In this document: piece after piece, positions 1 to 64,000 of the stretch
Layout of the letters: each line of letters starts with the position of its first letter
How positions within the stretch are numbered: the stretch's first letter is position 1
From: a virus
Lineage: Duplodnaviria; Heunggongvirae; Uroviricota; Caudoviricetes
DNA length: 64,000 bases
Reading direction: 5' to 3' (one strand)
Virus record (IMG/VR): IMGVR_UViG_3300032007_000008
The notes under the pieces: generated by a model
Seen by the model: the letters and a program-made list of their open reading frames with translations, nothing else
What the model was told of the DNA's origin: nothing
Databases searched by the model: none
Translations under genes and position numbers: made by a program

Positions 1-1179
1 AACATGGCGTTGCAGAGAATCAAGGAAGAGTCGGAAAAGGCGAAATGCGCACTTTCTACCGAAAGCACATATTCAATCAGCCTTCCGTTTATAACTGCTG
101 ACGCTACAGGGCCGAAGCACCTTGAGGCTACAATTACCCGCTCAAAGCTTGAGGAGCTTTGCGATGGCGTAATCGACAGGCTTGTTGCTCCTGCAAATAG
201 CTGCATAAAGGATGCAGAAGCAGGTTCAATCAACGAAGTTCTTCTCGTCGGAGGAATGACGAGAATGCCATGCGTACAGCGCAAAATAAAGGATATTTTT
301 GGCATAGAACCTTCGAAGGGAGTAAACCCAGATGAAGCTGTCGCGATGGGAGCTGCAATACAGGGCGGAATTATAAAGGGTGAGGTCAAGGACACCCTTC
401 TTCTCGACGTTACACCGCTTACACTCTCAATCGAGACAATGGGCGGAATTGCAACTCCAATCATAACGAGAAACACGACTATTCCCACGAAGAAAAGTCA
501 GATTTTCTCAACGGCTGAGGACAACCAGCCTGCTGTAGATATTCACATCACGCAAGGCGAAAGAAAGTTTTCAAACGACAACAAGTCTCTTGGACGGTTT
601 AGGCTTGATGGAATTCCGCCTGCTCCACGCGGAGTGCCTCAGATAGAAGTAAGTTTCGACATCGACGCTAATGGAATACTCAGTGTAGCTGCGAAAGACC
701 TTGGAACCGGCAAGGAGCAGAAAATTACCATTACCGCCTCATCGGGGTTGTCCAAAGAGGACATAGACAAGATGACTGCCGACGCAGAGAAGTATGCAGA
801 CGAAGACAAGAAGAGGTCGGAACTTGTCGGATTGAAAAACAACGCCGATGCGATTGCTCATTCGTCCGAGAAATCGGCAAACGAGCACAAGGAACGGCTT
901 GGAAATGACCTGTATGACCGAGTTATGTCGGCAGTAAAATCGGTTCGTGAAGCTGCGAAGGGAGATTCTTCAGATGCGATAAAGACTTCCATGGACGAAT
1001 TGAACAAGGTCAATGAGGAGGTGGCAAAGGTGATTTATCCAAGTTCAAGCAGAAGCAATCCGGCAAGCGGAATGTCGGAACAAGACCTAAAGAACATGTT
1101 TGGGGGGAGTAATGGTCCGTTCAGTGGGTTCTCAAAGGGTGGATTCGGCGGAAATAACGACAACGTGGTGGATGTCTAA
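1..1179 (+). CDS. dnaK: Hsp70 chaperone DnaK, C-terminal part (gene starts upstream of window)
   Basis: Motifs [54 protein letters not shown]; frame open to the window edge. Confidence 0.95.
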
Positions 1180-1577
1180 TGAAGTATTCCGTAAAAAGCA
1201 TCCATAGAAGTAGGACAAAGCTCAAGTTTGACGCGAAACATCGCAAACTCGACCATTCTATAACCACAGAGTACAGCAATCTTGACGAGAGTGAAGTTCT
1301 ACAGGTAATCAGTGAATTTTTGGATGTCAATCCAGATGAACCTGAGCCTAAGCTAAATGCGCCATTTGAGGTACCTGAGGAAATCAGCAGAAAGATACTT
1401 CGCTCGTATAATATGAGGATGTCCAAGTATCACGAGATAGCCGACGACTTCAAGGTTTTCACCGAGTCTTCTGATTTTGAGCACATCTTCGAACTTGAGT
1501 CTCTGTTCGAAAAGGATGAACATCCAGAGGATTCGGAGACTGTCGGTGATTCGATTTCCATAATGAAGCTGCAATAG
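1179..1577 (+). CDS. hypothetical protein
   Basis: 132 aa ORF coupled to dnaK by TAATG overlap. Confidence 0.7.
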   Translation: MKYSVKSIHRSRTKLKFDAKHRKLDHSITTEYSNLDESEVLQVISEFLDVNPDEPEPKLNAPFEVPEEISRKILRSYNMRMSKYHEIADDFKVFTESSDFEHIFELESLFEKDEHPEDSETVGDSISIMKLQ

Positions 1578-1585
1578 GCCGACAA

Positions 1586-2386
1586 ATGAACGCGCCAATA
1601 CGATATTTCGGAGGAAAGGGTACAATGTTCAACTCAATTTTGGAGAACTTTCCTAAAGAGAAGGATTATCGAATCTATGTGGAGCCGTTCGGCGGGACAT
1701 ACACCGTCGGCCTTCACATGGATTACCTTCCTCCGATTGAGATTTACAACGACCTTGAAAAGAATGTGTATTCTCTGTACAAGGTTCTTAAGAATCGTGA
1801 GATGTACGATGAGTTTCTCAAAAGGGTAAGCTTAACCCCATTTTCCGAGGATGAAAGGAGGGAAGCGAAAGAGAAGCTTGAGGATGATTCAATTTCGATT
1901 ATTGACAGGGCCGTATATTTCTTCGTAATGAACAGGATGAGCCACAACGGTATAGGTGGCATAAGCCTGAACATGGTAGTTAGGCGTGGAATGTCGAAAA
2001 GCGTATCCGATTATCTATCAGCCATAGACAGGATGCCAGAACTTCACGAACGACTGTCTCGCGTTCTAATATTGAATAGAGATGCAATTGGGCTGATGGA
2101 CAAGTTTTCTCAGGAAAATTGTTTTCTCTATTGCGACCCTCCATATGTATGGGACACTCGCGGCGCAACTAGGTACAAGATGGACAACAACAACGAATGG
2201 CATGAAAGCTTCGTTGATTGCTGCATACGTAGCAATGCCAAGATTCTCATTTCAGGATACGAACATCCGATATACGACAGACTTGAGCAGAACGGCTTTA
2301 CAAAGGTTACGTTCAATGTGAACACGATAACTGGAACAGGTAAACCAAAGACGAAGACAGAAGCCCTTTGGAAAAACTACCCATGA
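1586..2386 (+). CDS. Dam/D12-family DNA adenine methyltransferase
   Basis: N-terminal YFGGK, YVEPFGG, YNDL, catalytic DPPY, ISGY motifs. Confidence 0.9.
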   Translation: MNAPIRYFGGKGTMFNSILENFPKEKDYRIYVEPFGGTYTVGLHMDYLPPIEIYNDLEKNVYSLYKVLKNREMYDEFLKRVSLTPFSEDERREAKEKLEDDSISIIDRAVYFFVMNRMSHNGIGGISLNMVVRRGMSKSVSDYLSAIDRMPELHERLSRVLILNRDAIGLMDKFSQENCFLYCDPPYVWDTRGATRYKMDNNNEWHESFVDCCIRSNAKILISGYEHPIYDRLEQNGFTKVTFNVNTITGTGKPKTKTEALWKNYP

Positions 2387-3531
2387 ACGTTCTGTTCGTT
2401 CAGTTTGCAAATTCCATGTTCCCCCGTTTTGAGGTATCTGACGGATATTGGGACGATTTCTATTCCACATATTCCGATTTTGGATATAATAGGATGGTTG
2501 ACGCATTTGAAATACCAAAATGGATTGCTGAGGTGTGCTATTTCCTTCCAAAGGACTGTAAAAGAAAAATATGTTGGGTTCACCATTCTACTGACGAGGC
2601 TGTGAACGAAATCAGAAATGGAAATTACGACTTTGTTTTGTTTTCCGTTATGACCTGCACAAAATCGTTCACGAATGATATCATAAGCAGATGTCCGTCA
2701 CAACTTTTTCTTATTGGTGGATATGATTCTTGGATTAAAGAAGCTGAGATAAACTACATAAATGTAATGTGTGCAGATGACATGTGCTCAACTGCACGGA
2801 AGATGGGATTGGAGTATCGATTTGGGACTGATTATTCTCTTTTTGATGGATGGACGGTTCTCCCAAGACTTACTCTTTCATATGGGTGCATGAACAACTG
2901 CAAGTTTTGCATAATACCACATGTAATGTCATCTGTGCCTGAGGATGTTATAATGCAGCAAGTCGAGTCGTTCAAGCCACTAAAGTTCAAGCTGATATAC
3001 ATAGATGATAAGACTTTTGGACAGGCCGACAATTACATGATACTCAAAAGACTTAAGCAGGAAATACTGAAATATAATACGGAGTTCAGGGGATTCGTAG
3101 TACAGACGACAACAGGCATGCTTGCATCAAAATCTAAAATTTTTAAGGATATTGGGGTTGTGGTTGCCGAAATAGGAGTGGAGACGTTCAATAATGAGAT
3201 ACTTGCAGCATACAGAAAGCCGTCTTCCGAAAAGATGGTTATAAAATCAATTTCTGCCGCAGTTGAAAACGGAATAAAGGTCATACCAAACATAATAGTT
3301 GGATTTCCAGAAGAAACAGACGATACTTACGCTAGGACTGAACGATTTTTGACTGAGAATGCCGACTCTCTTTTTGGAGTGAATTTTGCCATGTATACGG
3401 ATTATTCATCTCCAGATTGCGTTGGAGAGGTCGATTTCGCAGCAAGCGACAAAATAGAGCTTCACAGAAAATATTGGAAAAGACTAAATAGTCTAGCTTC
3501 TCAAAAAATCTTGAAAAAGACTATTGCATAA
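2383..3531 (+). CDS. radical SAM protein (B12-binding/MiaB-like architecture)
   Basis: CxxxCxxC (CMNNCKFC), IDDKTF, IGVET, IIVGFPEET; ATGA overlap with the methyltransferase stop. Confidence 0.85.
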   Translation: MNVLFVQFANSMFPRFEVSDGYWDDFYSTYSDFGYNRMVDAFEIPKWIAEVCYFLPKDCKRKICWVHHSTDEAVNEIRNGNYDFVLFSVMTCTKSFTNDIISRCPSQLFLIGGYDSWIKEAEINYINVMCADDMCSTARKMGLEYRFGTDYSLFDGWTVLPRLTLSYGCMNNCKFCIIPHVMSSVPEDVIMQQVESFKPLKFKLIYIDDKTFGQADNYMILKRLKQEILKYNTEFRGFVVQTTTGMLASKSKIFKDIGVVVAEIGVETFNNEILAAYRKPSSEKMVIKSISAAVENGIKVIPNIIVGFPEETDDTYARTERFLTENADSLFGVNFAMYTDYSSPDCVGEVDFAASDKIELHRKYWKRLNSLASQKILKKTIA

Positions 3532-3561
3532 ATTCGACGTTTATGCTATAATGGGCGGCGT
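3524..3561 (+). promoter_or_regulatory. sigma70-type promoter for the tRNA/ncRNA cluster
   Basis: TTGCAT-17bp-TATAAT followed by the same GGCGGCG leader seen in the array promoters. Confidence 0.7.
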
Positions 3562-3832
3562 TGGATGAAAAAGTTTCTCCGACATGTTCTTTGACATTTT
3601 ATGGCTGATTTAGTTAGATGGTTACAGCAAAATACTATACTCAAACCATGAGACTAGTTATTCGACGTTCGGCTAGGGGTGTGAGTCCCCTTGCTTTGGA
3701 GAACGGCGGTGATACTTGTAGGCTGCTGCACAATGCAACCTTCCGGTTTCGATTGCCTCAATCTTCCGTAAAAAGCCGCCATCTTGCCGGGCTGCCCCGG
3801 ACTAAGGCGTAGGGCAACGCCACTTCATTTTT

Positions 3833-3900
3833 AGACGCTTGCAGCAATTCCTTTTTCTAACTGAACTGCTAATTCACAACTAGAGAAAAAGGCGTCTTGA
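3833..3900 (+). ncRNA. candidate small structured RNA with anticodon-like hairpin
   Basis: AGACGC...GCGTCT outer stem, TTTTTCT/AGAAAAA inner stem, TGAA-CTGCTAA-TTCA 7-nt loop; lies in the tRNA transcript. Confidence 0.4.
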
Positions 3901-3925
3901 AACTATAGTAAAAATCAGCCGAGAA

Positions 3926-4003
3926 GCCTCAGTAGGCAAACTGGCTACAGCCGTCGCCCTTTCACGGCGAAGTTTGCGGGTTCGAGCCCCGCCTGAGGTG
4001 CCA
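3926..4003 (+). tRNA. tRNA-Glu (TTC)
   Basis: Acceptor stem GCCTCAG/CTGAGGT, anticodon arm TCGCC-CTTTCAC-GGCGA, TTCGA T-loop, encoded CCA. Confidence 0.92.
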
Positions 4004-4007
4004 AATA

Positions 4008-4084
4008 CGGAATGTCGCACAGCCTGGTAGTGCATCTGCTTTGGGAGCAGACCGTCGGGGGTTCAAATCCCTCCATTCCGACCA
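4008..4084 (+). tRNA. tRNA-Pro (TGG)
   Basis: CGGAATG/CATTCCG stem, TCTGC-TTTGGGA-GCAGA, GTTCAAATC, CCA. Confidence 0.93.
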
Positions 4085-4094
4085 AAGACCATAT

Positions 4095-4178
4095 ACATGT
4101 GTGAGCCGAATGGTAAGGCAGCGGACTGTTAATCCGTGGCGAAAGCAACTGCTGGTTCGAGTCCAGCCACATGTGCCA
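4095..4178 (+). tRNA. tRNA-Asn (GTT) with long variable arm
   Basis: ACATGTG/CACATGT stem, GCGGA-CTGTTAA-TCCGT, GTTCGAGTC, CCA. Confidence 0.88.
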
Positions 4179-4246
4179 CCTTGGAACTTTTATAGTTCCC
4201 AGAATAGCAAAAATGTGCTATAATGGTCGCAGATAAAGGAGACAAT

Positions 4247-5548
4247 ATGAATTGCGATTCATGCAATAACTTCTGCACAGACCTTTGCACAGGATGCAAA
4301 CAAATCGTGAATGGTAATATAACATTTACGAATTATTCCGACGATTCGACTCCTATAGAGAAGACAACCGTCTGTGACAGCAAACCGGCCGAAAAAACGG
4401 TTCAGTCCAACGAACCTGATATGGAAAAGCAGACTGTTTCCGGTGTCGTAAAACAACCGAAGCAGAAGAAGCAGAAGTCGTCAGCGGCAATACCGAAGAC
4501 TATTTCAAAAAGCGAGCCTATAAGCTCTGACGAATTTGGCCTTGATGACGACAATGATTTCCAAATTCCGTCAATAGAGCAGCAACCGAAGGCGCCTGTG
4601 AGTTTTGCAGAGGCTTGGAAGCCTGTAGATAACAAAAGCGGTGTCTCGAAAGAGAACAGCTCCTCCAATTCAATTGATGGTGCAGAAACGGCAGAACAGC
4701 CGGAAGAGCCTAAGAAACTTGAGTATGTGTTTTCCAATGGAACAATTTTCAATGAAAGCTGCACCGATACCATGGAAAAACACATCGACAAGAATACGAT
4801 TGACATCGTTCTTACGTCGCCGCCATACTGCACGTCGAATCGGGCAGGGAAAAAGTCAACGGCAACGTTGAAGACGGAAACCCACTCCAATCCAAAATAT
4901 TACCCGTCCCTCAGGTATGACATGTACAATGACAACCTCAGTGTCGAAGAGTATATAGAGTGGTCTATAAAGCTGTTCAAGCTTTTTGACAGGATTCTCA
5001 AGAAGGATGGTTGCATTCTTTACAATATTTCATATTCATCGACAAGACGCGACATGCTTTTCCTTACGGTTGCGGCTATTCTCGAACACACCAATTTTTC
5101 GCTCGCGGATATGATTGGATGGAAGAAAAAATCCGCTTTGCCGAACAATACGTCTCCGAATAAGCTTACTCGAATATTCGAACCGGTATTTGTGTTTGCG
5201 CGAAAGAACGAGATTGAAACTTTCGTATGCAATAAGAAAGTGGTCTCTGTGAGAGAAAAGACCGGACAGAAGATGTATGAGAACGTGTTTAATTTCATAG
5301 ACGCTGCGAACAATGACGGCGCATGCAAGTTGAACAAAGCGACGTATTCGTCTGAACTTTGCGAGAAACTCCTCGCAATCTACGGGAAGTCTGGCATGAA
5401 CATATACGACCCGTTTATGGGAACTGGTACGACAGCTGTAGCATGCAAGCGTTTGGGGATGACGTGCTATGGAAGCGAAATATCAAAAGACCAGTGTGCA
5501 TACGCAATAAATAGGATAGAAAATGATTCTGGCGAAACTTGCCTGTAG
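4247..5548 (+). CDS. beta-class N4-cytosine/N6-adenine DNA methyltransferase with Cys-rich and disordered N-terminal extension
   Basis: TSPPY catalytic motif before DPFMGTGTT SAM motif; start set at ATG after AAAGGAGA. Confidence 0.88.
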   Translation: MNCDSCNNFCTDLCTGCKQIVNGNITFTNYSDDSTPIEKTTVCDSKPAEKTVQSNEPDMEKQTVSGVVKQPKQKKQKSSAAIPKTISKSEPISSDEFGLDDDNDFQIPSIEQQPKAPVSFAEAWKPVDNKSGVSKENSSSNSIDGAETAEQPEEPKKLEYVFSNGTIFNESCTDTMEKHIDKNTIDIVLTSPPYCTSNRAGKKSTATLKTETHSNPKYYPSLRYDMYNDNLSVEEYIEWSIKLFKLFDRILKKDGCILYNISYSSTRRDMLFLTVAAILEHTNFSLADMIGWKKKSALPNNTSPNKLTRIFEPVFVFARKNEIETFVCNKKVVSVREKTGQKMYENVFNFIDAANNDGACKLNKATYSSELCEKLLAIYGKSGMNIYDPFMGTGTTAVACKRLGMTCYGSEISKDQCAYAINRIENDSGETCL

Positions 5549-5561
5549 CTAGGAATGCGAA

Positions 5562-5870
5562 ATGGACGATAAAGATAGAGAGAACCTGAAGAAAATGAAT
5601 GACGTGTTCTTCACGTCTGCGACACAGATGGGGAGAACAATTAGCGGAAACCTGACCCACATGAAGCTGCTTGGGCTTCTTTTCATAGGTCTTAAGTTGT
5701 CAGGCATAATCAACTGGAGCTGGATTTTGGTGCTTCTTCCATATGCACTATCGTTTATTGGAAGCATCGTTTCAATATACTCCATGGTTGCCGTTTTCGC
5801 GATGATGAGCCGTTTCAGCAAACTTGTATCGTCAAAGATTTCGGATAAAAGAGTACCGATAAACGAATAG
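5562..5870 (+). CDS. small membrane protein (LKLxGxIxWSW family)
   Basis: Hydrophobic segments; paralogous to 53176..53343. Confidence 0.7.
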   Translation: MDDKDRENLKKMNDVFFTSATQMGRTISGNLTHMKLLGLLFIGLKLSGIINWSWILVLLPYALSFIGSIVSIYSMVAVFAMMSRFSKLVSSKISDKRVPINE

Positions 5871-5935
5871 ATAAAATAAACCGTTGCGGTATTTTCATCT
5901 TTGTGGTATAATGTCTGCCACAAAGGAGAAATACT

Positions 5936-6589
5936 ATGTCTAAGATTTATTTTACAGCAGATTACCATTTCGGCCATCCGAACATTCTAAAGTACTGCAA
6001 CAGACCATTCAAGAGTGCTGACAGGATGGCCGAAGTCCTCATAAAGTTCGCAAACCAGAGGGCAAAGGGATATTTCGAAGAGCGAATCGTCGATGCCGTC
6101 ACAGCCGATGGAGAGCCTGTCAAAATCAAGACGAAGGTCAAGGTTGATTCTGATGTTCTCATCCATGTTGGCGATTTTGCATGCTATGGCGGAGAACGGG
6201 GCGTTGACGGCTCGAAGAAGAATCCGAGGGAATACCTTGCTAAGTTTGACGCGAGAGTAATCTGTCTTGAGGGAAACCATGACCGAAACAACAAGGTAAA
6301 GAACCCTGCAAGGTCAATGGTCATGGACGTATGCTCGTTTCGGGATGTGACAGTAGGCCATTATCCCACAAACTATCGAGAAGCGCGAGGAACGTTCCAT
6401 TCCCATCGAGGACGTTCTCTCGGTCTGCATATATGCGGCCACGTCCACAAGTCGTGGAAGCATTTTTACGACAAGGAACACAACATTCTCAATATCAATG
6501 TCGGTTGCGACGTTTGGAACTACCAGGTCGTTTCAGAACAGGAGATAATCGAGTATGTTGGAAAGGTGCGCAAGGAGCTTTCAATTTGA
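5936..6589 (+). CDS. calcineurin-like metallophosphoesterase
   Basis: DYH, HVGDF, GNHD, GHVH, NVGCD motifs; own promoter TTGCGG-17-TATAAT and AAGGAGA RBS. Confidence 0.9.
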   Translation: MSKIYFTADYHFGHPNILKYCNRPFKSADRMAEVLIKFANQRAKGYFEERIVDAVTADGEPVKIKTKVKVDSDVLIHVGDFACYGGERGVDGSKKNPREYLAKFDARVICLEGNHDRNNKVKNPARSMVMDVCSFRDVTVGHYPTNYREARGTFHSHRGRSLGLHICGHVHKSWKHFYDKEHNILNINVGCDVWNYQVVSEQEIIEYVGKVRKELSI

Positions 6590-6604
6590 GAAGCCCTTGC
6601 TGCA

Positions 6605-6611
6605 CTAAATA
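6605..6611 (+). promoter_or_regulatory. putative late promoter CTAAATA
   Basis: Similar to T4 late TATAAATA; same motif precedes related genes at 7752, 9437, 19441(-), 25923, 26927, 62776. Confidence 0.6.
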
Positions 6612-6632
6612 ATGAAAAACGAGATTTTTTCG

Positions 6633-7406
6633 ATGATTAATACAATAAACATATTCGATAGAAACAGGATAAAGAAAGCTTACGGAAATCTGTATAAGGG
6701 ACTTAGAACCGTAAACGAATCTGTTGACCTAGAAAAGGAATATGTAGATGCAGGAGGAGACGCTGACGATTTCGACATACCACAGCGTCCGCCAGATAAT
6801 AGCGAGATATTCGAGGAATGGTGTGATTTTCTGAGAGACGAAGGATACGAATCCAAAGATGGAAGCGTAAGTGCAATATTCGACAGCATGTCAATAATGA
6901 TGCGCTACAACGAAAAGACAAACCAGTTCGACTATTCTCTATCTCTTCTGTCTAGCGACGGAACTCCTTTTAGAACAATAGAGGGTTCCATTGACTATGA
7001 CAAGAATTCAGACCTAAGCACGAATCTAAACACTGCGATTGACGAGATATCCGACAAGGGGGAAGCTGCGAAGAAAGGCGAGATTTCTGAGGGATTTACC
7101 GACGACAACGACATAGCAGATTACATGTTTCCAGGATTTTCACAAATCACAGGAAGAAATCCGAACATGGATGACTATTCGTTCTATTTTTGGAACGAAC
7201 TTAGGATTGGAATGAGAAACAACGGAATTACGGAAAGAGAGAAACAAGACGAGATTATACGGCAGAACGCCGATGTGCTTAAGAAGATTTCCGATATGGC
7301 ATCCGAGCTTGAGACTGAGTTCAAGATGAAGCTTTCCTCGCTTGAAGAGGAGTTTGAAGAGAAGCGTCTGCATCTGGTGTCGGAAGCAGAACATCTTCTC
7401 AGATAG
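6633..7406 (+). CDS. putative late/internal head protein (IxxAY leader family)
   Basis: N-terminus MINTINIFDRNRIKKAY...VNES nearly matches the 9468 protein; acidic. Confidence 0.7.
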   Translation: MINTINIFDRNRIKKAYGNLYKGLRTVNESVDLEKEYVDAGGDADDFDIPQRPPDNSEIFEEWCDFLRDEGYESKDGSVSAIFDSMSIMMRYNEKTNQFDYSLSLLSSDGTPFRTIEGSIDYDKNSDLSTNLNTAIDEISDKGEAAKKGEISEGFTDDNDIADYMFPGFSQITGRNPNMDDYSFYFWNELRIGMRNNGITEREKQDEIIRQNADVLKKISDMASELETEFKMKLSSLEEEFEEKRLHLVSEAEHLLR

Positions 7407-7441
7407 TTTTCACAACCATAGGATAAAAACAACAGTACATT

Positions 7442-7467
7442 GAAGACCCCCTTCGGGGGGTCTTTCT
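7442..7467 (+). terminator. intrinsic terminator
   Basis: GAAGACCCCC-TTCG-GGGGGTCTTTC hairpin. Confidence 0.7.
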
Positions 7468-7488
7468 CTATTATGGAGGAAAAAAAAG

Positions 7489-7749
7489 ATGAACGAAGCA
7501 ACTAAGATAGAAAAATACTACAACCACGAAAAGCTTCTGACGGCCATCTTCAAGATGGAGCAGATGCATGGGCTTTCGGTTGACGAAAGGGTCGATGAAA
7601 AGATGAGGATATGCGCCAAGCAGCTATGTCAGCATTATAGGCGTCTGGCAATATGCATATTGACAAAGGAGCTTCCTCAAAAGATAGATGGTGTTGAGCA
7701 GATACTGAAGGCTGAGAACATACCAACCATGTTTTCGCAGTATACCTAA
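7489..7749 (+). CDS. hypothetical protein
   Basis: 86 aa ORF with GGAGG RBS. Confidence 0.7.
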   Translation: MNEATKIEKYYNHEKLLTAIFKMEQMHGLSVDERVDEKMRICAKQLCQHYRRLAICILTKELPQKIDGVEQILKAENIPTMFSQYT

Positions 7750-7783
7750 CCCTAAATAGTGTATATTTACATCATATCAACCG

Positions 7784-9049
7784 ATGCAGTATTCACGAGA
7801 GCAAAACACCCGCATGATTGCGGAAGCATATACGAAAATGTATGAAGCCGAAGTGCCGTCAAAGCACTACGGCTTTTATGTCCTTTCTCCAGACAAGAAG
7901 CTTATTGAGGAAAATCCAAGCCTATTCTACAGTACGAAGCGTGGACAGGATGTTGATATTTCCCAAGAATACTATGAGCCAGAACTTCTTGGAGGAAGGG
8001 ATTATGACGACGAGGGAAACCCATCTGAGAGGAAATACTTCTATGAATGGGATGGTAATGTTGATTATGGCAATCTCGATTCCTCTGTGCCAGAAGAAGC
8101 CATGTTCTACATAAACGGCGGCAGCATACTGGTAGTTTATGAATACGAAAACGGAGTTCAGAAAAACCCACGGTTTTTCAAAGCTCTACAGCGTGGGTGG
8201 AGAGAACTTTCGGACGACGGAACAAATACCCTCATGGTGAAGCTTTCGTGGTTCAAGAATGGCAAATCGATGTCGTGGGACGAGATATCATCGTTTATAG
8301 ACGATTCTCAGAAAGTCGCAAAGCAGTATGAGCAGCTAAAGAAAGAGAATCTTGTCACCGACGGAACAAGACCAAATGGCTCCGTGGCTATTCGAGTAGG
8401 CGGAAAAGACGAAATATGGAAGTCTCCGATAGCTGCGATAAAATACTATAAGTTTGCGGCATCGGAAACCGACGGTTCGGAATCGCAACGCTACAGCAAA
8501 ATAGCATATAGACTTCAAAACGGAGAAACGGAAGTTTCGGACGACACATCCGTGGTTCAGGAAAGCGATTGGACGAACACCATGCCTGACCAGAATCCGG
8601 ATGGATACGCTTTTGGAGTAATGCCATATTTCATAAAATACGAAGATGGCGGATTCGTCCCCTATCACCTTTCAAGCAGAAAGTTCGTGGAAAATGACAA
8701 GGAGATAATGGTTATAGAGCTTAAGGACTATCTTGTGTCCATAACGAATGCGATAGCTTCGAGAAATCATTCTGTTCCTTTCAACGTTTCCGCAGAAAAG
8801 ACGGATAACGGACTTCTTGTCCTTGACGGTGACGAGGTGAGAATCGCTCAGATGTTCAACCATTGCATTTTGGTTTCGCTTGACGGTAATCCAGACGGAA
8901 ATTCAAAGTTGTCCGATTCTGAATCGAAGTCATATGTTGTTCTTGGGGTGAATTCTCCAGACGACGAAAGCAGCATAATGGAAATACTACAGTCGGTTGT
9001 GGACAGCTGCGATGGCATGGATGGCTTTACGAACGGTTATTCGAAATAG
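7784..9049 (+). CDS. putative late/internal head protein (IxxAY leader family)
   Basis: CTAAATA at 7752; leader RMIAEAYTKMYEA; internal VQES. Confidence 0.75.
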   Translation: MQYSREQNTRMIAEAYTKMYEAEVPSKHYGFYVLSPDKKLIEENPSLFYSTKRGQDVDISQEYYEPELLGGRDYDDEGNPSERKYFYEWDGNVDYGNLDSSVPEEAMFYINGGSILVVYEYENGVQKNPRFFKALQRGWRELSDDGTNTLMVKLSWFKNGKSMSWDEISSFIDDSQKVAKQYEQLKKENLVTDGTRPNGSVAIRVGGKDEIWKSPIAAIKYYKFAASETDGSESQRYSKIAYRLQNGETEVSDDTSVVQESDWTNTMPDQNPDGYAFGVMPYFIKYEDGGFVPYHLSSRKFVENDKEIMVIELKDYLVSITNAIASRNHSVPFNVSAEKTDNGLLVLDGDEVRIAQMFNHCILVSLDGNPDGNSKLSDSESKSYVVLGVNSPDDESSIMEILQSVVDSCDGMDGFTNGYSK

Positions 9050-9070
9050 CATTGGTATTTTAGAATAATG

Positions 9071-9099
9071 AAAGGGGGCTATTTTAGCCCCCTTTTTTC
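9071..9099 (+). terminator. intrinsic terminator
   Basis: GGGGGCTA...TAGCCCCC stem followed by T run. Confidence 0.75.
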
Positions 9100-9136
9100 T
9101 ATTCCCAAAATATCGCAAATATGATATTATATTTCC

Positions 9137-9433
9137 ATGGAAAAGAAAAATGAAAACAGAATGGCAAAAGCTGTCGAAAAGATAGAATCTGCCAATTTCA
9201 AGTTGGGAAAGGCAGCAAGGCTGGTGGGGCAGGCGCTTGAACTGTTTCAAAACGGATGTTCCGAGATGGAATGGGACGACATGATTACCATCGACATCGA
9301 AAGCGCATTGGCCAAACTTGGATACATCAACGGACAGTGCATGGAGTATCTCCATGAATGCAAGCTGGAGCTTGAGGGAAAGCTTGATTCCGACGGAAGA
9401 TGTGACCCAAAATATTCCATAGATGCGTTATAA
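9137..9433 (+). CDS. hypothetical protein
   Basis: 98 aa helical ORF. Confidence 0.65.
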   Translation: MEKKNENRMAKAVEKIESANFKLGKAARLVGQALELFQNGCSEMEWDDMITIDIESALAKLGYINGQCMEYLHECKLELEGKLDSDGRCDPKYSIDAL

Positions 9434-9467
9434 ACACTAAATAGTTCAAAATGCACGAGTGTTAACT

Positions 9468-10154
9468 ATGATAAATTCAATCAACAATTTTGAACGCAGT
9501 TCTATAAAAAAGGCGTATAGAGGAATGTATGATTCGAAAAAGACCCAGATAAACGAGTCCGTCGATAACGCAAATGAATGTGGCGGCGTATCTGAAAACG
9601 ATTCTTCTTCCTTAACAGCCCAGTCCATGGACGATGAAGTTGTGATATGGGACAACGGTGGGGAAACATGGGATAGGTATACGGTTACATTTCCAAACTA
9701 TGGCGGTGAGACCTGGGGAATGGACGAGCACCCCTCTCATCCTCAGGGATTTGGAACCTACAGCGGTGATTTTTCTGTAGAGCATCTTGACAGCTGCGAA
9801 AAAATAGGAAAGAGGATTTCCTTTGCAGAGCTGCCAGAGGCATGTCAGAAGTTCGTAAACGGGCTTCTTGAGCAGTTTAAGAATGAAGATGATGAACCGA
9901 CAGATGAAATTGAAACCCCAGACGGCGGTTCGGTTGACGAGGCCAATACGACAAATCTTTTGCCAAAATCCGAAGAGCTTCGCGAAAAGTCAAAAATTCT
10001 CGAACAGCAAATTGTAAAGATTGCCGAAATCAGTCAAAATGGCATAGAGAAGGTTTCGAACAGCGTCGAGCTTCTCGATTATCTTTCAGCCGCTGCCGAC
10101 TCTTTGCGGAAGACTGCCGATTCTATGGTTGCTGAAATAAGTAAATATCGATAA
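9468..10154 (+). CDS. putative late/internal head protein (IxxAY leader family)
   Basis: CTAAATA at 9437; leader MINSINNFERSSIKKAY...INES; DNGGETWDRYTV motif. Confidence 0.75.
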   Translation: MINSINNFERSSIKKAYRGMYDSKKTQINESVDNANECGGVSENDSSSLTAQSMDDEVVIWDNGGETWDRYTVTFPNYGGETWGMDEHPSHPQGFGTYSGDFSVEHLDSCEKIGKRISFAELPEACQKFVNGLLEQFKNEDDEPTDEIETPDGGSVDEANTTNLLPKSEELREKSKILEQQIVKIAEISQNGIEKVSNSVELLDYLSAAADSLRKTADSMVAEISKYR

Positions 10155-10179
10155 GAGCAATTCGTATTTTTCTTAAGAT

Positions 10180-10208
10180 GGAGGTGTTTTTCAACACCTC
10201 CTTTTTTG
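10180..10208 (+). terminator. intrinsic terminator
   Basis: GGAGGTGTT...AACACCTCC followed by T run. Confidence 0.75.
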
Positions 10209-10274
10209 TTATTGCGAAGTTTCGAAAACTGTGTTATAATAGTCGCCAAATTGAACAACTAACAGGAGCAAACT

Positions 10275-10862
10275 ATGGATAACACAACCTCGTCGTCAAA
10301 TGCGATTTCCAAGGATACACTCTACGAAATCGAACTCAAGGGTATCGACATACCAAACAGCGTAAAGGTGATTCTCGCAAAGGGGGCGCATCTGAACATG
10401 TCTGTTCATGGACACCGCCGTTTGGTGGACATGACAAAGAATGAGTTCAATGTTGTCATGAAGGCGTTCGCAACAAATGACCTTGATTTCCTTAACGAGA
10501 ATATCGTCGATAAGAACCGCGTTCTGATTCGTCTCGACAAGAACAGCGGTACATATACGGTCTTCTATTACGACCACTACGACAATGGTTTCGTCTGCAA
10601 AAGCAACCTTTCATCCGAAGAGACTGTGAAAGTTCTCATTACGAACGGTGTTGACCCGAACAGCATTTACGAAGACCCCAAGTCTGGCAAGATGCGATAC
10701 ACCGATGGTACGCCCCAGCCAACGACAACAGTCTGCACATCGTTTGACAATTCCGACAAGAGTTACGAAGACAGCAATTTCCACTGCCCCTACATCGATA
10801 CAAGGGACTTTATCGGCGGAAAATGCTATCGTTGTCCGGTACACTGCATGATTGTAGGTTAA
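10275..10862 (+). CDS. hypothetical protein with C-terminal Cys/His cluster
   Basis: Promoter TTGCGA-17-TATAAT and AGGAG RBS. Confidence 0.7.
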   Translation: MDNTTSSSNAISKDTLYEIELKGIDIPNSVKVILAKGAHLNMSVHGHRRLVDMTKNEFNVVMKAFATNDLDFLNENIVDKNRVLIRLDKNSGTYTVFYYDHYDNGFVCKSNLSSEETVKVLITNGVDPNSIYEDPKSGKMRYTDGTPQPTTTVCTSFDNSDKSYEDSNFHCPYIDTRDFIGGKCYRCPVHCMIVG

Positions 10863-10874
10863 TAGGAGGGTGAA

Positions 10875-12107
10875 ATGGACGAGAACCTTTCCGATATCAA
10901 GCCGCGTTACCTGATAATGGTGACTGCCGACAACCATAACAAATTCTACAAGCAGATTCCCCATGGAAGCTCATGGACTGCCGAATACGGTAGGGTTGGT
11001 TGCAGTTCGCAGACAAGAGATTATCCGATGTCTCTCTGGGACAAGAAGTACAACGAGAAGTTGAGGAAAGGCTATATCGACCAAACCGAACTCGTAAAGG
11101 AACTCATAACTGAAAATACCGACGACAGCGGAAAAACAGAAGCCGAGATAGAGAACAAAGCCATTGCGGATGTCGTCAAAAGGTTGCAGAAATATGCAAA
11201 GGTCGCAATCAGCGAAAACTACACCATTTCTGACAACAAGGTAACGCAGTCAATGGTTGATGAGGCACAGCGTGTATTGTCAGAACTTGTCGGCATAACT
11301 ACCGTTGCCGATTTCAACGAGAAGCTTCTCAAGCTGTTCAACACGATTCCGCGAAAGATGGATAAGGTTCAGAACTACCTCTCCACAAAGACATCGGAGT
11401 TTGCGGAAATCATAAGCCGCGAGCAGGACATTCTCGATGTCATGAAGGGACAGGTCGTTCAGAACACGCAAGTGGTAAAGAAATCTTCAGATTCGTCGCA
11501 GAAGAAGGAGACCGAGACGATACTTGACAAGATGGGTCTTGAGTTCTACGAATGCGACAAACCTGAGATTGAGATAATCAAGAAGAAGCTCGGTTCGTGC
11601 GCTTCTATGCTCAAGAACGCATGGCGCGTCGTGAACAAGAAGACGCAGGCCAAGTTCGACAAGTTCGTAAGTGACAATAAGGTCAATGAGCGCGACCTTC
11701 TGTGGCATGGCTCTCGAAACGAGAATTGGTGGAGCATCATCAACCTTGGCCTCGTTCTCAACCCGACAAATGTCGTTATAAGCGGTCATATGTTTGGCCA
11801 TGGGCTGTATTTCGCAAATCGTGCGAAGAAAAGTTTCGGGTACACTTCCGGAAATGGAAGCTATTGGGCGCGTGGGTATTCTAATACGGCATTTCTGTCG
11901 CTGTTCGACGTTGCCATGGGCAAGTCATTTTATACGGCAAACCACAAATACGAGTATTATGACTACAACTGGAACACGTTTACCAAAAAGCATCCGAACT
12001 GCTTGAGCTTTTTCGCAAAGGGAGGTGCAGACCTTCGAAACGACGAGATTATCGTATACCGTGACGACCAATGCACGATAAAGTATCTTGTTGAATTGAG
12101 CTGCTAA
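10875..12107 (+). CDS. PARP-family ADP-ribosyltransferase (WGR + regulatory + catalytic domains)
   Basis: NKFY/YGRVG WGR-like domain; LLWHGS, GHMFGHGLYFA, KSFGY, LRNDEIIVY give the H-Y-E triad. Confidence 0.9.
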   Translation: MDENLSDIKPRYLIMVTADNHNKFYKQIPHGSSWTAEYGRVGCSSQTRDYPMSLWDKKYNEKLRKGYIDQTELVKELITENTDDSGKTEAEIENKAIADVVKRLQKYAKVAISENYTISDNKVTQSMVDEAQRVLSELVGITTVADFNEKLLKLFNTIPRKMDKVQNYLSTKTSEFAEIISREQDILDVMKGQVVQNTQVVKKSSDSSQKKETETILDKMGLEFYECDKPEIEIIKKKLGSCASMLKNAWRVVNKKTQAKFDKFVSDNKVNERDLLWHGSRNENWWSIINLGLVLNPTNVVISGHMFGHGLYFANRAKKSFGYTSGNGSYWARGYSNTAFLSLFDVAMGKSFYTANHKYEYYDYNWNTFTKKHPNCLSFFAKGGADLRNDEIIVYRDDQCTIKYLVELSC

Positions 12108-12117
12108 TTGGAATATC

Positions 12118-12372
12118 ATGACAGTAAAGAAACTTAGAGAGCTGCTGGACGGTCTTGATGACGATTTTCGTGTGACAATTTCATGCGAAACGCCTGATGG
12201 GTGGGTATGCCCAGACGGATGCACCGTAGACCTGAATACGGGATATAGAGGGTTTGATTGGCATGGACACGAATTCGTGCTGATACCTGAAAAGAGACTT
12301 ATCTACACCAAAAAGGAAATAGATAAGCTCATGGAAAGCCATAGGTACAAAGATGACAGTAGAGGAGCTTAA
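12118..12372 (+). CDS. hypothetical protein (MTVxEL N-terminus)
   Basis: Common small phage ORF type, in operon. Confidence 0.65.
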   Translation: MTVKKLRELLDGLDDDFRVTISCETPDGWVCPDGCTVDLNTGYRGFDWHGHEFVLIPEKRLIYTKKEIDKLMESHRYKDDSRGA

Positions 12373-12766
12373 AGACTGTATCGACAGATACCTTAAAAGC
12401 CATTCTGGAAATGATGAGGTTCTTTTCTGCGACGACGGAATGAAACCATCATATTTCTCGATTTCGGCAATGGGGTCGATATTCGACAGGGAAGTGAAAC
12501 CTGCGGTAATTGAACATAGAAGAGAGAAGGTCGGAATAAAATGCAATGACGACCGCTTTCCCGGATGCAGCCATAGGAATAAAGAGACTGAAGAGTGCTT
12601 AAACAGCGTGGGGTATACATACAACGACAATGGAACGATAGACCGTTCGTATGGTATTTGTCCCTACTATAATCCTGTGTACAAGGAGGTGCCTGTTCAG
12701 CTTGAACCTCCTGAATATGCGCAAGAGAACATTTTTATGATTATACCACTTAAAGAGGCAAAATGA
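12353..12766 (+). CDS. hypothetical Cys-containing protein
   Basis: 137 aa, overlaps neighbours in operon. Confidence 0.65.
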   Translation: MTVEELKDCIDRYLKSHSGNDEVLFCDDGMKPSYFSISAMGSIFDREVKPAVIEHRREKVGIKCNDDRFPGCSHRNKETEECLNSVGYTYNDNGTIDRSYGICPYYNPVYKEVPVQLEPPEYAQENIFMIIPLKEAK

Positions 12767-13563
12767 TGAAACGGGAATATAAAATATATCTTAAGAATTT
12801 GGCAGACGGAAAGACTGAAGATGTTGAAAGATTCGAAGCCGACAATCCTGAAGAGGCTATAAAGAGAACAAAGTCTTATCGAGAGGCTGCAAATTGTGCA
12901 GCTGGAAAAGAATACTATTGGGATTATGTCGTAATCCATATACAGCTAGACGAGCACGGCAAGGAAGTCGATAGGGCGGAATCCATACACGAGCTGCACG
13001 AAAAGATGAAGAGCCGCGAGACGAAAAGCGAAAAAATTCGCTTTTTCTTCAGGGTTGTGTTTGACAGGATTTCAGACAAATACTATAAAATAAAATATGC
13101 TTTCCAAAGAATGTTTCGGGGATATGATGATGTCGATTCGTTCAGCATAAGCGACCGCATACTTAACTTTCTTCTGCACAATATACCGATAATGATTGAA
13201 AACCTACACGGCTGTCCGACAAAATACTGCGAAAGGGCTTCAGAGCTTATAGAAAAATCCAATGGTTTTGAATTCGACGGATATCCACAGAAGTCATCGC
13301 TTTCCATGAACATAGCAATGGCACTATGGAAGACGAGATTGGAAAATATACTTAAAAGCGCACGTCTGTATCTATATTATTCTTCTTATGGCATACAATC
13401 CGCTGACGACGAGAACTGGATAAATCCGTCAGACTATCCAATCCCCCTTATGGAATGCACGGAAAGCCTGATTGATTATGAAAAATTGTACGAGTTGCAG
13501 GAAAACGCAAAGAACAAGATGTTCGATTACCTGCGTGAAGATTTCGGAGCTATGTGGAACTGA
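12763..13563 (+). CDS. hypothetical protein
   Basis: 266 aa; FQRMFRGYDD motif; ATGA coupling. Confidence 0.7.
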   Translation: MMKREYKIYLKNLADGKTEDVERFEADNPEEAIKRTKSYREAANCAAGKEYYWDYVVIHIQLDEHGKEVDRAESIHELHEKMKSRETKSEKIRFFFRVVFDRISDKYYKIKYAFQRMFRGYDDVDSFSISDRILNFLLHNIPIMIENLHGCPTKYCERASELIEKSNGFEFDGYPQKSSLSMNIAMALWKTRLENILKSARLYLYYSSYGIQSADDENWINPSDYPIPLMECTESLIDYEKLYELQENAKNKMFDYLREDFGAMWN

Positions 13564-13572
13564 GGTTGTCAT

Positions 13573-13833
13573 ATGACGATAGACAAGATGATTGACACTT
13601 TGACTGTTCTCAAGGGCAAAGTTGGCGGAGATGAGGAAGTGCCTGTTGTACGGATTGACTATGGCGAAAACGACTACATCATCCCAGATTTTGCTGTATG
13701 CGGAAACTTCTGCGACCAAGACGGAAACGAATTCAAGTGTGCATTGGTAGGTTCAGGCGGAGGAGAGGAGTTTACAAAAACCGGAACCGGCCATTATAAT
13801 TGGAATGCGAAAACTGATATCGTAAAGGTATAA
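13573..13833 (+). CDS. hypothetical protein
   Basis: 86 aa with GAGG RBS. Confidence 0.65.
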   Translation: MTIDKMIDTLTVLKGKVGGDEEVPVVRIDYGENDYIIPDFAVCGNFCDQDGNEFKCALVGSGGGEEFTKTGTGHYNWNAKTDIVKV

Positions 13834-13853
13834 TTTAACTTAAGGAAACTGAT

Positions 13854-14249
13854 ATGAACAAAAATACAATAAGAATGAAGTTAGTGGAAACGGCCAAGCG
13901 CGTCCATACGCTCAAGGAACGTTTCGAATATATTGCGGAAAACAATAAGCTTGAGGAGTTCGGAGGATTCTTCCCAGGACAGTACAGCGTATCGGTTATG
14001 AACCCTCTATGGGAAATCTCCGATAAAGAGCGTGAAGCGTTCAGGGATTGGCTTTCCGAGAAATTCACACCGAATGACGACGAGTATTTGCTCGAATATC
14101 ATCTATCAAACGTAGATTGCGTGATAAGTGGATATTTCCACGGACTCGTTGACAAAAAGTTTGAAATTGACGAGCGGGTAGTCAAGAACTACATCGAATC
14201 GTGCGGGATGGTTGAAAAGACGATTCTTTCGATAATCGAAAATCTTTAA
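13854..14249 (+). CDS. hypothetical protein
   Basis: 131 aa with AAGGA RBS. Confidence 0.65.
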   Translation: MNKNTIRMKLVETAKRVHTLKERFEYIAENNKLEEFGGFFPGQYSVSVMNPLWEISDKEREAFRDWLSEKFTPNDDEYLLEYHLSNVDCVISGYFHGLVDKKFEIDERVVKNYIESCGMVEKTILSIIENL

Positions 14250-14267
14250 TCAATCGAAACATGGAAA

Positions 14268-14298
14268 CAAAAAGGACGCCAGCGATGGCGTCCTTTTT
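14268..14298. terminator. bidirectional terminator
   Basis: AAAAAGGACGCCA...TGGCGTCCTTTTT between convergent genes. Confidence 0.75.
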
Positions 14299-14653
14299 AT
14301 TTGGATTCTTTAGTTGGTCTACAGTATTTGCAGTTCGGAAGATGGAGAATGCTTCTCCCATGGTACAGATGATACTTTAGATATTCATGACGTTCGCCGC
14401 GAACTGAAATCTCCACCAACGAAAACTCGCCAGAAGCATCAGTCTCGATTCCGTTTTCTTTTTCATAGAATCCGCACAGTAACATTGAAACTGCGACTGC
14501 CACGGATGCGAACAATATCTTTATGTTATGCTTTTTCATGTTTTGGCTTTCTGTTTGTCGGGATTCGTAGATTCCTACGAAATACAACACAATAATCAAT
14601 GCAAACAACAGCAGTGCAATGCCAAGAATGGAAAACATGACAAATTCAGCCAT
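14297..14653 (-). CDS. membrane protein with C-terminal HxPxCxxC
   Basis: Two hydrophobic segments. Confidence 0.65.
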   Translation of the reverse strand: MAEFVMFSILGIALLLFALIIVLYFVGIYESRQTESQNMKKHNIKILFASVAVAVSMLLCGFYEKENGIETDASGEFSLVEISVRGERHEYLKYHLYHGRSILHLPNCKYCRPTKESK

Positions 14654-15437
14654 CAGAAATACCCTTCGCTATTATAATGTCTTCTTTATTAATCTTTTTG
14701 TATTTCTCGTTTTCGTGGTATCCTTCCGATGCGTACATTATCTCACAGAGATTTTTTAGAAGGTCGTCTGTGCTATAGCTTCCATTTGAGCCATCCCCCT
14801 TACAACGTGCGCAGTTTTTTAGTTCCATTTCAATCTTCTGCAATGTTACCGCCATTGCGAGAGCTTCATCATATAGGCTTTGGTATCTTAAGTTGGGTAC
14901 GCATTCCATTCTCTTGATTGACTTAACCCTCTCGTCGAGAACCCTAGCCCACTTGTCTATGTGACGTTGGAGGTCATATCCCTTTTCTTCGTGTAGCGTT
15001 CGTATGTCGGAGGAAAGCCTTTCCAGCCTGTTTATATTATCCTCCATAGTCCAGTACTGTGGATTTACGTTTTTGTTTGGTGCATATGGAAGTGCCTTAT
15101 AATCGCAATCGTTGTCTTCGTATGACGATGTTGATTCATGCAAGAGCTGTTCTTCCCCGTTGTCGCTATTTTTGCAGTCTGCCGAAGATTTCAGCATATC
15201 CAATATTGAAACTGCCTTTTCCGTCTTTGCCTTTTTGTCGTCATCGATAACTTCATCGAAAACATGAGGCTCATAGAGCCATTTTATAAATCGTCCAGCG
15301 GATACTCCCTCATGAACGTTATAGACGTATTCGCGCTTTTCCTTTGTGTATGCATCTATTGCATTGTCAACTGTCTTGTAAAAAGCAAAGTTTGTTACTA
15401 CTTCGGGTTGCGGAAGATTTTTGTCTATGTGTATCAT
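14646..15437 (-). CDS. hypothetical protein
   Basis: 263 aa ORF. Confidence 0.7.
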   Translation of the reverse strand: MIHIDKNLPQPEVVTNFAFYKTVDNAIDAYTKEKREYVYNVHEGVSAGRFIKWLYEPHVFDEVIDDDKKAKTEKAVSILDMLKSSADCKNSDNGEEQLLHESTSSYEDNDCDYKALPYAPNKNVNPQYWTMEDNINRLERLSSDIRTLHEEKGYDLQRHIDKWARVLDERVKSIKRMECVPNLRYQSLYDEALAMAVTLQKIEMELKNCARCKGDGSNGSYSTDDLLKNLCEIMYASEGYHENEKYKKINKEDIIIAKGISDG

Positions 15438-15468
15438 AATGGTTAAATTATACCGCCATACAAGCAGT

Positions 15469-16869
15469 TTAGACCTTCAGACCCATTATCATTCCGTCGC
15501 GAGCTGTGTCCTGAAGTTCCGTAAACCCTATCTTCTTCGCAAGGGATACCACAGCCTCTTTCGAAGTTCCGCTATCAGGCTGAACTTTCATCAGAAACTG
15601 CCATATTCCTCTTTTTTCTGTTATGTCGGATAAAGCCTTCCGAGCTATCATCTTAGCATATCCAAGACCGCGAAACGGCTTCTCCACGTGAATGTATTCA
15701 ATGTTGCATATCAGCGAATATGGGTCGAAGAAAGACATGCACCGCTCGTCGAAATCCTCTATTTCGCCAGAGAATTTAGATGCTATCTCATCAGAATATC
15801 CGACGTTTATGTCCATGTAAGCAACATATGTTCCCTCTTTCGTCATAACGGAATAGCCATTTCCATCAGAGTCGAACTTAAGCTCGTCAACATCCCTTGT
15901 TGAGTCTTCGTTCACCGTATCCCGTCCAAGTAGAGATTTTTTCTCGTCACACCATTTTCTGAAAAGTACGTTTCCGTTGCTGTAAGCCTCGGACTCCACG
16001 TTTTCAAGCTCAGGGTTCTCGTCTATCGTGCCATCTTTGTCGAGATTTTCAAATTCGCGTCCTCCAACTACATGCTGATGGTGGTGAAAAAGTTCGTGGG
16101 CGAAAGTTCTCAGTATGTCCTTCGGATGGCGACCGCTTACAAATATCCTTATTATGCAACCGTCGCAGTCGTAGTTTCCGGTCTTTCCGAGAACGTCCTG
16201 CGGCTCATCCAAAAGAACTATCTTCGGCCTTGGGGAGCAGATGCATCCATTCCTGTCGAAATAGTCCATCATGTCGTAGAAGAGAGGTTCTATACTGTCG
16301 TTTCCAAAAGATTCGTTTATGTCGCCAGACATGTCGAACGAATCTATCAGAGAGACAATCTTTTTTTCGTGACTCTTGTCGGACGACTTATAGAAAAAGT
16401 TCTGTTGAGTCCCCTTTGTCCATTTGGACTTGGCTATCGTCTTTTTCTTCAGACCAAACTGTCCGTAGAAATCCAAAAGACCCTTTCCACCGTCCTTATC
16501 GACAGCCCACCACACGTTTTCGTACTCTGAAAGGATTTTATTTATGAGACGCTTTCCATAGCCCTTCGTGAAAGATTGTATTTCCGCGAGGAGGATTATG
16601 TCCTTTGTCTCGCTGTCGTTCGGAACGTGTTTCAGCACACAGAGAGCACGGCATTTGCCATCCTTGAATATTCCGTACCATTTCTTCTTTTTGTCTTTGA
16701 AGTATTTTACGAATTGCGCTCTACTATAGCGTTCATTTTCATTGTAAGACTTTGCGTCATCGAGAATTTTCTTAACCTCATCATCTGACTTCACAAATTC
16801 AAATGACGCCTTTCCAGACGATTCAAAAAGAACCGTCCTATATGCGTTCTGTATGGTCAACCGTTCCAT
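15469..16869 (-). CDS. polyvalent protein: GNAT-like + HExxH metallopeptidase + GNAT (IxxAY leader family)
   Basis: KGYGKRL..FY GNAT-like motif; LRTFAHELFHHHQH; IHVEKPFRGLGYAK; leader TIQNAY; GTAAATA upstream. Confidence 0.8.
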   Translation of the reverse strand: MERLTIQNAYRTVLFESSGKASFEFVKSDDEVKKILDDAKSYNENERYSRAQFVKYFKDKKKKWYGIFKDGKCRALCVLKHVPNDSETKDIILLAEIQSFTKGYGKRLINKILSEYENVWWAVDKDGGKGLLDFYGQFGLKKKTIAKSKWTKGTQQNFFYKSSDKSHEKKIVSLIDSFDMSGDINESFGNDSIEPLFYDMMDYFDRNGCICSPRPKIVLLDEPQDVLGKTGNYDCDGCIIRIFVSGRHPKDILRTFAHELFHHHQHVVGGREFENLDKDGTIDENPELENVESEAYSNGNVLFRKWCDEKKSLLGRDTVNEDSTRDVDELKFDSDGNGYSVMTKEGTYVAYMDINVGYSDEIASKFSGEIEDFDERCMSFFDPYSLICNIEYIHVEKPFRGLGYAKMIARKALSDITEKRGIWQFLMKVQPDSGTSKEAVVSLAKKIGFTELQDTARDGMIMGLKV

Positions 16870-16887
16870 TTCTAGTTTCCAGAATAT

Positions 16888-17061
16888 TTACTTGGAGGCG
16901 TTCTTCGACACTTCCGCGTTTTTTCTATGTCTCACACAGCGTCCGTAGGATTCCGCTATGTTGAATCTCTCCATCTGCATGGATGAAGATTTCACGGTTT
17001 CTTTAGAGTTTCCGTAGTAGACTCCCCTATATGCGTTTTCGATTGTTCTTCTCGTATTCAT
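16888..17061 (-). CDS. 57 aa protein made of two IxxAY-like leader copies
   Basis: Manual translation MNTRRTIENAYRGVY...RFNIAESYGR...; below the ORF-track cutoff. Confidence 0.55.
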   Translation of the reverse strand: MNTRRTIENAYRGVYYGNSKETVKSSSMQMERFNIAESYGRCVRHRKNAEVSKNASK

Positions 17062-17091
17062 TGTATCGCCTTTACTAGTGTTTCGACTGAA

Positions 17092-17556
17092 TTAGACATA
17101 GACAGGTTCGATTTTCCCCCTAATCGTGTTTTCGAATGGTATGAATCCTACTGTTTCGTTTCCATCTCGGTACATTGCCGCAAGCTTGTTTGAATATACA
17201 GGCGGCGTTCGTTTATTTGTGGCCATCGTTATGTGCGGATTCGCGTTATTGCAGCCTATGTCTTCAACGTCGCCGGTCTTCACGAGAGCTGCAACGCAAT
17301 TCATATCGTACACGATTCCTTCCGTGTTTAATATAACAGCGGAACCGAACAGCGAGTTGTCGAAATCTGCAACCTGCGACGCACCATATGCCAATGTGAG
17401 ATGGTCGCAATACAGCTTATCGTAACTATTTCCGAACTTTGCACGTACAACGTTGGTCAAAAGCTCGGAACTTTGCTGCTCAAGCTTCACGCAGATGTAT
17501 TTTATTGTTTCGGAATTCATATTATTCAGAAAGCTCGTTGCAAATTTCTTCCGCAC
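17092..17556 (-). CDS. 2H phosphoesterase (tRNA-ligase CPDase-like)
   Basis: Two HxT motifs: DHLTL and PHITM; true start may be the downstream MNSE. Confidence 0.75.
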   Translation of the reverse strand: MRKKFATSFLNNMNSETIKYICVKLEQQSSELLTNVVRAKFGNSYDKLYCDHLTLAYGASQVADFDNSLFGSAVILNTEGIVYDMNCVAALVKTGDVEDIGCNNANPHITMATNKRTPPVYSNKLAAMYRDGNETVGFIPFENTIRGKIEPVYV

Positions 17557-19402
17557 GTTCAGCTATTTTTTCACTCCATGCTTCGGGATTGGCCACAAAC
17601 TCTTCAAGAGAACCCTGTTCCGACGATAATTCGTATACTATGAATCCTGCTATGGAATCGTCGCATCCGAGCATGTCCTTAACTATCGAAAATGCCTTCT
17701 TTTCCAAATCCGTATATCCTTCGCAGATGTCGTCGGACTCGTCGATGGAGGCATTCTTGCTTCTGTCGTACACTGCTTCTATTCCGAGCATTGAGGCTAT
17801 GTCGCGTCCTGTCGCCGTTCCGCTCAATATCTTCGCCCTGAGGGAATTCTTCTCGCCCATGTTGACGGACTCGTTTGCCATTCCTCCATTCTCAGAACGA
17901 ATCTTGTCAAGTTCCGCGTTGATTTGGCGAACCTCGTCCTGTACTACCGCCATCATCGAGTCGAAAACCCTCGCCGCATCCTCAGGATTGTGGAGTCCCC
18001 AGTTCGCCATGTAGTTTATGGATGTGTTCGTAGTCTCTTCGTATCCATATGTCATAGAGACGAGCCAAGCTGTCATTTCCGCCTCCTGTTCCTGGTCTCC
18101 GTACATTTTCTTCTTGGAGTACTTAGACCCAGGCCAATGGCACAGAGAGTGCGTAAGCTCATGAATCATCGTCTTAACTAGGTCTGAGTTTTCGGTGGCT
18201 CCTGCAAGAACTCGGATTTTCTTTCCGTTTTCTGCGGAATATCCGCGAGCACCACCCCTTATGTCTTCGACACCGAAGTCTATTCCGTTATTTTTGCATA
18301 CGCGGCGAATTGCTTCGGCAAGTTCAAGCGTAGCTTTTGTTGGATAGCCTGTATCGTCGTACCAGCTCATGTCTATCGGCTTTCCATCATCGTCTGTCGT
18401 GGTTGTGTCAACGTCGTTCGTCTTTGTTGGGTATTCATCCTTCGTGCCAGGCATTGGTTCGGTAAAGCGAACGTCGCAAAACGTCGATTCCCACTTGAAT
18501 TTTATGAATGTCTGATGACGGCTACCGTACATGAGTATTCTTCGTCTGAGAACATCCTTCTGTATTCCATTGAGTTCGTCAACGGATTTCTTTCCAACTT
18601 CATCTAGGAACTGCTTGGTTATGAATTCCTTGTCCGCAGACTTTCCGGCCGAACCACCACGGAATCCGCCTCCGCTGTCCTTTACGCACAATGTTATGAA
18701 CTTCGCATCGGCATTGACCGTTCTCTTGAATGTGCGTTTCCACGTTCCGGCAGCTTCCACGAGAGTGGCCTGCGGGTCTTGAATCATTATAAGAATAGTG
18801 TTGTTGAACGAATACAAACGGCCTCCGTTTGCGGCCAGCCTGTCTCTGAATCCTATAATCTGCTTTATCTTTTTCTTGAACTCGTCCGACGAAGTTATAT
18901 TCATCAGAGTCATCTTGAAATCTCTGAGCTTGTTTTGCAGTTCTGCGGCAAGCTCCTTCGTGTTGACACGATTTCCGTCAGGCAGCTCCACTGTGGATGC
19001 GGCGGTGTCTTCTCCACCACCGCTTATCAGCTTCTTAAGTTCCTCTTCGAGTGTATCGAGAATTCCCGGAATGGCAGATGCATCTTCGCCTGTTTCAGCA
19101 GCGATTTCCTCAAGAACCTTCTTGACTTTTGTGTTTAGAACAGCCCTTGGGCGGTCGTCCCAGTCAACTGCGGCAGGGCTGTTGGAGAATTTGTCCCATC
19201 TCACGCCATGCCTGTCCAGCATTGCCTTGTGTCCCCACGTGTCTAGCTGTCCCCTATCGACAACGAATTTTCCGTGGGTCTTCTTGTCCTTCGGGTTTGT
19301 GAACTTTCCGACTCTGAATATGTCGGGCAGTGCTTCGTCAATATTTGTGTTTTTAGATGCCAGATATGCTTCGCATATCCTTCTGTTCTCAAGATAGTTC
19401 AT
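17522..19402 (-). CDS. ArdC-like ssDNA-binding domain + HExxH metallopeptidase (IxxAY leader family)
   Basis: YSFNNTILIMIQDPQATLV...W...RTV ArdC-N motif; GGARGY; HELTH; EQEAE...YMANW; CTAAATA at 19441-19447. Confidence 0.8.
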   Translation of the reverse strand: MNYLENRRICEAYLASKNTNIDEALPDIFRVGKFTNPKDKKTHGKFVVDRGQLDTWGHKAMLDRHGVRWDKFSNSPAAVDWDDRPRAVLNTKVKKVLEEIAAETGEDASAIPGILDTLEEELKKLISGGGEDTAASTVELPDGNRVNTKELAAELQNKLRDFKMTLMNITSSDEFKKKIKQIIGFRDRLAANGGRLYSFNNTILIMIQDPQATLVEAAGTWKRTFKRTVNADAKFITLCVKDSGGGFRGGSAGKSADKEFITKQFLDEVGKKSVDELNGIQKDVLRRRILMYGSRHQTFIKFKWESTFCDVRFTEPMPGTKDEYPTKTNDVDTTTTDDDGKPIDMSWYDDTGYPTKATLELAEAIRRVCKNNGIDFGVEDIRGGARGYSAENGKKIRVLAGATENSDLVKTMIHELTHSLCHWPGSKYSKKKMYGDQEQEAEMTAWLVSMTYGYEETTNTSINYMANWGLHNPEDAARVFDSMMAVVQDEVRQINAELDKIRSENGGMANESVNMGEKNSLRAKILSGTATGRDIASMLGIEAVYDRSKNASIDESDDICEGYTDLEKKAFSIVKDMLGCDDSIAGFIVYELSSEQGSLEEFVANPEAWSEKIAERAEEICNELSE

Positions 19403-19469
19403 CTGTTTGTGCCATTCGCCGTAAATAAGGCATATGGCACTATTTAGGGTTTTTTGACTCTAATGCTGT

Positions 19470-20552
19470 TTATCTTGAGACAGAATCGCGCAGCTCTATC
19501 ATGTAGTCTACGACATCATCCACGTTCGATATGGAATTTGTCTTTGGATTGTACCAAAACGTGTACAGAATATAGAAGATATAAAAAAGTTCGTACAGAT
19601 TTCTCTTTCGTTTGCGTCTGTCCACCACTATCTTATCTTCGGTTACACCCCAATTTGAATAAAACGGAACACCATACGTCTTTACGGTCTTTCCGGCCAT
19701 TAGAGCCTCAAATCCGAATTGGGACGAACATACGTATACAGTATCCGAAATGTTTATCAGAGAATATGGATTGACTGGAAAAGTAACCGGTATAACCCTA
19801 CCGTTTCGGCTCATTCCCTGGTAATAACCCCGTTGGCAAGAACCTCTGCACATCGAATCTGGATGTGTTTTCACAAGTATATCCGAATCTGGATTTTCGT
19901 CTATTGCGTCGGCAAGCATTCTTTTGAAAGTTGAATCGTCTGCGAGACCTTTTGATATGGCGTAGTCTCCATACGACTGGTCGATTACAAGAACCTTTTT
20001 GGAGTGTTTTCCGAAATCGAAGTCTGGCATGGCCAAAGGCTGATGGTTGTATTTCGAAATCTTGTTATTGACTATCTTTTCAATAATCCTCTTTGATTCA
20101 TTCAGCTCGGTGTCTCCGATGTTCAAAGAGTCGTCATTAAGCATGTTTTCAATTCGCGTTGGACGAGTAGCGTCGAAATAATACCCAAGGGTGTCAACCG
20201 TCAGAGAGCACGGCTGTAGCAGATTTTGCGGAATCGCAGAATCAGCCCATGTGCCGTAGCTTCTTATGAAGCCATCTTCACAAAGAAGCAACGCCGTTTC
20301 ATCATGCGCCATTGCATACCGCATCGATGCGAAGTTATTGGCATGAAGGCCGTTTCCCCAAAGAATGGCGGCATCGTAGCTTTTTGAGCTTGGATTGCTA
20401 TTGAATGTGCTTTTTGAGAAAATCTTGTTTATGTGAATCCACCTCTGCGGATTCAATATCGACACAGCCATGTCTTCGTATACAGAAAAATTGCTCTGTA
20501 TGTCTCTTGATGCAAGGGATTCGAGATTTTTTGAAAATTCTGTTTTGTCCAT
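19470..20552 (-). CDS. KpsC-like capsule glycosyltransferase (single beta-Kdo transferase domain)
   Basis: EDGFIRS, YFDATRP, ISKYN, VLVIDQ, VKTHPD, SQFGFEALM, YGVPFYSNWGVTED. Confidence 0.88.
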   Translation of the reverse strand: MDKTEFSKNLESLASRDIQSNFSVYEDMAVSILNPQRWIHINKIFSKSTFNSNPSSKSYDAAILWGNGLHANNFASMRYAMAHDETALLLCEDGFIRSYGTWADSAIPQNLLQPCSLTVDTLGYYFDATRPTRIENMLNDDSLNIGDTELNESKRIIEKIVNNKISKYNHQPLAMPDFDFGKHSKKVLVIDQSYGDYAISKGLADDSTFKRMLADAIDENPDSDILVKTHPDSMCRGSCQRGYYQGMSRNGRVIPVTFPVNPYSLINISDTVYVCSSQFGFEALMAGKTVKTYGVPFYSNWGVTEDKIVVDRRKRKRNLYELFYIFYILYTFWYNPKTNSISNVDDVVDYMIELRDSVSR

Positions 20553-20556
20553 TGGC

Positions 20557-20943
20557 CTATATCCTGACGAACCAGCAGTTGCTCTTGATGCTTTTCGCAT
20601 CGCCCTCTAGTGAATTCTTGTCATATTCTATCGTGGCTATCGCTTCATGCTCTCCGCAGTCTTCGCATACCCCGCTGGAAGACAGACTTTCTGCGAGTTC
20701 CTTTACGGTTATTCCTCCTTTTACATATCCGTCTTCGCACATGAACAGCAAGCAACTGCCTCCTCTGACGTAGCTATCGGAAACAGTCTTTCCGAAATCA
20801 TTTGACGGCACATATTCGATGAACCTCATGAACGTGTCATCGCCATCTATAGTTCCGTTGGCTATGAGGCTTTCAATCTTCCTTGAAAGTTCATTCGGCT
20901 TCCACATGCAGCGACTGATGTCGTCGTAAATTATCGTGACCAT
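20557..20943 (-). CDS. hypothetical protein
   Basis: 128 aa, CxxC. Confidence 0.65.
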   Translation of the reverse strand: MVTIIYDDISRCMWKPNELSRKIESLIANGTIDGDDTFMRFIEYVPSNDFGKTVSDSYVRGGSCLLFMCEDGYVKGGITVKELAESLSSSGVCEDCGEHEAIATIEYDKNSLEGDAKSIKSNCWFVRI

Positions 20944-20975
20944 CTGCTTTCTTTCATCTTTCTCTGAAAATCAAT

Positions 20976-21209
20976 CTATTTTTGGTCATGACGCCCTATT
21001 AGGCTGACTATCGGAAACATTCCAATCCACCATAGAGGCCAAAACACGGAGAACAATATCGAAATGACGAAAATCGCTTCTTCTGACGCGCCCTCCATTC
21101 GGAGATTGTACTTAAACACGTCATTTCCGAAATTTCCGTATTGGATAAAGCAATACGTAAGCATTGCCAAGATAGCCCAAAATCCTACGACTGTCAATGG
21201 TGATATCAT
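20976..21209 (-). CDS. small membrane protein
   Basis: Two hydrophobic segments, FWPLWW. Confidence 0.65.
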   Translation of the reverse strand: MISPLTVVGFWAILAMLTYCFIQYGNFGNDVFKYNLRMEGASEEAIFVISILFSVFWPLWWIGMFPIVSLIGRHDQK

Positions 21210-21236
21210 TCTATATCCGTCCTCTCAATCTGTTCA

Positions 21237-21587
21237 TCACTTCCGGCCTCTTGACATCTTCGCGGAACCCGAGAAATCTGGATGCTTCCTTCTCCAGTCT
21301 ACGAAGGCGTGAAATCTCTCGTTTCCCAAGAGAGCGTCCTTTGTGCAATAGCTTTCCTTCAGCTCGTGGTTCGTGAACATGGCGTGAATCTGCGAATGGC
21401 ATTCTCTGCATATCCATAGAAAGTTCGATTCATCCGTTTTCAGATACTTGTTCTTGTGGCGCGACACCTGTTGGGGAATCAGGTGATGCTTGGTGGTCTT
21501 GCATTTAAGACCGCACAGTTCACATGTGTCGGATTCCGTTGTCATTCTGCCCTTCAATCCTCTTGACGGAACGCCTTCGTAGGCCAT
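21237..21587 (-). CDS. HNH endonuclease-like protein
   Basis: CELCG...TKHHLIP...ICRECHSQIH. Confidence 0.85.
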   Translation of the reverse strand: MAYEGVPSRGLKGRMTTESDTCELCGLKCKTTKHHLIPQQVSRHKNKYLKTDESNFLWICRECHSQIHAMFTNHELKESYCTKDALLGNERFHAFVDWRRKHPDFSGSAKMSRGRK

Positions 21588-21590
21588 CCG

Positions 21591-21806
21591 TCACTTTTCG
21601 AACCAGTTCCCCTGCGAGTCCATGAGGCATTTTGCTCCGCACCAGCGGCAGGTGCCTGTCATGGACGCGCCGTCAAAACCATCCGAAGTGCAGTCATGCC
21701 ACCCCATGATGTCGTGACCCCATTCCTTTCTGAATATGGTGTTGGCCAGTGCCAAGAACGCAATTACAGCAAGGACTATAATCGTAAGTATTGTTGGAAG
21801 CACCAT
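21591..21806 (-). CDS. small membrane protein with zinc finger
   Basis: TM + GWH...CRWCG...DSQGNWF. Confidence 0.7.
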   Translation of the reverse strand: MVLPTILTIIVLAVIAFLALANTIFRKEWGHDIMGWHDCTSDGFDGASMTGTCRWCGAKCLMDSQGNWFEK

Positions 21807-22276
21807 CAGTTCAGAATCTCTTTAAGTATGGATGAAGCGAGCTTTCTGTCGATTCGGCTGCTCTCAGGAAGCTTTCCAAGCTCCTTCATGATTAGGCCGA
21901 AGTTCGCTTTCATCGGCTTGAGCATTCCGTTCGCCATGGCGTTCACGATTGCCTTCTCGGTGTCCTCCCTTCCAAGCATCATCGGAAGAAGAACCTCGAT
22001 GATTGCAAGCTCGGTCTTCTCCTTGTCCGCAAGGTCTGCCCTTCCGGCCTTCTCGAACTGCTCTATCGAGTCGTTATGGGACTTGACAGACTTTCTGAGA
22101 ACCTTCTGGCAAGCCTCATCCGTTATCGGCAAGCCCTTGTTCACGGTTTCGTTCTTCACCTCGGAGAGGATGCTCCTCAAACAATCCCTTTTCAGGTTGT
22201 CCTTCGATATCATCGCTTCCCGTATCTCGTGGTTTATGATGTCTATGAGCTTCCACTCCTTGTTTTCTGTCGTCAT
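21806..22276 (-). CDS. GatB/YqeY domain protein
   Basis: IREAM, LRSILSE, DSIEQFEKAGRADLADKE, FGLIMK. Confidence 0.88.
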   Translation of the reverse strand: MTTENKEWKLIDIINHEIREAMISKDNLKRDCLRSILSEVKNETVNKGLPITDEACQKVLRKSVKSHNDSIEQFEKAGRADLADKEKTELAIIEVLLPMMLGREDTEKAIVNAMANGMLKPMKANFGLIMKELGKLPESSRIDRKLASSILKEILN

Positions 22277-22302
22277 TGTCTGTTGTTCCTTTTCGCTGTT
22301 TG

Positions 22303-22602
22303 TCAAAATGGATATGATATTCCTATTTTTAGGCACGTCTGCTCGATTTCGTCCGTGTGTCTTTTCTGCAACGTTTCAAGTTCCTTTCCATATGGAACGT
22401 CCTTGTCGAACGCGGTATCCGGGCATCCGTGGTAGTTGCGGTACATGCACGAGAGGTGGTCGTCGCATCCGCTGTCGTGGACGTTGTTGCATGAACGGTG
22501 CTGGAAATGTCCAGGGGAAAAGCATTCCCTTCCCGGACAGTTGCGGTCGCAGCATTCGACTTCCGCATGGTTTCCGTTAGATAGCCTGCATTTTACTTTC
22601 AT
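22303..22602 (-). CDS. Cys/His-rich hypothetical protein
   Basis: 99 aa with AAGAGG RBS. Confidence 0.6.
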   Translation of the reverse strand: MKVKCRLSNGNHAEVECCDRNCPGRECFSPGHFQHRSCNNVHDSGCDDHLSCMYRNYHGCPDTAFDKDVPYGKELETLQKRHTDEIEQTCLKIGISYPF

Positions 22603-22663
22603 CAGAATCCTCTTAGTCTATTATGAGATATGTACTGTGTGAACAGTCATCACATCTGAATGT

Positions 22664-22969
22664 TCATTCTCCGAACCTCTTCCTCAAGAAACCAATTAAG
22701 ACGAACAGACCGACGATTAGGCATATTGAGCCTACGGCAACTGTATGCTGTACGATGACCCCAATCACGGCAACAATAAACACAAGGCATGTTACCAAAG
22801 CCACGCAGAACATGGCCAGTCCAATCAGTACGGACAGACCATATGAAACTGGGTGCAACTCGTCTGGATTCCATAAGTCGTCCGACAGCAACACGATGTG
22901 CGGAATCATCGACAGTAAATCAAGGACGAAAAACATCCTATCTGCAACTTTCTTTAACAGTTTCTTCAT
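22664..22969 (-). CDS. membrane protein
   Basis: Three hydrophobic segments. Confidence 0.65.
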   Translation of the reverse strand: MKKLLKKVADRMFFVLDLLSMIPHIVLLSDDLWNPDELHPVSYGLSVLIGLAMFCVALVTCLVFIVAVIGVIVQHTVAVGSICLIVGLFVLIGFLRKRFGE

Positions 22970-23391
22970 ATTGGCTCTCCGTTACCGTCATATTCCTCAA
23001 ACCTCTCCAGTTCGGAATCCTCAAACCAGATTTTCTCGTAGCCATATGGATAGACAGGCCCCATGAGAGTATGGCATCCGCTTGACGAGCAGCTGTTCAC
23101 GGTCTCGATTTCAAGGAGAGACCTGCCGTTCACCGAATCCAGAATTTGACCGCGCTTTCCACGGTGATGTGCGTTTCCATTGGTCAACTTCACCCTGGCG
23201 TATTTCTTGCCAGCTCGTTCCCTCTTTTGACGCGCCTCGCGTTCCTCTTTCGTCTCCACCAACATTGTGGGGATGAATGGACAAAAAATGGTTTCGCTCT
23301 TGGCTGGCTTCCCCCTCCAACCAACCAAAACCGCATCCACTTTGCCCATGGAGTCGGGGATTTTCAACTTGCCATTCTCAAACAACGCCAT
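22966..23391 (-). CDS. hypothetical protein
   Basis: 141 aa, AAGGAG RBS. Confidence 0.65.
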   Translation of the reverse strand: MALFENGKLKIPDSMGKVDAVLVGWRGKPAKSETIFCPFIPTMLVETKEEREARQKRERAGKKYARVKLTNGNAHHRGKRGQILDSVNGRSLLEIETVNSCSSSGCHTLMGPVYPYGYEKIWFEDSELERFEEYDGNGEPI

Positions 23392-23474
23392 AGGCAGGCT
23401 CCTTCTCCCCTTTTGAACTCGCCATGGCTCTTGCCGTAGAGAAGTTCGGTGTGGATTTCAAGCTCGCGTCCATG

Positions 23475-23795
23475 CTATTCGTCAACCTTGATGAACTTCT
23501 TGTCAAATTCCTTGGACGTCCAGACCTGAGCATAACATGTTCCACGTTCCCAATCATCATATGCCGTCACAACATCTCCAATCTGGACATATTCAGGCTT
23601 GACACGTTTTACCCCTTCGGATTTGTCCTTGAACGACAAAACGCCCTTCCTCATGTTCCAGCTCCATGTCATGTTGAACTTTCTTGCGAACTCGTCAATC
23701 TCTTCCTCGTTGGAGAGATACCACCCATTTTTGTCCTTGAAGCCCTGTATGAAGATGGCGTAGTAAATCGGGCTTTTCATCATGTATGTGTTCAT
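23475..23795 (-). CDS. hypothetical protein
   Basis: 106 aa. Confidence 0.65.
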   Translation of the reverse strand: MNTYMMKSPIYYAIFIQGFKDKNGWYLSNEEEIDEFARKFNMTWSWNMRKGVLSFKDKSEGVKRVKPEYVQIGDVVTAYDDWERGTCYAQVWTSKEFDKKFIKVDE

Positions 23796-23834
23796 TTGTC
23801 TTACTTCTCCTCGGATTCCACGTTCGCGTCCATG

Positions 23835-24344
23835 CTATTCGTCATCCTTGCTGTACGGAAGCTGCGCCCATACGAGCTGGCACTGAACCCCATGCTTGTA
23901 CGCTTCGCAGTTCTTGCAGGGCGAATTGTCTCGCTTGCAGCAGAAATTCTCATATCTCCTGTTCTGTTCCACAGTTGTTCCGACATCGCAGTTCCTCGGA
24001 TTCTTGGCCAGGACTCTTTCCAGCCTGTCGAGCATGGCCTTCGCAGAACCGTCATCTCCGTCTTCGGCAACCCTTCCCTTGAGGTATAGCCGAACGGCCT
24101 CCATCGTCTTTCTGCATTCTGCGAAATCCTGCCCCTTCGACAGAAACCGCGTCTTAAGTCCCTTCAGCCATTCGGTGGTGCGGCACCGCGTATAGCTTCT
24201 CTGTCCGTTCGTTATCGACATGCTGACATGCCAAAGAGCGGTTTCCAGCATCTTGCTGTCGTCGTCGTTCCATCTTGTGCAGAAGTCTCCTTCCACTTCT
24301 CCGAGCTTCGTGCTCGCGTTTCTGTTTCTGACCGTATTGTTCAT
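23835..24344 (-). CDS. hypothetical protein (PRNCD motif)
   Basis: NPRNCDVG...CxxC...WAQLPY; motif shared with 24805..25155. Confidence 0.7.
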   Translation of the reverse strand: MNNTVRNRNASTKLGEVEGDFCTRWNDDDSKMLETALWHVSMSITNGQRSYTRCRTTEWLKGLKTRFLSKGQDFAECRKTMEAVRLYLKGRVAEDGDDGSAKAMLDRLERVLAKNPRNCDVGTTVEQNRRYENFCCKRDNSPCKNCEAYKHGVQCQLVWAQLPYSKDDE

Positions 24345-24538
24345 CCTTTTCTCCTTTCGGTATTTTTGGTTTCCATTTTCGCGCCGCAGTTCGGACAGAA
24401 GCGGAATTCGTCCGCAAAGCTGTCGATTTCCCGCTTCGCCTCAGAAGTGCTGTCCCATCCGGCGTATTCCGAATGTCCGCATGCCGAGCAGTATGCGTAC
24501 TCGTATTCGGGTCCTGTAGTCCAACGTCCCTTTTTCAT
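24341..24538 (-). CDS. zinc-ribbon protein
   Basis: GRW...YCSACG...FCPNCGAKM. Confidence 0.75.
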   Translation of the reverse strand: MKKGRWTTGPEYEYAYCSACGHSEYAGWDSTSEAKREIDSFADEFRFCPNCGAKMETKNTERRKG

Positions 24539-24553
24539 GCTCCGCCTCGGTTT

Positions 24554-24808
24554 TCAGTATGTCTCCTCTGCCGTGAACGAATCATCGTCTCTTGCGTCGC
24601 AGCAGCTGCATCTCTTGACGCAGTAGGTTCCTCCAAGTCCGCCGTAGGACCTCCACTCCCAGTTGTGGTGTCCCCTTATGCGGCAAACGATTCCTCCGAG
24701 CCACACCCTCAGCTTGTAGAGATAGTAATCGCCTATGTCAGAATCGGATATTCCGTAGATGGCTACGGCTACCACTGCGACCAGTATAAGAACAATAGGA
24801 ACTGTCAT
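24554..24808 (-). CDS. membrane-anchored zinc-finger protein
   Basis: TM + CRIRGHHNW...CSCC. Confidence 0.65.
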   Translation of the reverse strand: MTVPIVLILVAVVAVAIYGISDSDIGDYYLYKLRVWLGGIVCRIRGHHNWEWRSYGGLGGTYCVKRCSCCDARDDDSFTAEETY

Positions 24809-25155
24809 GCCTTTTGCGTCTCCTCTTTTGCGTTTTCGTTTTCAGTTTCAGAACCTTCCGCCGAGGCACCGTAAGCCGCCTCTTTCAGAAGCCACCACGC
24901 CATGTTGTTGACACCGTATGCGAATTCGGGATTTCCTCCGGAATACGGCGACTCGTCAACGGCTGTCTTCGAGTTTTCGTACAGGTCGCAGTTTCTTGGA
25001 GGGTTTGACGCGATTGCCTCGTTCGCCGACATCTCTATCTGCCTCAGAACGTCCCTTGCGGAAGCGGAATCGAGCGTCTTCTCTCCGTCAAGGTACGACA
25101 CGGCAAGCTCCCTTATTACAGACAGCGTGTTCTTCAATGCACCGTATGTCGTCAT
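24805..25155 (-). CDS. hypothetical protein (PRNCD motif)
   Basis: PPRNCDLY. Confidence 0.65.
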   Translation of the reverse strand: MTTYGALKNTLSVIRELAVSYLDGEKTLDSASARDVLRQIEMSANEAIASNPPRNCDLYENSKTAVDESPYSGGNPEFAYGVNNMAWWLLKEAAYGASAEGSETENENAKEETQKA

Positions 25156-25445
25156 CCCTCTTCCTCCTCTGCCTTCCAGCCGTTGTTCGTCCTGGCCTCT
25201 TCGACCAGCCTGAGAATCTTTCTGCTACAGTCGTTGACCTTCAGGACAAGCTCGTAGTGCTCCTTCTGCTGTCTCTCGCTCCAGCCTTCTGAGCTTCCGT
25301 TTTCGTCTCCGAAACCCCAAAGCTCCTTTTGCGCGTCTTCTTTCGACCCCAACGCCTCAACAAGCTCCTTGAGAATCTCAGAATTGTCCCTTCCGCTTTT
25401 TTCAAAAAACATGCCTTCAAACCTCTTTTTCGTGCCGTTTTGCAA
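25152..25445 (-). CDS. hypothetical protein
   Basis: In operon; exact start uncertain. Confidence 0.55.
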   Translation of the reverse strand: MQNGTKKRFEGMFFEKSGRDNSEILKELVEALGSKEDAQKELWGFGDENGSSEGWSERQQKEHYELVLKVNDCSRKILRLVEEARTNNGWKAEEEEG

Positions 25446-25446
25446 A

Positions 25447-25632
25447 TCAGAGCGTTATTCCGCCGTCGTTCGCCCTTGCGGTGGCTATCGCCAGGTCTAT
25501 CTTGGCGCACAGCTTCTCCGAAGTCATGAGGGTCTCGCCGTCCCTCCACCACACGGCTCCGCGTATGGACTCAAGGTAGAATTTCGCGTCGTCAAGCGCG
25601 TCGAGAAGAATCTGCACGTTCTTTCCGTCCAT
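25447..25632 (-). CDS. hypothetical protein
   Basis: 61 aa. Confidence 0.6.
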   Translation of the reverse strand: MDGKNVQILLDALDDAKFYLESIRGAVWWRDGETLMTSEKLCAKIDLAIATARANDGGITL

Positions 25633-25643
25633 CGCACTACCCC

Positions 25644-25808
25644 CTACTTCCTGTTGTCAACAAGCTCTTCCAGTATGCCGAGCAGTTCAGCCGCAGCAAG
25701 ACCGGCGCAAAGAGCCGCGACGCTTCCGCCGAAGAAGCACCATGCGCATGCCAAAATCCTTATGGCAGACTTCACGACGCTTACAACGAGATGGCCGGTG
25801 GAGTTCAT
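25644..25808 (-). CDS. small membrane protein
   Basis: Manual translation MNSTGHLVVSVVKSAIRIL...AELLGILEELV; first gene after the promoter at 25864-25892. Confidence 0.6.
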   Translation of the reverse strand: MNSTGHLVVSVVKSAIRILACAWCFFGGSVAALCAGLAAAELLGILEELVDNRK

Positions 25809-25863
25809 ATGCGACTTGCCGTCCTTTCCGAAATTTTCGAGTATTTTTCCATGACGGCGAGCA

Positions 25864-25892
25864 TTATACCATCTTTCCGCCTTTTCCGCAAC
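25864..25892 (-). promoter_or_regulatory. sigma70-type promoter of the 25.8-19.5 kb leftward operon
   Basis: TTGCGG-17bp-TATAAT on minus strand. Confidence 0.65.
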
Positions 25893-25914
25893 GGGTTTTC
25901 TTGAGAAAATCGCA

Positions 25915-27015
25915 GTGAAACCCTAAATATGGACAAAGGGTCGCATTGCATTCGACAGGGAAACGACCAAAGAAGGAAAACAAACACGATGTCATACAGC
26001 AAGACAAACAGAACGATAGCGGAGGTGGCGTAATGCTTATAGCGGGGAGAAATACGATGCTCAAAGAGGGGGGGGGGGGCTGGTGCCAAGAAATATATCC
26101 AAGATGGGCTTATTGCGATGTGGGACGGAATCGAAAACGCTGGTTGGAGAAAGCATGACGATAATATACTGACATGGAAAAATCTCGGCTCGCTTGGAAG
26201 TGACTATGACGCAACTAGACAAAGCGGTGCATGGCAAAAAGACGGAGCTATTATATCCACCGACATGGGTAATTCTACCGTTTTTGTCATTCCAAATAAT
26301 ATTATGGGCGGGCAAATGAAAGGCGAATGGACTTACGAAATAGGCTTCACGCCAACGCATAAATGGAAATCGAACTATCATGGACTCTTGGGCAATCACA
26401 TCAACCAGAAAGGTATAGTAGGCGGTCAATATGAAAATGGAGAAATTGTGTTCAACCTATTTTCTCCAGTCGTACAGCTTTATAGAGTGCGAGCAGATGT
26501 TTTTGAAGATAATATCAGACATACGATTTCGCAAGCTGCGTCAAATACATCTCGAACCGCAACTACGTGGAAAGATGGGGCTATAGTAAGTTTATCTACA
26601 GATGTGGATGTTCTTTTGACCATAACCTCGCCTTATGCCTTCATCGGGTCTGCGGAGGGCGATAGAGTAGCCGGTACAGACCGTGTTTTCGACGGTGTGA
26701 TACATTTCCTGCGCATCTACAACCGCAAATTGACAGACAAAGAAGAAAAACACAACCATTCCATTGATAAGATTCGCTATGGACTTCCGTCATGACATGA
26801 GATTCATGGACTGCTGCGGCTGAAACCAGACCACAAAGCAACTCTCCGCCGCGCATTAGCCATTCCGCCAAGCGCAGATGCTTATCGAACGGCGGCGCAT
26901 CACCACGCTTAAACCACGGTGAAACCCTAAATATGGGCAAAGGGACGCATTGCGTCCGACAAGGAAAAACGAACACGATGTCATACAACAAGACGGACAG
27001 GACGATAGCGGAGGC
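25915..27015 (+). repeat. ~110 bp imperfect direct repeat (25915-26025 vs 26919-27015): late promoter + leader + first 12 codons
   Basis: GTGAAACCCTAAATATGG...ACACGATGTCATAC...GATAGCGGAGG in both copies. Confidence 0.85.
26033..26795 (+). CDS. LamG/concanavalin-like protein, frameshifted at a G12 tract (26068-26079)
   Basis: Removing one G joins MLIAGRNTMLKEGGG to AGAKKYIQDGLIAMWDGIENAG; C-terminal FDGVIHFLRIYNRKLT is LamG-like. Confidence 0.7.
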
Positions 27016-28549
27016 TTACGGAAAGATGCTCTGCGGAGAGGGAAGGCGGCCGGACGAGGGAAAGGCCGAACGGATAGCCGCCGACAGGATGAAGGACGGG
27101 CTTGAGGCCGACGGCGAAGAGAGGCAGGACGCACAGACGGGGCAGGCCCTGAACGACGCCGCGCTCAAGGTCAAGGAGCTTATAGGGTGGAATCCGGTCG
27201 GCGGAGTGTGCATCGTCGGCGGTTCGTTCCGTCCGAAGTACGGCGGACGCGGATGGAACGGAAACGGATTCGCGCCGATGACCCTTGAGCAGTTCGTGTC
27301 GTCGGCGGTGCGCTGCTGCACGGCTGAGGCTCACGATGTCGTCAGGCAGACTGCGGACATAGTAGGCTCGGAGGTCTACCTTGCTGACGAGAACACCTTC
27401 CAGGGACTCGTCAAGGATGTCATGGCCGACGGAATGACGGCTGACGACTACCCCGAGTACTACATGCACAGCGTCGCGCTCGTGTACCACGGTCACGACG
27501 GCTCGCTGACGCTCATGGAGATTCTGAACGACTCCTACTACGGACAGCAGCCCTTCCTCTTCGAAGACCCTAGGGGTCGCGACTTCATACTTTCCAAGAT
27601 TCTCGAAGCCTATCCGTTCCTCAGGCCGTATGCCGACAATTCCGACAGGCGCTTCATCGGCTTCACGCTTCCTCCGTCCCTGTCCAGGGACATAGAGGGC
27701 GCGGTGGCGAAGAGGGGGCAGAGACAGCCTTCCCTCGCCGACAGCGAATGGGAGGAGAGGAACGTCTACGACAAGTTCGACCCAAGAACGGGAGAGTACG
27801 ACACGCAGTACAACATCGACGTGAGGAACGCCTACAGGGACAGGTATGGCGACGGCGATGGAGACGGCAAAAAGGAAACGGGAGGAAAGGTCTCGGAATC
27901 GTCAGCCCCATACGGGGACGACGACAGCATAAGGGACGTTGCCGCATGGTTCGGAGAGTGGCTTGAATCCTACGAGGACGGAAGCGAGACTTTCGCCGGA
28001 GACCACGGCTGGATTCTGAAAAGGCTTCTCAAGATAAAGGATTGGATGTACGCCAAGCTCGACGAGGAGCCTGTCGAGGGGGAGATGTCCGAATCGAGGG
28101 GTTTCGTCAGGAAGCTCGCCAACGGATGCTCGCTCCACGACCTCGGAGACGTTTTCGTGGTCACGGACAGGAACGGAAGGAACATAGGGCAGTGCAGAAC
28201 GGAAACCGAAGCCGAAGGCATAGCGGAAGAGCAGTCGGAAAGGTGGGAGCTTAAGGACGGCAGGCACATACCGCCTTCCGCAAACCTCTCAGACCCCGAG
28301 GAGAACCGATATTGGCAGAAGAAGTACAATGCAGCCAAGGACATGGAAGAATACGAAAAGCTCGCGTTCAGGTTCATCCATGGCGGAGGTCCGATAACGA
28401 AGATTTCGCTCGAAAGGCTTGCAGACCTCGCGGAGAAGTTCGGAAACCTGAAGCTCAGCTCGTTCATAAGGGACAACAGGGAGTCCCTGTATTGGGGGAT
28501 AGACCACCCTGACGGATGGGATGCCGCAAGGATGAGATACCAGCCCTAA
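26978..28549 (+). CDS. putative late/internal head protein (IxxAY leader family)
   Basis: CTAAATA at 26927; leader MSYNKTDRTIAEAYGKM; internal VSES, MSES. Confidence 0.75.
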   Translation: MSYNKTDRTIAEAYGKMLCGEGRRPDEGKAERIAADRMKDGLEADGEERQDAQTGQALNDAALKVKELIGWNPVGGVCIVGGSFRPKYGGRGWNGNGFAPMTLEQFVSSAVRCCTAEAHDVVRQTADIVGSEVYLADENTFQGLVKDVMADGMTADDYPEYYMHSVALVYHGHDGSLTLMEILNDSYYGQQPFLFEDPRGRDFILSKILEAYPFLRPYADNSDRRFIGFTLPPSLSRDIEGAVAKRGQRQPSLADSEWEERNVYDKFDPRTGEYDTQYNIDVRNAYRDRYGDGDGDGKKETGGKVSESSAPYGDDDSIRDVAAWFGEWLESYEDGSETFAGDHGWILKRLLKIKDWMYAKLDEEPVEGEMSESRGFVRKLANGCSLHDLGDVFVVTDRNGRNIGQCRTETEAEGIAEEQSERWELKDGRHIPPSANLSDPEENRYWQKKYNAAKDMEEYEKLAFRFIHGGGPITKISLERLADLAEKFGNLKLSSFIRDNRESLYWGIDHPDGWDAARMRYQP

Positions 28550-28576
28550 AACAGAGGGGCATGGGTAGGGCAGACG

Positions 28577-28617
28577 AGGGGTTCGCAGACGGTTGCGAAC
28601 CCTTTCGTTTTTTTTTT
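28577..28617 (+). terminator. intrinsic terminator
   Basis: GGGTTCGCA...TGCGAACCC then T run. Confidence 0.7.
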
Positions 28618-28724
28618 GCGGATTTGGGCAAAAACGTTTGCAAGGTTCGGGTTTGTAGTCGGGAGGGTCGGTTTTAGAAAACGAAGGGTTGAAAAGTGTC
28701 AACTTTTGCCGAAATTTTCCATGG

Positions 28725-28858
28725 CATATACCCCACCCCCTCCCCATACCCCCCTTACCCCCCCTCCTGAGGGGGGGGGGTACATGGATATAGGGTTATA
28801 ACTGTATATATTTCCCCCTTACCCCCCATATTATATCACATATGGCATCCAATGTCAA
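28725..28858 (-). other. promoter-driven non-coding G-tract locus
   Basis: TTGACA-17-TATAAT (28858-28830) firing into GGGGGGTAAGGGGG...C10-TCAGGA-G7-TAAGGGGGGTATGGGGAGGGGGTGGGG; no RBS or ORF. Confidence 0.55.
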
Positions 28859-29003
28859 GAAGAAAAATGTATAAATTTTTTTCAAAAAACCTCTTGACAA
28901 ATCTCCTTCTCTCTAATCATGTTCTTTTCTCCCACCACAAAAAAGAGGACGGTGACAGACCACCCTCAGTCCATCACCGTCCATCAACCCAAATCCAAAT
29001 CCT

Positions 29004-29513
29004 CTACGCTCCGAGCCGACGCGACAGGTCTCCAATCCTCTTGTAGAACCCAGCCGTGTGCAGTGACTTCTCCAGACCGAGCAGTTGCATATCTATGTGG
29101 TGGCACAGTTCATGCACGGCAGTTTCAAAGAAGGACTTGGCTGCGCGTCTCTGTCCCTTCATTGCGGTCAGGTTCCAAATCCTAATCTCTATCGCGCAGT
29201 TGCCGAGATGCTTGTAGTGGCCGAGCTTGCCGCCGCCGAACCGACCGTTGTCCTTTGTACTGTGGGGGCATGGGGTATCAACCACCACGACGCGGACGGA
29301 GGGGATGTGGAGTTTGCCGCACACATAGTCCACGAGTTCCTGCGTCTTGGACTGCCTGTAGTTTGCCGTGTCCCTCTTGGCTTCCACGATTGCCGAGCGG
29401 TAGGACGAGGACAGACGAGGGCAGTTGGGAATAGTCTCTATCGAGTTTGACTGTATGTAGTCAGCCGAGGAAGATGCCGAACCGCCGAAAGACCTACGAA
29501 AGAAACGAGCCAT
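29004..29513 (-). CDS. HExxH zinc metallopeptidase-like early protein
   Basis: TAVHELCHHID...LHTAGFY; follows promoter module. Confidence 0.8.
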   Translation of the reverse strand: MARFFRRSFGGSASSSADYIQSNSIETIPNCPRLSSSYRSAIVEAKRDTANYRQSKTQELVDYVCGKLHIPSVRVVVVDTPCPHSTKDNGRFGGGKLGHYKHLGNCAIEIRIWNLTAMKGQRRAAKSFFETAVHELCHHIDMQLLGLEKSLHTAGFYKRIGDLSRRLGA

Positions 29514-29735
29514 TTGTTGTTTTCTCCTTTGACTGTTGTGTCCTTTGAACGCCGCCTATTATATCATAATAGGGTTTCCGTGTCAAGGGGGTCATGGAAA
29601 TAAAAACAGGATTGTGAAAAAAGTCGCCTTACCCCCTTGACAAAACATCTTCTCTCCAATCCTGTTTTCCTTTTACATAAAATGAAAAGGGGGTGGCTAT
29701 TCGGCCAGACCCCCTTTGTCTGAAATCCTACTGTT

Positions 29736-29957
29736 TCAAATCCCCCTGTTGGCTATGTCCTCCACCCACCCCTTGAACTTCTCAATGTCCTCGTCCGTCA
29801 GGTTGTCGGAGAAGCAGGCACCCGTGACGCTTTCCGTGCCGTCCTTCTCGTATTCCTCGTATTCCTCGGTTGTCATGTCCCTCTTCTCGTCGGCAATGCC
29901 GTATGCCGCTTCAAGCAGGTGGCAAAGCCATTCCTTCCAGTCAATCTTGTCGTTCAT
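29736..29957 (-). CDS. acidic hypothetical early protein
   Basis: GGAGA RBS, in cassette. Confidence 0.7.
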   Translation of the reverse strand: MNDKIDWKEWLCHLLEAAYGIADEKRDMTTEEYEEYEKDGTESVTGACFSDNLTDEDIEKFKGWVEDIANRGI

Positions 29958-29981
29958 TTCTCCATTTCCTCCGCTTGGTTG

Positions 29982-30161
29982 TCAAAACGGCTTGACAGTC
30001 TCGCCCTCGCCCTCGGTGTCTGTCACCTTCGGCTGGTGGAACTCCGCCACGGTGTCGGCGCAATGCCTGCACACAAGCAGTCTCCCTCCCTCCACGGTTT
30101 CAACCTCCACGGAACGCGCCATGTCCTCGCCGCCGCCACAGTTTCCGCATACGAACTCCAT
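29982..30161 (-). CDS. small zinc-finger protein
   Basis: CGNC...CRHC; AAAGGAG RBS. Confidence 0.65.
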   Translation of the reverse strand: MEFVCGNCGGGEDMARSVEVETVEGGRLLVCRHCADTVAEFHQPKVTDTEGEGETVKPF

Positions 30162-30180
30162 CGTGTACACTCCTTTCGCT

Positions 30181-30495
30181 TCAGGCCGCAATGACGCGGT
30201 ATGACATTATAATCCGTCCGCCCTCGCCATCACCGGAACACTCGTAGGAAAGCGCAAGCCCCTTTTTGGAAAGCCACGCGGCAATGGCTCTGTTCGCTTG
30301 GCAGAAGCCCTCGTATCTGTCGGGCTTGTAGTAGAACAGAACATTCAGGAAGTCGCAGAACTCGTCCGTGGGGTCTTCCTCGTTCTGATGCGGACAGACC
30401 TCCACCTCAACCTCGTTTGTCTTGGCGATGCGCTCCGCGAACTGCGAAACTTCGCGCAGTCCGCCTGCAATCTCTATTGCTTCCTTCGCTCTCAT
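30181..30495 (-). CDS. hypothetical early protein
   Basis: First gene after promoter module. Confidence 0.75.
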   Translation of the reverse strand: MRAKEAIEIAGGLREVSQFAERIAKTNEVEVEVCPHQNEEDPTDEFCDFLNVLFYYKPDRYEGFCQANRAIAAWLSKKGLALSYECSGDGEGGRIIMSYRVIAA

Positions 30496-30696
30496 TGTCG
30501 GTTCTCTCCTTTTATGTCCTTGAAACGCCGCCTATTATATCATAATAGGGTTTTCGTGTCAAGGGGGTCATGGAAAGTTTTTTGAAAAAACCGAAAAAAC
30601 CGCCTTACCCCCCTTGACAAAACAGCTTCTCTCAAATGGGATTTCGCCAAAGGGGAAACGGCGGAACGGGTTTCAACCGTCCCGCCGCCGGTTCAG

Positions 30697-31203
30697 TCAG
30701 TCGAACTTCTCAAGGTTCACCTGCTCCAACCGCACCCTCAACAGGGATTCCGTGGGGTTGATTATGTCCCATTTGCCGATTCTGATGTTGTGCGCCGCGA
30801 CAATGCACTCGGCAAGGTATCCGCCCGCATAGCCGTACTTGCTCTGCGGGTAGATTGAGTCCCAGAACTCAAGTTCCTTTTTCGTGAAATCGTTGTTCAG
30901 CGGCACGGGCGCGTTCGTCCCCTTCTCGTAAACCTCCATGCAACAGCCGACATACTTGATTTTCCACTCGCAGTTCCTCAGGAACACCGGATTGGGTTCT
31001 GCGGGCTTCGGCTTCTCCACGGGCTTCTCCCTGCGGCTCTTGGGCTTGCGCGGCAGTCTCTCCCGCACCACCTCAAAGGTCGGGTAGCCGTATCTCTTGC
31101 TCAAGGCTCTCTTTATCTCCCTTGAAGTCAGCGGCGGGATGTTCCGTCCGTGGCTATCGGTTTCAGGCATCGTTGCGATGACAATGTACTTCACGGTTCT
31201 CAT
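30697..31203 (-). CDS. hypothetical early protein
   Basis: First gene after promoter module. Confidence 0.75.
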   Translation of the reverse strand: MRTVKYIVIATMPETDSHGRNIPPLTSREIKRALSKRYGYPTFEVVRERLPRKPKSRREKPVEKPKPAEPNPVFLRNCEWKIKYVGCCMEVYEKGTNAPVPLNNDFTKKELEFWDSIYPQSKYGYAGGYLAECIVAAHNIRIGKWDIINPTESLLRVRLEQVNLEKFD

Positions 31204-31419
31204 CTGCGTCTCTCCTTTGGGTGTCTCTGAAAACGCCGCCTATTATAACATAATAGGGCTTTCGCGTCAAGGCCGTAAAAAGATTTTTTTTTTTGAAGAT
31301 TCCCCTTGACAAATCCACTTCTCTCAAGCATGGTTTCGCCGCACACAAAAACGAAACAAAAACAAAACAGGGGACGGCCTTTCAGCCGTCCCCCGTCTGT
31401 CCGCTCCGCGCCGTGGCCT

Positions 31420-31908
31420 TTACGCCACACGCAGTATGCTTTCAACGCCGTAGGTGCGCCATGTCACGCCGTAGGGGTTCGCGGACGGCTTGTCAAGGTA
31501 GTTGGCCTTCAAGTCCTCAATCTCCGCTTCCGTGGCTTCGCGTCCGTCAATCAGATAGGTGCGCTTCACGCCGCCGACCTTATCCACCGCGATGTAGAAC
31601 TTCCCCTCCACCTTGTCGGCTTCCATGAGCCACTTGCTACCGCCGACATAATGCTTGCCAGACGGCTTCTGCGCCACGAAATCCCGCTCTTCCCCCCTCC
31701 GCTCCTTCGCGTTGTTTACGGCGTTTTCGTAGGAGACGCCGAGCATGGCGGAGAAGGTGGAGCGAATCTGCACCGTGAAGGTGGTAGGCTCTTTCGTGGT
31801 GCGGTTCTTTTTCGTGAGGTGCGGCGTGGTGAGCGTCTCAAAGCCGTAGAACGCGCCGTTCTGGCGATTGAGTTTTGCGACTGCCGCGATGATTTCGTCC
31901 TTTGTCAT
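31420..31908 (-). CDS. hypothetical early protein
   Basis: First gene after promoter module; YENAVN motif. Confidence 0.8.
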   Translation of the reverse strand: MTKDEIIAAVAKLNRQNGAFYGFETLTTPHLTKKNRTTKEPTTFTVQIRSTFSAMLGVSYENAVNNAKERRGEERDFVAQKPSGKHYVGGSKWLMEADKVEGKFYIAVDKVGGVKRTYLIDGREATEAEIEDLKANYLDKPSANPYGVTWRTYGVESILRVA

Positions 31909-32156
31909 TTTCTTTTCTCCTTTAGGGGTTTGGGTTGTTTGTCTGTTATGTCCTCAAAACGCCGCCTATTATAGCATAATAGGGTTTCCGTGTCAATGGG
32001 TTCGGCGAAAAAGTTTGAAAAAGTTATCTACAGGTTGTGAACATTCTGTCGGCAACCGAACCTCCGCCACGGAGAAGCCGTCATGTCAAGCGAAATCTGC
32101 GGAAAAATCCACACGGCAAAAACGCCGTGTGGTATCTTGGGAATGTGCGTGTACGG

Positions 32157-32555
32157 TCACGATGCTTGGTATATCACATACATCTTGTTCCACTTGCGAC
32201 TGTCGGCAAGAGCCTTGACGAACAGATGCCCATGTCGGTCAGAACTTACGCGAATGTATGTCCAGCCCTTGTCAATCATGCCGCCGACAACCTGCCCGAC
32301 ATATCGGGAGAGATACTGTTTCGCTTCAAGTCTGGTGTCCCAGTGGCCGTCAAGATGCAGTACGCCTGTCTTGTAGTCCGTGAACGAGCGGTGGATGATA
32401 TGTTCGCTTGAAATGCACTTCCCGCTTTTGAAATAGCCCTCTTCGTCTGTAGGCCCAATGTCCGAATACTCGCGGATGAGCCACTTCTTAGACTGCTTCT
32501 TGGACAACGCCGCTTTCGTCTTGCGCGTCTTGGCCTTTGTGGTTTTCTTGGTCAT
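32157..32555 (-). CDS. hypothetical early protein, basic N-terminus
   Basis: First gene after promoter module. Confidence 0.75.
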   Translation of the reverse strand: MTKKTTKAKTRKTKAALSKKQSKKWLIREYSDIGPTDEEGYFKSGKCISSEHIIHRSFTDYKTGVLHLDGHWDTRLEAKQYLSRYVGQVVGGMIDKGWTYIRVSSDRHGHLFVKALADSRKWNKMYVIYQAS

Positions 32556-32756
32556 GGTTTCTCCTTTGGGTTGTTTTGAAAACGCCGCCTATTATAACAT
32601 AATAGGGTTTTCGTGTCAAGGGGTTCCAACAGGATTTTCATGGATATTTTCTGGCCGCTTCTGAAAAACATCCCCAAGCCCGTCCACAGAGAAGCCGTCT
32701 TGTCAAGAGGCTTTTTGAAAAAAAAAGAGACGGCGCGAACGCCGTCCCAGACCGAT

Positions 32757-33206
32757 TCAGGCCGCCGCGACCCACATCGGGTTTCTGCTATAGCCGCCTT
32801 CAAGCCGTGACGGAAGATAGCGGAGTTCCTTGTGGAGTTCTCCGTATCTACGCGCCGCTTCCTCGCGCACAACCTGAAAGTGGGCATAGAGGGAAAAGTC
32901 CTTCAACTCGTCCTCGGTGGCGTTGTCAAAGGCCAACTCCATGAGAAGTTGCGAAATGTTGTCACCGATTCCCCTGTAATACGAAATCACCAGGGAGATT
33001 CTGTCCCAACCGCCGCGCCAATGCTGACCCCAAATGTCCACGGGGCCGTGCTCCAGCATCAACCTCGGCTCTTTCAGATATTCCTTCGTCCTCTTGAACA
33101 TCGCGTCATGGTTGCTTGTGGTGTTGCCCGTGTTCACCCAGTCCCGACCCTCGCAACTGCTGATAATGTCATTCAGATACTTGTCCGTTATGTCCTCAAT
33201 CTTCAT
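32757..33206 (-). CDS. hypothetical early protein
   Basis: GGAGA RBS. Confidence 0.7.
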   Translation of the reverse strand: MKIEDITDKYLNDIISSCEGRDWVNTGNTTSNHDAMFKRTKEYLKEPRLMLEHGPVDIWGQHWRGGWDRISLVISYYRGIGDNISQLLMELAFDNATEDELKDFSLYAHFQVVREEAARRYGELHKELRYLPSRLEGGYSRNPMWVAAA

Positions 33207-33245
33207 TTTTCGTTCTCTCCGTTCGTTGTCCTTGAAGCTGACGGC

Positions 33246-33749
33246 CTACCGACTGCGGCGAAGTTTGGCCGCTTCGCGGGAAAGCCTGCGCCACTCGCGC
33301 AGAAGCCGCGTTTCACAGATTGAAAAGTTCCCTTCTGGGGACGAAATGCAATCCAACTTTTCAATCTCCATCAGGCGAAGCGCAACCTCAACGCACTCGG
33401 CTCCAAACTTCTTCTGCTCCGGAGTGGAATCCGCTCCCGCTCCGTTTATGCCGTACATTGCGAACTTGAACGCCAAATCGTTCGTCCTGTCACGCGAACG
33501 GTCTGGGCGGTTCTCCCTGCGAATGTTGAAGTATGCCGCGATAGCATCAAGACTGCGGAATCCCGCAAGCCATCCCTGCATCACGGAAAGCACAAGCCAT
33601 TCCTCAAAATCGTCCGTGTGTCCGCCATCCTCTGGGACAGGCTCCAGACCCGTTTCCTGCTCGTATATGTCAAGCCACAGGTTCTGCATATCCTTGCCGA
33701 TTACCGCATCAAGCAGTTCTTCGTGGTTCTTGAAAGATGAATCCATCAT
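33246..33749 (-). CDS. hypothetical early protein
   Basis: Start moved to ATG after module RBS. Confidence 0.75.
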   Translation of the reverse strand: MMDSSFKNHEELLDAVIGKDMQNLWLDIYEQETGLEPVPEDGGHTDDFEEWLVLSVMQGWLAGFRSLDAIAAYFNIRRENRPDRSRDRTNDLAFKFAMYGINGAGADSTPEQKKFGAECVEVALRLMEIEKLDCISSPEGNFSICETRLLREWRRLSREAAKLRRSR

Positions 33750-33960
33750 TTTCTTTTCTCCTTTGGGTTGTTTTGAAAACGCGCCTATTATAACATAATA
33801 GGGTTTTCGTGTCAAGGGTGTCCACCGAAATTTTCTGTTTTTTTTCCTCGGTTGCCTGTCCTGTCCGCAGAGAAGTGGATTTGTCAAGAGATTTCTCAAA
33901 AAAAAACAAAAAAAGCGGCGGCGCACCAGCACCGCCGCACCCTTTGGAGATGATTAAATC

Positions 33961-34155
33961 CTAATAGGCCGAAGTATCGTCAAACATTTCGTAGATGTCC
34001 ACGCCCTCGGTATCCTGACCCTCGTATTCCTCAAGTTCGTCCTCCGCTCCGCACTCGGGGCAGACGAGAACGCCATCCTCGTTTTCCTGACAGTCCGACT
34101 GCACGACATGGCCGCAACAGTTGCACCACATTTCGTAGGTTCTGCTTCGTGGCAT
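33961..34155 (-). CDS. acidic zinc-ribbon protein
   Basis: CNCC...CPECG. Confidence 0.7.
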   Translation of the reverse strand: MPRSRTYEMWCNCCGHVVQSDCQENEDGVLVCPECGAEDELEEYEGQDTEGVDIYEMFDDTSAY

Positions 34156-34169
34156 TTTCTTTTAACTCC

Positions 34170-34256
34170 TTACATTTTGCTGATTTTCACGATGACTGCT
34201 ACACAGAGAGCGACAAACGCAGGTTCAAAAAGCGATGCTATGACGATTGGTTCCAT
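34170..34256 (-). CDS. 28 aa hydrophobic peptide
   Basis: MEPIVIASLFEPAFVALCVAVIVKISKM directly after module RBS. Confidence 0.6.
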   Translation of the reverse strand: MEPIVIASLFEPAFVALCVAVIVKISKM

Positions 34257-34451
34257 GGGTTTCTCCTTTGTCCCTTAAACGCCGCCCATTATAGCATATC
34301 GCAGTTTCAAAGTCAAGGGGCTACATGGACTTTTCTGATTTTTTTTTCGGCAAGTCCAAAAGCCCGTCCACGGAGAAGCTGACCTGTCAAGAGGATTTTG
34401 AAAAAACAAAAAAAGTTGCGGCGGAAAACCGCCGCAACCGCCGAAACTCCA

Positions 34452-34871
34452 TCACATTCTTCGCTTGACCCTGTTCCAGTATCTCTTCGTCTCGGCTTTC
34501 GCATAACCATCCGGTCCGCCGTTCCATATCCGCGCCCTGTCCTCGTTGGTCACGGCTCGCTTCAGCCGCTTCCGCGTTGCGTAGAGGTTCATGTAGCGGA
34601 GAAAAATCTCCTTCGACTTCTTTCGGCTGAACCTGTCGGCGTAGGTGTATTTCGTGCCGTATGCGCGGTTCACATCATCGACCACGGACTTCCTGATTTG
34701 AAGGCAACCGACCGACTTGCCGCCATCACCGACCGCAAAATCGTTTCCGCTCGATTCCACGGCTATCACCGCTTCGATGAGTTTGCCGTGCTTCTCCGCG
34801 CCGACTGCGGAAAAGGCAAGGATTCCAACTCCAAGCGCGATTCCCGCGATTTTTGCAATGCCTGTTTTCAT
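34452..34871 (-). CDS. secreted lysozyme-like/lytic transglycosylase
   Basis: Signal peptide; AVESSG catalytic Glu, GCLQI, ARIWNGGP. Confidence 0.82.
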   Translation of the reverse strand: MKTGIAKIAGIALGVGILAFSAVGAEKHGKLIEAVIAVESSGNDFAVGDGGKSVGCLQIRKSVVDDVNRAYGTKYTYADRFSRKKSKEIFLRYMNLYATRKRLKRAVTNEDRARIWNGGPDGYAKAETKRYWNRVKRRM

Positions 34872-34962
34872 GATTTCTCCTTTTTGTCCTTTAGATGCCG
34901 CCTATTATAGCATAATCGGTATTTAATGTCAATGGGGGTGCGAAAGATTTTTTCGTCTTTCG

Positions 34963-35151
34963 CTATCGGTCAGGGTCGGGGAAACTTGCGGATATGTAAT
35001 CCTCCGCGAAATCGAAAAATCCCCATGTCGCGTCCCTGTCGATATGCCAACGCATCCAGCGAAGGTAAGCCCACTGTGTGAGCCTGTCGCTTTTCAGCAG
35101 ACAGCCCACCCAATGAACGGACTTGTAGAAAAGCCGTCCCATGCCGCTCAC
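34963..35151 (-). CDS. hypothetical early protein
   Basis: Coupled to upstream ORF. Confidence 0.55.
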   Translation of the reverse strand: MSGMGRLFYKSVHWVGCLLKSDRLTQWAYLRWMRWHIDRDATWGFFDFAEDYISASFPDPDR

Positions 35152-35375
35152 TCCCCAATCGTTTCAAGCAGGTCGGAAATGACATTCTTCACGCCCAACT
35201 GCTTGGCGAGAAGCGTGACCACCTTCTGCGCCGCGTCCCTCGACAGTTTCAGTTCGATTTTCACGCCCTCATGCTCGACCTTCAGGCGAAAGCGGTTCTC
35301 GACCGCAATCGGACATTCCTCTTCGGTTTCGGTCGAAGCGGTGTAGAAGTTGAACATTCCGTATGTGTGGTGCAT
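35148..35375 (-). CDS. hypothetical early protein
   Basis: First gene after promoter module. Confidence 0.7.
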   Translation of the reverse strand: MHHTYGMFNFYTASTETEEECPIAVENRFRLKVEHEGVKIELKLSRDAAQKVVTLLAKQLGVKNVISDLLETIGE

Positions 35376-35561
35376 TGTTTTTCTCTCCTGTTGGTTGTTT
35401 TGAAAACGCGCCTATTATAGCATAATAGGGTTTTCGTGTCAAGGGGGTATGCCGAAAAAAAAAATCTTTTTTTTTTCTGCCGAAACCTCTTGACAAATCA
35501 GCTTCTCTCAAATACGGTTTACGCCTTTTTGAAAAGCGGCGGATTTCTCCGCCGCCGAGTT

Positions 35562-35906
35562 TCAGCGCATCTCCCACAGGTAGGCGTATTTGCGTTCCGC
35601 TTCCGCAGGCGTTCCGTAGATTTCATTGTACATGAGTGCGGTTTGCAGGAAGTCGCAGTAGTTGGAAAGCCAGTTCACGGCATCGCAGAGCCTTTCCACC
35701 GCGCAGTCGAAGTCTGGGTTTGAATACGCCCATATCTCCACCAGACGGCGTTCCGCCTTGCCGTTGCGCATCAGCGGCATTATCCTGCCGAGTATCACCG
35801 ACCATGTGCGGTTCACCGTGGAGACATTCAGCCTTTCGAGAAGGGCGAGGGAAAGCGCGGCGAGTTCGATTGATTGCGATTCTTCGCGGTTCATGGTCAC
35901 TTTCAT
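35562..35906 (-). CDS. hypothetical early protein
   Basis: GGAGG RBS. Confidence 0.7.
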   Translation of the reverse strand: MKVTMNREESQSIELAALSLALLERLNVSTVNRTWSVILGRIMPLMRNGKAERRLVEIWAYSNPDFDCAVERLCDAVNWLSNYCDFLQTALMYNEIYGTPAEAERKYAYLWEMR

Positions 35907-35919
35907 TTTGATACCTCCC

Positions 35920-36060
35920 TTACTTTGCGAGACGGACGGAAACGATTTCAACGCGGAACGGCCAAGCGAGCGATTCAAGTTCCTCCGTGTTGCGGGCGTT
36001 CAGATAGCCAACGCCTGACTGATTGCCGAACGAGAAATTGAAGGTGTATTCTTTGAGCAT
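35920..36060 (-). CDS. small hypothetical early protein
   Basis: First gene after promoter module. Confidence 0.65.
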   Translation of the reverse strand: MLKEYTFNFSFGNQSGVGYLNARNTEELESLAWPFRVEIVSVRLAK

Positions 36061-36275
36061 TTTCTTTTCTCCTTTGATGTCCTTGAAACGCCGCCTATTA
36101 TAACATAATAGGTCTTTCGTGTCAAGGGGGATAGCCAAAAAAATATTTTTTTTTTCTCTGACGGAAAACTCTTGACAAATCATCTTCTCTCAAATCGGGT
36201 TGTGCAGACTGCGGACGAAAAGAAAAGGCGGCGCACCCGCGCCGCCCCGTCTGCTCTTGGTGTTTGAATTACAGA

Positions 36276-36626
36276 CTAAATGAAAACTCGCTCGTCCACG
36301 GTACGCCTGCCGCCTCTGTTGCGGTCTATGCGAGCCGCGAGGTTCTTATAGAGCCTGTCGGCCTTCTTGGTCTTGCCGCAGAAGAGGGACTTCACGCCCG
36401 TCTTGGCCTTTACGAAAATCTCCGCGAGATTGTGAAGCACCGACTGGTACTGATAAGACTCCCATGTGCGGTTGTAGTAGCAGGCTTTGGCCTTGAACTT
36501 GGGTTCGCCGTTCACAATCATCACCGCGTCATGGCGGAAGCCATAGCGGGTATCAACCGAACGGCAGTAGATTGTGGCGGTCTTGCCGTCACCGAGAGTT
36601 CCGAGATTTACCTTCTGTTGGGTCAT
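36276..36626 (-). CDS. hypothetical early protein
   Basis: YYNRTWESYQYQSVL motif; first after module. Confidence 0.8.
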   Translation of the reverse strand: MTQQKVNLGTLGDGKTATIYCRSVDTRYGFRHDAVMIVNGEPKFKAKACYYNRTWESYQYQSVLHNLAEIFVKAKTGVKSLFCGKTKKADRLYKNLAARIDRNRGGRRTVDERVFI

Positions 36627-36818
36627 GTTGTTCTCCTTTGCTTTTGTCCCTTAAACGCCGCCCATTATAGCATATCCGCGTTTCAAAGTCAAGGGGGAAA
36701 TCAGAAAAACCTTAAAAAGTTGTGAACAGGTTATAAACAGGTTGTGAACAAAAAAAAACGCAAAATTGCGCTTGACACGGACGCTTCTCGCGTGTCGCGT
36801 TTTCGCTGAAAAATCCTC

Positions 36819-37018
36819 TTGACTTTTGCCCTTGGCCGTGGTATAATCGAAGGACGCGCAGAAAATCCGTCGAGAGCCGAGAGGACGCGGATACCCCCTC
36901 CGTCAATGGCGGAGAGGGTTCACCTGATAGAGGAAACGCCCCCAGAACATCAGGTAGGTCGCACAGAACGAGAGTATTTCGTATGGGGTCATGTCTGCCT
37001 TTCGCCGTCACCTTCCCT
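36819..37018 (+). ncRNA. candidate ~165 nt structured ncRNA with its own promoter
   Basis: TTGACT-17-TATAAT at 36819-36847; complementary ends GAAGG/CCTTC; internal hairpins; no RBS-led ORF. Confidence 0.5.
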
Positions 37019-37179
37019 CAGTAGTTGGGGAAGGTGTTGTAGCCGAGAATGACGATGCTTGAGCCGTGCTCTTCGCGGACGCGCTGGAGCGCGTCGTGCA
37101 GGTTGTCCGCGTGGACGGAGCCGGTCTGCACTTCGGAAACCGAATGGGATGACTTGAACTTGAACTGGAACGTGTTCAT
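37018..37179 (-). CDS. small hypothetical early protein
   Basis: AAGGAGA RBS. Confidence 0.65.
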   Translation of the reverse strand: MNTFQFKFKSSHSVSEVQTGSVHADNLHDALQRVREEHGSSIVILGYNTFPNY

Positions 37180-37222
37180 TTTGATTATCTCCTTTTGTAT
37201 CAAGACGAGAAACAGCCGTATG

Positions 37223-37489
37223 TCAGAGAGCCACGGTAATGCGTGGGGTCTTTTCAATGGGAAGGTCCCAGAAGCCGTCAGAGAAGAACGACCTGACGTG
37301 AGCGCAGGTCGTGTTGGACCTGTAGGACGAGAAGCGATGCTCCTTGCCCTTGGGGTCGATGCCGCCCATTATGGTGTCATAGGAGCGCAGATACTTCCAT
37401 CCGCCCTTGACGATTACCTTTGCCTTTCCGTAGAAGGACTTGCGTCCGTTGCACGGCGTGAGGTCGTAGATTTCGGTGGTTCTTTTCAT
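37223..37489 (-). CDS. hypothetical early protein
   Basis: KSFYGKA...LRSYDT...TT..HVRSF motif; first after module. Confidence 0.8.
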   Translation of the reverse strand: MKRTTEIYDLTPCNGRKSFYGKAKVIVKGGWKYLRSYDTIMGGIDPKGKEHRFSSYRSNTTCAHVRSFFSDGFWDLPIEKTPRITVAL

Positions 37490-37715
37490 GTTGTCTCCTT
37501 GTGTCCCTTAAACGCCGCCCATTATAGCATATCCGCGTTTCAAAGTCAAGGGGTCATGGAAAGATTTTTGAAAAAATCGTAAAAGTCGCCTTACCCCCTT
37601 GACAAAACATCTTCTCTCAAGTGGCGTTTCGTGGCTGCGGACAAAAAATAAGGAACGGCGTCAGACGGATTGCCCCATCTGCGCCGCTCCGCGCTCTGTA
37701 ATCTCCGTGGACGCG

Positions 37716-38117
37716 CTACCTCACGAAGTCCACCGTGTGCCAATCCACGGTTTCGTCTTTCCCGTCAAGTTGGTTTATCCGCGTAAGGGCTTTCGCCTTC
37801 TCCACCTGAATGTCCTCCGTCAAGGCGTTCTCCATCATCACAAGCAAATCATCCGTGTTCACGATGCGGTTGCCGACGCGCACCCACATATAGTCGAGAT
37901 ACTCCTTGTCGAGATAGGGGTCGTAGTCGTTCCAATAGTGCGGAAAAGCCCAGTTGAAGCAAAAACTGTGCCACTCGCTCTTGGACGGATAGTGGCCGTT
38001 CAGTCTCTTCCACAATCCCTTCAACTCTTCGTCGTTCATGACATGAGCCTTATAGACCATGTTCATTTCGTGGACGATTCTGCGGTTGAAGCCATAGTTT
38101 CCGTTCTTGCCTGCCAT
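37716..38117 (-). CDS. hypothetical early protein
   Basis: First gene after module. Confidence 0.75.
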   Translation of the reverse strand: MAGKNGNYGFNRRIVHEMNMVYKAHVMNDEELKGLWKRLNGHYPSKSEWHSFCFNWAFPHYWNDYDPYLDKEYLDYMWVRVGNRIVNTDDLLVMMENALTEDIQVEKAKALTRINQLDGKDETVDWHTVDFVR

Positions 38118-38210
38118 TTTCAGTTCTCCTTTTTTGTCCTTGAAACGCCATACATTATATCAAAACCCCCTTGAAAAGTCAAGGGGGCTGAATTGGAAAA
38201 AATGACTTTT

Positions 38211-38813
38211 TTACGATTCCCTCTTGTAGTTTCGGGATGCGGCGTGTATTCCATCCTTCATGTTCATGTGAAGGGTTGCCACGCGGTTCTCCAAGTTCTG
38301 TTGCAGTATGTCGAACAGTGCGGAAATCCAATCCTTCGTCGTGTCCGCGTCCTTTTGCAGTTCCGTGAGGGTCTGTAGCCGATTTGCCTCCGTTATGCGC
38401 TTGCGGTAGTCGTTGAACGATGCCGTGTTCGCAAAGCTATATCCAGACAGAGTTCGTCCCTTTTCTCCGCCGCCGCCAACCTCATAGGTCGAATTGCGCG
38501 AGGGAAGATAGGCATAGACCTTCTCAATCGAGACGCTTCCGTTGTGGTTGAACGAAATCTGGAAGAACGCGCCCTTGTTTCCCCCAATCTTGCAGAAGGT
38601 GCGGCTTGTCAGTTCGGGGAACAGTTCCTTGTGGGATGCGATGAGGTCGCCTATCGTGTTCATGGACGATTCCATGTCGTCAAGCGCGTCGAGACAGTAT
38701 TTCCGTATCCTGTCGCATTGCTCCGTCATTTCCGCCATAGTGTCGCGCAAGTCCTTCTCTTCGCGGATGAGCGCGGTGATTTTGTCAAGCATTGCCTGTC
38801 GTTCTGGCTTCAT
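38211..38813 (-). CDS. hypothetical early coiled-coil protein
   Basis: First gene after module. Confidence 0.75.
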   Translation of the reverse strand: MKPERQAMLDKITALIREEKDLRDTMAEMTEQCDRIRKYCLDALDDMESSMNTIGDLIASHKELFPELTSRTFCKIGGNKGAFFQISFNHNGSVSIEKVYAYLPSRNSTYEVGGGGEKGRTLSGYSFANTASFNDYRKRITEANRLQTLTELQKDADTTKDWISALFDILQQNLENRVATLHMNMKDGIHAASRNYKRES

Positions 38814-39000
38814 TTGATTCTCCTTTGTGTTCCTTGAAAACGCCGCCTATTATAGCATAATAGGGTATCCGCGTCAAGGGGTCTGCCAAAAAAAAGGAAA
38901 ATTTTTCCGCCGAAACCTCTTGACAAATCAGCTTCTCTCTGAAAAGGGTTTGCAGACAAAACAAAGAGCGGCGGATTTCTCCGCCGCTCCGTTTTCGCCG

Positions 39001-39432
39001 TCAGAGCCAACCGTATATGCCGCGCACAATGTCGGCAAGGGAGGTTGTGTAGCGGTAAAGGTCTTTTCTGGTGAACTCGCCCCTGTAAATCTTGTGCAGT
39101 AGCGGCTCGACATTCACGCCCTTCTTCACCATGCGGAACTCGATATGGTTCACGCCGTCATGGTGCGTTGCGTCCTTCATCACCTTCCGTCCCTTGACAT
39201 AGATGCGGATTGCGTCCTCGTTTCCGCAAGACATGATTTCGTTCAGGTTGTTTCCGCACAACTTGTAGCCCCAAGTCCGTCCGTGCCAAAGCCCCATGTC
39301 CGCGATTGCGAGAACCTGTCCGTCAAGCGCACGGTCAAGGTTGTGCATTTCGCTGGCGAAGAAGTCGCAGTCGCAGTTTTCCTCTTCGTCGAACCAGTCG
39401 GAATCGTAGATTACGTGGGTTGTTTTCTCCAT
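39001..39432 (-). CDS. hypothetical early protein
   Basis: IADMGLWHGR...HHDGVN motif. Confidence 0.8.
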   Translation of the reverse strand: MEKTTHVIYDSDWFDEEENCDCDFFASEMHNLDRALDGQVLAIADMGLWHGRTWGYKLCGNNLNEIMSCGNEDAIRIYVKGRKVMKDATHHDGVNHIEFRMVKKGVNVEPLLHKIYRGEFTRKDLYRYTTSLADIVRGIYGWL

Positions 39433-39443
39433 TGTTTTCTCCT

Positions 39444-39650
39444 TTACTTGTCAGCCTTGATTTCGTTTTCGTCAAGATACCACGGCTCGGTTTCTCCTTC
39501 GACGGCAACCTTGAACTTGCCGTCCGTGTCGCGTCCAATGACGGTGCCGCGAATACCGGCCATCACGAACTTCGTATTGTCACGCGGAATCGCTCCTGTC
39601 GTGATTACACTGTCTCCGTTTTTGAAAACTGCGTTTTCGTTCATCGCCAT
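39444..39650 (-). CDS. small SH3/KOW-like protein
   Basis: FKNGDSV...GTV; first after module. Confidence 0.7.
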   Translation of the reverse strand: MAMNENAVFKNGDSVITTGAIPRDNTKFVMAGIRGTVIGRDTDGKFKVAVEGETEPWYLDENEIKADK

Positions 39651-39726
39651 TCTCCTTTTGTCCCTTGAACGCCGCCTATTATATCATAATAGGGCTTTCG
39701 GTGTCAAGGGGGTCATGGAAGATTTT

Positions 39727-39915
39727 TCAGTTTTCCGTAAGGTCGAAGCCATCCTCAATGTCCACGCCGAACTGATTGATGCACTCGTCATGGGCGTAGG
39801 CTCTTTCGACATCTTCGTCCCTTCCCCATTTCTTCTCGTCATAGGGAATCGAAATCTTGTCCGTGTTCGTCTGCTCTTCTCCGCAGACCTTGTAGTTGGT
39901 CACTTCGAGGGTCAT
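39727..39915 (-). CDS. acidic hypothetical early protein
   Basis: First gene after module. Confidence 0.7.
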   Translation of the reverse strand: MTLEVTNYKVCGEEQTNTDKISIPYDEKKWGRDEDVERAYAHDECINQFGVDIEDGFDLTEN

Positions 39916-40066
39916 TTCGTTTCTCCTTTTCGTTCCTTGAAAACGCGCCTATTATAACATAATAGGTTGTCCGTGTCAAGTGGGTCGCAGAAGATTTTTT
40001 CGATTTTTGTCCCTTGACAAATCAGCTTCTCGGAGTAAAGGTTTCTTTCAAAAAAAAAACGCGGTG

Positions 40067-40219
40067 TCAGTCCGCGTCTTTCGCAAGCCGATTCAGTCTC
40101 CGCCTGTCGGTTGAAGCATACATATAGCAACCCTTGCACTTGTGCTTGCCGTCACCCTTCGGGTAGACCCTCGTTCCGTGGTTGTTTTGGATTTTGACCT
40201 TTTTAGATTGGCTTGCCAT
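40067..40219 (-). CDS. small basic protein
   Basis: AAGGA RBS; CxxC. Confidence 0.55.
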   Translation of the reverse strand: MASQSKKVKIQNNHGTRVYPKGDGKHKCKGCYMYASTDRRRLNRLAKDAD

Positions 40220-40280
40220 ATTTCTGTCCTTTAATCGTGTTCCGCCGCTATCTCCTATCGGCATCCTCTTCCGTCATGGC

Positions 40281-40418
40281 TCACCAGCCCTCCTGCTTCA
40301 GCCGAAGTTTCAGCCGCGACCGCGTGTTCGCCTTGTCCTTTTTCGTCCTAATCGTGCGCGTTGCGGTCGAAAACGACGGAACGAAACGGACGGAACGAAT
40401 GTCGATTGTCTTTTTCAT
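40281..40418 (-). CDS. small basic protein
   Basis: First gene after module. Confidence 0.65.
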   Translation of the reverse strand: MKKTIDIRSVRFVPSFSTATRTIRTKKDKANTRSRLKLRLKQEGW

Positions 40419-40500
40419 GGTTTCTCCTTTATCCCTTGAACGCCGCCTATTATAACATAATAGGGGTGTCGGTGTCAATAGGGGAAACGCATTTTTTTAT

Positions 40501-40872
40501 TTACCAATTATTCATTCCGTTGCGCTCGTAGAACTCGGCGCGGCGCATCACGGCAGACGGAATGTTCCAATGGTAGAACGGATGGTTGGCATCGTCAAGG
40601 TTTGTCTTGCCGTCCAACTGCCTAATCTGACCCGGCCTTGCGAACTTCGTGGTGACGAGCCGCCTTGTGCGGACATTGAACACGGCTATAATCGCGTTGT
40701 CCGTGAGGACATGGTATTCCGGACCGTTCACATGACCCTTGTCCCAATAAATGCAGGCTATGCGCTTTCCATATCCGCCGTTCTGCCTTATCAGCGCATC
40801 ACGGCTACCGCGCTCCTGCGCATAGTGGTCGGTAAGACCGTTTTCGAGCATCAGTTCTTTTTCGTTTGCCAT
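40501..40872 (-). CDS. hypothetical early protein
   Basis: DKGHVNGPEYH...ARPGQI motif. Confidence 0.8.
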   Translation of the reverse strand: MANEKELMLENGLTDHYAQERGSRDALIRQNGGYGKRIACIYWDKGHVNGPEYHVLTDNAIIAVFNVRTRRLVTTKFARPGQIRQLDGKTNLDDANHPFYHWNIPSAVMRRAEFYERNGMNNW

Positions 40873-41059
40873 CTTCAAACTCCTTTTGTCCCTTGAACGC
40901 CGCCTATTATATCATAATAGGGCTTTCGGTGTCAAGCGGAATCTTTCATTTTTTTTTGTCGAAAAACTCCTTGACAAATCAGCTTCTCTCTGTAAAGATA
41001 TTTAGGCGCAAAAGGGAAACGGAGCGAAAGCCCCGTCCCCTCGGCAAGTTTGGCCGTCC

Positions 41060-41383
41060 TTACTTGTTATCGTCCTTCACGGACAGTTTCGGGTAGGTGG
41101 TCTTGCGGTAGCAGTCATCCGTGATTTTGATTTTGAACTTCTTTTCGACCTCTTCCGCGAGAAGGGTATCGCGTGAAGCGAACGTGCGGCTTGCCGTGTA
41201 GTCCCCTGCGGCAATCTCGTTGCCCTTCTTTTCGTCCATGAAGGCGTAGATGGCCGCTTTCAGCGATTCCATGCGCTCTGCGATGGCCTTTCCCTCCGCG
41301 TTGATTTTGAAATACTCGGCGAGAACCTTCTCCGCCATAGCCATATCCTTGATTTTGTCGAACTTGATGTCCTTTTTAGCCAT
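41060..41383 (-). CDS. hypothetical early protein
   Basis: AGGAGA RBS; coiled coil. Confidence 0.75.
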   Translation of the reverse strand: MAKKDIKFDKIKDMAMAEKVLAEYFKINAEGKAIAERMESLKAAIYAFMDEKKGNEIAAGDYTASRTFASRDTLLAEEVEKKFKIKITDDCYRKTTYPKLSVKDDNK

Positions 41384-41421
41384 TTTGATGTCTCCTGTTG
41401 TTTTTGATGTCGGTGAAAGCC

Positions 41422-41622
41422 TTACTCGTCCACGGCGCGTTTCAGCCGTTCAAGAGTTTCGATATACCGCTCCAACTCTTCGATGTTGTCGAGGTGCATT
41501 TGTGCGGTCTGCTCGTCCGGAGAGCCGTTCGCCCACAGCCGCTCGTTCGAGATTGAGCCTTTCGTTTCCGCGATTTCCGCGTCATACATGGCTTTAAGCC
41601 ATTCGCTGATGTTTCCGTTCAT
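41422..41622 (-). CDS. hypothetical early protein
   Basis: SNERLWANGS...HLDNI; first after module. Confidence 0.75.
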   Translation of the reverse strand: MNGNISEWLKAMYDAEIAETKGSISNERLWANGSPDEQTAQMHLDNIEELERYIETLERLKRAVDE

Positions 41623-41705
41623 TGTTTTCCCCTTTTATGTCCTTGAAACGCCGCCTATTATATCATAATAGGGTTTTCGTGTCAAGGGGGTTTTTGATTT
41701 TTTCT

Positions 41706-42149
41706 TTACTCGCAGTCTCCGCTCACATCCTCCATGAACTGCGCCCAGTTGTATTTGAGGTTGTATGTGCCGAACGCGGTGAAATACCAACCGACAGACC
41801 ATTCCCTGAACTCGTCCACATCCTCGCCGCCCATGTTCGCGTCTATCTTCTCTATCAACGCCCTGAATGATTGTCCCTTGTGTTCGCGCTCGTAGTCGTA
41901 CCGAATGTCGCAGAAGTTGCCGACCATGCTCGTATCGTCCCTATGCACATAGGTGTCGAAACTCTTTATAGTCTCTTCGATTATTCCGTCCACATATTCG
42001 TCCATGTAATCGTCCGCGCAGTCCTTCATGTAGCGGACGTAATCACCAGCAGTCTCGTCCCATGACTCTACGGCTTCCCGCAAGGTTTCCTCTATCGCGC
42101 TCTTGAACTTCTGAACGTCGAAATATGGGCTTTTCTTTTCCGTGTCCAT
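41706..42149 (-). CDS. acidic hypothetical early protein
   Basis: AAGGAGA RBS. Confidence 0.75.
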   Translation of the reverse strand: MDTEKKSPYFDVQKFKSAIEETLREAVESWDETAGDYVRYMKDCADDYMDEYVDGIIEETIKSFDTYVHRDDTSMVGNFCDIRYDYEREHKGQSFRALIEKIDANMGGEDVDEFREWSVGWYFTAFGTYNLKYNWAQFMEDVSGDCE

Positions 42150-42161
42150 GATGCGTTCTCC

Positions 42162-42419
42162 TTACTCGTCCTCGTCCTCGTCCTCTTTTGGCTTGCCGTT
42201 TTCGTCAAGTCCCAAGGCTTCGTAGACCTGCGCTCGGTCGTGCCACAGATAGTCGTTGATTTCCGTGTCGGTAGGCGGCACTTCACAGTCAGCGAACATC
42301 ATCTCCAGATGCTCCTGCAACTCGTCCATAAGTTCCGCGTCCTTGATATCCCGTATGGTGTCGCAAGCACCGCTCCACCACGGAAACTTCCAAACGTCCA
42401 ACTCTGTCTGATAATACAT
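42162..42419 (-). CDS. acidic hypothetical early protein
   Basis: FPWWSGACDT...TEINDYLW motif; first after module. Confidence 0.8.
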   Translation of the reverse strand: MYYQTELDVWKFPWWSGACDTIRDIKDAELMDELQEHLEMMFADCEVPPTDTEINDYLWHDRAQVYEALGLDENGKPKEDEDEDE

Positions 42420-42576
42420 TTGATTCTCCTTTGATGTCCTCAAAACGCCGCCTATTATAGCATAATAGGGTTTCCGTGTCAAGGGGTAATCTGAAAAAAA
42501 AAAACAAAAAAAAATGTCAAGAAAATGCTTGACAAATCCACTTCTCGGCTGATGCGCATTTTTTCGCATTGCCGCT

Positions 42577-42605
42577 TGACTTTTCATCCGCGTTATGGTA
42601 AGATT
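42577..42605 (+). promoter_or_regulatory. counter-oriented promoter without a gene
   Basis: TTGACT-17bp-TAAGAT followed by leader-like GGGCGTTTTTCAAAAGACA. Confidence 0.5.
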
Positions 42606-42685
42606 GTGGGCGTTTTTCAAAAGACAGAAAAGGCGCGACCGATAACGGACGCGCCAACTGTTCCAAGGCTCGGCAACGCCGCGCC

Positions 42686-42958
42686 CTATCCCCTTTTGCA
42701 ATCCTCCGTGGGGGTATCAGCCGCTTTAGGCTCACCGCCCCACTTTGCAGTATCTGCGGCAGTTTCGGCCTTCTGCTTCGCCGCGTTTTCCGTCTCCTTG
42801 CGGATTCGTTCTGCGTTCTTCCGTTCCTGCTCTTCGATTTTCGTGTGATTCTTCATCATCCACTCCTGAAAGTCCCGTGGATGCCTGAACTCTGGGGAAT
42901 ACTGCGTCTCTCCCTTCTCGTTCCACCACACGTAGGTCATGTTGAAGTTCTGTCTCAT
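42686..42958 (-). CDS. hypothetical early protein
   Basis: AGGAG RBS. Confidence 0.65.
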   Translation of the reverse strand: MRQNFNMTYVWWNEKGETQYSPEFRHPRDFQEWMMKNHTKIEEQERKNAERIRKETENAAKQKAETAADTAKWGGEPKAADTPTEDCKRG

Positions 42959-43035
42959 GCTCCTAAACCCTCCATGTCATATCCGCTCATTGCGAAAACC
43001 GCCTATTCACATTGTATCTAATCCACATACAGCCG

Positions 43036-43449
43036 TCAGACAAGGCTCACCCTGTCCTCCAGCCAATGAAGGAAAGCGGCGGACAATCCACATTCCGGAG
43101 CGAACACGTTGTGCGTTGTGATGTACTCCATGTAAAGTTCCACAAGGTTCGGCCTGCCGGTCCTCTCGGCTCTGTCCGTGTTGTCCTCGTAGAACATGAG
43201 GGCGTATTCGTCGAAACCGCCGTTGTCCACGGTCACGACCTCCCAAAGCGGCATACATATTCCCTCCGCGCACTCGTTCGGTGTGCGCTCCCTAACCTGC
43301 CAACCCTCCACAACCTTCTCGTAGTAGGTGAAATTTCCGCTTTTGTCGAAATGCGGGTTCTTGAAGTTCCGCCTATACTTGCCTGCCGAATAGGGTTCCA
43401 TAATCTTGAGCATTTCGCTCGCGCTGATTACCATGCAGTTCGCTTTCAT
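43036..43449 (-). CDS. hypothetical early protein
   Basis: First gene after module. Confidence 0.75.
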   Translation of the reverse strand: MKANCMVISASEMLKIMEPYSAGKYRRNFKNPHFDKSGNFTYYEKVVEGWQVRERTPNECAEGICMPLWEVVTVDNGGFDEYALMFYEDNTDRAERTGRPNLVELYMEYITTHNVFAPECGLSAAFLHWLEDRVSLV

Positions 43450-43505
43450 GAAGTCTCCTTTTGTGCCTTAAACGCCGACCATTATACCATAACTCGGCTT
43501 TGATG

Positions 43506-43967
43506 TCAATCCCAATAATTCGCCACGTGTCCGCATTTTGAGCACTCTCCGCCCTCCCATCCGTCGAACGAATGGCAGTTCGGGCAATACGGCATATCAA
43601 CCCTCTTCCAATGCTTCAATCCCTGTTTCCTCGCCCATTCCTCGAATAACTGGCTTTCCTGCCGCCCAATGAGATAGGCGCGTGAGTTGTAGTCGCTATA
43701 GTGGAAGTCCTCGCGCTTTGTCTCGTCATTCTTCGGTTCGGGCTTCTTCGGCGGAATCACCTTTCCGTTTCCGTATGCCGTTGCTATTTCGTTCAGCACC
43801 TTTTGGCTCACGTCATCCTCGCTACAGGAGAACTTGCAGTTGGGGTAGTTTGAGCAACCGACGAACACGCCGTACTTTCCACGCCGCTCCACAAGTGCGC
43901 AACCGCATTTTGGGCAACGTTCGTAGTTGTGCGGCGGCTCGATTTCACAATCGTCGTAAAGGCTCAT
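43506..43967 (-). CDS. topoisomerase-type C4 zinc-finger protein
   Basis: CPKCG..LVERRGKYGVFVGCSNYPNCKF plus C-terminal CxxC pairs. Confidence 0.82.
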   Translation of the reverse strand: MSLYDDCEIEPPHNYERCPKCGCALVERRGKYGVFVGCSNYPNCKFSCSEDDVSQKVLNEIATAYGNGKVIPPKKPEPKNDETKREDFHYSDYNSRAYLIGRQESQLFEEWARKQGLKHWKRVDMPYCPNCHSFDGWEGGECSKCGHVANYWD

Positions 43968-43970
43968 GGC

Positions 43971-44213
43971 TCAACTCTGCAAATCGGGAAAGACCGTGCT
44001 TGTGAAATTGTCGCAATGCCCAAGCACCTCGATTGAACTCCGCGCAGGGCCGTTCGCCCCATAGTAGAGGATGCGGTGGCTCACTGGGGAGAAAATGCAC
44101 AGTTTGCACGAATCTCCACTGCACTCGTAAACGTAGCCAACGACGATGATGTTGTCCTGTCCGTCGTAGCGGATGATGTCCCCTACGCGAATCCTGTTTT
44201 TCGTGTCGCTCAC
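43971..44213 (-). CDS. hypothetical early protein
   Basis: Coupled ORF. Confidence 0.6.
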   Translation of the reverse strand: MSDTKNRIRVGDIIRYDGQDNIIVVGYVYECSGDSCKLCIFSPVSHRILYYGANGPARSSIEVLGHCDNFTSTVFPDLQS

Positions 44214-44362
44214 TTCCTGTTCCTCCTACGCGCAACCTTTGCCGACTTCTTCGCCTTTATGCGCTTCTCGGCTCTCTGCTTCTCGCACCGCGTCCTCATC
44301 GGACCATACACGTCAAGCGCGTATGCTATGCGGCTTCTTCCAAAATCGCTCCTTCTCGACAT
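44210..44362 (-). CDS. small very basic protein
   Basis: AGGAG RBS after module; ends KKSAKVARRRNRK. Confidence 0.6.
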   Translation of the reverse strand: MSRRSDFGRSRIAYALDVYGPMRTRCEKQRAEKRIKAKKSAKVARRRNRK

Positions 44363-44597
44363 TTCAACTGCTCCTATTTTGAACTCTGTTGTCCCTTGAA
44401 CGCCGACCATTATACCAAAACCGCCTTTCAAAGTCAAGGGGTCTGAACAAAAAAAAACATTCATTTTTCTCTTGACATTGCAGCTTCTCGGTATATTGAT
44501 TCCGCAATATGACAAAAGGAGACGCACCTTTGTCGGGTGCGTCTCCGGGGGTTTTGTGCGTGTCGTGTTGTGTTGTGTGCGTGGTTGCACCGTCCCG

Positions 44598-44783
44598 TCA
44601 GAACGGGAAATCGTCAGGGGTAAACTCCGTGCCGCCAAACTCCGCTTCAAGTTCCTCGTCCGTGATTAGAGAGTCCGCGTCAGCAAGTTCGCCGTATGAT
44701 ACGCCTTCGCTTTCGGTCTTTCGCGTCAGCAAATCCTGTTTCAGCATCAGCCGCTGGTCTCGATTGAGGTCTTTCAGTCTCAT
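44598..44783 (-). CDS. hypothetical early protein
   Basis: LNRDQ..LKQ...SYGELA...FTPDDF motif. Confidence 0.75.
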   Translation of the reverse strand: MRLKDLNRDQRLMLKQDLLTRKTESEGVSYGELADADSLITDEELEAEFGGTEFTPDDFPF

Positions 44784-45055
44784 TTTCTCTCCTTTAGCGA
44801 TTCGTGAACGGCGAAACGGCAATCCGCGTATTCGTAGTGTCCTGTGAAGAAAAGCGCGTTCCAGATGTCACCATAGCAGTTCTTCAGGCTTCCGCGCCCT
44901 CCGTTTTCGCCGTCACCGTCCCCAAGTTCGCGGATTATGCAGTCGGCAAGGAATGTGCAGGCTTCGTGCTTTTCTGCGGGCATACGGTAGAAGAGTATGG
45001 TTTCCTCTCCGTTCTCCTTGACAAGATAACCAGAGACAATGTATATACCGGCCAT
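44780..45055 (-). CDS. hypothetical early protein
   Basis: Coupled ORF. Confidence 0.65.
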   Translation of the reverse strand: MAGIYIVSGYLVKENGEETILFYRMPAEKHEACTFLADCIIRELGDGDGENGGRGSLKNCYGDIWNALFFTGHYEYADCRFAVHESLKERK

Positions 45056-45360
45056 CACTTCACCAACCTTTTCATTGAATAGGTCATGCCAAAACCATTG
45101 TGGCAGAACTCGTAATCGTTGGTCAGTCTGTTCCCGACATACTCCGAAAGGGCTTCCTCGTTGAGAAGCAGGTCTCCCGTGTCGAAATCCTCGCACAATA
45201 TCCCTTCGTCAATAAGGGTTTTCTTGTCAAACTCGTAGTCCACCGCAGCGGGAAGTTCAGGCTCTCCGTTCTCCGCGTCCACGTCCTCTGGGTCAATGTC
45301 CCAGTCGATGTTCGTGGCGGAAACTTTCACAATGTCGAAGTTGTTGCTGAATGTAGGCAT
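45055..45360 (-). CDS. acidic hypothetical early protein
   Basis: NIDWD...ELP...LTNDYEFCHNGF motif; first after module. Confidence 0.75.
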   Translation of the reverse strand: MPTFSNNFDIVKVSATNIDWDIDPEDVDAENGEPELPAAVDYEFDKKTLIDEGILCEDFDTGDLLLNEEALSEYVGNRLTNDYEFCHNGFGMTYSMKRLVK

Positions 45361-45418
45361 TTGTTTTCTCCTTTTGTCCTTGAAACGCCGCCTATTATAG
45401 CATAAACGGCTTTTCGTG

Positions 45419-45724
45419 TCAAGTGCGTTTGCAGAACTTTTCCCAATTTTCCACGCCAAGCACCTTTGCAGTCTCCGCAAACGCATGAAACCAGAACTTT
45501 TCTCCGTTTTCGTCCTCGCACATGAGGGCTATGCCGTCATTTCGCGGACGGACGGCGAGACGGGACGGGTCGCACCATCCAACCGCGCTCTTCTTCACCG
45601 CCTTGAAGTAGTTGTCCTTCTCGAAAATGTCGGGATACATCGAATGGAGAAGGCCGAGCCTGTCACCGAAGTTCAATTCGTACCGCTCGTATGTGAACAA
45701 TTCAGGATTCAATTCCGGCAACAT
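45419..45724 (-). CDS. hypothetical early protein
   Basis: AAGGAG RBS. Confidence 0.7.
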   Translation of the reverse strand: MLPELNPELFTYERYELNFGDRLGLLHSMYPDIFEKDNYFKAVKKSAVGWCDPSRLAVRPRNDGIALMCEDENGEKFWFHAFAETAKVLGVENWEKFCKRT

Positions 45725-45727
45725 GGC

Positions 45728-45925
45728 TCAAAACTCCTTCGGCCACCCATCGTCACCCTCGCAGTTGTAGTTGAGGGGTTCCGCGTCCACATAGTCCATC
45801 TTGGAAAGGTCTGCGTCCCCAAAGGCTTCGATAGCCGCTTCACGCGCTTCCTCAGGCGTCTCCGCTTCGACCTCGACCGTGATTCTTCCGTCCACCTTCA
45901 TGCTCACGCTGAACTTCTTTTTCAT
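45728..45925 (-). CDS. DpnD/PcfM-like small protein
   Basis: VEVEAETPEEAREAA; first after module. Confidence 0.7.
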   Translation of the reverse strand: MKKKFSVSMKVDGRITVEVEAETPEEAREAAIEAFGDADLSKMDYVDAEPLNYNCEGDDGWPKEF

Positions 45926-46107
45926 GGTTTTCTCCTTTAGATGCCGCCTATTATAGCACAACAGGATTTCAAAGTCAAGGGGGATGCGAAAGAAAATCAA
46001 AAAAAAGTCTTTGTTTTCTCTTGACAAATCCTCTTCTCCGTGGAGCGGTTGCGCATTTCCAATAAGAAGGACGCGGCGCAGTCCACGTCCTTCGGCTATC
46101 GAATCTC

Positions 46108-46308
46108 TTACGAGCAATCAGCTTCTCCGTCCTCGTCCGTGTAGCCATGCCCCTCGTCAGGCGTCGTGTAGAAGGCCGGAATCTGCTCCCAATCTGGATT
46201 CAATTCGGCGCGTTCCACGGCAATCTGCCGAGCCTGCTCGTAGTCATCCGCTTCGATGCCCTCGAAGGTCATCGTCTTTTCAAGCGTCACGTCAATGTCG
46301 AATTTCAT
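46108..46308 (-). CDS. DpnD/PcfM-like small protein
   Basis: IEADDYEQARQIA; first after module. Confidence 0.7.
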   Translation of the reverse strand: MKFDIDVTLEKTMTFEGIEADDYEQARQIAVERAELNPDWEQIPAFYTTPDEGHGYTDEDGEADCS

Positions 46309-46346
46309 GGGTTTCTCCTTTTGTCCTTGAAACGCCGCCCATTATA

Positions 46347-46616
46347 TCAAATCGCGGAAACATTGTCAAGCGGCGGAAGCGAATCAAGGTCGAAAATGTC
46401 CCATACGCAACCGCTTTGCCCAACCACCGCCCACACCTCTCGCTTCGCAAGGTCGAACTTCTCGACCCCAATCCCATTTCCCACAAGGTTGTCATGGTAC
46501 GATGCCATGTCCTCTCCGACGAACTTCGCCGCCTTGTCCTTGTCTGGGTATCTGCCGAGAAGCCGCGTGTGTCCGTCGCAGGTCTCGCCATAGTCTGTAG
46601 CAGTCACGATAAACAT
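46347..46616 (-). CDS. hypothetical early protein
   Basis: First after module; C-terminus runs through the next promoter. Confidence 0.7.
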   Translation of the reverse strand: MFIVTATDYGETCDGHTRLLGRYPDKDKAAKFVGEDMASYHDNLVGNGIGVEKFDLAKREVWAVVGQSGCVWDIFDLDSLPPLDNVSAI

Positions 46617-46675
46617 GGTTTGTCTCCTTTGTGTCCTTTAGATGCCGCCTATTATAGCAAAACAGGATTTCAAAG

Positions 46676-46900
46676 TTAAGTGTCAATTTTGGAATAGTGG
46701 ATGATTGTGTAGTCCCTCGTCACGCCGTTCTTGTTCTTGTCGGTTCTCGTCTCCGTCCGTTCGTGCCTGTAGCCGCGTGGAGAGCAGTAGCAACCGTAGT
46801 ATGTGTTTCTTGAAACGCGCCGTCCGTCCACATAGTAGTGCGTGGCGTACATCATGCTTATACCGTTGAAAAGGGAAAAGTCGATTATCGTCACTTTCAT
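46676..46900 (-). CDS. hypothetical early protein
   Basis: YYVDGRRVSR motif. Confidence 0.65.
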   Translation of the reverse strand: MKVTIIDFSLFNGISMMYATHYYVDGRRVSRNTYYGCYCSPRGYRHERTETRTDKNKNGVTRDYTIIHYSKIDT

Positions 46901-47121
46901 ACCGTAATCTCCCTCTTGTGAATCTGCCATTCGATTTCGCAAATCACGCTTTCGGCCTTCCAGCAGTTTTCGCACATCTTGTCGCAATCTGCAAAAAGGA
47001 TGCCGTACTTTTCCATGTCCTTGCACATGAAGTCCATGGCTCCCTCGTAGTAGGGGAACACTTCGACCAGCGTGTCTATCCCCACGCCGATTGCGGTCAA
47101 TACGTAAATCGTCTTTTTCAT
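46897..47121 (-). CDS. hypothetical early protein
   Basis: Coupled ORF. Confidence 0.7.
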   Translation of the reverse strand: MKKTIYVLTAIGVGIDTLVEVFPYYEGAMDFMCKDMEKYGILFADCDKMCENCWKAESVICEIEWQIHKREITV

Positions 47122-47420
47122 ATCATGTCCTCCGCCAATGCGTCCGTGTCCTCGATAATGTCCTCGATGCGGTCAGATACGCCAATGTTCTTCAAACTCT
47201 TGCAGAAGTCGATAATGTCGTCAAGTGTCTCAAAATGCTTGTCGAAACCGTAAACCGCGTCCACGAACATATCGTAGCATTTCGCTCCCTTCTTCGTAAA
47301 GCACTCGATTACCTCCCCCTCCGCGTTCTTCTTGACGCGGGACAGTAGAAGTTTCTGCTTCTTTCCTCCGTTGAAGAAATTGGCGAGAAGTGCTTCCAGA
47401 TTTGTCGCTTCCTTGCTCAT
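47118..47420 (-). CDS. hypothetical early protein, paralog of 57314..57589
   Basis: LEALLA..NGGKK...FTKKG. Confidence 0.75.
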   Translation of the reverse strand: MSKEATNLEALLANFFNGGKKQKLLLSRVKKNAEGEVIECFTKKGAKCYDMFVDAVYGFDKHFETLDDIIDFCKSLKNIGVSDRIEDIIEDTDALAEDMI

Positions 47421-47603
47421 GTCGTTCTCCTTTTGTCCTTGAAACGCCGCCTATTATAGCACAACAGGATTGTGAAGTCAAGGCCGAAACGAAAGAAAGT
47501 CAAAAAAAAAACTTTCAGAAAGTCCTTGACAAATCAGCTTCTCTTTGGTAGGAATGTGCTTAAAATGAAATGGGGTGTGTCATTTTGACACACCCCAACT
47601 TCG

Positions 47604-48104
47604 TCAGTCGGCCAGAAGTTTATCAATCTCGGCCAAGTCCTCCGCGCTGATTTCATTGTAGAGCCACGAAGAGCCATACCGATAGCCGTGGTCGGTGTAG
47701 CACCGCCGCTTGCGCAACATCTTGCAGACCTCATCGAAGTCGAAACGATGCCCCTTGTCGAGCCACTCGTGGACGATTGCCGTCTGCTTGGGCGTTCCGG
47801 CCTTCATGTCATTGCAATGATTCCTGCGCCAAAGTTCAAAAATCTTCATGTAGAGTTTGTTTTTGCGCAGTACGGGACACAAGACGAGAATATCATCAAT
47901 GCACTGTCCGCAGATGTAGTAGTCCGTCCGCGATGCGTTCCAGATGCCACCTTCTGCGGCGAACACCGGCCGACCCTTTTCGTCATTGCGGAGTTCTATT
48001 TCAAGTTCGACCTCGTTCACGCGGCGGTTGCTGTAGATTGCAAATTTGCCGAACGAGATTACCTTGTGGCGGCGGTTGGGGTGGAGAAAATCCTTCATGC
48101 TCAT
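47604..48104 (-). CDS. hypothetical early protein
   Basis: GQCID...WRRNHCNDMKAGTPKQ...YRYGSSWL motif. Confidence 0.8.
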   Translation of the reverse strand: MSMKDFLHPNRRHKVISFGKFAIYSNRRVNEVELEIELRNDEKGRPVFAAEGGIWNASRTDYYICGQCIDDILVLCPVLRKNKLYMKIFELWRRNHCNDMKAGTPKQTAIVHEWLDKGHRFDFDEVCKMLRKRRCYTDHGYRYGSSWLYNEISAEDLAEIDKLLAD

Positions 48105-48117
48105 CGTTTTTCCCTCC

Positions 48118-48297
48118 TTACGATTCGATTTTGAGAATCACGTCCAAATCGCTTGTGCAGTCCTTGAACTGCTCAAACCACGGCGAAACGTCCTCGCCAC
48201 GCGCTTCCGCTTCTCTGATTGAGCGGCCAAGCCGACCATAGAAGCCCTGCGAACAGGCGAAGGTGTCAATGATGTCCATAACTTGATTTTTAGTCAT
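48118..48297 (-). CDS. hypothetical early protein
   Basis: ACSQGFYGRL motif; first after module. Confidence 0.75.
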   Translation of the reverse strand: MTKNQVMDIIDTFACSQGFYGRLGRSIREAEARGEDVSPWFEQFKDCTSDLDVILKIES

Positions 48298-48444
48298 TTT
48301 GTTTTCTCCTTCTGTTGTCCTTGAAACGCCGCCCATTATAGCAAATCGGATTCCCAAAGTCAATCCCCAAAACGAAAAATCCTAAAAAAGTTATGAACAG
48401 GTTATGAACAGGTTGTGAACAGGAAAATAATTTCATTTTCCATC

Positions 48445-48473
48445 TTGACACGGAGACTTCTCCTGCCTATAAT
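48445..48473 (+). promoter_or_regulatory. counter-oriented consensus promoter built on a CTTGACA-N6-CTTCTC copy
   Basis: TTGACA-cggagacttctcctgcc-TATAAT. Confidence 0.6.
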
Positions 48474-48495
48474 TTTGGGGCGAAGGGAGAAATGG

Positions 48496-48615
48496 TCAGC
48501 AGAAGACGCTTTCGATTAGGTCGAAGATGAAGTCAACAATGCTAATGAGCAAATCCACTCCCATAAGCACAAACGCGATGAGCAACTCTATCAGAGCAAG
48601 TACGAAATTAAACAT
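48496..48615 (-). CDS. 39 aa hydrophobic peptide
   Basis: MFNFVLALIELLIAFVLMGVDLLISIVDFIFDLIESVFC; overlaps upstream stop. Confidence 0.55.
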   Translation of the reverse strand: MFNFVLALIELLIAFVLMGVDLLISIVDFIFDLIESVFC

Positions 48616-48811
48616 TTTCAGGCCACACTTTCCTCAAATAGCCGCCTTTGCACTCGGTTTGAACGGAGCCGAACGCCTTTTCGCACCATTTTCTGCCAAG
48701 TTCGCATTTTTCGCAGGCGTTTTGGCTGTTTTCACCTTCGGCAAAGCCAATCAGCTCATAGCAATCCTCGCCAATGTTGAAATAGGTAATCTTGTCTTTG
48801 TCGTATCCCAT
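48608..48811 (-). CDS. small Cys-containing protein
   Basis: ACEKCEL...C...C. Confidence 0.55.
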   Translation of the reverse strand: MGYDKDKITYFNIGEDCYELIGFAEGENSQNACEKCELGRKWCEKAFGSVQTECKGGYLRKVWPENV

Positions 48812-48872
48812 ACGTGTACGTGCGTATGCGCGTGTGCGCGTTGTATCAAAACGGCATACAGCCACAGACGAA

Positions 48873-48980
48873 CTACTCTTCGTCCTCGTCATCTTCCTCG
48901 CAGACGCACATAAAAAGGCTTAGCGGCAGGAAGATGTCCGAAATCTGTGAGGACAGCCACTCCGTGAACTTGTCAAGCAT
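48873..48980 (-). CDS. 35 aa peptide with acidic tail
   Basis: Manual translation, coupled to the kinase stop. Confidence 0.45.
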   Translation of the reverse strand: MLDKFTEWLSSQISDIFLPLSLFMCVCEEDDEDEE

Positions 48981-49374
48981 CTGCCGAAACCTCCTCTTCT
49001 CCATCCCAATCCTCAAAGCCATCCCTCATGCGTTTCAGCACGTTTTCGGGAACATCGTGTATGCTTCCATACGACGTGTTGAGACGTATCACCTTGAACG
49101 GCTGGTTGGTGGACGCGGCAAGGTTCTGATAGACCTCTATGAACTTCCTGTGGACGAAGGTGTTTGCCACAACCACGTCCATCCCCTTCAAGGCGGACAG
49201 GGTTGCCATGCCTACGCACCACTCAATCGCTTCCTTCTGCCGCTCCACGTCGAACTTGTACTTTCCGTCGCGCACATGAAACATATCGTTTTCAAGAATG
49301 AGCGCGTTTGGAAAATGCTTTTTCGCGTAGGTGGACTTCCCTGCTCCCGGCAGTCCTCGTATAACGACAATCAT
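48973..49374 (-). CDS. P-loop kinase (AAA_33/polynucleotide kinase-like)
   Basis: IRGLPGAGKSTYA, VVVANTF, SIHDVP. Confidence 0.88.
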   Translation of the reverse strand: MIVVIRGLPGAGKSTYAKKHFPNALILENDMFHVRDGKYKFDVERQKEAIEWCVGMATLSALKGMDVVVANTFVHRKFIEVYQNLAASTNQPFKVIRLNTSYGSIHDVPENVLKRMRDGFEDWDGEEEVSADA

Positions 49375-49390
49375 GGCGTGTCTCCTTTTG

Positions 49391-49705
49391 TCAGAACATA
49401 TTGACGGTAATCGTATCGTCCGTAAATCGAAAGCCGAATCCGTTTCCCTCCACCATGCAGTCCCAATCGCAGAGGTCGGAGAAATCGAAGCCCTCCGTGC
49501 GCTCAAGCACCATTTCGACCTCATCGAGAAACTTGTCCTTGTGGACTATTCCGTTGTGGCCATCTATCTCGACACCTCCCATCCGTATAAGATGGCTCAG
49601 GTCCATTTTCAGCTCGACCTTTTCAGGCGAACCGCAATCCTCTCCAAACTTGCCGTCGTCGAATTTGATGTTGCAGATGGTGACTTTTAGCTTGCACAGG
49701 CTCAT
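49391..49705 (-). CDS. hypothetical early protein
   Basis: First gene after module. Confidence 0.75.
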   Translation of the reverse strand: MSLCKLKVTICNIKFDDGKFGEDCGSPEKVELKMDLSHLIRMGGVEIDGHNGIVHKDKFLDEVEMVLERTEGFDFSDLCDWDCMVEGNGFGFRFTDDTITVNMF

Positions 49706-49782
49706 TTTGTTCTCTCCTTTGTTGTCCTTGAACGCCGACTATTATAGCAAATACGCCTTTCAAAGTCAAGGGGCAAAATGAT

Positions 49783-50049
49783 TTATTTTGCGGACGAGTA
49801 GAGTTCGGACGAGTAGAGTACGACGGGTTCTATCTTCCAAGCAACGTCTCCGGCCGAGTATTCCATGAAGTCCTCATGCCACTGTATGTCACCGAAATTG
49901 CTTGTGCCGTCGGCCATTATGCAACGGATGATGTCAACGTACATGGATGTCTTGGCGGCGTCCAGCGAATCATACGCAGACACGCCGATTGTCTTTCCGT
50001 TGCTGGTAATCGTCAGTACAAATACGTTTTCCTTCTTGTGAATTGCCAT
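49783..50049 (-). CDS. hypothetical early protein
   Basis: AAGGGG RBS. Confidence 0.65.
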   Translation of the reverse strand: MAIHKKENVFVLTITSNGKTIGVSAYDSLDAAKTSMYVDIIRCIMADGTSNFGDIQWHEDFMEYSAGDVAWKIEPVVLYSSELYSSAK

Positions 50050-50089
50050 TGGTTTTCCCCTTTTGTGGTTTTGGTATCGTTTCCTGCCG

Positions 50090-50530
50090 CTATACTGCGC
50101 AGACAACTTCGTAGTTCAAATCCGTGGTATTGCAACTGCCATTATCGTCGAACTCGTGGATTCGCAGTAAGTCCAAGGACATTTCACCTCCGCAATGCCG
50201 AGCAAGAGCGGCTGTTGTCTTGACAAGTTCGCCTATAATCGGGAAATGCTCGACAAATACTCCGTTGACGTATTGGCCGCTTTGCCCCTGAATTGGAATA
50301 TATGCGTGAAAATCCATTGGATGCAGAAACACGTTGGCGGATGTTGAAATCAGATGGTCGGAACCGGAAAAGCCGTTTTCGTCGCGGAAGTAGTGCCAAA
50401 AGATGCCCGTTCCCTTCTGGGACAGATATTCGCGCCATTTATTGGCGGTAAAGGTAGTCCATCCGTTTCCCCATTCGTACAGTCCGTGAAAAATTCCACG
50501 TATTTCGATTATGCGATGGCTTTTTCCCAT
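50090..50530 (-). CDS. hypothetical early protein
   Basis: AAGGAG RBS. Confidence 0.7.
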   Translation of the reverse strand: MGKSHRIIEIRGIFHGLYEWGNGWTTFTANKWREYLSQKGTGIFWHYFRDENGFSGSDHLISTSANVFLHPMDFHAYIPIQGQSGQYVNGVFVEHFPIIGELVKTTAALARHCGGEMSLDLLRIHEFDDNGSCNTTDLNYEVVCAV

Positions 50531-50544
50531 GACGGCTACTCCTT

Positions 50545-51126
50545 TCACTCCGCTTCCTTGAAAATGTCCTCTGGCTCCATGAACGACATGAACTCGTCCC
50601 CAAAGCCGTTCTTCTCCACGGGGTCGCACTCCATGTCCTCGTCTGGATACTCCAACTCGTAGTCCCTCGTCTCGTAGGTGACGTTGCCCTCGCTGTCGCA
50701 GGTTGCGTGTTCGGCAAAGCCAAAACCCGGTTCCGTTGCGAACAGTTCAACGCCTATGCCGAGAAGCGGAGCAAGGTGGATGAGTCCCGTGATGTGAGCC
50801 GTTCCGTGGATTGGCTTGTCAAACTTGTCCCTCATGCCCTTCGTGCCGTCAGGCTTCGTGTATTCCTCCTGCTCAAAACCCTTCACGATAAGGCGGTTCG
50901 GCTCGTCCTGCTGATAGAACCAATCTCCGCTCGACCATGCGGATTCCGTGTAGAAGTCCGCAACCCAAAAGCCGCCCTTCTTCCGCAGTTCCACCGCTTC
51001 TGAAAAATCGCGGACGCGGTGGCAGAAGAACTCCTTGTCCTTGTAGTTCATAATCTTCGCAAATCGGTTGATAGCCCTCTTGGACTTCGACACGACACGC
51101 ATCTGACCACAGCAACAGTTAGCCAT
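50545..51126 (-). CDS. hypothetical early protein
   Basis: MANCC...AWS...EPGFGFAEH; first after module. Confidence 0.75.
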   Translation of the reverse strand: MANCCCGQMRVVSKSKRAINRFAKIMNYKDKEFFCHRVRDFSEAVELRKKGGFWVADFYTESAWSSGDWFYQQDEPNRLIVKGFEQEEYTKPDGTKGMRDKFDKPIHGTAHITGLIHLAPLLGIGVELFATEPGFGFAEHATCDSEGNVTYETRDYELEYPDEDMECDPVEKNGFGDEFMSFMEPEDIFKEAE

Positions 51127-51206
51127 TGTTTTTCTCCTTTTGTCCTTGAAACGCCGCCTATTATAGCACAACAGGATTGTGAAGTCAAGGGGGTTCAGCA
51201 GGATTT

Positions 51207-51785
51207 TCAAAAATATCTGTGGTTGCCAGACTTATCGACAGTTCCGGAGCATTTCACCTCGACATCATCCGTGGCTTCAAATCCGTCCGTCCACACGCAG
51301 ACCTGTCCCATGCTGATGATTTTGTTCATCTTCTTCTCCGCGTCCTTTCTGGAAGCGGCTTCGATTTCATAGGACTTCGCAACGTCCCAATGGACATCCA
51401 CGACAAACGTGCGGGTTTTCCTCTTCGACTGCTCCCTCTTCTTCTTCTTCTTCTTCCGCTTCGCAATCCCCTTCTTCAACTCCCCAAGAAGAAACGCGAG
51501 GATTTCAAGGGAATCCTCCAAGCCGTTGCGCACCGCCTTCACCACCATCTTCTGTCCCCACCCCTCGAAGTCCGACGTATAGCCGTTTGTGAGGAACTCT
51601 GACGGACGGCCTTTCAGACTACTGCGGATGATGCCGTCGTTCGCCGTGGACCAATACCATGCGCTCTTGCCTGTCATGGCTTCCCATTCGTACTCGATGT
51701 TGCAGGCAAGGTCGTTTTCGCCGCCCCATACCGATTCGCAGATTTCATACTGCTTATGCGTCACTTCAAAACCGCACCACTTCAT
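51207..51785 (-). CDS. two-domain early protein with poly-Lys linker and DpnD-like C-terminus
   Basis: KRKKKKKKR linker; YEIEAASRKDAEKK. Confidence 0.7.
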   Translation of the reverse strand: MKWCGFEVTHKQYEICESVWGGENDLACNIEYEWEAMTGKSAWYWSTANDGIIRSSLKGRPSEFLTNGYTSDFEGWGQKMVVKAVRNGLEDSLEILAFLLGELKKGIAKRKKKKKKREQSKRKTRTFVVDVHWDVAKSYEIEAASRKDAEKKMNKIISMGQVCVWTDGFEATDDVEVKCSGTVDKSGNHRYF

Positions 51786-51883
51786 GTTGATTCTCCTTTT
51801 TGTCCTTGAAACGCCGCCCATTATAGCAAAACCCCCTTGCAAAGTCAAGGGGGTCTGCGAAGATTTCTGATTTTTTTCCTGAA

Positions 51884-52525
51884 TCAGTTGTCGTTCAAGC
51901 ATAGGCGGGTAGGCGGGTTGTTCGTGAAGAAGGCGAAGAAGTTGCCGAAAAGGTGAACCTTCTTGCCCTCTGCTCCGTCCTCCACTCCCTCTGCCGCCTT
52001 GTACATCGCATCGCAGAACTTCCGCTTGTCCTTGAAGCACAGGCCATCCTTGCCGTTGCAGAAGTCCCACACGGCATTGATGCACTCCTTCTTGGTAGAA
52101 CCGCGAATGACGCTGTGCGCGAAGGACGGCACTCCGCTGTTCACGTAATCCTCCCATTCGCCAAGAGCGAAACCGATGACCGCGTGGAACGATTCCTGAT
52201 TCTCGTTCGCCCTCTTGACAACCTCTTCATACACCTTGACAATCCTGTTCGCACGGTCGGTTGCCCAATCATGGAACTTTATCTGCTCGTCGATTTCGCC
52301 GTTCACGATTTTCTCAAGGTCGAAACCTCCGCGTCCGCCGATTGCTTCGTCGAACTGCTCCACGACGGAATCCCAAGGAACGATTTGGTTCAGTGCGTCT
52401 GGATAGGGAATTTCCTCCATGACCTTGCAGGTGCCGCCGTCCTCTCCGTCGCAACCCGTGTTCCACATCTTCAATGCGGTGACGAGCTTGTTGTAGTTGA
52501 TTGGTACTTGGAACTTCATCTTCAT
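51884..52525 (-). CDS. hypothetical early protein
   Basis: AAGGAGA RBS. Confidence 0.75.
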   Translation of the reverse strand: MKMKFQVPINYNKLVTALKMWNTGCDGEDGGTCKVMEEIPYPDALNQIVPWDSVVEQFDEAIGGRGGFDLEKIVNGEIDEQIKFHDWATDRANRIVKVYEEVVKRANENQESFHAVIGFALGEWEDYVNSGVPSFAHSVIRGSTKKECINAVWDFCNGKDGLCFKDKRKFCDAMYKAAEGVEDGAEGKKVHLFGNFFAFFTNNPPTRLCLNDN

Positions 52526-52538
52526 GTCTTTTTTCTCC

Positions 52539-52742
52539 TTAGTGTTCGTTTACAAAACGGTCTTTGTTGCAGGCTTTCATGGCTTCCTGCACCAATTCCA
52601 ATGCGTCGTTGAGACAAGTCTCGACGGTATCGCGGTCTTCCGTGTAGTCCATTGCCGAAACCTCGTCACGAACCGAGAGCAAGGAGTTCTCGATGTCGTT
52701 CAGTTCATCGTATTCGGCCATCAGTTCAGCGTCGTTTTTCAT
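52539..52742 (-). CDS. acidic helical early protein
   Basis: In operon. Confidence 0.65.
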   Translation of the reverse strand: MKNDAELMAEYDELNDIENSLLSVRDEVSAMDYTEDRDTVETCLNDALELVQEAMKACNKDRFVNEH

Positions 52743-52755
52743 GGTTCTTCTTTCT

Positions 52756-52926
52756 TCAAGAGTTTTTGTAGAGTTCAGTGTCAATCAACGCATATCCAAT
52801 AGCTTGCAGAACAATGATGGCTTCATCCGGCTCAATTCCATTGTCAATGAGAATCTGCTCGGCTTTCTTCACATTGCTGGTCTTGATTTCATAGTTGACA
52901 TCAGCTACAACTTCATCTTTGTTCAT
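52756..52926 (-). CDS. small hypothetical early protein
   Basis: 56 aa, LIDNGIEPDEA..VLQAIGYAL; first after module. Confidence 0.7.
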   Translation of the reverse strand: MNKDEVVADVNYEIKTSNVKKAEQILIDNGIEPDEAIIVLQAIGYALIDTELYKNS

Positions 52927-53175
52927 GGGTTTCTCCTTTTTGTCCTTGAACGCCGCCCATTATAGCACAACAGGATTGTGAAGTCAAGGGGACTGACGAA
53001 GATTTTTCAAAAAAAAAACTTTCAGAAAACCCTTGACAAATCAGCTTCTCTTTGGTCGAGAAGAGTTTGAAAAAAAAAATAAAGGGGACTGACGGCGTGT
53101 GTTGTTCAAGGAGAGCCGTCAGTCCCACGCAACGTCCGCCCGCATGGATTAGCGGGGAGAAAACGCGGACTTGCG

Positions 53176-53343
53176 TCAAAATCTTCGCATATTGTACCAG
53201 ACGAACGCAAAGCAGGCAATGACGATGAGCAACTGAATCCAGAACGGAGCGAGAACCCACCACCAACTCCAGCCGATTGTTCCGCAGAGTTTCAGTATGA
53301 TGAAAACGATTCCGAGCAGGTCGAGTATTGATGTGTGTTTCAT
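53176..53343 (-). CDS. small membrane protein (LKLxGxIxWSW family)
   Basis: LKLCGTIGWSWWWVLAPFW. Confidence 0.75.
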   Translation of the reverse strand: MKHTSILDLLGIVFIILKLCGTIGWSWWWVLAPFWIQLLIVIACFAFVWYNMRRF

Positions 53344-53344
53344 T

Positions 53345-53653
53345 TTATGCAGCCTTTCCGTAGGTGTAAGAAATCTCTCCGCGAAGTTCGCAGTTCACGT
53401 ATTCCGCCTGTTTGAGGAACTGTTCAAGTTCGCCGATGTGATATGCGATGTCGGTCTTTTCAAGGCAACCCCGCGTGTTCAGGTAGCCGACCTGACGGCA
53501 ATGCGCACCGTCTCCCCATGCGTCGAAGAAGCAGGTTCTACCTTGGTGGCGGACAACCATCTTGTCCCAATGAACCACCTTTGAAGGCCCATCGCCGTCT
53601 CTGCCGCCGACCCACATATACGTGGGACTGTAGTTGCTCTGTTCGCTACTCAT
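53345..53653 (-). CDS. hypothetical early protein
   Basis: First gene after module. Confidence 0.7.
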   Translation of the reverse strand: MSSEQSNYSPTYMWVGGRDGDGPSKVVHWDKMVVRHQGRTCFFDAWGDGAHCRQVGYLNTRGCLEKTDIAYHIGELEQFLKQAEYVNCELRGEISYTYGKAA

Positions 53654-53745
53654 CGTTTCTCCTTTTGTTGTCCTCAAAACGCCGCCTATTATAGCACACT
53701 CCGCAGTTTCTGTCAACAGTCTTTTTGAAAAATCGTCAGACCGAA

Positions 53746-54006
53746 TCAGGCTCGTTCCCTGCCGAAAATCGCATAGGCGAGCATACGGCAGTTTTCCCTG
53801 ATGTACCTCTCGACCTCCCAATCCATAGAGGGTGTCGGGAACTTGTCCTCCAAGATTGCGTTGAACTTGTCAACCCATTCCTTCTTTACGCCCAAATCGT
53901 CATAGAGTTCAGCGGTTCCGTCTGGCGCGGACGTTCTGTCCTCTCCCCCTATCAGATTATAGAGAACGTCAATCGGCTTGATTTCCTCTGTATGCAGTAT
54001 TGTCAT
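53746..54006 (-). CDS. hypothetical early protein
   Basis: AAGGAG RBS. Confidence 0.7.
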   Translation of the reverse strand: MTILHTEEIKPIDVLYNLIGGEDRTSAPDGTAELYDDLGVKKEWVDKFNAILEDKFPTPSMDWEVERYIRENCRMLAYAIFGRERA

Positions 54007-54020
54007 GGCAACAACTCCTT

Positions 54021-54704
54021 TCAAAGTGCGATTTTCACGTACACGCCGACATTCTTCGTGTCGGCCTTGGCCTGTTCTCTCTTGTTTGCCATTCCGCGAA
54101 AACTCTCAATGCGAGACTTGATGGCTTCCTGCGCAGAATCCCACAGGAACTTCGTCTGCGACTGCGAGTTCTTGGCGAGAAAGTAGATGTACCGCCACGT
54201 TTCCGCGTTGTACTTTCCGTCAAGGTTGTATTGCGGCGCATTGTGCTTCGTGAGAGAACTGCTTGAGCAGATTCTGTACTGCGGAAGCGAAGTGTCTGAC
54301 GTATAAGCGCGGACTTCCACGATGTTCACGCAGTCTGGCGTGACCTTCGCGTACAGTCCGCCTGCGTTTCCCTTCCAATACTTCATGTTAGGCGGAGGGG
54401 TGAGCCAAAACGCGATGTCAAAGAACTTCGTGATGTGCGCAACAACCATGTACTGCGAACAGAACATATCGTTGAAACCCGAGTTGTCTATGCGGAGATT
54501 GTTGAAGTCAAGGAAAAGCTCCTTGTTTTCGCGGATTGTCTTGGTAAGGAAGTCTTGAATCTCCTTGTAGTCCTGCATTGCGGCCTTTGCGAACGCCGCA
54601 ATCTTTTCGTCATGGTAAACCTCGTTCATCTTCTCCGCAACTTCCTTCATGGAAGCGAGGTCTTTGACGAGATTTTTGATGTTGGTTATGTCAGCCTTTG
54701 TCAT
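54021..54704 (-). CDS. hypothetical early protein
   Basis: First gene after module. Confidence 0.75.
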   Translation of the reverse strand: MTKADITNIKNLVKDLASMKEVAEKMNEVYHDEKIAAFAKAAMQDYKEIQDFLTKTIRENKELFLDFNNLRIDNSGFNDMFCSQYMVVAHITKFFDIAFWLTPPPNMKYWKGNAGGLYAKVTPDCVNIVEVRAYTSDTSLPQYRICSSSSLTKHNAPQYNLDGKYNAETWRYIYFLAKNSQSQTKFLWDSAQEAIKSRIESFRGMANKREQAKADTKNVGVYVKIAL

Positions 54705-54892
54705 TTGTTTTCTCCTTGTTTGCCTTGAACGCCGCCCATTATAGCAAAACAGGATTGTGAAGTCAAGGGGTCTGACGAAGATTTTTCAAAAAAAAATGTC
54801 AAGAAAAGACTTGACAAAATCACTTCTCCTTGACACTTGTTTCAGGATTGAGAAATAGGTGTGACATTTTGTCACACCTATCCCTCGGCGGA

Positions 54893-55237
54893 TTACCGTG
54901 TGGTCTTAGCAATCTTGGCCAAATCTTCCGGCGAATACTTCTTGCCGACCACAAGACGGTCCCAAATCTTTCCCGTGAACTGCGGAAGGCCGACATTTGC
55001 GCTCCAGCGGTTCAAATGCCCCATAGAGGTCTTGGAGTAGCCGAACCAAAGCCGCACGAAACGACCATCTGGGGTTTTCATTGCGATTGGCGAACGGTAC
55101 GAAATGCACACGTCATATCCGTTCTTCGCAAGGCGATAGACACTTCCGTGCCACGGCGCACCGTGATAGAGTTTCTCCCAATTCTTCTTGGGGGTGAGCA
55201 TGAGTTTGTCGAGCATCTTGAACTCGCGTTTGGTCAT
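54893..55237 (-). CDS. hypothetical early protein
   Basis: ISYRSPI...YSKTSMGHL motif, distantly like 37223..37489. Confidence 0.75.
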   Translation of the reverse strand: MTKREFKMLDKLMLTPKKNWEKLYHGAPWHGSVYRLAKNGYDVCISYRSPIAMKTPDGRFVRLWFGYSKTSMGHLNRWSANVGLPQFTGKIWDRLVVGKKYSPEDLAKIAKTTR

Positions 55238-55250
55238 TGTGGTTTTCCTT

Positions 55251-55487
55251 TCATTTCAGGTGGGTTTTGAGAATCTTGAGGGCGTTCTTCATGTTGAGTT
55301 TCTCGTCCTTCAAAGCCTTGCTCCTCCAGTTGTCTGGGTAGCATTTCATTATCGTGTCGAGAACTCCAATGGCGGATTTCAAGTTGGATATGGCCTTTTC
55401 GCAGTCCTCCATGTAATACCGCAATGTCGCGGTAATGTCCTTGTTCTCCGGCGTGTCAAATTCACTCGTTTCCGTCTTTCGAGCCAT
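55251..55487 (-). CDS. hypothetical early protein
   Basis: GGAGG RBS. Confidence 0.7.
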   Translation of the reverse strand: MARKTETSEFDTPENKDITATLRYYMEDCEKAISNLKSAIGVLDTIMKCYPDNWRSKALKDEKLNMKNALKILKTHLK

Positions 55488-55502
55488 TTCGACCTCCGCG
55501 AA

Positions 55503-55811
55503 TCAGGACGGAAACCTATCGTCCTTGTAGGGGTTCTTGAATCCGCCGAAATAGACGCGGCGGTTGTTCTGGTCCTGCGGCACATATTCCGTATCGAGCC
55601 TTGCGTTGAGGATGAACTTCAACGGGCAGGAATCGCGCCACACCTTCGGCAATGCGTAGATTGGCAGGAACGAATAGCCGTAGAAGGTCATCATCGAAAT
55701 GTCGGTCAAGTCCTCGCAGATGTAGATTTTGTGGCAACCGTCATACGCGAACACGCCGCAGGTCTTGACTTCAACGCCGTTTATCGTGAACTTGCCGTCT
55801 GTCTTTTTCAT
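55503..55811 (-). CDS. hypothetical early protein
   Basis: FAYDGCHKIYICED...SCPLKFI motif. Confidence 0.8.
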   Translation of the reverse strand: MKKTDGKFTINGVEVKTCGVFAYDGCHKIYICEDLTDISMMTFYGYSFLPIYALPKVWRDSCPLKFILNARLDTEYVPQDQNNRRVYFGGFKNPYKDDRFPS

Positions 55812-55886
55812 GGTTTCTCCTTTTTGTCCTTGAAACGCCGCCTATTATAGCACAACAGGATTTCAAAGTCAAGTCGAATCTGAACT

Positions 55887-56150
55887 TTACCTGTATTTTT
55901 TCCATGTGTCCTTCAGCGGAAGGAACTCCACGTCGATAAAGGTCTTTTTGCTTTTGAGCAGTCCCTTGCGGTAAATGTACCGCTCGGCGTGTTTCTGCGA
56001 ATCGAAGATGTACGGCATCACCTCGTTTTTCAATCCTATCCTCTTCTTGCCGACAAGTTTCCCCTTGTACAGTACGTAATAGAGGTACCAAGCATATACG
56101 CCGCTTTCGTGGTATTCCGCGAGAATCTTTACGTTTTTTGAAATGTACAT
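55887..56150 (-). CDS. basic hypothetical early protein
   Basis: GGAGG RBS. Confidence 0.65.
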   Translation of the reverse strand: MYISKNVKILAEYHESGVYAWYLYYVLYKGKLVGKKRIGLKNEVMPYIFDSQKHAERYIYRKGLLKSKKTFIDVEFLPLKDTWKKYR

Positions 56151-56473
56151 CACACCACCTCCGGTCTTTCGATGAGCGCGGTCTGCATCGCAACGCGCCA
56201 CTTGTGTACGCACTCCACCTCGTCATAGTCTGGGTCTCCCTCGCTCTTCAAGCCGAGTTTCACGGTTGCGTTGTCTCCGTTGTTCTCTTCTGAAAGGACA
56301 TCATAAACCGTGTCGCCCTCCTTCAACCCCTTCAAGGTCTTTTCGTAGTCCCTTTGAAGAAACGCGGCGGCTTCCTCTTCGGAATCGTATGAGGCCAATA
56401 TGCGGATATACGGCTCCTGAAAGCGGTCATGCTCGACCATCGCGTAGAGTACGTTCCATATTCTCTTTTTCAT
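56150..56473 (-). CDS. hypothetical early protein
   Basis: First gene after module. Confidence 0.75.
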   Translation of the reverse strand: MKKRIWNVLYAMVEHDRFQEPYIRILASYDSEEEAAAFLQRDYEKTLKGLKEGDTVYDVLSEENNGDNATVKLGLKSEGDPDYDEVECVHKWRVAMQTALIERPEVV

Positions 56474-56648
56474 GGCTTCTCCTTTGTCCCTTAAACGCCG
56501 CCAATTATAGCATATCAGGATTGTGAAGTCAAGGGGGTCGCAGAAGATTCTTCAAAAAAAAACTTTCAGAAATTCCTTGACAAATCAGCTTCTCTTTGTT
56601 TGCGCAGACTGAAATCAAAAGGCGGCGGATTTCTCCGCCGCCGTTCCG

Positions 56649-57305
56649 TCACACCCAAGTGAAGAGGAACACATAGCCCTCGTTCTCTGGGTCGGTCATT
56701 TCCTCCAGCACCTCTTCAAGCGCACTTATGATGTTGCTTGCGCCCTTGCAGTATGGAGAATGTTCCCAAGGAAAGCAGTAGTGGTAGGCCCTGTGGTGAT
56801 AGACCTTCTCGACTTCCTTGTAGATGGCCACGTTCTCCTTTGAACTGCCGTAGTAGAGATATTCGGGGTCGTTCGGGTAATTCGGGTCTTTCGGCTTGTC
56901 CTCGACGTATTTCGGCTTGTCCTTCGACGTGAGATAGACCTTTTTCATGCACTCGCCCGCTTCTCCGTCCTCGTCGTATGGCATGGACGCAACCTTCCTG
57001 TCAAGTTCCTTGAAAACCTCAAGGGCCTTTGAGACGCTCTCTGCGGTCACGACAATCGCCTGCTCGTCCTCCGTTTTGTACTTGTTTTTCAGGAAGTCCG
57101 CAAGTTCCTTGTCTCCGTCCGCGAATCCGTCGGCAGGCTTTACGAGCCTATAGAGGAAATCCTCGCGGTCAAGGTCGCATACGACCGTATGGTAGTCCGG
57201 ATTGTAGTCCTCGATGCACCATCCGTCCTTGTCCATGATGAAACGGGACTTGCCGTTCAGGAAGTTCTCCCTCTTCACCTTCTCGAAACTGTATGTGTCT
57301 CCCAT
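56649..57305 (-). CDS. acidic hypothetical early protein
   Basis: GAGG RBS, 218 aa. Confidence 0.75.
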   Translation of the reverse strand: MGDTYSFEKVKRENFLNGKSRFIMDKDGWCIEDYNPDYHTVVCDLDREDFLYRLVKPADGFADGDKELADFLKNKYKTEDEQAIVVTAESVSKALEVFKELDRKVASMPYDEDGEAGECMKKVYLTSKDKPKYVEDKPKDPNYPNDPEYLYYGSSKENVAIYKEVEKVYHHRAYHYCFPWEHSPYCKGASNIISALEEVLEEMTDPENEGYVFLFTWV

Positions 57306-57313
57306 GTTTCACC

Positions 57314-57589
57314 TCACTTTTCGCAGAATCCCAAAGACGCAACATCGTCCATAAGCGAGATAATCTTCTCTATCTCGTCCTTGCCCGTGTCGGTCAGAAT
57401 GGCCGCACCGCGCAGTATGTACTTCAAATCCTCATATACCTTCTCACCCTTCTTCGTGAAAGGGTGGAGTTCTCCGCGTGAATCCTCGCGGACGCATTTA
57501 AGGTAGAACTTCGCCTTTTTGCCGCCGTTTACCGTGGCAAGCAGAACTTCAAGCGAAGGGAACTTTTGCCTTGTCTTGTTTAGTTTCAT
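57314..57589 (-). CDS. hypothetical early protein, paralog of 47118..47420
   Basis: LEVLLA.VNGGKK...FTKKG. Confidence 0.75.
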   Translation of the reverse strand: MKLNKTRQKFPSLEVLLATVNGGKKAKFYLKCVREDSRGELHPFTKKGEKVYEDLKYILRGAAILTDTGKDEIEKIISLMDDVASLGFCEK

Positions 57590-57758
57590 GTTTCTCCTTT
57601 TATGTCCTTGAAACGCCGCCCATTATACCATATCAGGATTGTGAAGTCAAGTGGTACCCGCAGAAAAAATTTCAAAAAATCCTGTTCCGCCCACTTGACT
57701 TTTCAAAAGGCATCTGCTATAATAGGCGGCGTTTCAAGGACAAAAAGGAGAATCGAAT

Positions 57759-57950
57759 ATGAGAGAGCCTAAGTTCAGCACAGGTCAGAACGTGACCTTC
57801 GTGCAGTTCGACGAAGAGAAAAAGGAGTTTGTCAACCTGAAGGGAACCGTGGCGGACTACCGTCTCGGCTATCAGGACTTCTCCTACGACATCACAGGAG
57901 AGGACGGAAAGGACTACTTCTCCGTTCCGGAGTGCGCAATCAGGGCATAG
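57759..57950 (+). CDS. small SH3-like early protein
   Basis: PKFSTGQNV; first after module. Confidence 0.75.
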   Translation: MREPKFSTGQNVTFVQFDEEKKEFVNLKGTVADYRLGYQDFSYDITGEDGKDYFSVPECAIRA

Positions 57951-57978
57951 GCGAAATTAAGAGAAAGGATACCTAAAC

Positions 57979-58269
57979 ATGAAAAAGAAAACCATTACGG
58001 CAATCATGGACGACATCGTTAGGATGATGACCTCCTGCGGTGTGCAGTCAATCAACCTGAAAAACGGCGACGGAGAGGGGATTGAACTTCCAATCCGTTT
58101 TCCAAAGGGAGACGAGCATGAAGACCTGCACTTCTGCATCGACGTTCTGTACTCTTCCCTGAACGCGGACGATTGCTTTTTCCGCGCTTGGCACCTTCCG
58201 TCCGTAATCAAGGACTTGAAGATTTGGGAGTGCCTGCAATCCATCGTGAGGGAAGAACTCGGACTGTGA
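57979..58269 (+). CDS. hypothetical early protein
   Basis: AAAGGA RBS. Confidence 0.7.
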   Translation: MKKKTITAIMDDIVRMMTSCGVQSINLKNGDGEGIELPIRFPKGDEHEDLHFCIDVLYSSLNADDCFFRAWHLPSVIKDLKIWECLQSIVREELGL

Positions 58270-58305
58270 TTTTGTATCGAAAGAAGAAACAAAGGAGTAT
58301 CTGAA

Positions 58306-58542
58306 ATGGCGAAGGACAACAAGAAGGCCGGAGTGGTGAAGGATGACGGCGAGTTCCGCGAGGTCATGATTCAGTTGCTGACAAGCTCGGTATCGTCCGA
58401 CTACGCGCACCACATCGCGGACAAGATTTTCAAGGCCGTGAAGGAGGACGTGAACGAGTGCGCAAGCGAGGACTGGAGCCTTGGCGATGTCGCATACGGA
58501 ATCGGTCGCGTACTCATGAAGAAACTCCGCATCGAAGTCTGA
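58306..58542 (+). CDS. hypothetical early protein
   Basis: AAGGAG RBS. Confidence 0.7.
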   Translation: MAKDNKKAGVVKDDGEFREVMIQLLTSSVSSDYAHHIADKIFKAVKEDVNECASEDWSLGDVAYGIGRVLMKKLRIEV

Positions 58543-58726
58543 CTTGACGCGGCGGACGGACGGTTTTCGTCCGTCCGTTCCTCTTTTGGCCGAAAGGCTT
58601 TCATGGAGAAGTGATTTTGTCAAGGGGAATCTCGCAGAAAAATTTTGTTTTTTCTTTCTGTTTGCCCTTGACTTCACAATCCTGATATGCTATAATGGGC
58701 GGCGTTTAAGGGACAAAGGAGACAAC

Positions 58727-59086
58727 ATGAAAACCACAGACAAGTTCAGATACCAGACCTACGGCGGCTTCTATACCTGCCAGTTCGCAACCGGCAGATA
58801 CGGAAACGGAAACCTCGCCCTTGAAGCAATGGGCGCGGAAGGAACGCAGGAAGAGGGAGACCCTATCGTCCGCGTGACGGTGAACCCCGGAGTGCCTGTG
58901 CCGGAAGACTGCATTGCGGTCAAGAACTACAGCGAGAACGAGGGGATGGACAATCTTCTCATCAGCCTTGGAATCATCGAAGACACGCCCGTGGCTCGCA
59001 TACCGAGCGGTTTCGTGGAGATTCCCGTTTACCGTCTCACGGAGAGCGGCAAGGAACTGTTCAAGGACAACCGTCAGGAGGTGTGA
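58727..59086 (+). CDS. DUF4313-like protein
   Basis: YGNGNLAL...TVN...VKNYSENEG...SGFVEIPVY. Confidence 0.75.
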   Translation: MKTTDKFRYQTYGGFYTCQFATGRYGNGNLALEAMGAEGTQEEGDPIVRVTVNPGVPVPEDCIAVKNYSENEGMDNLLISLGIIEDTPVARIPSGFVEIPVYRLTESGKELFKDNRQEV

Positions 59087-59087
59087 A

Positions 59088-59291
59088 ATGGCTATTCCAA
59101 AGCGTCTGAAAAGCATTACGAAGGAAAAGGCCGAGAGCCTAATCAACAAGCACCTCAAGGCCGGAGACGGCTATTGGGAGGGAAGCCCCATGTATTCGGA
59201 CTTCATTTACGGCACGGGATTCAAACTCACGCTTCTCCGTCCGCCATGCGGTTGCTGGGGCGATTGGGAGACCGGTCCTGTTTCGCTTTAA
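59088..59291 (+). CDS. hypothetical early protein
   Basis: AGGAGG RBS. Confidence 0.65.
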   Translation: MAIPKRLKSITKEKAESLINKHLKAGDGYWEGSPMYSDFIYGTGFKLTLLRPPCGCWGDWETGPVSL

Positions 59292-59306
59292 GGAAGGGAG
59301 ACTGCC

Positions 59307-59507
59307 ATGCGCAAGTTTAGGGTGTTTAGGGAAGTCATTGTGATTCTCGAACGGGAAATCGAAGCGGAATCCTTCAATGACGCAAGGACGAAGATGCAAA
59401 CGAGCACCATAACGCCGGATGACATTGCGAAGGGCGAGGTCGCAGATTCCAAGATAACGGGGGCGGAGGACACGTCCAACGGAGAGTTGCACTACTTCGA
59501 CGATTAG
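59307..59507 (+). CDS. DpnD/PcfM-like small protein
   Basis: EIEAESFNDARTK. Confidence 0.65.
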   Translation: MRKFRVFREVIVILEREIEAESFNDARTKMQTSTITPDDIAKGEVADSKITGAEDTSNGELHYFDD

Positions 59508-59603
59508 GGGTAGTGCAACAAAAATCTTTCGATTCCCCCTTGACTTCACAATCCTGTTTTGCTATAATAGGCGGCGTTTCAAGGACAACAAAAGGAGAAA
59601 ACA

Positions 59604-59759
59604 ATGAACGCAGAAGAACTGACAGACATCATCTACAACGCGCTCAAACTCGACAGCCGCGAATGGTCGATGGAGTTCGACGATTACAATCCGCAGGTCA
59701 TTCACATCAAGCACGAAGAGAGCGAAGAAGAGTTCAAACTCACAATCTCCAAGGAGTGA
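59604..59759 (+). CDS. 51 aa acidic early protein
   Basis: First after module; manual translation. Confidence 0.65.
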   Translation: MNAEELTDIIYNALKLDSREWSMEFDDYNPQVIHIKHEESEEEFKLTISKE

Positions 59760-59763
59760 CACC

Positions 59764-60006
59764 ATGCCGAAGAACGAAATGGCAACCGCGTATGTCATGG
59801 AGACCGCGAAGGGCGAGTTCCTTCAGGTGCTTCACGGCCCTGACGGAAACGCAATCAGTCTCGACTTCACCAATAGCATCTGGGAAGCCTATTGGGGGAA
59901 GTCCAAGGACTGCCTTGAGGGGTTTACTGGGTATATCGACGACGGTTTCAAGCGTGGCTATCCAAAGTACCACAAGGTGCGGCTGTCGTGCGAGTTCGTG
60001 GACTGA
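59764..60006 (+). CDS. hypothetical early protein
   Basis: AAGGAG RBS. Confidence 0.7.
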   Translation: MPKNEMATAYVMETAKGEFLQVLHGPDGNAISLDFTNSIWEAYWGKSKDCLEGFTGYIDDGFKRGYPKYHKVRLSCEFVD

Positions 60007-60020
60007 AGGGGGAGAGAACG

Positions 60021-60365
60021 ATGAAGAAAGCCTTTGCGAAGAGGGGTAGGAAGCCCTACCCCAAGCACAAACTGACAGAAGCCGAACACGACTTCGTGTG
60101 CCTGATGGCCGACACGACGCAATGCAACTGGTTCACGATAGCAGGTTCGACAATCGACCTTGCCACAGGCAAGCGTCTTCACTTCAAGTCTGACGAGTAC
60201 GACTGCGTGTACGACCTTGAGCGTCGGCGGTTCATCTCGTTGCAGTACGGTCTTCGGCTTCTGATGGAAGCGTTCGAGGGAGGTGGACATCTCGACGGAC
60301 TGCGGGGGCGAAGCGACGAACTGAAGGTCTGGAACCGCCTATGCGAGATTGTTCGCGGCAAGTGA
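60021..60365 (+). CDS. hypothetical early protein
   Basis: GGAGA RBS. Confidence 0.7.
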   Translation: MKKAFAKRGRKPYPKHKLTEAEHDFVCLMADTTQCNWFTIAGSTIDLATGKRLHFKSDEYDCVYDLERRRFISLQYGLRLLMEAFEGGGHLDGLRGRSDELKVWNRLCEIVRGK

Positions 60366-60392
60366 GAATTGTATCCAAAGGAGAAACATTGC

Positions 60393-60749
60393 ATGGCAAG
60401 GGAAAGAATGTCATACGTCGATAGTGCCTTCTACGTCGTTCTCGGCGAAGACGGTTGGTGGATGTGCAACCCGGAATCCCCCTATGACAGGAAGTACGGA
60501 AAGGAAAACATCGCCACAGACTGCGGAAACCCGATGAACGCCGTGAGGTTCGACTTCGCATGGGACGCCGAGAGGTACATAGACGAGAACTGGCCGAGCG
60601 TCGGCGGTAAGACGCGGCCTGTCGTGGAACTCGTGGAGTTGAAGGTCAGCGTGAAGACCGTCAAGAAGCCTGAGCCTTGGAGCGGAAAGCGCGGCTGTGC
60701 GAAAAAAGTTCAGAAAAAATCCAAATCGCGCTTGACTTCAAAGGCTTGA
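60393..60749 (+). CDS. hypothetical early protein
   Basis: AAGGAGA RBS; C-terminus runs into the next promoter. Confidence 0.7.
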   Translation: MARERMSYVDSAFYVVLGEDGWWMCNPESPYDRKYGKENIATDCGNPMNAVRFDFAWDAERYIDENWPSVGGKTRPVVELVELKVSVKTVKKPEPWSGKRGCAKKVQKKSKSRLTSKA

Positions 60750-60801
60750 TTTGGTATAATGTGCGGCATCAAAGGGAATTGTATCCAAAGGAGAAACAAC
60801 A

Positions 60802-61158
60802 ATGGGCAACACTACAGAGCGTTCATCGACGTACAATGGCAAGAAGATTGAGATTCTTTCCAGCGGCAACAGGTACATCTACGTCGTAGTTCGCAAACTT
60901 ACGAAGAAGGACCACGTCACCTACGGCGAGGAAAGCGGTCGGCTTGCGAAGGTTCGCGACAAGGACTGGGGCTTCGTCGCTCTTGAAAACACGGAATCCA
61001 AGGCGCGTCGTTCGATGGAGCGTTGCGTCGAGGCGTGGCAGATGACAGGTGACTACGGCGAAGTGTTCGGCGTTGCGTCGTTCATCGGCGGAAAGTTCAT
61101 CCTTCTCGACGCGATGACCGTGGAGAAGCCCGCAAAGAAGGGGAAGAAGAATGTGTGA
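60802..61158 (+). CDS. hypothetical early protein
   Basis: First gene after module. Confidence 0.75.
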   Translation: MGNTTERSSTYNGKKIEILSSGNRYIYVVVRKLTKKDHVTYGEESGRLAKVRDKDWGFVALENTESKARRSMERCVEAWQMTGDYGEVFGVASFIGGKFILLDAMTVEKPAKKGKKNV

Positions 61159-61741
61159 TTCCATGGTGTACCGCTACAAGAGGGACGAGGTGTTCGCCCT
61201 CATGCGACGGATTGCCGAGACCGAGGGAGTGAAGGTAACGTTCCTCAAGAAGAACCAAGGGTGGGGCGGCTACAACTACGGAGCGAGCGCAGGCGATGAA
61301 ATCATGCTTGCTCCGTTCAAGAAGTTGAAGGTGGACGGATTCAATCCGAACTCGTCCGAACACGACTGCACGAACCCGCTTGAATGTATGCTAATCTCGT
61401 TCTTCCACGAACTTTCGCACATCAAGCTGACCAAAAAGGTTCCGTCCGTCGTAAAGGGACATTCGTGGAACGACACGAGCAAGTTCCAGTTCGAGTTGTG
61501 GATTACGATGCTTGGAATCGAGTACGCGCACTCGAAGTACGGAATAAAGTTCTCCGACGATACCGTGCAATGGATGCTCTACGAGGGGTTCACCTACGCG
61601 GTACACGAAAACGACGAGGATGACGGAGGGCTACACTATGGCCTTAGACAGAGGAAGGCCACAAGGAACGGCTACGAGGTCGTTTCAGAATGGGAGTACA
61701 GGGGCGATGGAAAGCCAAGAGTACAGAAACGGAAAGGTTAG
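61151..61741 (+). CDS. HExxH metallopeptidase-like protein
   Basis: ISFFHELSH...FE. Confidence 0.7.
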   Translation: MCDSMVYRYKRDEVFALMRRIAETEGVKVTFLKKNQGWGGYNYGASAGDEIMLAPFKKLKVDGFNPNSSEHDCTNPLECMLISFFHELSHIKLTKKVPSVVKGHSWNDTSKFQFELWITMLGIEYAHSKYGIKFSDDTVQWMLYEGFTYAVHENDEDDGGLHYGLRQRKATRNGYEVVSEWEYRGDGKPRVQKRKG

Positions 61742-61997
61742 GCTCTGCGGAATAGACTTCGATTATCCGTCCAACCTTCTTCCGAGGGAGATAACCAGAT
61801 GGACGGAGGGAAAAAGGACGAAACTTGTCGGCATCAACCTGTGCGAGTACCACAGAGAGGGAAATGCGACGGTATGCTGGCAGTACACGCTGTCGATGTC
61901 CAACTACGGAGGTTGCTTCCTCGACGGAAAGCCCCTTAAGGGGGATGACATCGAGAGGGCGAAGACAATCTTCAAGGAACTTTCGATTGCGCCTTGA
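61707..61997 (+). CDS. hypothetical protein
   Basis: In operon; stop lies inside the next -35 box. Confidence 0.6.
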   Translation: MESQEYRNGKVRLCGIDFDYPSNLLPREITRWTEGKRTKLVGINLCEYHREGNATVCWQYTLSMSNYGGCFLDGKPLKGDDIERAKTIFKELSIAP

Positions 61998-62043
61998 CTT
62001 TGAAAGAGGATTTTGCTAAAATGTCTAGCCAAAGGAGAACACT

Positions 62044-62349
62044 GTGAAAACGAAAAAGATTGCGAAATATTACGGATGCTTCTTCAGCGAAGGGGCGGAC
62101 GGAAGCGAAATCGTTGTCGAACACGACAATGTGCCGGTTGGAAAGGCCAAGGCGTGGTTCACCGAGTCGTTTCGGCATCATGTCGGCAAACTTCCCTCAG
62201 ATAGGAGGACAAGGCTGTTCATGGGGCTGGAGACCGTGACCGCACGGCGCGGAGGTCTTTCGATGAGGTGGGAAATTGGATTTACGATGCTCTCGGAGAG
62301 CAAGAAAAGGAAGAATGGAAATGTACATAAACCAAAAGCAGATAAGTGA
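62044..62349 (+). CDS. hypothetical protein
   Basis: GTG start after AAGGAGA. Confidence 0.65.
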   Translation: MKTKKIAKYYGCFFSEGADGSEIVVEHDNVPVGKAKAWFTESFRHHVGKLPSDRRTRLFMGLETVTARRGGLSMRWEIGFTMLSESKKRKNGNVHKPKADK

Positions 62350-62551
62350 CTTCTGGTTCGAGAAGAACGGAACTTTCACGGAGAAGGTAATCAACGGATA
62401 TGGAATCCGCAGAGAGGACAACAAGCCCCTCTACGACAGGATTCAGAAGATTCTCTTTCGGGACAAAAAGAGGTTCTATCGCGGAATCGCAATCACTACG
62501 GCTGAAACCGACCGAGAAATCACTCGGCTGATTGAAAAGTCCAAAGTGTAA
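62315..62551 (+). CDS. hypothetical protein
   Basis: In operon. Confidence 0.55.
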   Translation: MEMYINQKQISDFWFEKNGTFTEKVINGYGIRREDNKPLYDRIQKILFRDKKRFYRGIAITTAETDREITRLIEKSKV

Positions 62552-62783
62552 AGTTATCACAGTTGAAATCCCTCCTGCGGCAATAAATACCAATGGAGGG
62601 AACATGATACTGACAATCGAACGAGAGGACGGAACAAAGGTAAGTTGCACCTATCACGAATGTATAGACGCGCTCGAAAGGGGGTTGAGACACCATTTCC
62701 TGCTGACCCAATGGGAGAGGGACGAGTGCATGAAGGCCATTGAGAAGATTAGGATGAACTTCGTTCCAAAAAACACTAAATAG
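62532..62783 (+). CDS. hypothetical protein
   Basis: In operon; start uncertain. Confidence 0.55.
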   Translation: MKSPKCKVITVEIPPAAINTNGGNMILTIEREDGTKVSCTYHECIDALERGLRHHFLLTQWERDECMKAIEKIRMNFVPKNTK

Positions 62784-62803
62784 TGAGAAAGACTTAAACG
62801 ACT

Positions 62804-63868
62804 ATGAAAGACCTTGGAATCATAAAGGAAAAAAACGATTTTCACCGTCTGGGACACAACATGGTTTCATTCGGTACGCTCGACGATGGGGCGGCTAACG
62901 AGGAAATCGTGTCAAAGGCGGTCGGACACCACATCATCTACTTCGGGTACAGCGACTACGGCGGGGACATCTTCGAGAAACTCTGCTGTCAGTCCGTATG
63001 CGCGAAGGTTGATAAGCAGGAAATCGACCCCGACACCGTGCTTCACGAAAACACGGCATACAGCGGCGAGCAGATGCTTGTCCTTGGGGAACTCGCGGAC
63101 AAGATTGCGGAAGCGAACAACGACCCCTACCGCATTGCCGACGCAATCGGCTTCGACCTCGACGAGGATTTGACGAAACTGGAGTACAAGTACATCACCA
63201 ACGCCGTTGACTACATGGTTACTGAATTTCAGAACGACGGCCTTGAAGTCACGGAAGAGGACAGGGAGTTCATGTTCGAGTGGCTTGAACAGAATGGACG
63301 TTCCACCGCGAACGACTGGGACTTCAACAGCCAGGAACTCGAAAAGGTGTTCAAGGAAGAGCGCAAGGGCGTGAGCGAACTGCGTGAAAGCGTTTCCGAC
63401 ATCGTTGCGGCAAAGGTCGTGTACGACAAGGATGCTGATTCCTATACGCTTATGACAACCGCCGGCGACGAAATCTCAATCGGCTCCGTGGAAGATGCAA
63501 GGGAATATTGCCGGAAGCACGGACTTTCTCTCGTTTCCGACGACGCGGAAACCCTGACGGAATCCACTCTTGGCTATCCTACCGCTCTCGAATACTCCAT
63601 GGTGAGCGCAAGGGAGAACGCGAAGAAGATTATCGAGAACGCTAAGAAGATTCAGTCACTTCTCGAAACCCTCGAATCGTCCGACATGGACTCAAAGGAG
63701 TTCAAGGTGAAGTACGACGGAGGGAATCTCCTTTGGCTCATCGAACAGGAAGCGAACCTCATCGTCGAACACAGCGAATCGCTGAAGGACAAGCTCGCTG
63801 CGGCTGACAAGGCTTACGCCGAGGACATGGAACTTGTGAAAAAGGCGAGTTCACAGTCTGCGGAGTAG
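62804..63868 (+). CDS. putative late/internal head protein
   Basis: CTAAATA at 62776; acidic; internal LRES and LTES motifs. Confidence 0.7.
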   Translation: MKDLGIIKEKNDFHRLGHNMVSFGTLDDGAANEEIVSKAVGHHIIYFGYSDYGGDIFEKLCCQSVCAKVDKQEIDPDTVLHENTAYSGEQMLVLGELADKIAEANNDPYRIADAIGFDLDEDLTKLEYKYITNAVDYMVTEFQNDGLEVTEEDREFMFEWLEQNGRSTANDWDFNSQELEKVFKEERKGVSELRESVSDIVAAKVVYDKDADSYTLMTTAGDEISIGSVEDAREYCRKHGLSLVSDDAETLTESTLGYPTALEYSMVSARENAKKIIENAKKIQSLLETLESSDMDSKEFKVKYDGGNLLWLIEQEANLIVEHSESLKDKLAAADKAYAEDMELVKKASSQSAE

Positions 63869-63891
63869 AAATCAAGGCCGCAGTCTTTGGA

Positions 63892-63922
63892 AAGGGGGCT
63901 TTCAAGCCCTCTTTTTTTTTTT
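63892..63922 (+). terminator. intrinsic terminator
   Basis: AGGGGGCTT-TC-AAGCCCTCT followed by T run. Confidence 0.75.
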
Positions 63923-64000
63923 GCACTTACCCTCTTGACTTCCAAAACCGTTTTTGGTATAATTGTCGGCACAAAGGAGAAAAAGATGGACGGAGAAAAC

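Follow-up and report, generated by a model that had tools for sequence, protein, structure and literature searches.

A common N-terminal peptide on seven late-type genes of an uncultured 291-kb phage: a candidate virion-loading tag

Seven late-type genes of an uncultured 291-kb phage begin with a common peptide, R..I-x-x-A-Y, which raises the question of what one N-terminus does on so many different proteins. We analysed a 64-kb stretch of the genome (hereafter the window) and collected all ATG-initiated open reading frames (ORFs) of at least 50 aa in six frames (n = 317). The pattern I..AY occurs in the first 30 residues of 7/317 ORFs, and these are identical to the seven family genes (i.e. 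g1, g2 and g3, starting at 6633, 7784 and 9468 on the plus strand; g4, g5 and g6, starting at 16869, 17061 and 19402 on the minus strand; and g7, starting at 26978 on the plus strand). The composition-based expectation is 0.38 ORFs, with a probability of 1.7e-7 for seven or more. All members lie within 22 kb, and the isoleucine of I-x-x-A-Y falls at residue 6–13 in each of them. A first-pass annotation had proposed that seven ORFs open with one motif, and this is borne out, with the starts confirmed and a chance probability of ~1e-7.

The annotation had written the motif as R-x-I-x-x-A-Y. Its I, A and Y are invariant, and they are the only invariant residues, but the arginine spacing is not fixed: arginine stands two residues before the isoleucine in four members, and one or three residues before it in g1, g3 and g4. 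Because of this variable spacing, the tag is better written as R-x(0-2)-I-x-[EKN]-A-Y. Conservation is at the protein level: the I, A and Y codons differ synonymously among members, the 5′UTRs are unrelated and, beyond g7 and a copy of its 5′ end, DNA similarity comprises the promoter and those codon positions by which I, A and Y are specified. The tag has no Pfam match, and the only sequences sharing it come from this phage and close strain variants of it; a search of limited sensitivity detected no further members among the other proteins of the genome.

We then examined promoters and transcription units. The earlier claim that most members have [C/G]TAAATA 15–45 nt upstream holds for six of the seven genes: CTAAATA lies 21–44 nt 5′ of g1, g2, g3, g6 and g7, GTAAATA (16885–16891, minus strand) lies 15 nt 5′ of g4, and g5 has no such motif. 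Plus-strand CTAAATA copies are located at 6605–6611 (g1), 7752–7758 (g2, as ACCCTAAATAGTG, 25 nt away), 9437–9443 (g3, 24 nt away) and 26927–26933 (g7, as ACCCTAAATATGG, 44 nt away). The minus-strand copy at 19441–19447, again as ACCCTAAATAGTG and 38 nt 5′ of g6, heads a leftward operon in the order g6, 2H phosphoesterase, g5, g4 and two further ORFs. An ATG at 6612 directly adjoins the g1 motif, and because it abuts this promoter-like element, translation of g1 likely starts at 6633. The bare 7-mer CTAAATA is not over-represented in the window, where the extended form AMMCTAAATAKKG has six matches against 0.63 expected.

T4-type late promoters are of the gp55 type, TATAAATA-like and without a −35 box. 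CTAAATA is the late-promoter motif in the T4-like phage Aeh1 (PMC1524935). Judging from this motif resemblance, genes in CTAAATA units are predicted to be expressed late. Their 5′UTRs contain no clear Shine–Dalgarno sequence, so protein abundance may be low. The annotation's reading presupposed that the tag is commoner in TAAATA genes than elsewhere, and in the window it is, with tag carriers forming 7 of ~12 genes in CTAAATA-headed units and 0 of ~109 others (Fisher p = 1e-8). The promoter also occurs without the tag, namely ahead of a LamG-like gene and of gene 62804, a comparison gene encoding a 354-aa acidic protein (62776–63868 including the motif ACACTAAATAGTG, plus strand). As for the claim that members have their own terminator, it stands for four plus-strand genes, i.e. 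g1 (7442–7465), g2 (9070–9096, a two-way hairpin), g3 (10180–10201) and g7 (28579–28617, a GC-rich hairpin followed by T10, as read from the sequence), but not for g4, g5 and g6, which share one operon. A two-way terminator at 14269–14298 occupies the junction of rightward and leftward units.

The annotation's description of the members as otherwise unrelated agrees with BLASTP for the bodies, except that g4 and g6 share an HExxH zincin; a 37-aa leader is also common to g1 and g3. On the plus strand, g1 (6633–7406; 257 aa, pI 4.4; leader MINTINIFDRNRIKKAYGNLYKGLRTVNE|S) has an acidic body with a coiled-coil-like C-terminal end and no match to a known family, and its leader is kept in the strain variants P0011 and P0029; g2 (7784–9049; 421 aa; leader MQYSREQNTRMIAEAYTKMYE|A) is an ORFan; g3 (9468–10154; 228 aa; leader MINSINNFERSSIKKAYRGMYDSKKTQINE|S) continues through a hypervariable linker into a phrog_4496 domain; and g7 (26978–28549; 523 aa; leader MSYNKTDRTIAEAYGKML, then a charged linker) is GC-richer than the remaining members, its body being without family assignment. 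On the minus strand, the leader of g4 (15469–16869; 466 aa; MERLTIQNAYRTVLFE|S) is followed by a GNAT domain, an HExxH region and another GNAT domain. By contrast, g5 (16888–17061, minus strand) was not borne out as a cargo-bearing member: this 57-aa ORF contains the tag twice, as RRTIENAY and as MERFNIAESY (of which the latter resembles the g4 start), has no cargo and is probably a recombination stub. It is also the sole basic member, the tagged cargo having 228–626 aa and a pI of 4.4–5.7. An untagged 2H phosphoesterase gene (17092–17520, minus strand) lies between g6 and g5.

The g6 protein (17522–19402, minus strand; 626 aa; leader MNYLENRRICEAYLASKNTNIDE|A) appears to combine an N-terminal ArdC-like domain with an HExxH zincin. 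Bioinformatic analysis indicates that (i) PF08401, the ArdC N-terminal ssDNA-binding domain, is on record for the homologues P0004–P0007; (ii) g6 matches phrog_7245, 'anti-restriction protein', with E = 5e-5; and (iii) its top fold match is ArdC of plasmid R388, a weak one (E = 2.5e-3, model pLDDT 61). A profile search of PDB sequences gave no match. The zincin motif HELTH (H414, E415 and H418) is invariant in the alignment, and matches to PF18818 and PF20573 fall below cut-offs. The gene order of g6 followed by the 2H phosphoesterase is kept in the T4-type phages L002–L004, in which the g6 homologue adjoins giant polyproteins with starts resembling the T4 capsid-targeting sequence (CTS), and the motif heading the region also precedes baseplate genes. 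A g6-type anti-restriction protein made late would be sensible only if packaged, and the domain contents of g4 (GNAT and zincin) and g6 (ArdC-like and zincin) fit a type of cargo known to travel with DNA.

A candidate cleavage site follows the tag. As the annotation had stated, most members reach a hydrophobic-x-E|[S/A] site: [LIVMF]xE[SA] occurs within 20 residues past A-Y in 5/7 members (VNE|S, MYE|A, INE|S, LFE|S and IDE|A), where 4.6% is expected per such 20-residue window (p = 4e-6, or 6e-5 with g1 and g3 counted once). It is absent from this interval in g5 and g7. In the structural model of g6, the tag is a detached helix of low confidence, and A-N-E-S (509) and I-D-E-S (553) lie in low-confidence linkers.

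The tag is also modular. The g6 homologues P0002, P0003, P0023 and L002–L004 are without it, and their alignment begins behind it. A g3 orthologue (67% identity) retains R, IKKAY, MY and L-N-E-S, and the 30 residues past L-N-E-S are only ~40% identical. Furthermore, a duplicated cassette (25923–26033, plus strand) carries the g7 promoter, 5′UTR and first 12 codons as one DNA block of 95 nt, and ends as the stub MSYSKTNRTIAEVA at a stop codon; a G12 tract (26068–26079) and the LamG-like gene (26118–26795, plus strand) are found 3′ of this cassette. Both the 25923 stub and g5 look like footprints of cassette recombination.

On balance, we lean towards the view that the tag is a lineage-specific analogue of the T4 CTS, placed on virion-delivered proteins. 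The annotation had reached a related reading, a modular address tag with a sequence unlike that of T4; modularity and the difference from T4 both stand, and the reading as a whole is partly supported. Several observations speak against a virion tag: the cargo is acidic, g5 and g7 have no cut site, and gene 62804 and the LamG-like gene have the promoter and no tag.

We then compared the family with known systems. In T4, the internal proteins IPI–III are small, basic and embedded in the DNA, and in T4-type systems a prohead protease of the gp21 type (S77) is encoded alongside a scaffolding core, with the leader ending at (L/I)-x-E. The T4 CTS itself is MKTYQEFIAE (PMC8442874). Like the CTS, the tag is a conserved N-terminal leader, short and attached to proteins that are otherwise unrelated, with a T4-type late-promoter motif ahead of the genes (6/7 here) and a hydrophobic-x-Glu near the leader end (a candidate site in 5/7 here); the cargo likewise appears to include an anti-restriction-type protein and seems exchangeable. 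By contrast, the R..I-x-x-A-Y tag extends over 15–30 residues compared to ~10, similarity to the CTS is limited to I-A-E (found in g2 and g7, and in g5 within its second motif), and the cargo is large and acidic.

Phage P1 offers a second comparison, in which the first 30 residues of DarB act as its packaging signal and the capsid protein is cleaved at E|S (PMC9024508). Common points are an anti-restriction-type protein, late and head-carried in P1 and predicted to be so here, an N-terminal signal of more than nine residues and a Glu|Ser cut, which in this phage corresponds to the candidate x-E|S. However, a consensus N-terminus is lacking among P1 Dar proteins but present in seven proteins here, and there is no sequence similarity between the two sets. 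In 'polyvalent proteins', a group predicted to be carried into cells along with DNA, the most frequent pairing is an ArdC N-domain with a zincin (Iyer et al. 2017, PMC5512222). Such proteins resemble g6, with its ArdC-like domain and HExxH, and g4, with a zincin between two GNAT domains, the zincin likeness being one of Pfam scores below cut-off; unlike the single giant chain of polyvalent proteins, the modules here sit on separate genes with a common leader. Ejection proteins of SPN3US, phiKZ and 201phi2-1 have long N-terminal propeptides cut at A/S/G-x-E, and the paralogues gp53/gp54 have an identical 15-residue start (PMC5694885). An N-terminal segment with an x-Glu end is a shared feature, as a propeptide there and a candidate site here, but giant-phage propeptides are mostly >100 residues long and belong to paralogous families, in contrast to a short tag on unrelated bodies.

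Other explanations were weighed against the same evidence. All or some tagged proteins, with the acidic g1 and g3 and their coiled-coil ends as the foremost candidates, could be transient parts of the head core or scaffold that the tag brings in and that are subsequently degraded, rather than injected effectors. Their low pI and helical C-terminal ends are reminiscent of scaffold proteins, and the bodies of the family contain [LIVMF]xE[SA] 11 times against ~5.5 expected, i.e. at twice the background. This internal enrichment is weak, however, and the genes lie far from head genes as single units among early genes; nor is there a scaffold logic for g4 and g6, which encode enzyme or anti-restriction-type proteins. 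We consider a scaffold role unlikely.

Alternatively, the tag could be a handle for a non-capsid partner, i.e. a modifying enzyme or chaperone that acts on or folds all seven proteins. Candidate partners are a radical-SAM protein (2383–3531), a phage Hsp70 (4–1179) and the GNAT domains of g4, all encoded 3–10 kb from the family, and the invariant tyrosine could serve as a modification site. The radical-SAM protein, 3 kb away, is nevertheless of the B12-binding/MiaB-like type with no recognisable peptide-maturase signature, and every score is far under family cut-offs; its gene is not under CTAAATA, and tRNA genes and a DNA methylase gene separate it from the family. Such a handle would also leave both the late-promoter link and the x-E|S site unexplained, and we regard it as quite unlikely.

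More improbable still is that a recombining expression cassette carries the shared N-terminus along as a passenger, retained to serve translation initiation on leaders devoid of a Shine–Dalgarno sequence, the peptide having no sorting role. The duplication of promoter, UTR and 12 codons together at 25923, the resemblance of g5 to fused stubs and the candidate late 5′UTRs would all suit this explanation. However, except for g7 and its copy, the DNA similarity is that of the promoter and the I/A/Y-fixing codon positions, with differing synonymous codons, unrelated UTRs and a varying distance of the tag from the ATG; the promoter also stands without the tag at gene 62804 and the LamG-like gene. 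Finally, a chance likeness of short N-termini, to which having only three invariant residues might point, is refuted by the statistics on position alone (P ~1e-7), in addition to promoter association, conservation in strain variants and downstream-site enrichment, and its likelihood is negligible.

If the tag is a virion-loading signal, we infer docking, cleavage and delivery with the DNA as follows. Transcription from a gp55-type promoter (CTAAATA) late in infection would yield proteins that have the tag at their start. The tag would dock these proteins onto a core or shell component of the assembling prohead, leading to their enclosure, and the head-maturation protease would clip it at the nearby hydrophobic-x-Glu|Ser/Ala. 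The cargo, made up of the ArdC-like anti-restriction protein, the GNAT-zincin-GNAT enzyme and a further four acidic proteins, would enter the next host with the DNA, and new cargo could be gained via recombination at the promoter-plus-tag cassette.

A bolder, tentative proposal is that R..I-x-x-A-Y might be a virion-loading code of independent origin, rather than a derivative of the T4 tag, in a sparsely sampled jumbo-phage lineage, and that late promoter and address tag might together form a portable cassette, which captures cargo by recombination, with the 25923 stub and g5 as its fresh footprints. If true, this would represent a natural plug-in system that delivers large acidic enzymes and anti-defence proteins together with the genome.

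The seven ORFs that the first-pass annotation had grouped by a common N-terminal leader are all real and begin where it had placed their starts: g1 (6633-7406, + strand), g2 (7784-9049, +), g3 (9468-10154, +), g4 (15469-16869, −), g5 (16888-17061, −), g6 (17522-19402, −) and g7 (26978-28549, +). When their motif (hereafter the tag, I-x-x-A-Y) is aligned, the sole invariant residues are Ile, Ala and Tyr; an Arg lies 1-3 residues ahead of the tag Ile, and the residue preceding the tag Ala is E, K or N. Among 317 ATG-initiated ORFs of at least 50 aa in the six frames of the window, exactly these seven carry I..AY within the first 30 residues, against a composition-based expectation of 0.38 (P(≥7) ∼2e-7). 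The tag codons vary (ATA, ATT or ATC for Ile; GCT, GCA or GCG for Ala; TAC or TAT for Tyr), the 5'UTRs of the tagged genes are unrelated to each other and the Ile shifts between residues 6 and 13, which indicates that the tag is conserved at the protein level. An amphipathic-helix reading of the leader was rejected because its hydrophobic moment is not above that of shuffles, as was a likeness to DUF4214 or phycobilisome-linker helices, for which Pfam gave no support.

The bodies behind the tag, previously described as unrelated, are so by BLASTP with some reservations: g1 and g3 share a longer leader (37 residues, 54% identical), g4 and g6 both contain an HExxH region (BLASTP E = 0.006) and g5 has no cargo at all. 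The six cargo-bearing members are all acidic (pI 4.4-5.7). The g6 protein is predicted to be ArdC-like: PF08401 occurs in its homologues, it has a match to phrog_7245 ('anti-restriction protein'), its HExxH is invariant in the alignment, and its top fold match, a weak one, is ArdC of plasmid R388; matches to the zincin families PF18818 and PF20573 fall below their cut-offs. An ArdC N-domain plus a zincin is the commonest pairing in 'polyvalent proteins', which are predicted to be codelivered with DNA (Iyer et al., PMC5512222). The g4 protein has a GNAT, HExxH region, GNAT layout, and its single-sequence AlphaFold model (mean pLDDT 35) is too poor for use. Domain, PHROG and other searches gave no informative match for g1, g2, g3 or g7, the ESM Atlas returned nothing for g2 or g7, and PADLOC returned nothing.

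The g5 product is a basic protein of 57 residues with two copies of the tag (RRTIENAY and MERFNIAESY), the second resembling the way g4 begins (MERLTIQNAY). This ORF could be left over from recombination or could act as a competitor made of the tag alone. Its stop codon is part of the GTAAATA motif ahead of g4. In the g6-g4 operon, the final large gene (14646-15437, −) contains NAIDAYTK at residues 25-31. This stretch has one residue fewer than I-x-x-A-Y and is similar to AEAYTK of g2, and the gene may be a decayed eighth family member.

The tagged genes are also linked by their promoters. CTAAATA lies 21-44 nt upstream of g1, g2, g3, g6 and g7, and GTAAATA lies 15 nt upstream of g4; the claim of [C/G]TAAATA 15-45 nt upstream thus holds for all but g5, which has no such motif ahead and lies inside the g6-to-g4 operon. 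Individual terminators are likewise only partly borne out: strong ones follow g1, g2, g3 and g7, and g6 to g4 form one operon. The bare 7-mer CTAAATA is not over-represented in the window. The extended motif AMMCTAAATAKKG occurs six times against 0.63 expected, each time facing a gene; two of these copies stand ahead of untagged genes, one LamG-like (25923) and one for an acidic protein of 354 aa (62776). The first-pass annotation would have given up its reading if the tag were no more frequent in TAAATA genes than in others; it is present in seven of ∼12 genes of motif-headed units and in none of ∼109 other genes (Fisher p = 1e-8). In the T4-like Aeromonas phage Aeh1, CTAAATA is the published motif of late promoters (PMC1524935), and the tagged units would accordingly be candidates for late expression. 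They are interleaved with early-type units, since the small genes in between have promoters of the sigma-70 type.

The window, which together with a few relatives is the basis of this analysis, belongs to a 291,652-bp contig from an uncultured jumbo phage. It contains a tRNA cluster, genes for Hsp70, Dam and N4/N6 methylases and a radical-SAM enzyme, and a 30-kb array of early units with one repeated TTGACA-17-TATAAT cassette ahead of units. Several 5'UTRs behind CTAAATA (6605-6633, 7752-7784, 9437-9468, 19402-19447 and 62776-62804) have no clear Shine-Dalgarno sequence and early-type neighbours do (e.g. GGAGG before 7489); messages of CTAAATA units may start translation some other way. The 354-aa protein (62804-63868) is very acidic (pI 4.4), has the same promoter motif ahead and is untagged; its start, MKDLGIIKEK, with I-K-E at residues 7-9, may be a different, T4-like short leader. 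A further CTAAATAG at 3484-3490, within the 3' end of the radical-SAM gene, faces the tRNA-Glu/Pro/Asn genes (3926-4178). Directly after the g3 terminator, a sigma-70-type promoter (TTGCGA-17-TATAAT with TG, 10212-10240) heads the unit of a WGR and PARP catalytic-domain protein (10875-12107; PF00644, E = 8e-21). Immediately upstream of the g6 promoter lies a KpsS/KpsC-like capsule-polysaccharide-synthesis gene (19470-20600, −; PF05159, E = 3e-37).

A hydrophobic-x-E|[S/A] site, with the bar marking the proposed cut, had been noted after most leaders. We find [LIVMF]-x-E-[S/A] at most 20 residues after A-Y in five of the seven (VNES, MYEA, INES, LFES and IDEA), g5 and g7 being without it. Given a background of 0.0024 per residue (4.6% per window of this kind), the enrichment is significant (p = 4e-6, or 6e-5 with g1 and g3 counted once) for a pattern that was picked after data inspection, yet is in line with the T4 rule. 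The tag itself reads I-x-E|A in g2, g6 and g7. Within the family bodies the pattern occurs 11 times against ∼5.5 from background; because this excess is only ∼2-fold, counting does not support many internal x-E-S joints, and this counting argument was dropped.

The tag is modular, as first proposed. Homologues of g6 with 27-30% identity, found by protein search (P0002, P0003 and P0023) and at IMG/VR loci of other phages (L002-L004), all lack it: they start with MALLNEE, MIRED or MKTLNEA, and the alignment begins behind the tag. A g3 strain variant (P0012, 67% identical) retains R, IKKAY, MY and L-N-E-S, while the following 30 residues are ∼40% identical with an indel, in the manner of a linker. 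The g1 variants P0011 and P0029 also retain the leader. In the g6 AlphaFold model (eight sequences, mean pLDDT 61) the tag is a detached helix (residues 2-16, pLDDT <50), and A-N-E-S (509) and I-D-E-S (553) lie within low-confidence linkers. The near-identical homologues P0002 and P0023 differ by a module of ∼45 residues, and the shorter has the junction S-L-N-E-S, i.e. an indel at a hydrophobic-N-E-S site.

At 25923 stands a 95-nt DNA copy of the start of the g7 unit (promoter, 5'UTR and first 12 codons), which terminates in a 14-aa stub ORF (MSYSKTNRTIAEVA, then stop). The LamG-like gene follows, and a G12 tract interrupts the reading frame upstream of it. Together with g5, this copy suggests that the promoter-plus-tag cassette recombines. 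After the stub, TAATG opens a short ORF (within 25923-26795) whose frame differs from that of the LamG-like body owing to the G12 tract (26068-26079); a tract of 11 or 14 G would join them into a single ORF beginning MLIAGRNTMLKEGGGG....

L002-L004 come from AT-rich phages with T4-type baseplate wedge genes. In all three, the g6 homologue has a 2H phosphoesterase behind it, as in the window. Adjoining the homologue are polyproteins (L002:3470-7498, L003:4092-9422 and L004:169-4380; 1342-1776 aa) that contain CCA-adding and RNA-ligase modules and whose starts (MTYDNFL, MTYVEFL or MKYDEFL) are near the T4 tag in sequence. The polyprotein genes share an upstream motif, (T/A)GTATTTATA, with the baseplate wedge genes, which makes it probably the late promoter of this lineage. 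These T4-tag-like neighbours and the shared motif suggest that g6-type cargo occupies a late, head-cargo-like cluster there. A 61-aa gene with DIAK(I/L)LGVE.EY lies ahead of the g6 homologue (L002:9733-11859, L003:9445-11519 and L004:4441-6510); g6, P0002 and P0003 carry this module as a fusion close to their C-end, flanked by two x-N/D-E-S/A sites. The records behind these loci are fragments, and the S77 protease search there also missed control genomes.

A profile of the seven leaders, run against 1.84 billion representatives and a 5.8-billion set, recovered only this phage, close strain variants and three others. These three (P0013-P0015) are unrelated proteins with internal repeats and were judged chance matches. 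The profile has low sensitivity (g2 and g4 themselves missed E = 1e-3 in one search), and the lack of further hits from the rest of the 291-kb genome argues only weakly that there are none. The leaders match no Pfam family. An exact 44-mer of the window had no match among viral, metagenome and genome contigs. Among cultured phages, megablast and tblastn gave no match for g2 and only a partial zincin-region match for g4. In IMG/VR, no match turned up for a degenerate DNA pattern built from the long leader of g1 and g3 or for the early-promoter core, and none turned up in the viral, metagenome and genome collections for the g3 alignment or g1; a neighbour-gene search found one unrelated phage, without the tag.

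[quoted passage not shown] On this reading, the tag would let proteins made late dock into the prohead, the head protease would cleave them at the neighbouring x-E|S/A site, and their cargo would reach the next host together with the DNA. The system would then work as that of T4 does. Packaging makes most sense for g6, because a late-made anti-restriction protein is useful only if packaged, and T4 IPI and P1 DarB offer parallels (PMC3012670, PMC9024508). The tag has no similarity to that of T4, in agreement with the first-pass annotation, and T4 cargo is small and basic, unlike the cargo here. Counted against this reading are the acidity of all six cargoes, the missing downstream site in g5 and g7, and two 'late' genes with the promoter motif but no tag. 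Alternatively, some members could be transient core or scaffold parts rather than effectors, which we consider unlikely. Slightly less likely still, the tag could be a handle for another shared partner, e.g. the phage Hsp70 or the nearby radical-SAM enzyme; however, the latter is B12/MiaB-like and has no maturase signature. It is improbable that the expression cassette carries the tag along as a passenger, and a chance likeness of seven leaders can practically be dismissed.

The concept of one tag with many cargoes is already in print for T4, P1 and giant phages (PMC5694885). New here is that a jumbo-phage lineage with sparse sampling has a different tag, longer than that of T4, that this tag is placed on ArdC-like and GNAT/zincin proteins, and that cassette stubs are visible. 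If the capsid-targeting reading is true, the tag marks, from sequence alone, the proteins that an uncultured giant phage sends before its genes, and directly lists candidates for first-strike anti-defence; four of these lack known relatives. The T4 logic would then have arisen, or diverged unrecognisably, in another giant-phage lineage, and a second, longer tag would be at hand as a candidate for putting foreign proteins into capsids. The two stubs (25923 and g5) give a rare look at possible turnover of cargo sets.

Follow-up and report, generated by a model that had tools for sequence, protein, structure and literature searches.

Organization of the array

The window analyzed here is a 64-kb stretch of an uncultured jumbo phage of approximately 292 kb (the longest contig encoding the window's own proteins measures 291,652 bp). 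Its right-hand part, 28830-64000, is occupied by a 35-kb promoter-cassette array in which at least 44 promoter-leader modules head approximately 90 small ORFs; the array reaches the right edge of the window and probably extends past it. The TG-extended pattern TTGAC-N15-TGnTATAAT occurs at 43 exact sites, all within 28830-63963, where approximately 0.03 would be expected by chance; for TTGAC-N16-18-TATAAT, 41 sites were counted where shuffled sequences predict 0.03. By strand, the exact modules comprise 37 on the minus strand (28858 to 57650), five on the plus strand (57695 to 63963) and one counter-oriented copy (36819, plus strand). The array fires in two directions out of the back-to-back pair 57650/57695, with 38 modules directed leftward and five rightward (Table 1). 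GC and AT skew are negative across the leftward arm and change sign near 58 kb, in agreement with the direction of both modules and genes.

A profile of the module, mapped across the window as the first-pass annotation had proposed, recovered all 43 exact sites together with one strong and two weak degenerate copies. Its only match beyond the array was 3538-3562, the -10/discriminator of an RNA-operon promoter; this confinement holds for the 64-kb window scanned, out of a genome of approximately 292 kb. The same annotation had described about 43 promoter-headed cassettes recurring every 0.3-1.4 kb with one to five small ORFs each. Its count is borne out, and the median spacing of co-directional neighbor modules (740 bp) fits its description, but distances range from 273 to 3203 bp, so that the 1.4-kb ceiling was slightly too low. 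Similarly, cassettes are indeed small, mostly with one to three ORFs, but hold up to seven. Its motifs were written as if on the plus strand, whereas 37 of the exact copies lie on the minus strand.

Table 1. Positions of the main features in and around the promoter-cassette array.
Feature	Position	Strand	Description
Leftward arm	28830-57650	-	37 exact modules and the degenerate module 46621-46682; genes on the minus strand
Rightward arm	57695-63963	+	Five exact modules (57695, 58668, 59540, 60732, 63935) and the weak copy 61986-62023
Divergent promoter pair	57622-57723	both	-35 boxes 45 bp apart; both arms begin here
Degenerate 44th module	46621-46682	-	-35 is TTAACT; TG, TATAAT and leader intact; profile E = 1e-15
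Weak degenerate copy	42568-42633	+	From profile search
Weak degenerate promoter-only copy	61986-62023	+	From profile search; in rightward arm
Counter-oriented TTGACT-17-TGgTATAAT	36819-36847	+	Without standard leader
Counter-oriented perfect TTGACA-17-TATAAT	48445-48473	+	-35 and spacer match a box in reverse complement; aimed antisense into neighboring cassette
Class I junction (example)	47421-47597	-	Hairpin 47571-47597, box 47525-47543, promoter 47453-47481; 32 nt from -10 to ATG (first base 47420)
Class II junction (example)	45394-45422	-	No terminator, no box; TGA of upstream ORF (45419-45421) inside -35 TTGACA
Four consecutive inverted boxes	32072-34391	+	At 32072, 32689, 33870 and 34373; opposite to their promoters; each adjoins the upstream terminator at its T run
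ORF, 102 aa	53345-53653	-	Adjacent cassette; distant homologs only (at most 48% identity), on other contigs
ORF, 227 aa	54021-54704	-	Fold unknown; homologs at 83, 78 and ~43% identity on ENA/Logan contigs
ORF, 114 aa	54893-55237	-	DUF8033-like fold; homologs at 80, 69 and 58% identity
ORF, 354 aa	62776-63868	+	Preceded by CTAAATA, the motif of large genes left of the array

Anatomy of the promoter and leader

TG and TATAAT are intact in all 43 exact modules. The -35 is preceded by CCC in 38 of them, GGCGGCG lies 3' of the -10 in 30 (GGCG in 39), AGGAG is present in 39, and 39 carry a run of at least five A or T within 60 nt upstream. The conserved leader of approximately 28 nt, GGCGGCGTTTCAAGGACAAAAGGAGA, is unstructured (mean structure z = +0.35) and contains an upstream AAGGA and a strong AAAGGAGA Shine-Dalgarno sequence 5-8 nt before the ATG. 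All conserved blocks of the module coincide with known functional promoter or ribosome-binding elements. The core TGnTATAAT-GGGCGGCGTT also heads the phage RNA operon at 3520-3565 and a promoter in a Clostridia MAG from horse faeces, which indicates that the -10/discriminator is a working promoter design rather than a mere repeat. A different motif, CTAAATA (nine copies, four expected), stands ahead of the large genes to the left of the array and is nearly missing inside it.

Junction classes and the 19-bp box

Junctions between cassettes fall into two classes. At the 24 class I junctions, the stop codon is followed by a strong terminator, the 19-bp box GAGAAG-N6-TGTCAAG, A/T tracts and the promoter, in that order, whereas at the approximately 18 class II junctions the promoter abuts or overlaps the preceding stop codon. 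Hairpins with dG of -13 or lower and a T run accompany 22/24 box-bearing but only 2/18 box-less junctions (Fisher p = 1e-7). Strong terminators, 100-130 bp upstream of the -35, are therefore found at 24 of 42 junctions, mostly those with a box, and not at every unit as first annotated.

The box, which had been noted as frequent, is present in 24 exact copies against 0.09 expected, all within 28893-58624, and its only near-copies in the 64 kb are two unrelated sites with two mismatches. It is asymmetric, its flanks have diverged between copies, and 20 of the 24 copies share the orientation of their cassette. The search of IMG/VR found no other contig with a second copy. Boxes also supply 24 extra isolated CTTGACA -35-like sites with A/T tracts in front. 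The box is most likely a putative site of protein binding. It may be an operator or an insulator recognized by a factor of phage or host origin, or it may form a compact promoter of a different class. That it serves a dedicated phage protein, for site-specific cassette recombination or for switching off or insulating the whole array as one regulon, is a long shot, which, if true, would place an undescribed layer of control above a PeSL-like architecture.

Contents of the cassettes

The array ORFs have a median length of 94 aa. In line with the first-pass annotation, comparison among them shows that they are essentially unrelated to one another and that paralogs are rare; for instance, the 114-aa ORF has a distant paralog at 37223-37489. 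Searches with 87 array ORFs gave no match to Pfam and none in the PADLOC defense-system screen. Against PHROGs, approximately 11 matches to ten families were obtained; nine of these families have no assigned function, none carries a host-takeover annotation, and the sole functional label is a weak match to a RecE-like exonuclease (E = 1e-4). DUF8033-like proteins are widespread in phages with function unassigned. The 64-kb window contains no structural or replication core genes, and the 354-aa ORF in the right arm probably does not belong to the early genes among which it lies. Because no ORF has an assigned function, the label "take-over" is an analogy, and a host-takeover or anti-defense content is something we purely infer.

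Homology among modules and signs of recombination

On sequence evidence, the modules are true homologous copies. The longest exact repeats between modules measure 61, 59 and 57 bp, and in 37 pairs the exact match is 30 bp or longer; the identity of about 50 bp first noticed between 36645 and 37503 proved to be an exact match of 52 bp. Promoter spacers have a mean identity of 52%, with 78 of 703 pairs alike at 13 or more of 15 positions, and this identity declines with the distance between modules (p = 0.0006). Up to seven copies agree at spacer positions not read by sigma-A, and shared flanks reach beyond the promoter in families of 116-135 nt. Furthermore, the spacer TTCACAATCCTGATA is paired with two leader types, and leader types L1, L3, L6 and L7 are each found with several spacer families. 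This reassortment suggests that modules have exchanged sequence or undergone gene conversion in the past, and the repeats of up to 61 bp are long enough to be substrates for recombination. A recombinational shuffling of cassettes is plausible from these sequence patterns.

No relatives were found in IMG/VR, INPHARED, JGI metagenome contigs or GTDB genomes, and homologs of array proteins were found on ENA/Logan assemblies. In relatives of approximately 80% identity, two neighboring genes across module 54766 seem to be joined on one 17,664-bp contig. Such linkage seems to represent conserved order, the opposite of shuffling. A third gene, the 102-aa ORF, has only distant homologs, on other contigs, and the indirect evidence from contigs is accordingly mixed. 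Long direct repeats have persisted at approximately 0.7-kb spacing, perhaps because recombination between them seldom occurs or is disfavored by selection.

Proposed function and alternative explanations

We consider it likely, judging from sequence features, that the region is an early-gene block of a jumbo phage, driven by host RNA polymerase and built from divergent arms with a shared promoter-leader part. The host is probably a Clostridia-like member of the Bacillota, as suggested by the style of promoter and Shine-Dalgarno sequence and by one MAG look-alike. Under this model, two arms would diverge from 57650/57695, and at least 44 short transcription units would share one standard part: A/T tracts at the UP-element position, CCC-TTGAC(A/T), a 17-bp spacer ending in TGn, TATAAT, the GGCGGCG discriminator and the leader. 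Given its consensus character, unmodified host sigma-A RNA polymerase and host ribosomes would read this part immediately and strongly, so that approximately 90 small, mostly lineage-specific proteins would be highly expressed at once. The units with a strong intrinsic terminator (approximately 55%) would be insulated, while at those where a stop codon abuts or lies inside the next promoter, read-through would add to the output of the unit's own promoter. Identical spacers, new pairings of spacer and leader types, and local similarity indicate that modules have exchanged parts, and exact direct repeats of 30-61 bp could let homologous recombination delete, duplicate or swap cassettes in a PeSL-like manner.

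A less likely alternative is that the module is simply a standard expression part held alike by selection for strength, with no role in gene movement. The set of cassettes would then be stable within the lineage, and copies would resemble each other through occasional local promoter duplication or gene conversion that exchanges no cassettes. Such selection would account for conserved blocks that all correspond to known promoter or ribosome-binding elements, and it agrees with the presence of the -10/discriminator also in the RNA-operon promoter and in a bacterial MAG, the apparent synteny of two neighboring genes in relatives, and direct repeats that have persisted at high density. However, it does not predict identity at spacer positions unread by sigma-A, flanks common to several copies beyond the promoter, or the reassortment of spacer and leader types. 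Unrelated genes between homologous modules are, moreover, hard to obtain by tandem duplication alone, and the 102-aa gene has no close homolog though its neighbors are conserved. The strength of the promoters could also be read in another way, with at least 44 copies bearing every known strength element, and 24 further -35-like sites in the boxes behind A/T tracts, forming a sink that draws host RNA polymerase off host genes and would increase as phage DNA replicates, the small ORFs being largely incidental. We regard this as improbable, and titration of RNA polymerase by the array as speculation: every module has a strong, well-spaced ribosome-binding site and an open leader before an ORF, which indicates ORFs built for translation, and at least three of the tested ORFs have conserved homologs elsewhere.

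The box invites a further reading, in which the array is a site-specific gene-capture system, integron- or shufflon-like, and the box is the site of a dedicated phage recombinase. Its all-or-none conservation, its position at cassette boundaries in mostly the same orientation between diverged flanks, and the run of four successive inverted copies would suit such a system. Nevertheless, we found no integrase or recombinase domain in the 87 array ORFs or in ten large ORFs of the window (nine of them left of the array), the box lacks inverted repeats of the kind seen in attC or invertase sites, approximately 18 of the 42 junctions are box-free, the inversion of boxes does not extend to the genes, and no other contig in IMG/VR has more than one copy. 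Taken together, these observations make gene capture very improbable.

Significance

The early products of this kind in SPO1, T4 and T7 include inhibitors of host transcription, division, proteolysis and defense, and to our knowledge few host-takeover or counter-defense proteins are known for Clostridia-like hosts. With approximately 90 small proteins predicted to be of this class, the array offers a ready candidate list for host-takeover and counter-defense screens in such hosts. If the modules are active as predicted, they would provide approximately 44 natural replicates of one strong promoter-leader part together with approximately 90 uncharacterized small proteins, and the array promoter with its 5' UTR could become a portable strong expression part.

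Comparison with known systems

Integron cassettes are promoterless and depend for their movement on an integrase that acts at attC sites. The array resembles them as a long one-directional row of small unrelated genes with a repeated boundary element, but its units each carry their own promoter and its box has no attC-like structure. Identity with an integron was rejected on the lack of an integrase domain in the ORFs scanned, the promoter on every cassette, and a box that is asymmetric and missing from approximately 43% of junctions.

Promoter-early stem-loop (PeSL) cassettes have been described in the T4-type phages RB49/phi1, T4/PST and KVP40/nt-1 (Arbiol et al. 2010, PMC2839356; Comeau et al. 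2014, PMC4122927). In both systems a near-perfect sigma-70-type promoter is combined with AT-rich sequence and a Shine-Dalgarno/ATG; PeSLs include a stem-loop that acts as terminator or attenuator, and the array has strong hairpins at part of its junctions. Both lie between small ORFans clustered in one part of a large phage genome (the PeSL phages being virulent), and exact patches in both are of sufficient length for homologous recombination. PeSLs occur among non-essential ORFans of hyperplastic regions that differ from one close relative to another; the array matches them in its ORFan content. The array has a near-consensus promoter in each repeat (43 sites, 0.03 expected) and the AT tract in 39 of 43. 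In contrast to PeSLs, it possesses an extended -10 TGn, a G-rich discriminator and the long AAAGGAGA Shine-Dalgarno, and the host type differs. Whereas the commonest stem-loop positions in RB49/phi1 are within or overlapping the promoter boxes (PMC2839356), those of the array lie 100-130 bp upstream of the -35 and at approximately 55% of junctions only. The array also adds a standardized 5' leader and an invariant 19-bp box. PeSL function was defined by indels or replacements between relatives with the repeats at their ends, and by mini-circles arising from recombination between repeats. With the architecture of the array, the PeSL idea of regulatory repeats as recombination landmarks would reach beyond T4-type phages, which have Gram-negative hosts, to a jumbo phage using sigma-A, with a strictly conserved boundary box as the new element in a PeSL-like layout.

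The host-takeover module of the Bacillus phage SPO1 comprises 26 genes in a 12.4-kb terminal region, according to the summary of Stewart et al. 1998 given in PMC6873191. Like that module, the array presents dense small early genes of a large Bacillota phage, predicted to form short operons with a strong sigma-A promoter and ribosome-binding site, and most products of both have no known homologs; the small-gene cluster with strong sigma-A promoters and strong ribosome-binding sites is recognizable by sequence. PHROG and Pfam scans of 87 ORFs detected no homology to SPO1 gp37-60, and the array differs in being approximately three times longer, with approximately 90 ORFs, at least 44 promoters and two divergent arms. 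The first-pass interpretation of a repeated-module block of small ORFans with SPO1/T4-like organization and repeats of recombination length holds up on sequence features, but the scale it placed beyond known examples is large and within known kinds. By analogy, the array may be counted among the early take-over gene blocks of phages such as SPO1 and T4, as a very large one.

The promoter module and its two arms

The first-pass annotation had described one repeated promoter module heading successive cassettes of small genes, and our analysis confirms the observation of a repeated-module array. The pattern TTGAC-N16-18-TATAAT has 41 matches in the window, against 0.03 expected, all of them in its right 35 kb, and 43 sites are obtained in the array when an extended -10 (TGn) is required. 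A profile built from the module copies retrieves every copy, together with two weak copies and one clear degenerate module (see table); elsewhere in the window, over 28.8 kb, its sole match is the -10/discriminator of an RNA-operon promoter (3538-3562). The promoter of this RNA/tRNA-like operon (3520-3565, + strand) reads TTGCAT-17-TGcTATAAT, followed by GGGCGGCGTT; its -10/discriminator core is the same as that of the array modules, without the array leader.

The module is highly uniform: TGn with a perfect TATAAT occurs in 43/43 copies, the spacer is 17 bp in 40 copies and 18 bp in 3, and CCC stands before TTGAC(A/T) in 38/43. The -10 is followed by (A/G)GGCGGCG in 30 of the 43 copies and by GGCG in 39, and downstream of GGCGGCG come TTTCAAGGACA, AAAGGAGA and an ATG placed 5-8 nt past GGAG. 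The idea of a structured leader or riboswitch was dropped, since an Rfam scan of the array returned no match and the leaders, with a median length of 28 nt counted from an assumed start 7 nt past the -10, show no extra structure relative to shuffled sequence (mean z = +0.35).

The proposed unit had been written as a + strand sequence, whereas 37 copies (28858 to 57650) actually lie on the - strand. Five copies are on the + strand (57695 to 63963), and the one at 36819(+) runs counter to the direction of its arm. Two promoters, 57650(-) and 57695(+), are placed back to back and thus define two divergent arms; the sign change of both GC skew and AT skew coincides with this point.

Several sites depart from the general layout. 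Three promoter-like sites in the leftward arm are counter-oriented (see table) and may drive antisense RNAs, given that the + strand ORFs behind the 48445 promoter look non-coding. The final leftward promoter (28700-28858, - strand) has a perfect TTGACA-17-TGaTATAAT with box and terminator ahead, lacks the standard leader and RBS, and fires toward G-run/C-run-rich DNA facing the 3' end of a convergent 538-aa gene, where it may yield a small RNA or antisense transcript. The heptamer CTAAATA, which precedes most large genes left of the array, also stands ahead of a 354-aa ORF inside the right arm, so this is probably a non-early gene; a strong terminator (63889-63916) lies downstream of it.

Features of the array and their positions in the window
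Feature	Position	Strand	Remarks
Four consecutive inverted boxes	32072-34391		Adjoin T run of upstream terminator
11-bp tandem repeats	36719-36741, 48390-48423, about 32020-32040	-	CCTGTT(C/T)A(C/T)AA
A/T tracts with (A)ATTTCTGAAAGTTTT	47490-47520, 52995-53025, 56540-56570	-	
Counter-oriented promoter-like sites in leftward arm	36819-36847, 42568-42633, 48445-48473	+	
Degenerate module	46621-46682		-35 is TTAACT; profile scan
102-aa ORF	53345-53653	-	
227-aa ORF	54021-54704	-	
114-aa ORF	54893-55237	-	
354-aa ORF (at 62804)	62776-63868	+	CTAAATA upstream; between two early-type modules

Junction classes and the invariant box

Cassettes are joined in two ways. At class I junctions (n = 24), the upstream stop codon lies 117-167 nt ahead of the -35 and the order is stop, GC-rich hairpin with T run, box, A and T runs, and promoter. 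At class II junctions (n about 18), the stop lies 0-36 nt ahead of the -35 or within it, with neither hairpin nor box. For instance, at 45422 and 43509 (-) the TGA of the upstream gene sits in TTGACA, and at 46369 (-) it falls in the TGn of the extended -10; such stop codons within promoters show the extreme packing of this class. A terminator is present at 22/24 box-bearing junctions versus 2/18 box-less ones (Fisher p = 1e-7). The earlier claim of a terminator hairpin upstream of every unit is therefore only about half true.

The box itself, the 19-bp GAGAAG-N6-TGTCAAG, occurs in exact form 24 times (0.09 expected), always within 28893-58624, and the only near-matches in the 64 kb are two unrelated sites with 2 mismatches. 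Its 13 fixed positions are invariant and the flanking sequence has diverged. In twenty copies the box points the same way as its cassette and lies 52-69 nt before the -35 (twice 97-99 nt), and an A run occurs within 10-20 nt after TGTCAAG in either box orientation. Read on the opposite strand, the box resembles the UP/-35 half of a promoter, with an A/T tract and CTTGACA but no -10. Its interpretation as a sigma-A promoter was dropped, because in both orientations a -10-like hexamer at the proper distance is missing everywhere but at 48445, where a TATAAT at the right distance from the reverse-complement box completes an antisense promoter. Strict helical phasing between box and promoter was not found either (offsets -52 to -69, and -97/-99). 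That the box varies in distance and orientation and lies downstream of terminators speaks for a candidate protein-binding site acting at the DNA level and against an RNA signal. A scan of IMG/VR for the box gave ten single-copy matches and no contig with more than one copy; these ten matches came with no shared proteins or modules.

Two further elements were observed among the A/T tracts. In three modules, 2-3 tandem copies of the 11-bp repeat CCTGTT(C/T)A(C/T)AA (5 exact occurrences in the window; 0.7 expected) stand in for the usual tracts; two of the three are the modules carrying a divergent + strand promoter, and the repeats look like iterons or operators. Several tracts contain (A)ATTTCTGAAAGTTTT, which resembles the CodY-box consensus, AATTTTCWGAAAATT, at about 12/15 positions, a likeness that may be due to chance in A/T-rich DNA.

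Homology and exchange between modules

At the spacer positions not read by sigma-A, mean identity is 52 %, and 78/703 pairs share at least 13 of 15 positions. The further apart two spacers lie in the array, the lower their identity (permutation p = 0.0006): the ACGAAAACCCTATTA family prevails at 29-43 kb and the TTCACAATCCTG family at 47-60 kb. The longest exact matches between modules span 61 bp (30562/41685), 59 bp (47481/51188) and 57 bp (39707/40935), and 37 module pairs share an exact match of at least 30 bp. The identity of about 50 bp previously reported for 36645 and 37503 was reproduced as an exact 52-bp match (36692/37549). Longer module families, of 116-135 nt, take in the box and A/T tracts.

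Spacers and leaders are also found in different pairings. The spacer TTCACAATCCTGATA is joined to the leader GGCGGCGTTTAAGGGACA at 56532 and 58668 and to GGCGGCGTTTCAAGGACA at 57650, and GGCGGCGTTTAAGGGACA also follows TTTGAAAC... spacers at 34316, 36692 and 37549; with two spacer classes and two leader classes, 4/4 combinations are present. Judged from these matches, the module copies are homologous, with parts exchanged between them. Such reassortment is what would be expected of exchange or gene conversion whose crossovers fell around the TGnTATAAT-GGCGGCG core that the modules share.

Genes of the array

Start-site-aware tiling of the array called 92 ORFs, 87 of them at least 40 aa long; their median length is 94 aa, and the longest has 227 aa. 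Cassettes contain small ORFs, as had been noted; their number per cassette, proposed as 1-5, ranges from 1 to 7 and is mostly 1-3. The ORFs are indeed mutually unrelated for the most part, paralogs being rare (47118/57314 and the distant 54893/37223). None of the 87 matched Pfam or PADLOC at E <= 0.001, and of the ten PHROG families matched, nine are unassigned in function and one is weakly RecE-like. For the 114-aa protein, AlphaFold predicts a structure (pLDDT 88) similar to that of DUF8033 phage proteins, which are of unknown function; structural comparison of the 227-aa protein gave no match. In the search for ORF functions, Pfam, PADLOC, PHROGs, ESM Atlas, two AlphaFold models and Foldseek yielded only this DUF8033-like fold. 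The idea of host take-over or anti-defence content thus rests on analogy with SPO1 and T4 rather than on a finding made here.

Array ORFs differ in composition from the large genes to the left, with a GC3 of 0.67 versus 0.51 and a GC content of 52 % (28800-64000) versus 45 % (1-22000); the 538-aa gene at 26933 is likewise GC-rich (58 %). This contrast could reflect early-gene codon adaptation or a different origin. Genes in the left part of the window code for Hsp70, a radical-SAM enzyme, a DNA methylase, WGR-PARP and GNAT domains, and a capsule-synthesis-like enzyme. Directly left of the array, a 5-kb run of small ORFs (20600-26000, - strand) is without consensus promoters.

Relatives and host

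Neither DNA, nor the module pattern, nor five protein families identified a relative in INPHARED, IMG/VR, JGI metagenome contigs or GTDB genomes. Megablast searches of INPHARED with 14 kb and with 24 kb found no nucleotide relatives, and tblastn against the same collection found none. Scans for the module pattern in the other three collections returned only single, chance-like or bacterial matches, and the five matching loci (L001-L005) have no proteins in common with the array. In IMG/VR protein searches, Hsp70 gave only uninformative matches of about 50-60 %, and no match was obtained for the 538-aa neighbour gene or for the 227-aa, 114-aa and 102-aa families. The window's own proteins are encoded on a 291,652-bp contig.

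A large protein collection, in turn, contains homologs of the 227-aa gene (83, 78 and about 43 % identity) and of the 114-aa gene, its neighbour across module 54766 (80, 69 and 58 %). Each family is found on eight contigs in total, and an ENA contig of 17,664 bp carries a member of both, so the pair is probably syntenic in relatives of about 80 % identity. One module further, a full HMMER search with the 102-aa gene gave only homologs of at most 48 % identity, on contigs of other lengths. This pattern fits replacement or loss, but an ortholog of 50-60 % identity could have evaded both searches.

Outside this DNA, the module core TTGAC-N15-TGcTATAATAGGCGGCGTT was matched only by a similar promoter in a Clostridia MAG from horse faeces (L004:6384-6422) and by a site with a leader-like GAAGGGCA on a 4.6-kb metagenome contig (L003:1146-1206); neither locus carries array proteins. 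A Bacillota host is suggested by the extended -10, by the similar Clostridia promoter and by the long Shine-Dalgarno.

Comparison with known systems

On paper, the array resembles two known systems in its organisation. The promoter-early stem-loops (PeSLs) of T4-type phages are repeated elements with an AT-rich tract, a sigma-70 consensus promoter, a stem-loop and a Shine-Dalgarno sequence, located between ORFans in hyperplastic regions; published work shows that indels between close relatives are bordered by these elements and that mini-circles arise from them (PMC2839356, PMC4122927), the sequenced crossover sites of the circles lying between the -10 and the ATG (PMC2839356). In the array, by contrast, the stem-loop is placed differently and is often absent. 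[quoted passage not shown] The first-pass interpretation, a recombination-shuffled library of host-takeover and anti-defence genes, is partly supported by our results. Particular to this array are its scale for a sigma-A-type promoter, with at least 44 copies in 35 kb, its standardised leader, its two junction classes and its invariant box.

Follow-up and report, generated by a model that had tools for sequence, protein, structure and literature searches.

Promoter-early stem-loop (PeSL) cassettes have been described in T4-type phages that infect Gram-negative hosts (Arbiol et al. 2010, PMC2839356; PMC4122927). According to the accessible text of the former account, PeSLs occur in arrays of small ORFans and combine a stem-loop terminator with an AT-rich tract, a strong sigma-70-type host promoter and a Shine-Dalgarno sequence; about 100 bp of each module is conserved, and cassettes are shuffled at these modules (PMC2839356). 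This is the closest described architecture to the early gene array analyzed here, which lies in a 64-kb stretch of DNA (hereafter the window) from an uncultured phage of 291 kb. Between its small ORFans the array carries modules that join a stem-loop terminator and an AT-rich tract to a strong host promoter and an SD sequence, and thus possesses all parts of the PeSL module, together with cassette exchange between relatives. Compared with L073, a syntenic relative of 70–87% nucleotide identity, the cassettes of the window have been reordered, gained and lost, and the synteny breaks fall within the repeated intergenic promoter modules. One break lies at a copy of the motif treated below (window 37598, L073 4157), a coincidence that the preliminary description had proposed to test for, whereas other breaks lie in promoter modules that have no motif (window 38182 and 40478 versus L073 3577 and 5819). 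The hosts differ as well, since PeSLs are known from Gram-negative hosts and the AAGGAG ribosome sites, the TGn-extended −10 elements and the 50% G+C content of the array suggest a Firmicutes-like host. A further difference is that the accessible text of the PeSL account names no backward −35 followed by a fixed block in the stretch from stem-loop to AT tract; the word "antisense" has 0 occurrences in it, and the motif is none of the PeSL components that it describes (PMC2839356). We also found no account of the motif in the literature on jumbo-phage early promoters and antisense RNA.

The motif is CTTGACA-N6-CTTCTC. A scan of the window gave 24 exact copies between 28893 and 58624, against 0.01 expected, with 19 on the + strand and 5 on the − strand, and all of them are intergenic. 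The motif copies are:

28893..28911, + strand, divergent from the early promoter at 28858 (−)
29636..29654, + strand, divergent from the promoter at 29586 (−); points at the terminator of the upstream unit
30613..30631, + strand, divergent from the promoter at 30562 (−)
31305..31323, + strand, divergent from the promoter at 31270 (−)
32072..32090, − strand, co-directional, 76 bp upstream of the promoter at 31996 (−); adjoins the terminator T-tract
32689..32707, − strand, co-directional with the promoter at 32619 (−)
33870..33888, − strand, co-directional with the promoter at 33815 (−)
34373..34391, − strand, co-directional with the promoter at 34316 (−)
35489..35507, + strand, divergent from the promoter at 35442 (−)
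36171..36189, + strand, divergent from the promoter at 36125 (−)
36771..36789, + strand, 79 bp from the promoter at 36692 (−), with 11-bp repeats between; then a complete + promoter at 36819
37598..37616, + strand, divergent from the promoter at 37549 (−)
38919..38937, + strand, divergent from the promoter at 38877 (−)
40013..40031, + strand, divergent from the promoter at 39979 (−)
40970..40988, + strand, divergent from the promoter at 40935 (−)
42528..42546, + strand, divergent from the promoter at 42482 (−); then a weak + promoter at 42576
44471..44489, + strand, divergent from the promoter at 44437 (−)
46020..46038, + strand, divergent from the promoter at 45978 (−)
47525..47543, + strand, divergent from the promoter at 47481 (−)
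48444..48462, + strand, within a complete + promoter TTGACA-17-TATAAT; opposite a 39-aa hydrophobic ORF (−)
53032..53050, + strand, divergent from the promoter at 52987 (−)
54810..54828, + strand, divergent from the promoter at 54766 (−)
56576..56594, + strand, divergent from the promoter at 56532 (−)
58606..58624, − strand, divergent from the + promoter at 58668

The preliminary description had reported two invariant halves at an exact 6-nt gap, and this holds: a scan of the window tolerating two mismatches found no copy with one mismatch and only two extra matches, both at chance level. Rather than being equally common outside the array, the motif is absent from the rest of the 64-kb window. 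Its fixed part amounts to 13 bases (CTTGACA plus CTTCTC), identical in 24/24 copies, and its flanks are diverse within the genome. The spacer, previously called variable, does differ in sequence among copies but is not free, its fourth base being C in 20/24 copies and its sequence AATCAG in 8/24. The motif unit further takes in the T-run/A-run on its upstream side and, at +28 to +31, a weak G.TT box. Whichever way a copy faces, a T-run/CAAAAA tract is found just 5′ of the motif −35, placed as an UP element would be.

The motif sits in the gap that leads from the terminator of the upstream unit to the promoter of the next one. Only 24 of the 43 host-type early promoters have a motif and 19 do not, so the pairing of motif and promoter proposed earlier has to give way to another correlate, the terminator at the junction. 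The 19 motif-less promoters directly follow a stop codon, and nearly all junctions with a terminator at the end of the upstream unit carry the motif; a strict detector finds a terminator at 16/24 motif junctions versus 1/19 motif-less junctions, and by eye one is seen at about 22/24 of the former. The presence of the motif follows the junction terminator and not the promoter as such. The distance from motif to promoter −35 is 34–81 bp, a narrower range than the 30–95 bp first given, and that from motif to terminator is about 24–46 bp; both are loose and thus give no grounds for a fixed contact geometry. The motif–promoter distances show no clean helical phasing, with clusters near 35 and 45 and also at 49–51. 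The orientations had been read correctly: 20/24 copies point away from the nearest early promoter, including the copy at 58606 with its + strand promoter, and four consecutive copies at 32.0–34.4 kb (32072, 32689, 33870 and 34373) are flipped and thus co-directional with their own promoter, 55–76 bp away. Ahead of the 20 copies lie the upstream unit's terminator and its antisense strand; ahead of the four lies the next early promoter. A gene or RNA running in the same direction, as expected of a promoter, was not found downstream of the motif. The 12-bp inverted repeat noted at 29581/29631 is real and is made of two back-to-back −35 boxes plus C-run flanks.

Every copy possesses a perfect −35 TTGACA (24/24), usually back-to-back with the next promoter, and what is missing is the −10. 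TAnnnT at 16–18 bp is present in 2/24 copies of the window, 0/12 of L073 and 0/7 of another close relative, L093, against a background of 2.3%, and TATAAT at 17 bp is found only in the copy at 48444, the single copy for which a consensus −10 had been claimed. Because the −10 is absent in 22/24 copies, sigma-A alone should not open these sites. The motif can coexist with a real promoter, as at 48444 and at position 12385 of the relative L086. We know of no activator that replaces a −10, and to our knowledge sigma-A does not read a hexamer at spacer positions 7–12.

The preliminary description had allowed that CTTCTC might not be conserved in relatives; in the close relatives it is, the 13 fixed bases being intact in 12/12 copies of L073 and 7/8 copies of L093. 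Across 10 orthologous pairs there are 0/130 changes at fixed positions versus 26/60 (43%) in the spacer, and about 43–55% of spacer and flank positions differ between orthologous copies. At the level of sequence comparison, this pattern demonstrates purifying selection on the 13 fixed bases, and the motif, which has lost its −10, is more strictly conserved than the working promoters. Among more distant relatives, L085, L086, L088 and L089 hold TTGAC(A/T)-N6-GCGGTTTGTGC at the corresponding slot in 12–17 copies each, mostly without a −10; in L086 some sites are paired back to back and others stand three together inside 130 bp. In L091/L092 the slot is taken by complete reverse promoters (TTGACA-17 followed by TAGAAT or TATAAT) that point at the upstream terminator, and for L091 the correspondence to the motif is one of position and layout, not of alignment. 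CTTCTC itself is found within a working-looking spacer in L084 (CTTGACG-N8-CTTCTC-TGG-TAGAAT) and L081 (CTTGACA-AAGA-CTTCTC-TTTTAA-TACAAT). Judged from their sequences, the relatives form a graded series at one slot, from a full reverse promoter through a half with GCGGTTTGTGC to a half with CTTCTC. Neither motif type was found in 80 IMG/VR loci with DUF8033 relatives, among which only L150 (16 consensus promoters) and L174 (14) have promoter-dense stretches. Direct DNA searches, namely megablast of 10 kb against phage records and scans of IMG/VR with the exact 19-mer and the gapped pattern, of species genomes with the gapped pattern and of JGI metagenomes with the 19-mer, returned no match or lone chance matches. 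Many of the chance matches fall on ordinary bacterial promoters whose spacer contains CTTCTC by coincidence.

We tentatively favor, with confidence somewhat short of even, a reading of the motif as a promoter-derived site at which host RNA polymerase docks in reverse orientation, dependent on a putative CTTCTC-reading factor. The conserved core would comprise the A/T tract, a sigma-A −35 (C-TTGACA), a fixed 6-bp gap and CTTCTC, with one copy per predicted non-transcribed gap between the terminator of an early unit and the next host-type promoter. The slot holds complete reverse sigma-A promoters in relatives, and here the −10 would have been lost and the −35 and CTTCTC frozen. Host RNA polymerase would dock via sigma region 4 and the alpha C-terminal domains, and a second reader, most likely a phage-encoded early protein that recognizes CTTCTC, would set the outcome. 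The polymerase may fire, with antisense transcription of the upstream early unit (for the four co-directional copies the transcript would be sense), or it may stay parked head-on against read-through; in either event early units would be shut off or insulated at a set time. A bolder form of this proposal, possible and on balance doubtful, is that a phage protein recognizes CTTCTC, or GCGGTTTGTGC in the sister lineage, next to sigma-A region 4 and at one stroke makes antisense promoters or head-on polymerase traps out of more than 20 silent reverse −35 sites that have no −10. Among the functions suggested earlier, a docking or decoy site for sigma region 4 and a promoter for a modified polymerase fit the perfect −35, the A/T tract and the full reverse promoters of relatives, whereas an operator that shuts off early promoters fits poorly, since 19 equally good early promoters have no motif. 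Pfam detected no sigma, HTH, AraC-type or other DNA-binding domain in 80 early proteins, the largest array proteins have no Pfam or PHROGs match, and homologs of Q, MotA, AsiA or p4 were not found among the scanned proteins. Rfam identified three tRNAs only in the window.

The motif could also be an operator at which RNA polymerase plays no part, bound by a sequence-specific protein of phage or host that forms a roadblock or insulator just past the terminator; we consider this unlikely, and equally so its detailed form, in which a two-domain or heterodimeric protein contacts CTTGACA and CTTCTC in successive major grooves with centers 12 bp apart. Two unlike fixed blocks with a fixed 6-bp gap and a semi-free spacer would suit such a protein, as would the presence of one site per terminator-bounded junction in the only predicted non-transcribed DNA of the array, the tolerance of both orientations, and a lineage-specific second block (CTTCTC versus GCGGTTTGTGC), which is expected with a co-evolving reader. 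However, one of the blocks matches the sigma-A −35 consensus base for base and has an UP-like tract on its proper side in either orientation, complete promoters occupy the homologous slot in relatives, the 80 early proteins show no DNA-binding domain, and the three-site clusters and back-to-back pairs of L086 would be odd for a roadblock. A docking or decoy site that needs no factor would let the host holoenzyme settle on the UP tract and −35 as a closed complex unable to open, and so enrich polymerase near the neighboring early promoter or soak it up. The perfect −35, the A/T tract, the missing −10 and the nearby strong early promoters agree with it, yet it is improbable: it leaves unexplained why CTTCTC, or GCGGTTTGTGC in the other lineage, never varies, 19 consensus early promoters manage without the motif, and the four co-directional copies lie 55–76 bp from their promoter.

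It is very improbable that the motif serves recombination or cassette mobility, or signals DNA entry, replication or packaging. The cassette changes between the window and L073, with intergenic breaks and one of them at the motif, speak for such a role, but the other breaks lie in motif-less promoter modules, so that ordinary homologous exchange between 100-bp repeats suffices, as the accessible text describes for PeSLs (PMC2839356). The recombination site suggested at first is thus unneeded, the breaks falling in repeated promoter modules generally; an attC-like inverted-repeat core is lacking, the motif follows gene orientation and terminators and not one genome axis, and nothing points to the entry or segregation signal that had also been suggested. 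We give just as little credence to the idea that the motif is a leftover of reverse promoters without function, its uniformity being maintained by gene conversion among the intergenic modules. These modules are repeated and clearly exchange, and the −10 has decayed; yet conversion would homogenize spacer and flanks too, which differ between orthologs as given above without any change at the fixed positions, and the flanks are diverse inside the genome.

Several known classes of site were rejected. Sigma-54 promoters (−24/−12; TGGCAC-N5-TTGC, with GG/GC doublets 10 bp apart) do not match, the fixed motif bases being without GG or GC. Type I restriction-modification targets (3–4 bp, N6–8, 4–5 bp, independent of genes) differ from half-sites of 7 and 6 bp whose 24/24 copies are intergenic and at terminator junctions. 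An integron attC-like site was discarded since the two blocks are not mutual inverted repeats and the sole dyad is formed with the −35 of the neighboring promoter. None of the boxes known to us for Spo0A, CodY, CcpA, Rex, LexA and PhoP fits the motif, nor does any alternative sigma consensus that we know (B, F, G, H, ECF, group 5).

Promoter-plus-terminator cassettes heading small early gene arrays are already known, and the second, backward-facing element is what is new relative to the PeSL descriptions as far as their accessible text goes. We know of no comparable backward-facing element elsewhere. The motif marks a place where the phage probably redirects host RNA polymerase. The bolder form of the proposal, if true, would amount to a switch acting across the whole genome to end early expression in a group of giant gut or rumen phages, with host polymerase used without a −10. 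The natural series of relatives (full promoter, half with block B, half with block A) makes the question testable, and the motif provides a precise sequence signature for early-unit boundaries in an uncultured group of 280–290 kb phages. With sigma-70/sigma-A promoters, including their extended −10 (TRTG) forms, the motif shares the consensus −35 hexamer and the upstream A/T tract, and it differs in having no −10 in 22/24 copies and an invariant hexamer at spacer positions 7–12; in relatives the slot shows a spacer of 16–17 bp with TAGAAT, TATAAT or TACAAT after it. The lambda Q-binding element lies between the −35 and −10 of PR′, the T4 MotA box works with AsiA, and the phi29 p4 sites lie between divergent early and late promoters; in these systems a phage protein reads a short block beside sigma region 4 and brings about a timed change of the host polymerase. 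The motif resembles them in that its block adjoins the predicted seat of sigma region 4, in the phi29 case also at back-to-back promoters, whereas those systems still use a −10 and none is known to be an antisense-facing site repeated 20-fold. Antisense promoters at the 3′ ends of genes and termination by head-on collision occur in bacteria; the motif differs from these in lacking a −10 and in forming an invariant repeated family, and has in common with them a promoter-like site that points at the 3′ end and terminator of the upstream unit.

The window belongs to a metagenome contig of 291.6 kb, and its proteins are also carried by a JGI contig of 291,652 bp and an ENA contig of 291,589 bp. 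It comes from a very large phage, marked by Hsp70, DNA methyltransferase, radical-SAM and PARP-like genes together with PHROG hits; three tRNA genes stand in a row at 3926-4175. From 28.8 kb to the window end runs a dense array of small ORFan genes, on the minus strand as far as 57.6 kb and on the plus strand beyond. The array promoters are of the consensus host type, TTGAC(A/T)-17-TGnTATAAT; after them come a conserved leader and ribosome sites of sequence AAGGAG. No promoter of this type occurs in 1-28.8 kb, where a different short motif, CTAAATAG, lies upstream of larger genes. Its five copies in the window (0.8 expected), four of them immediately 5' of larger genes, fit a separate late promoter class.

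Window 7752, 9437, 19440 (minus strand), 62776 and 3484: copies of CTAAATAG

The window contains 24 exact copies of CTTGACA-N6-CTTCTC against 0.01 expected, all within 28893-58624. Twenty are back-to-back with the nearest early promoter, and four, at 32072-34391, are co-directional with it, which bears out the preliminary description of an array-confined motif facing away from its promoter except in four consecutive flipped copies. When up to two mismatches were allowed across the window, two chance hits were the sole gain and no copy with one mismatch appeared; the 13 fixed bases thus vary less than the working promoters' -35 boxes do. The bipartite form stands, but the logo adds a T-run/CAAAAA tract that stops about 4 bp short of the motif, a C at spacer base 4 in 20 of the 24 copies and, at +28 to +31, a weak G.TT box. 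As had been noticed earlier, only copy 48444 has a consensus -10 (TATAAT at 17 bp); even TAnnnT at 16-18 bp is found in only 2/24 copies, with a background of 2.3%.

The proposed pairing with promoters holds for 24 of the 43 early promoters, which have a motif within 120 bp upstream, but not for the other 19, which lie directly 3' of the previous stop codon without a terminator; what the motif follows is terminators. A strict hairpin-plus-T-tract detector places a terminator at 16/24 motif junctions versus 1/19 motif-less ones, and inspection by eye together with the tool scan raises the former to about 22/24. The junctions without one, 36771 and 48444, are the two with a complete counter-oriented promoter, layouts that recall type I toxin-antitoxin pairs:

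36819-36847, plus strand: complete promoter, antisense into ORF 36903-36992 (minus strand), a 29-aa peptide
48445-48473, plus strand: complete promoter, antisense into ORF 48496-48615 (minus strand), 39 aa and very hydrophobic

In gene direction a stop codon and terminator come first, then 24-46 nt, GAGAAG-N6-TGTCAAG, an A/T tract and the promoter, and the motif therefore fills the sole stretch of the array that should be non-transcribed. At the four flipped copies the terminator T-run also serves as the upstream tract of the motif, and the promoter lies 55-76 bp beyond. Distances to promoter and terminator vary, and the motif stands once per terminator-bounded unit.

Relatives were reached through protein look-ups, DNA searches having yielded none; the sequence covered is 64 kb of this genome and 10-20 kb pieces of its relatives. 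L073, a 17.6-kb ENA scaffold, shares synteny and 70-87% nucleotide identity with the window, certain cassettes being relocated, gained or absent. It holds 12 exact motif copies within 12 kb, two of them co-directional at the site syntenic with the flipped copies. Over ten orthologous motif pairs, 0/130 fixed positions changed versus 26/60 spacer positions, with immediate flanks about 45% identical ungapped; at the spacer rate, 130 unchanged sites would have a chance of about 1e-32 by our arithmetic, and the blocks are under selection. In a second relative, L093, seven copies are exact and an eighth carries one change. The preliminary description was to fall if CTTCTC were unconserved in relatives; both pieces keep it, and on this point it therefore holds.

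More distant relatives, traced through a DUF8033 protein (window 37223-37489), gave four phage lineages whose cassettes are laid out in the same way. CTTCTC is absent from the pieces L085, L086 (from a 281-kb contig), L088 and L089/L090, in which the same slot is occupied by TTGAC(A/T)-N6-GCGGTTTGTGC (type B), mostly divergent in orientation, at 12-17 copies per 16-20 kb. The GCGGTTTGTGC block ends in TGTGC, which contains the TRTG extension typical of Firmicutes promoters; the -10 position is variable and mostly poor, and a few copies have a correctly spaced TATAAG or TATATT, such as L086 12385, which aims into a non-coding tract of G/C runs on the edge of the array. In L091/L092 the slot holds complete reverse promoters (TTGACA-17-TAGAAT or TATAAT, TTGTGG preceding the -10), about a dozen within 11 kb, each towards the terminator of the upstream unit. 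Two short contigs reached through another array protein combine both features:

L084 1563-1535: complete reverse promoter, TTGACG, 17-bp spacer containing CTTCTC, TAGAAT
L081 2343-2316: complete reverse promoter, TTGACA, 16-bp spacer containing CTTCTC, TACAAT

These complete promoters indicate that the slot behind each terminator was ancestrally a reverse sigma-A promoter, in which the window's lineage would have fixed the -35 and the spacer hexamer and lost the -10. Among the forward early promoters each lineage has a conserved spacer of its own: CCCTATTATGn in the window, GGTTTCATATAGTG in L085, CACGGCCTATTTCG in L086 and TTCATATTTCA in L088. Lineage-specific constraint on promoter spacers is thus general in these phages.

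Several other elements accompany the motif. Tandem 11-bp repeats GTTRTNNACAG (e.g. GTTATGAACAGGTTATGAACAGGTTGTGAAC; 5 matches versus 0.06 expected in the window) resemble the DnaA box (TTATNCACA) with one mismatch. Every relative has them: in L085, L086 and L088 they lie between the motif and the promoter, and in L091 they fall within the leader transcribed from the reverse promoters. On the array's inner edge (28700-28860) a consensus promoter aims into a non-coding C/G-run tract in which CTTACCCCCC(A)T is repeated; a tract of this kind at L086 12400-12530 has as its promoter a type B copy whose -10 is good, and the related CTTAGCCCCCAT recurs downstream of the L091 reverse promoters. A further box follows co-directional copies of both motif types at differing distances.

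Window 32023-32042, 36719-36749 and 48390-48420: GTTRTNNACAG tandem repeats beside motif copies
Window 32708-32725 and 34392-34410; L073 9185-9200: ACGGGCTT(A/G)GG box
L085 14263, L086 12412, L088 15185 and L089 12980: ACGGGCTT(A/G)GG box

What the sequences show directly is the anatomy of the motif, its association with terminators, the selection on it and its counterparts in relatives; from these we infer polymerase binding, a factor and an outcome. We argue that host polymerase (sigma region 4 and alpha C-terminal domains) may be one partner, because the -35 is perfect, the UP-like tract is on the correct side whichever way the motif faces, and its ancestry is that of a promoter. To our knowledge, spacer positions 7-12 are not read by sigma-A. 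That CTTCTC is invariant, and that the sister lineage has another invariant block in its place, thus calls for a second, phage-co-evolving reader, though no candidate was found among 80 early proteins, and the absent -10 suggests that the site would be silent or non-productive without it. Our tentative reading is a factor-dependent reverse polymerase site, which would either start antisense transcription through the upstream early unit or hold polymerase head-on behind the terminator. Most terminator hairpins lack a T-tract on the motif strand, so antisense transcripts would run past them. By either route, early units would be insulated or early expression brought to an end; the four co-directional copies would instead give their genes a second, later promoter.

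A polymerase-independent operator or roadblock would explain two blocks of unlike sequence and a single motif per terminator, but it is an unlikely reading, leaving unaccounted for an exact -35 with UP tract as one block and the full promoters at the relatives' slot. We consider a factor-free decoy quite improbable, as it gives no account of CTTCTC, and a relic kept uniform through gene conversion highly improbable, being contradicted by the divergent spacers and flanks. The earlier suggestion of an operator shutting off early genes is unlikely because 19 equally strong promoters have no motif. A recombination site, also suggested, is unnecessary: one synteny break between the window and L073 falls at a motif copy, but breaks also fall within motif-less promoter modules, and the available text of PMC2839356 documents repeated-module exchange for the promoter-early stem-loop (PeSL) cassettes of T4-type phages.

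Overall, the array matches these PeSL cassettes in its stem-loop, AT tract, sigma-70 promoter, SD, ORFans and shuffling, but their description, in the available text, does not include the reverse half-promoter present here (PMC2839356). The motif is without a -10 and no homologous protein was seen, and it is thus not assigned to the lambda Q-binding element, to MotA/AsiA or to phi29 p4; by analogy, these factor sites at promoter cores would nevertheless be what it most resembles.
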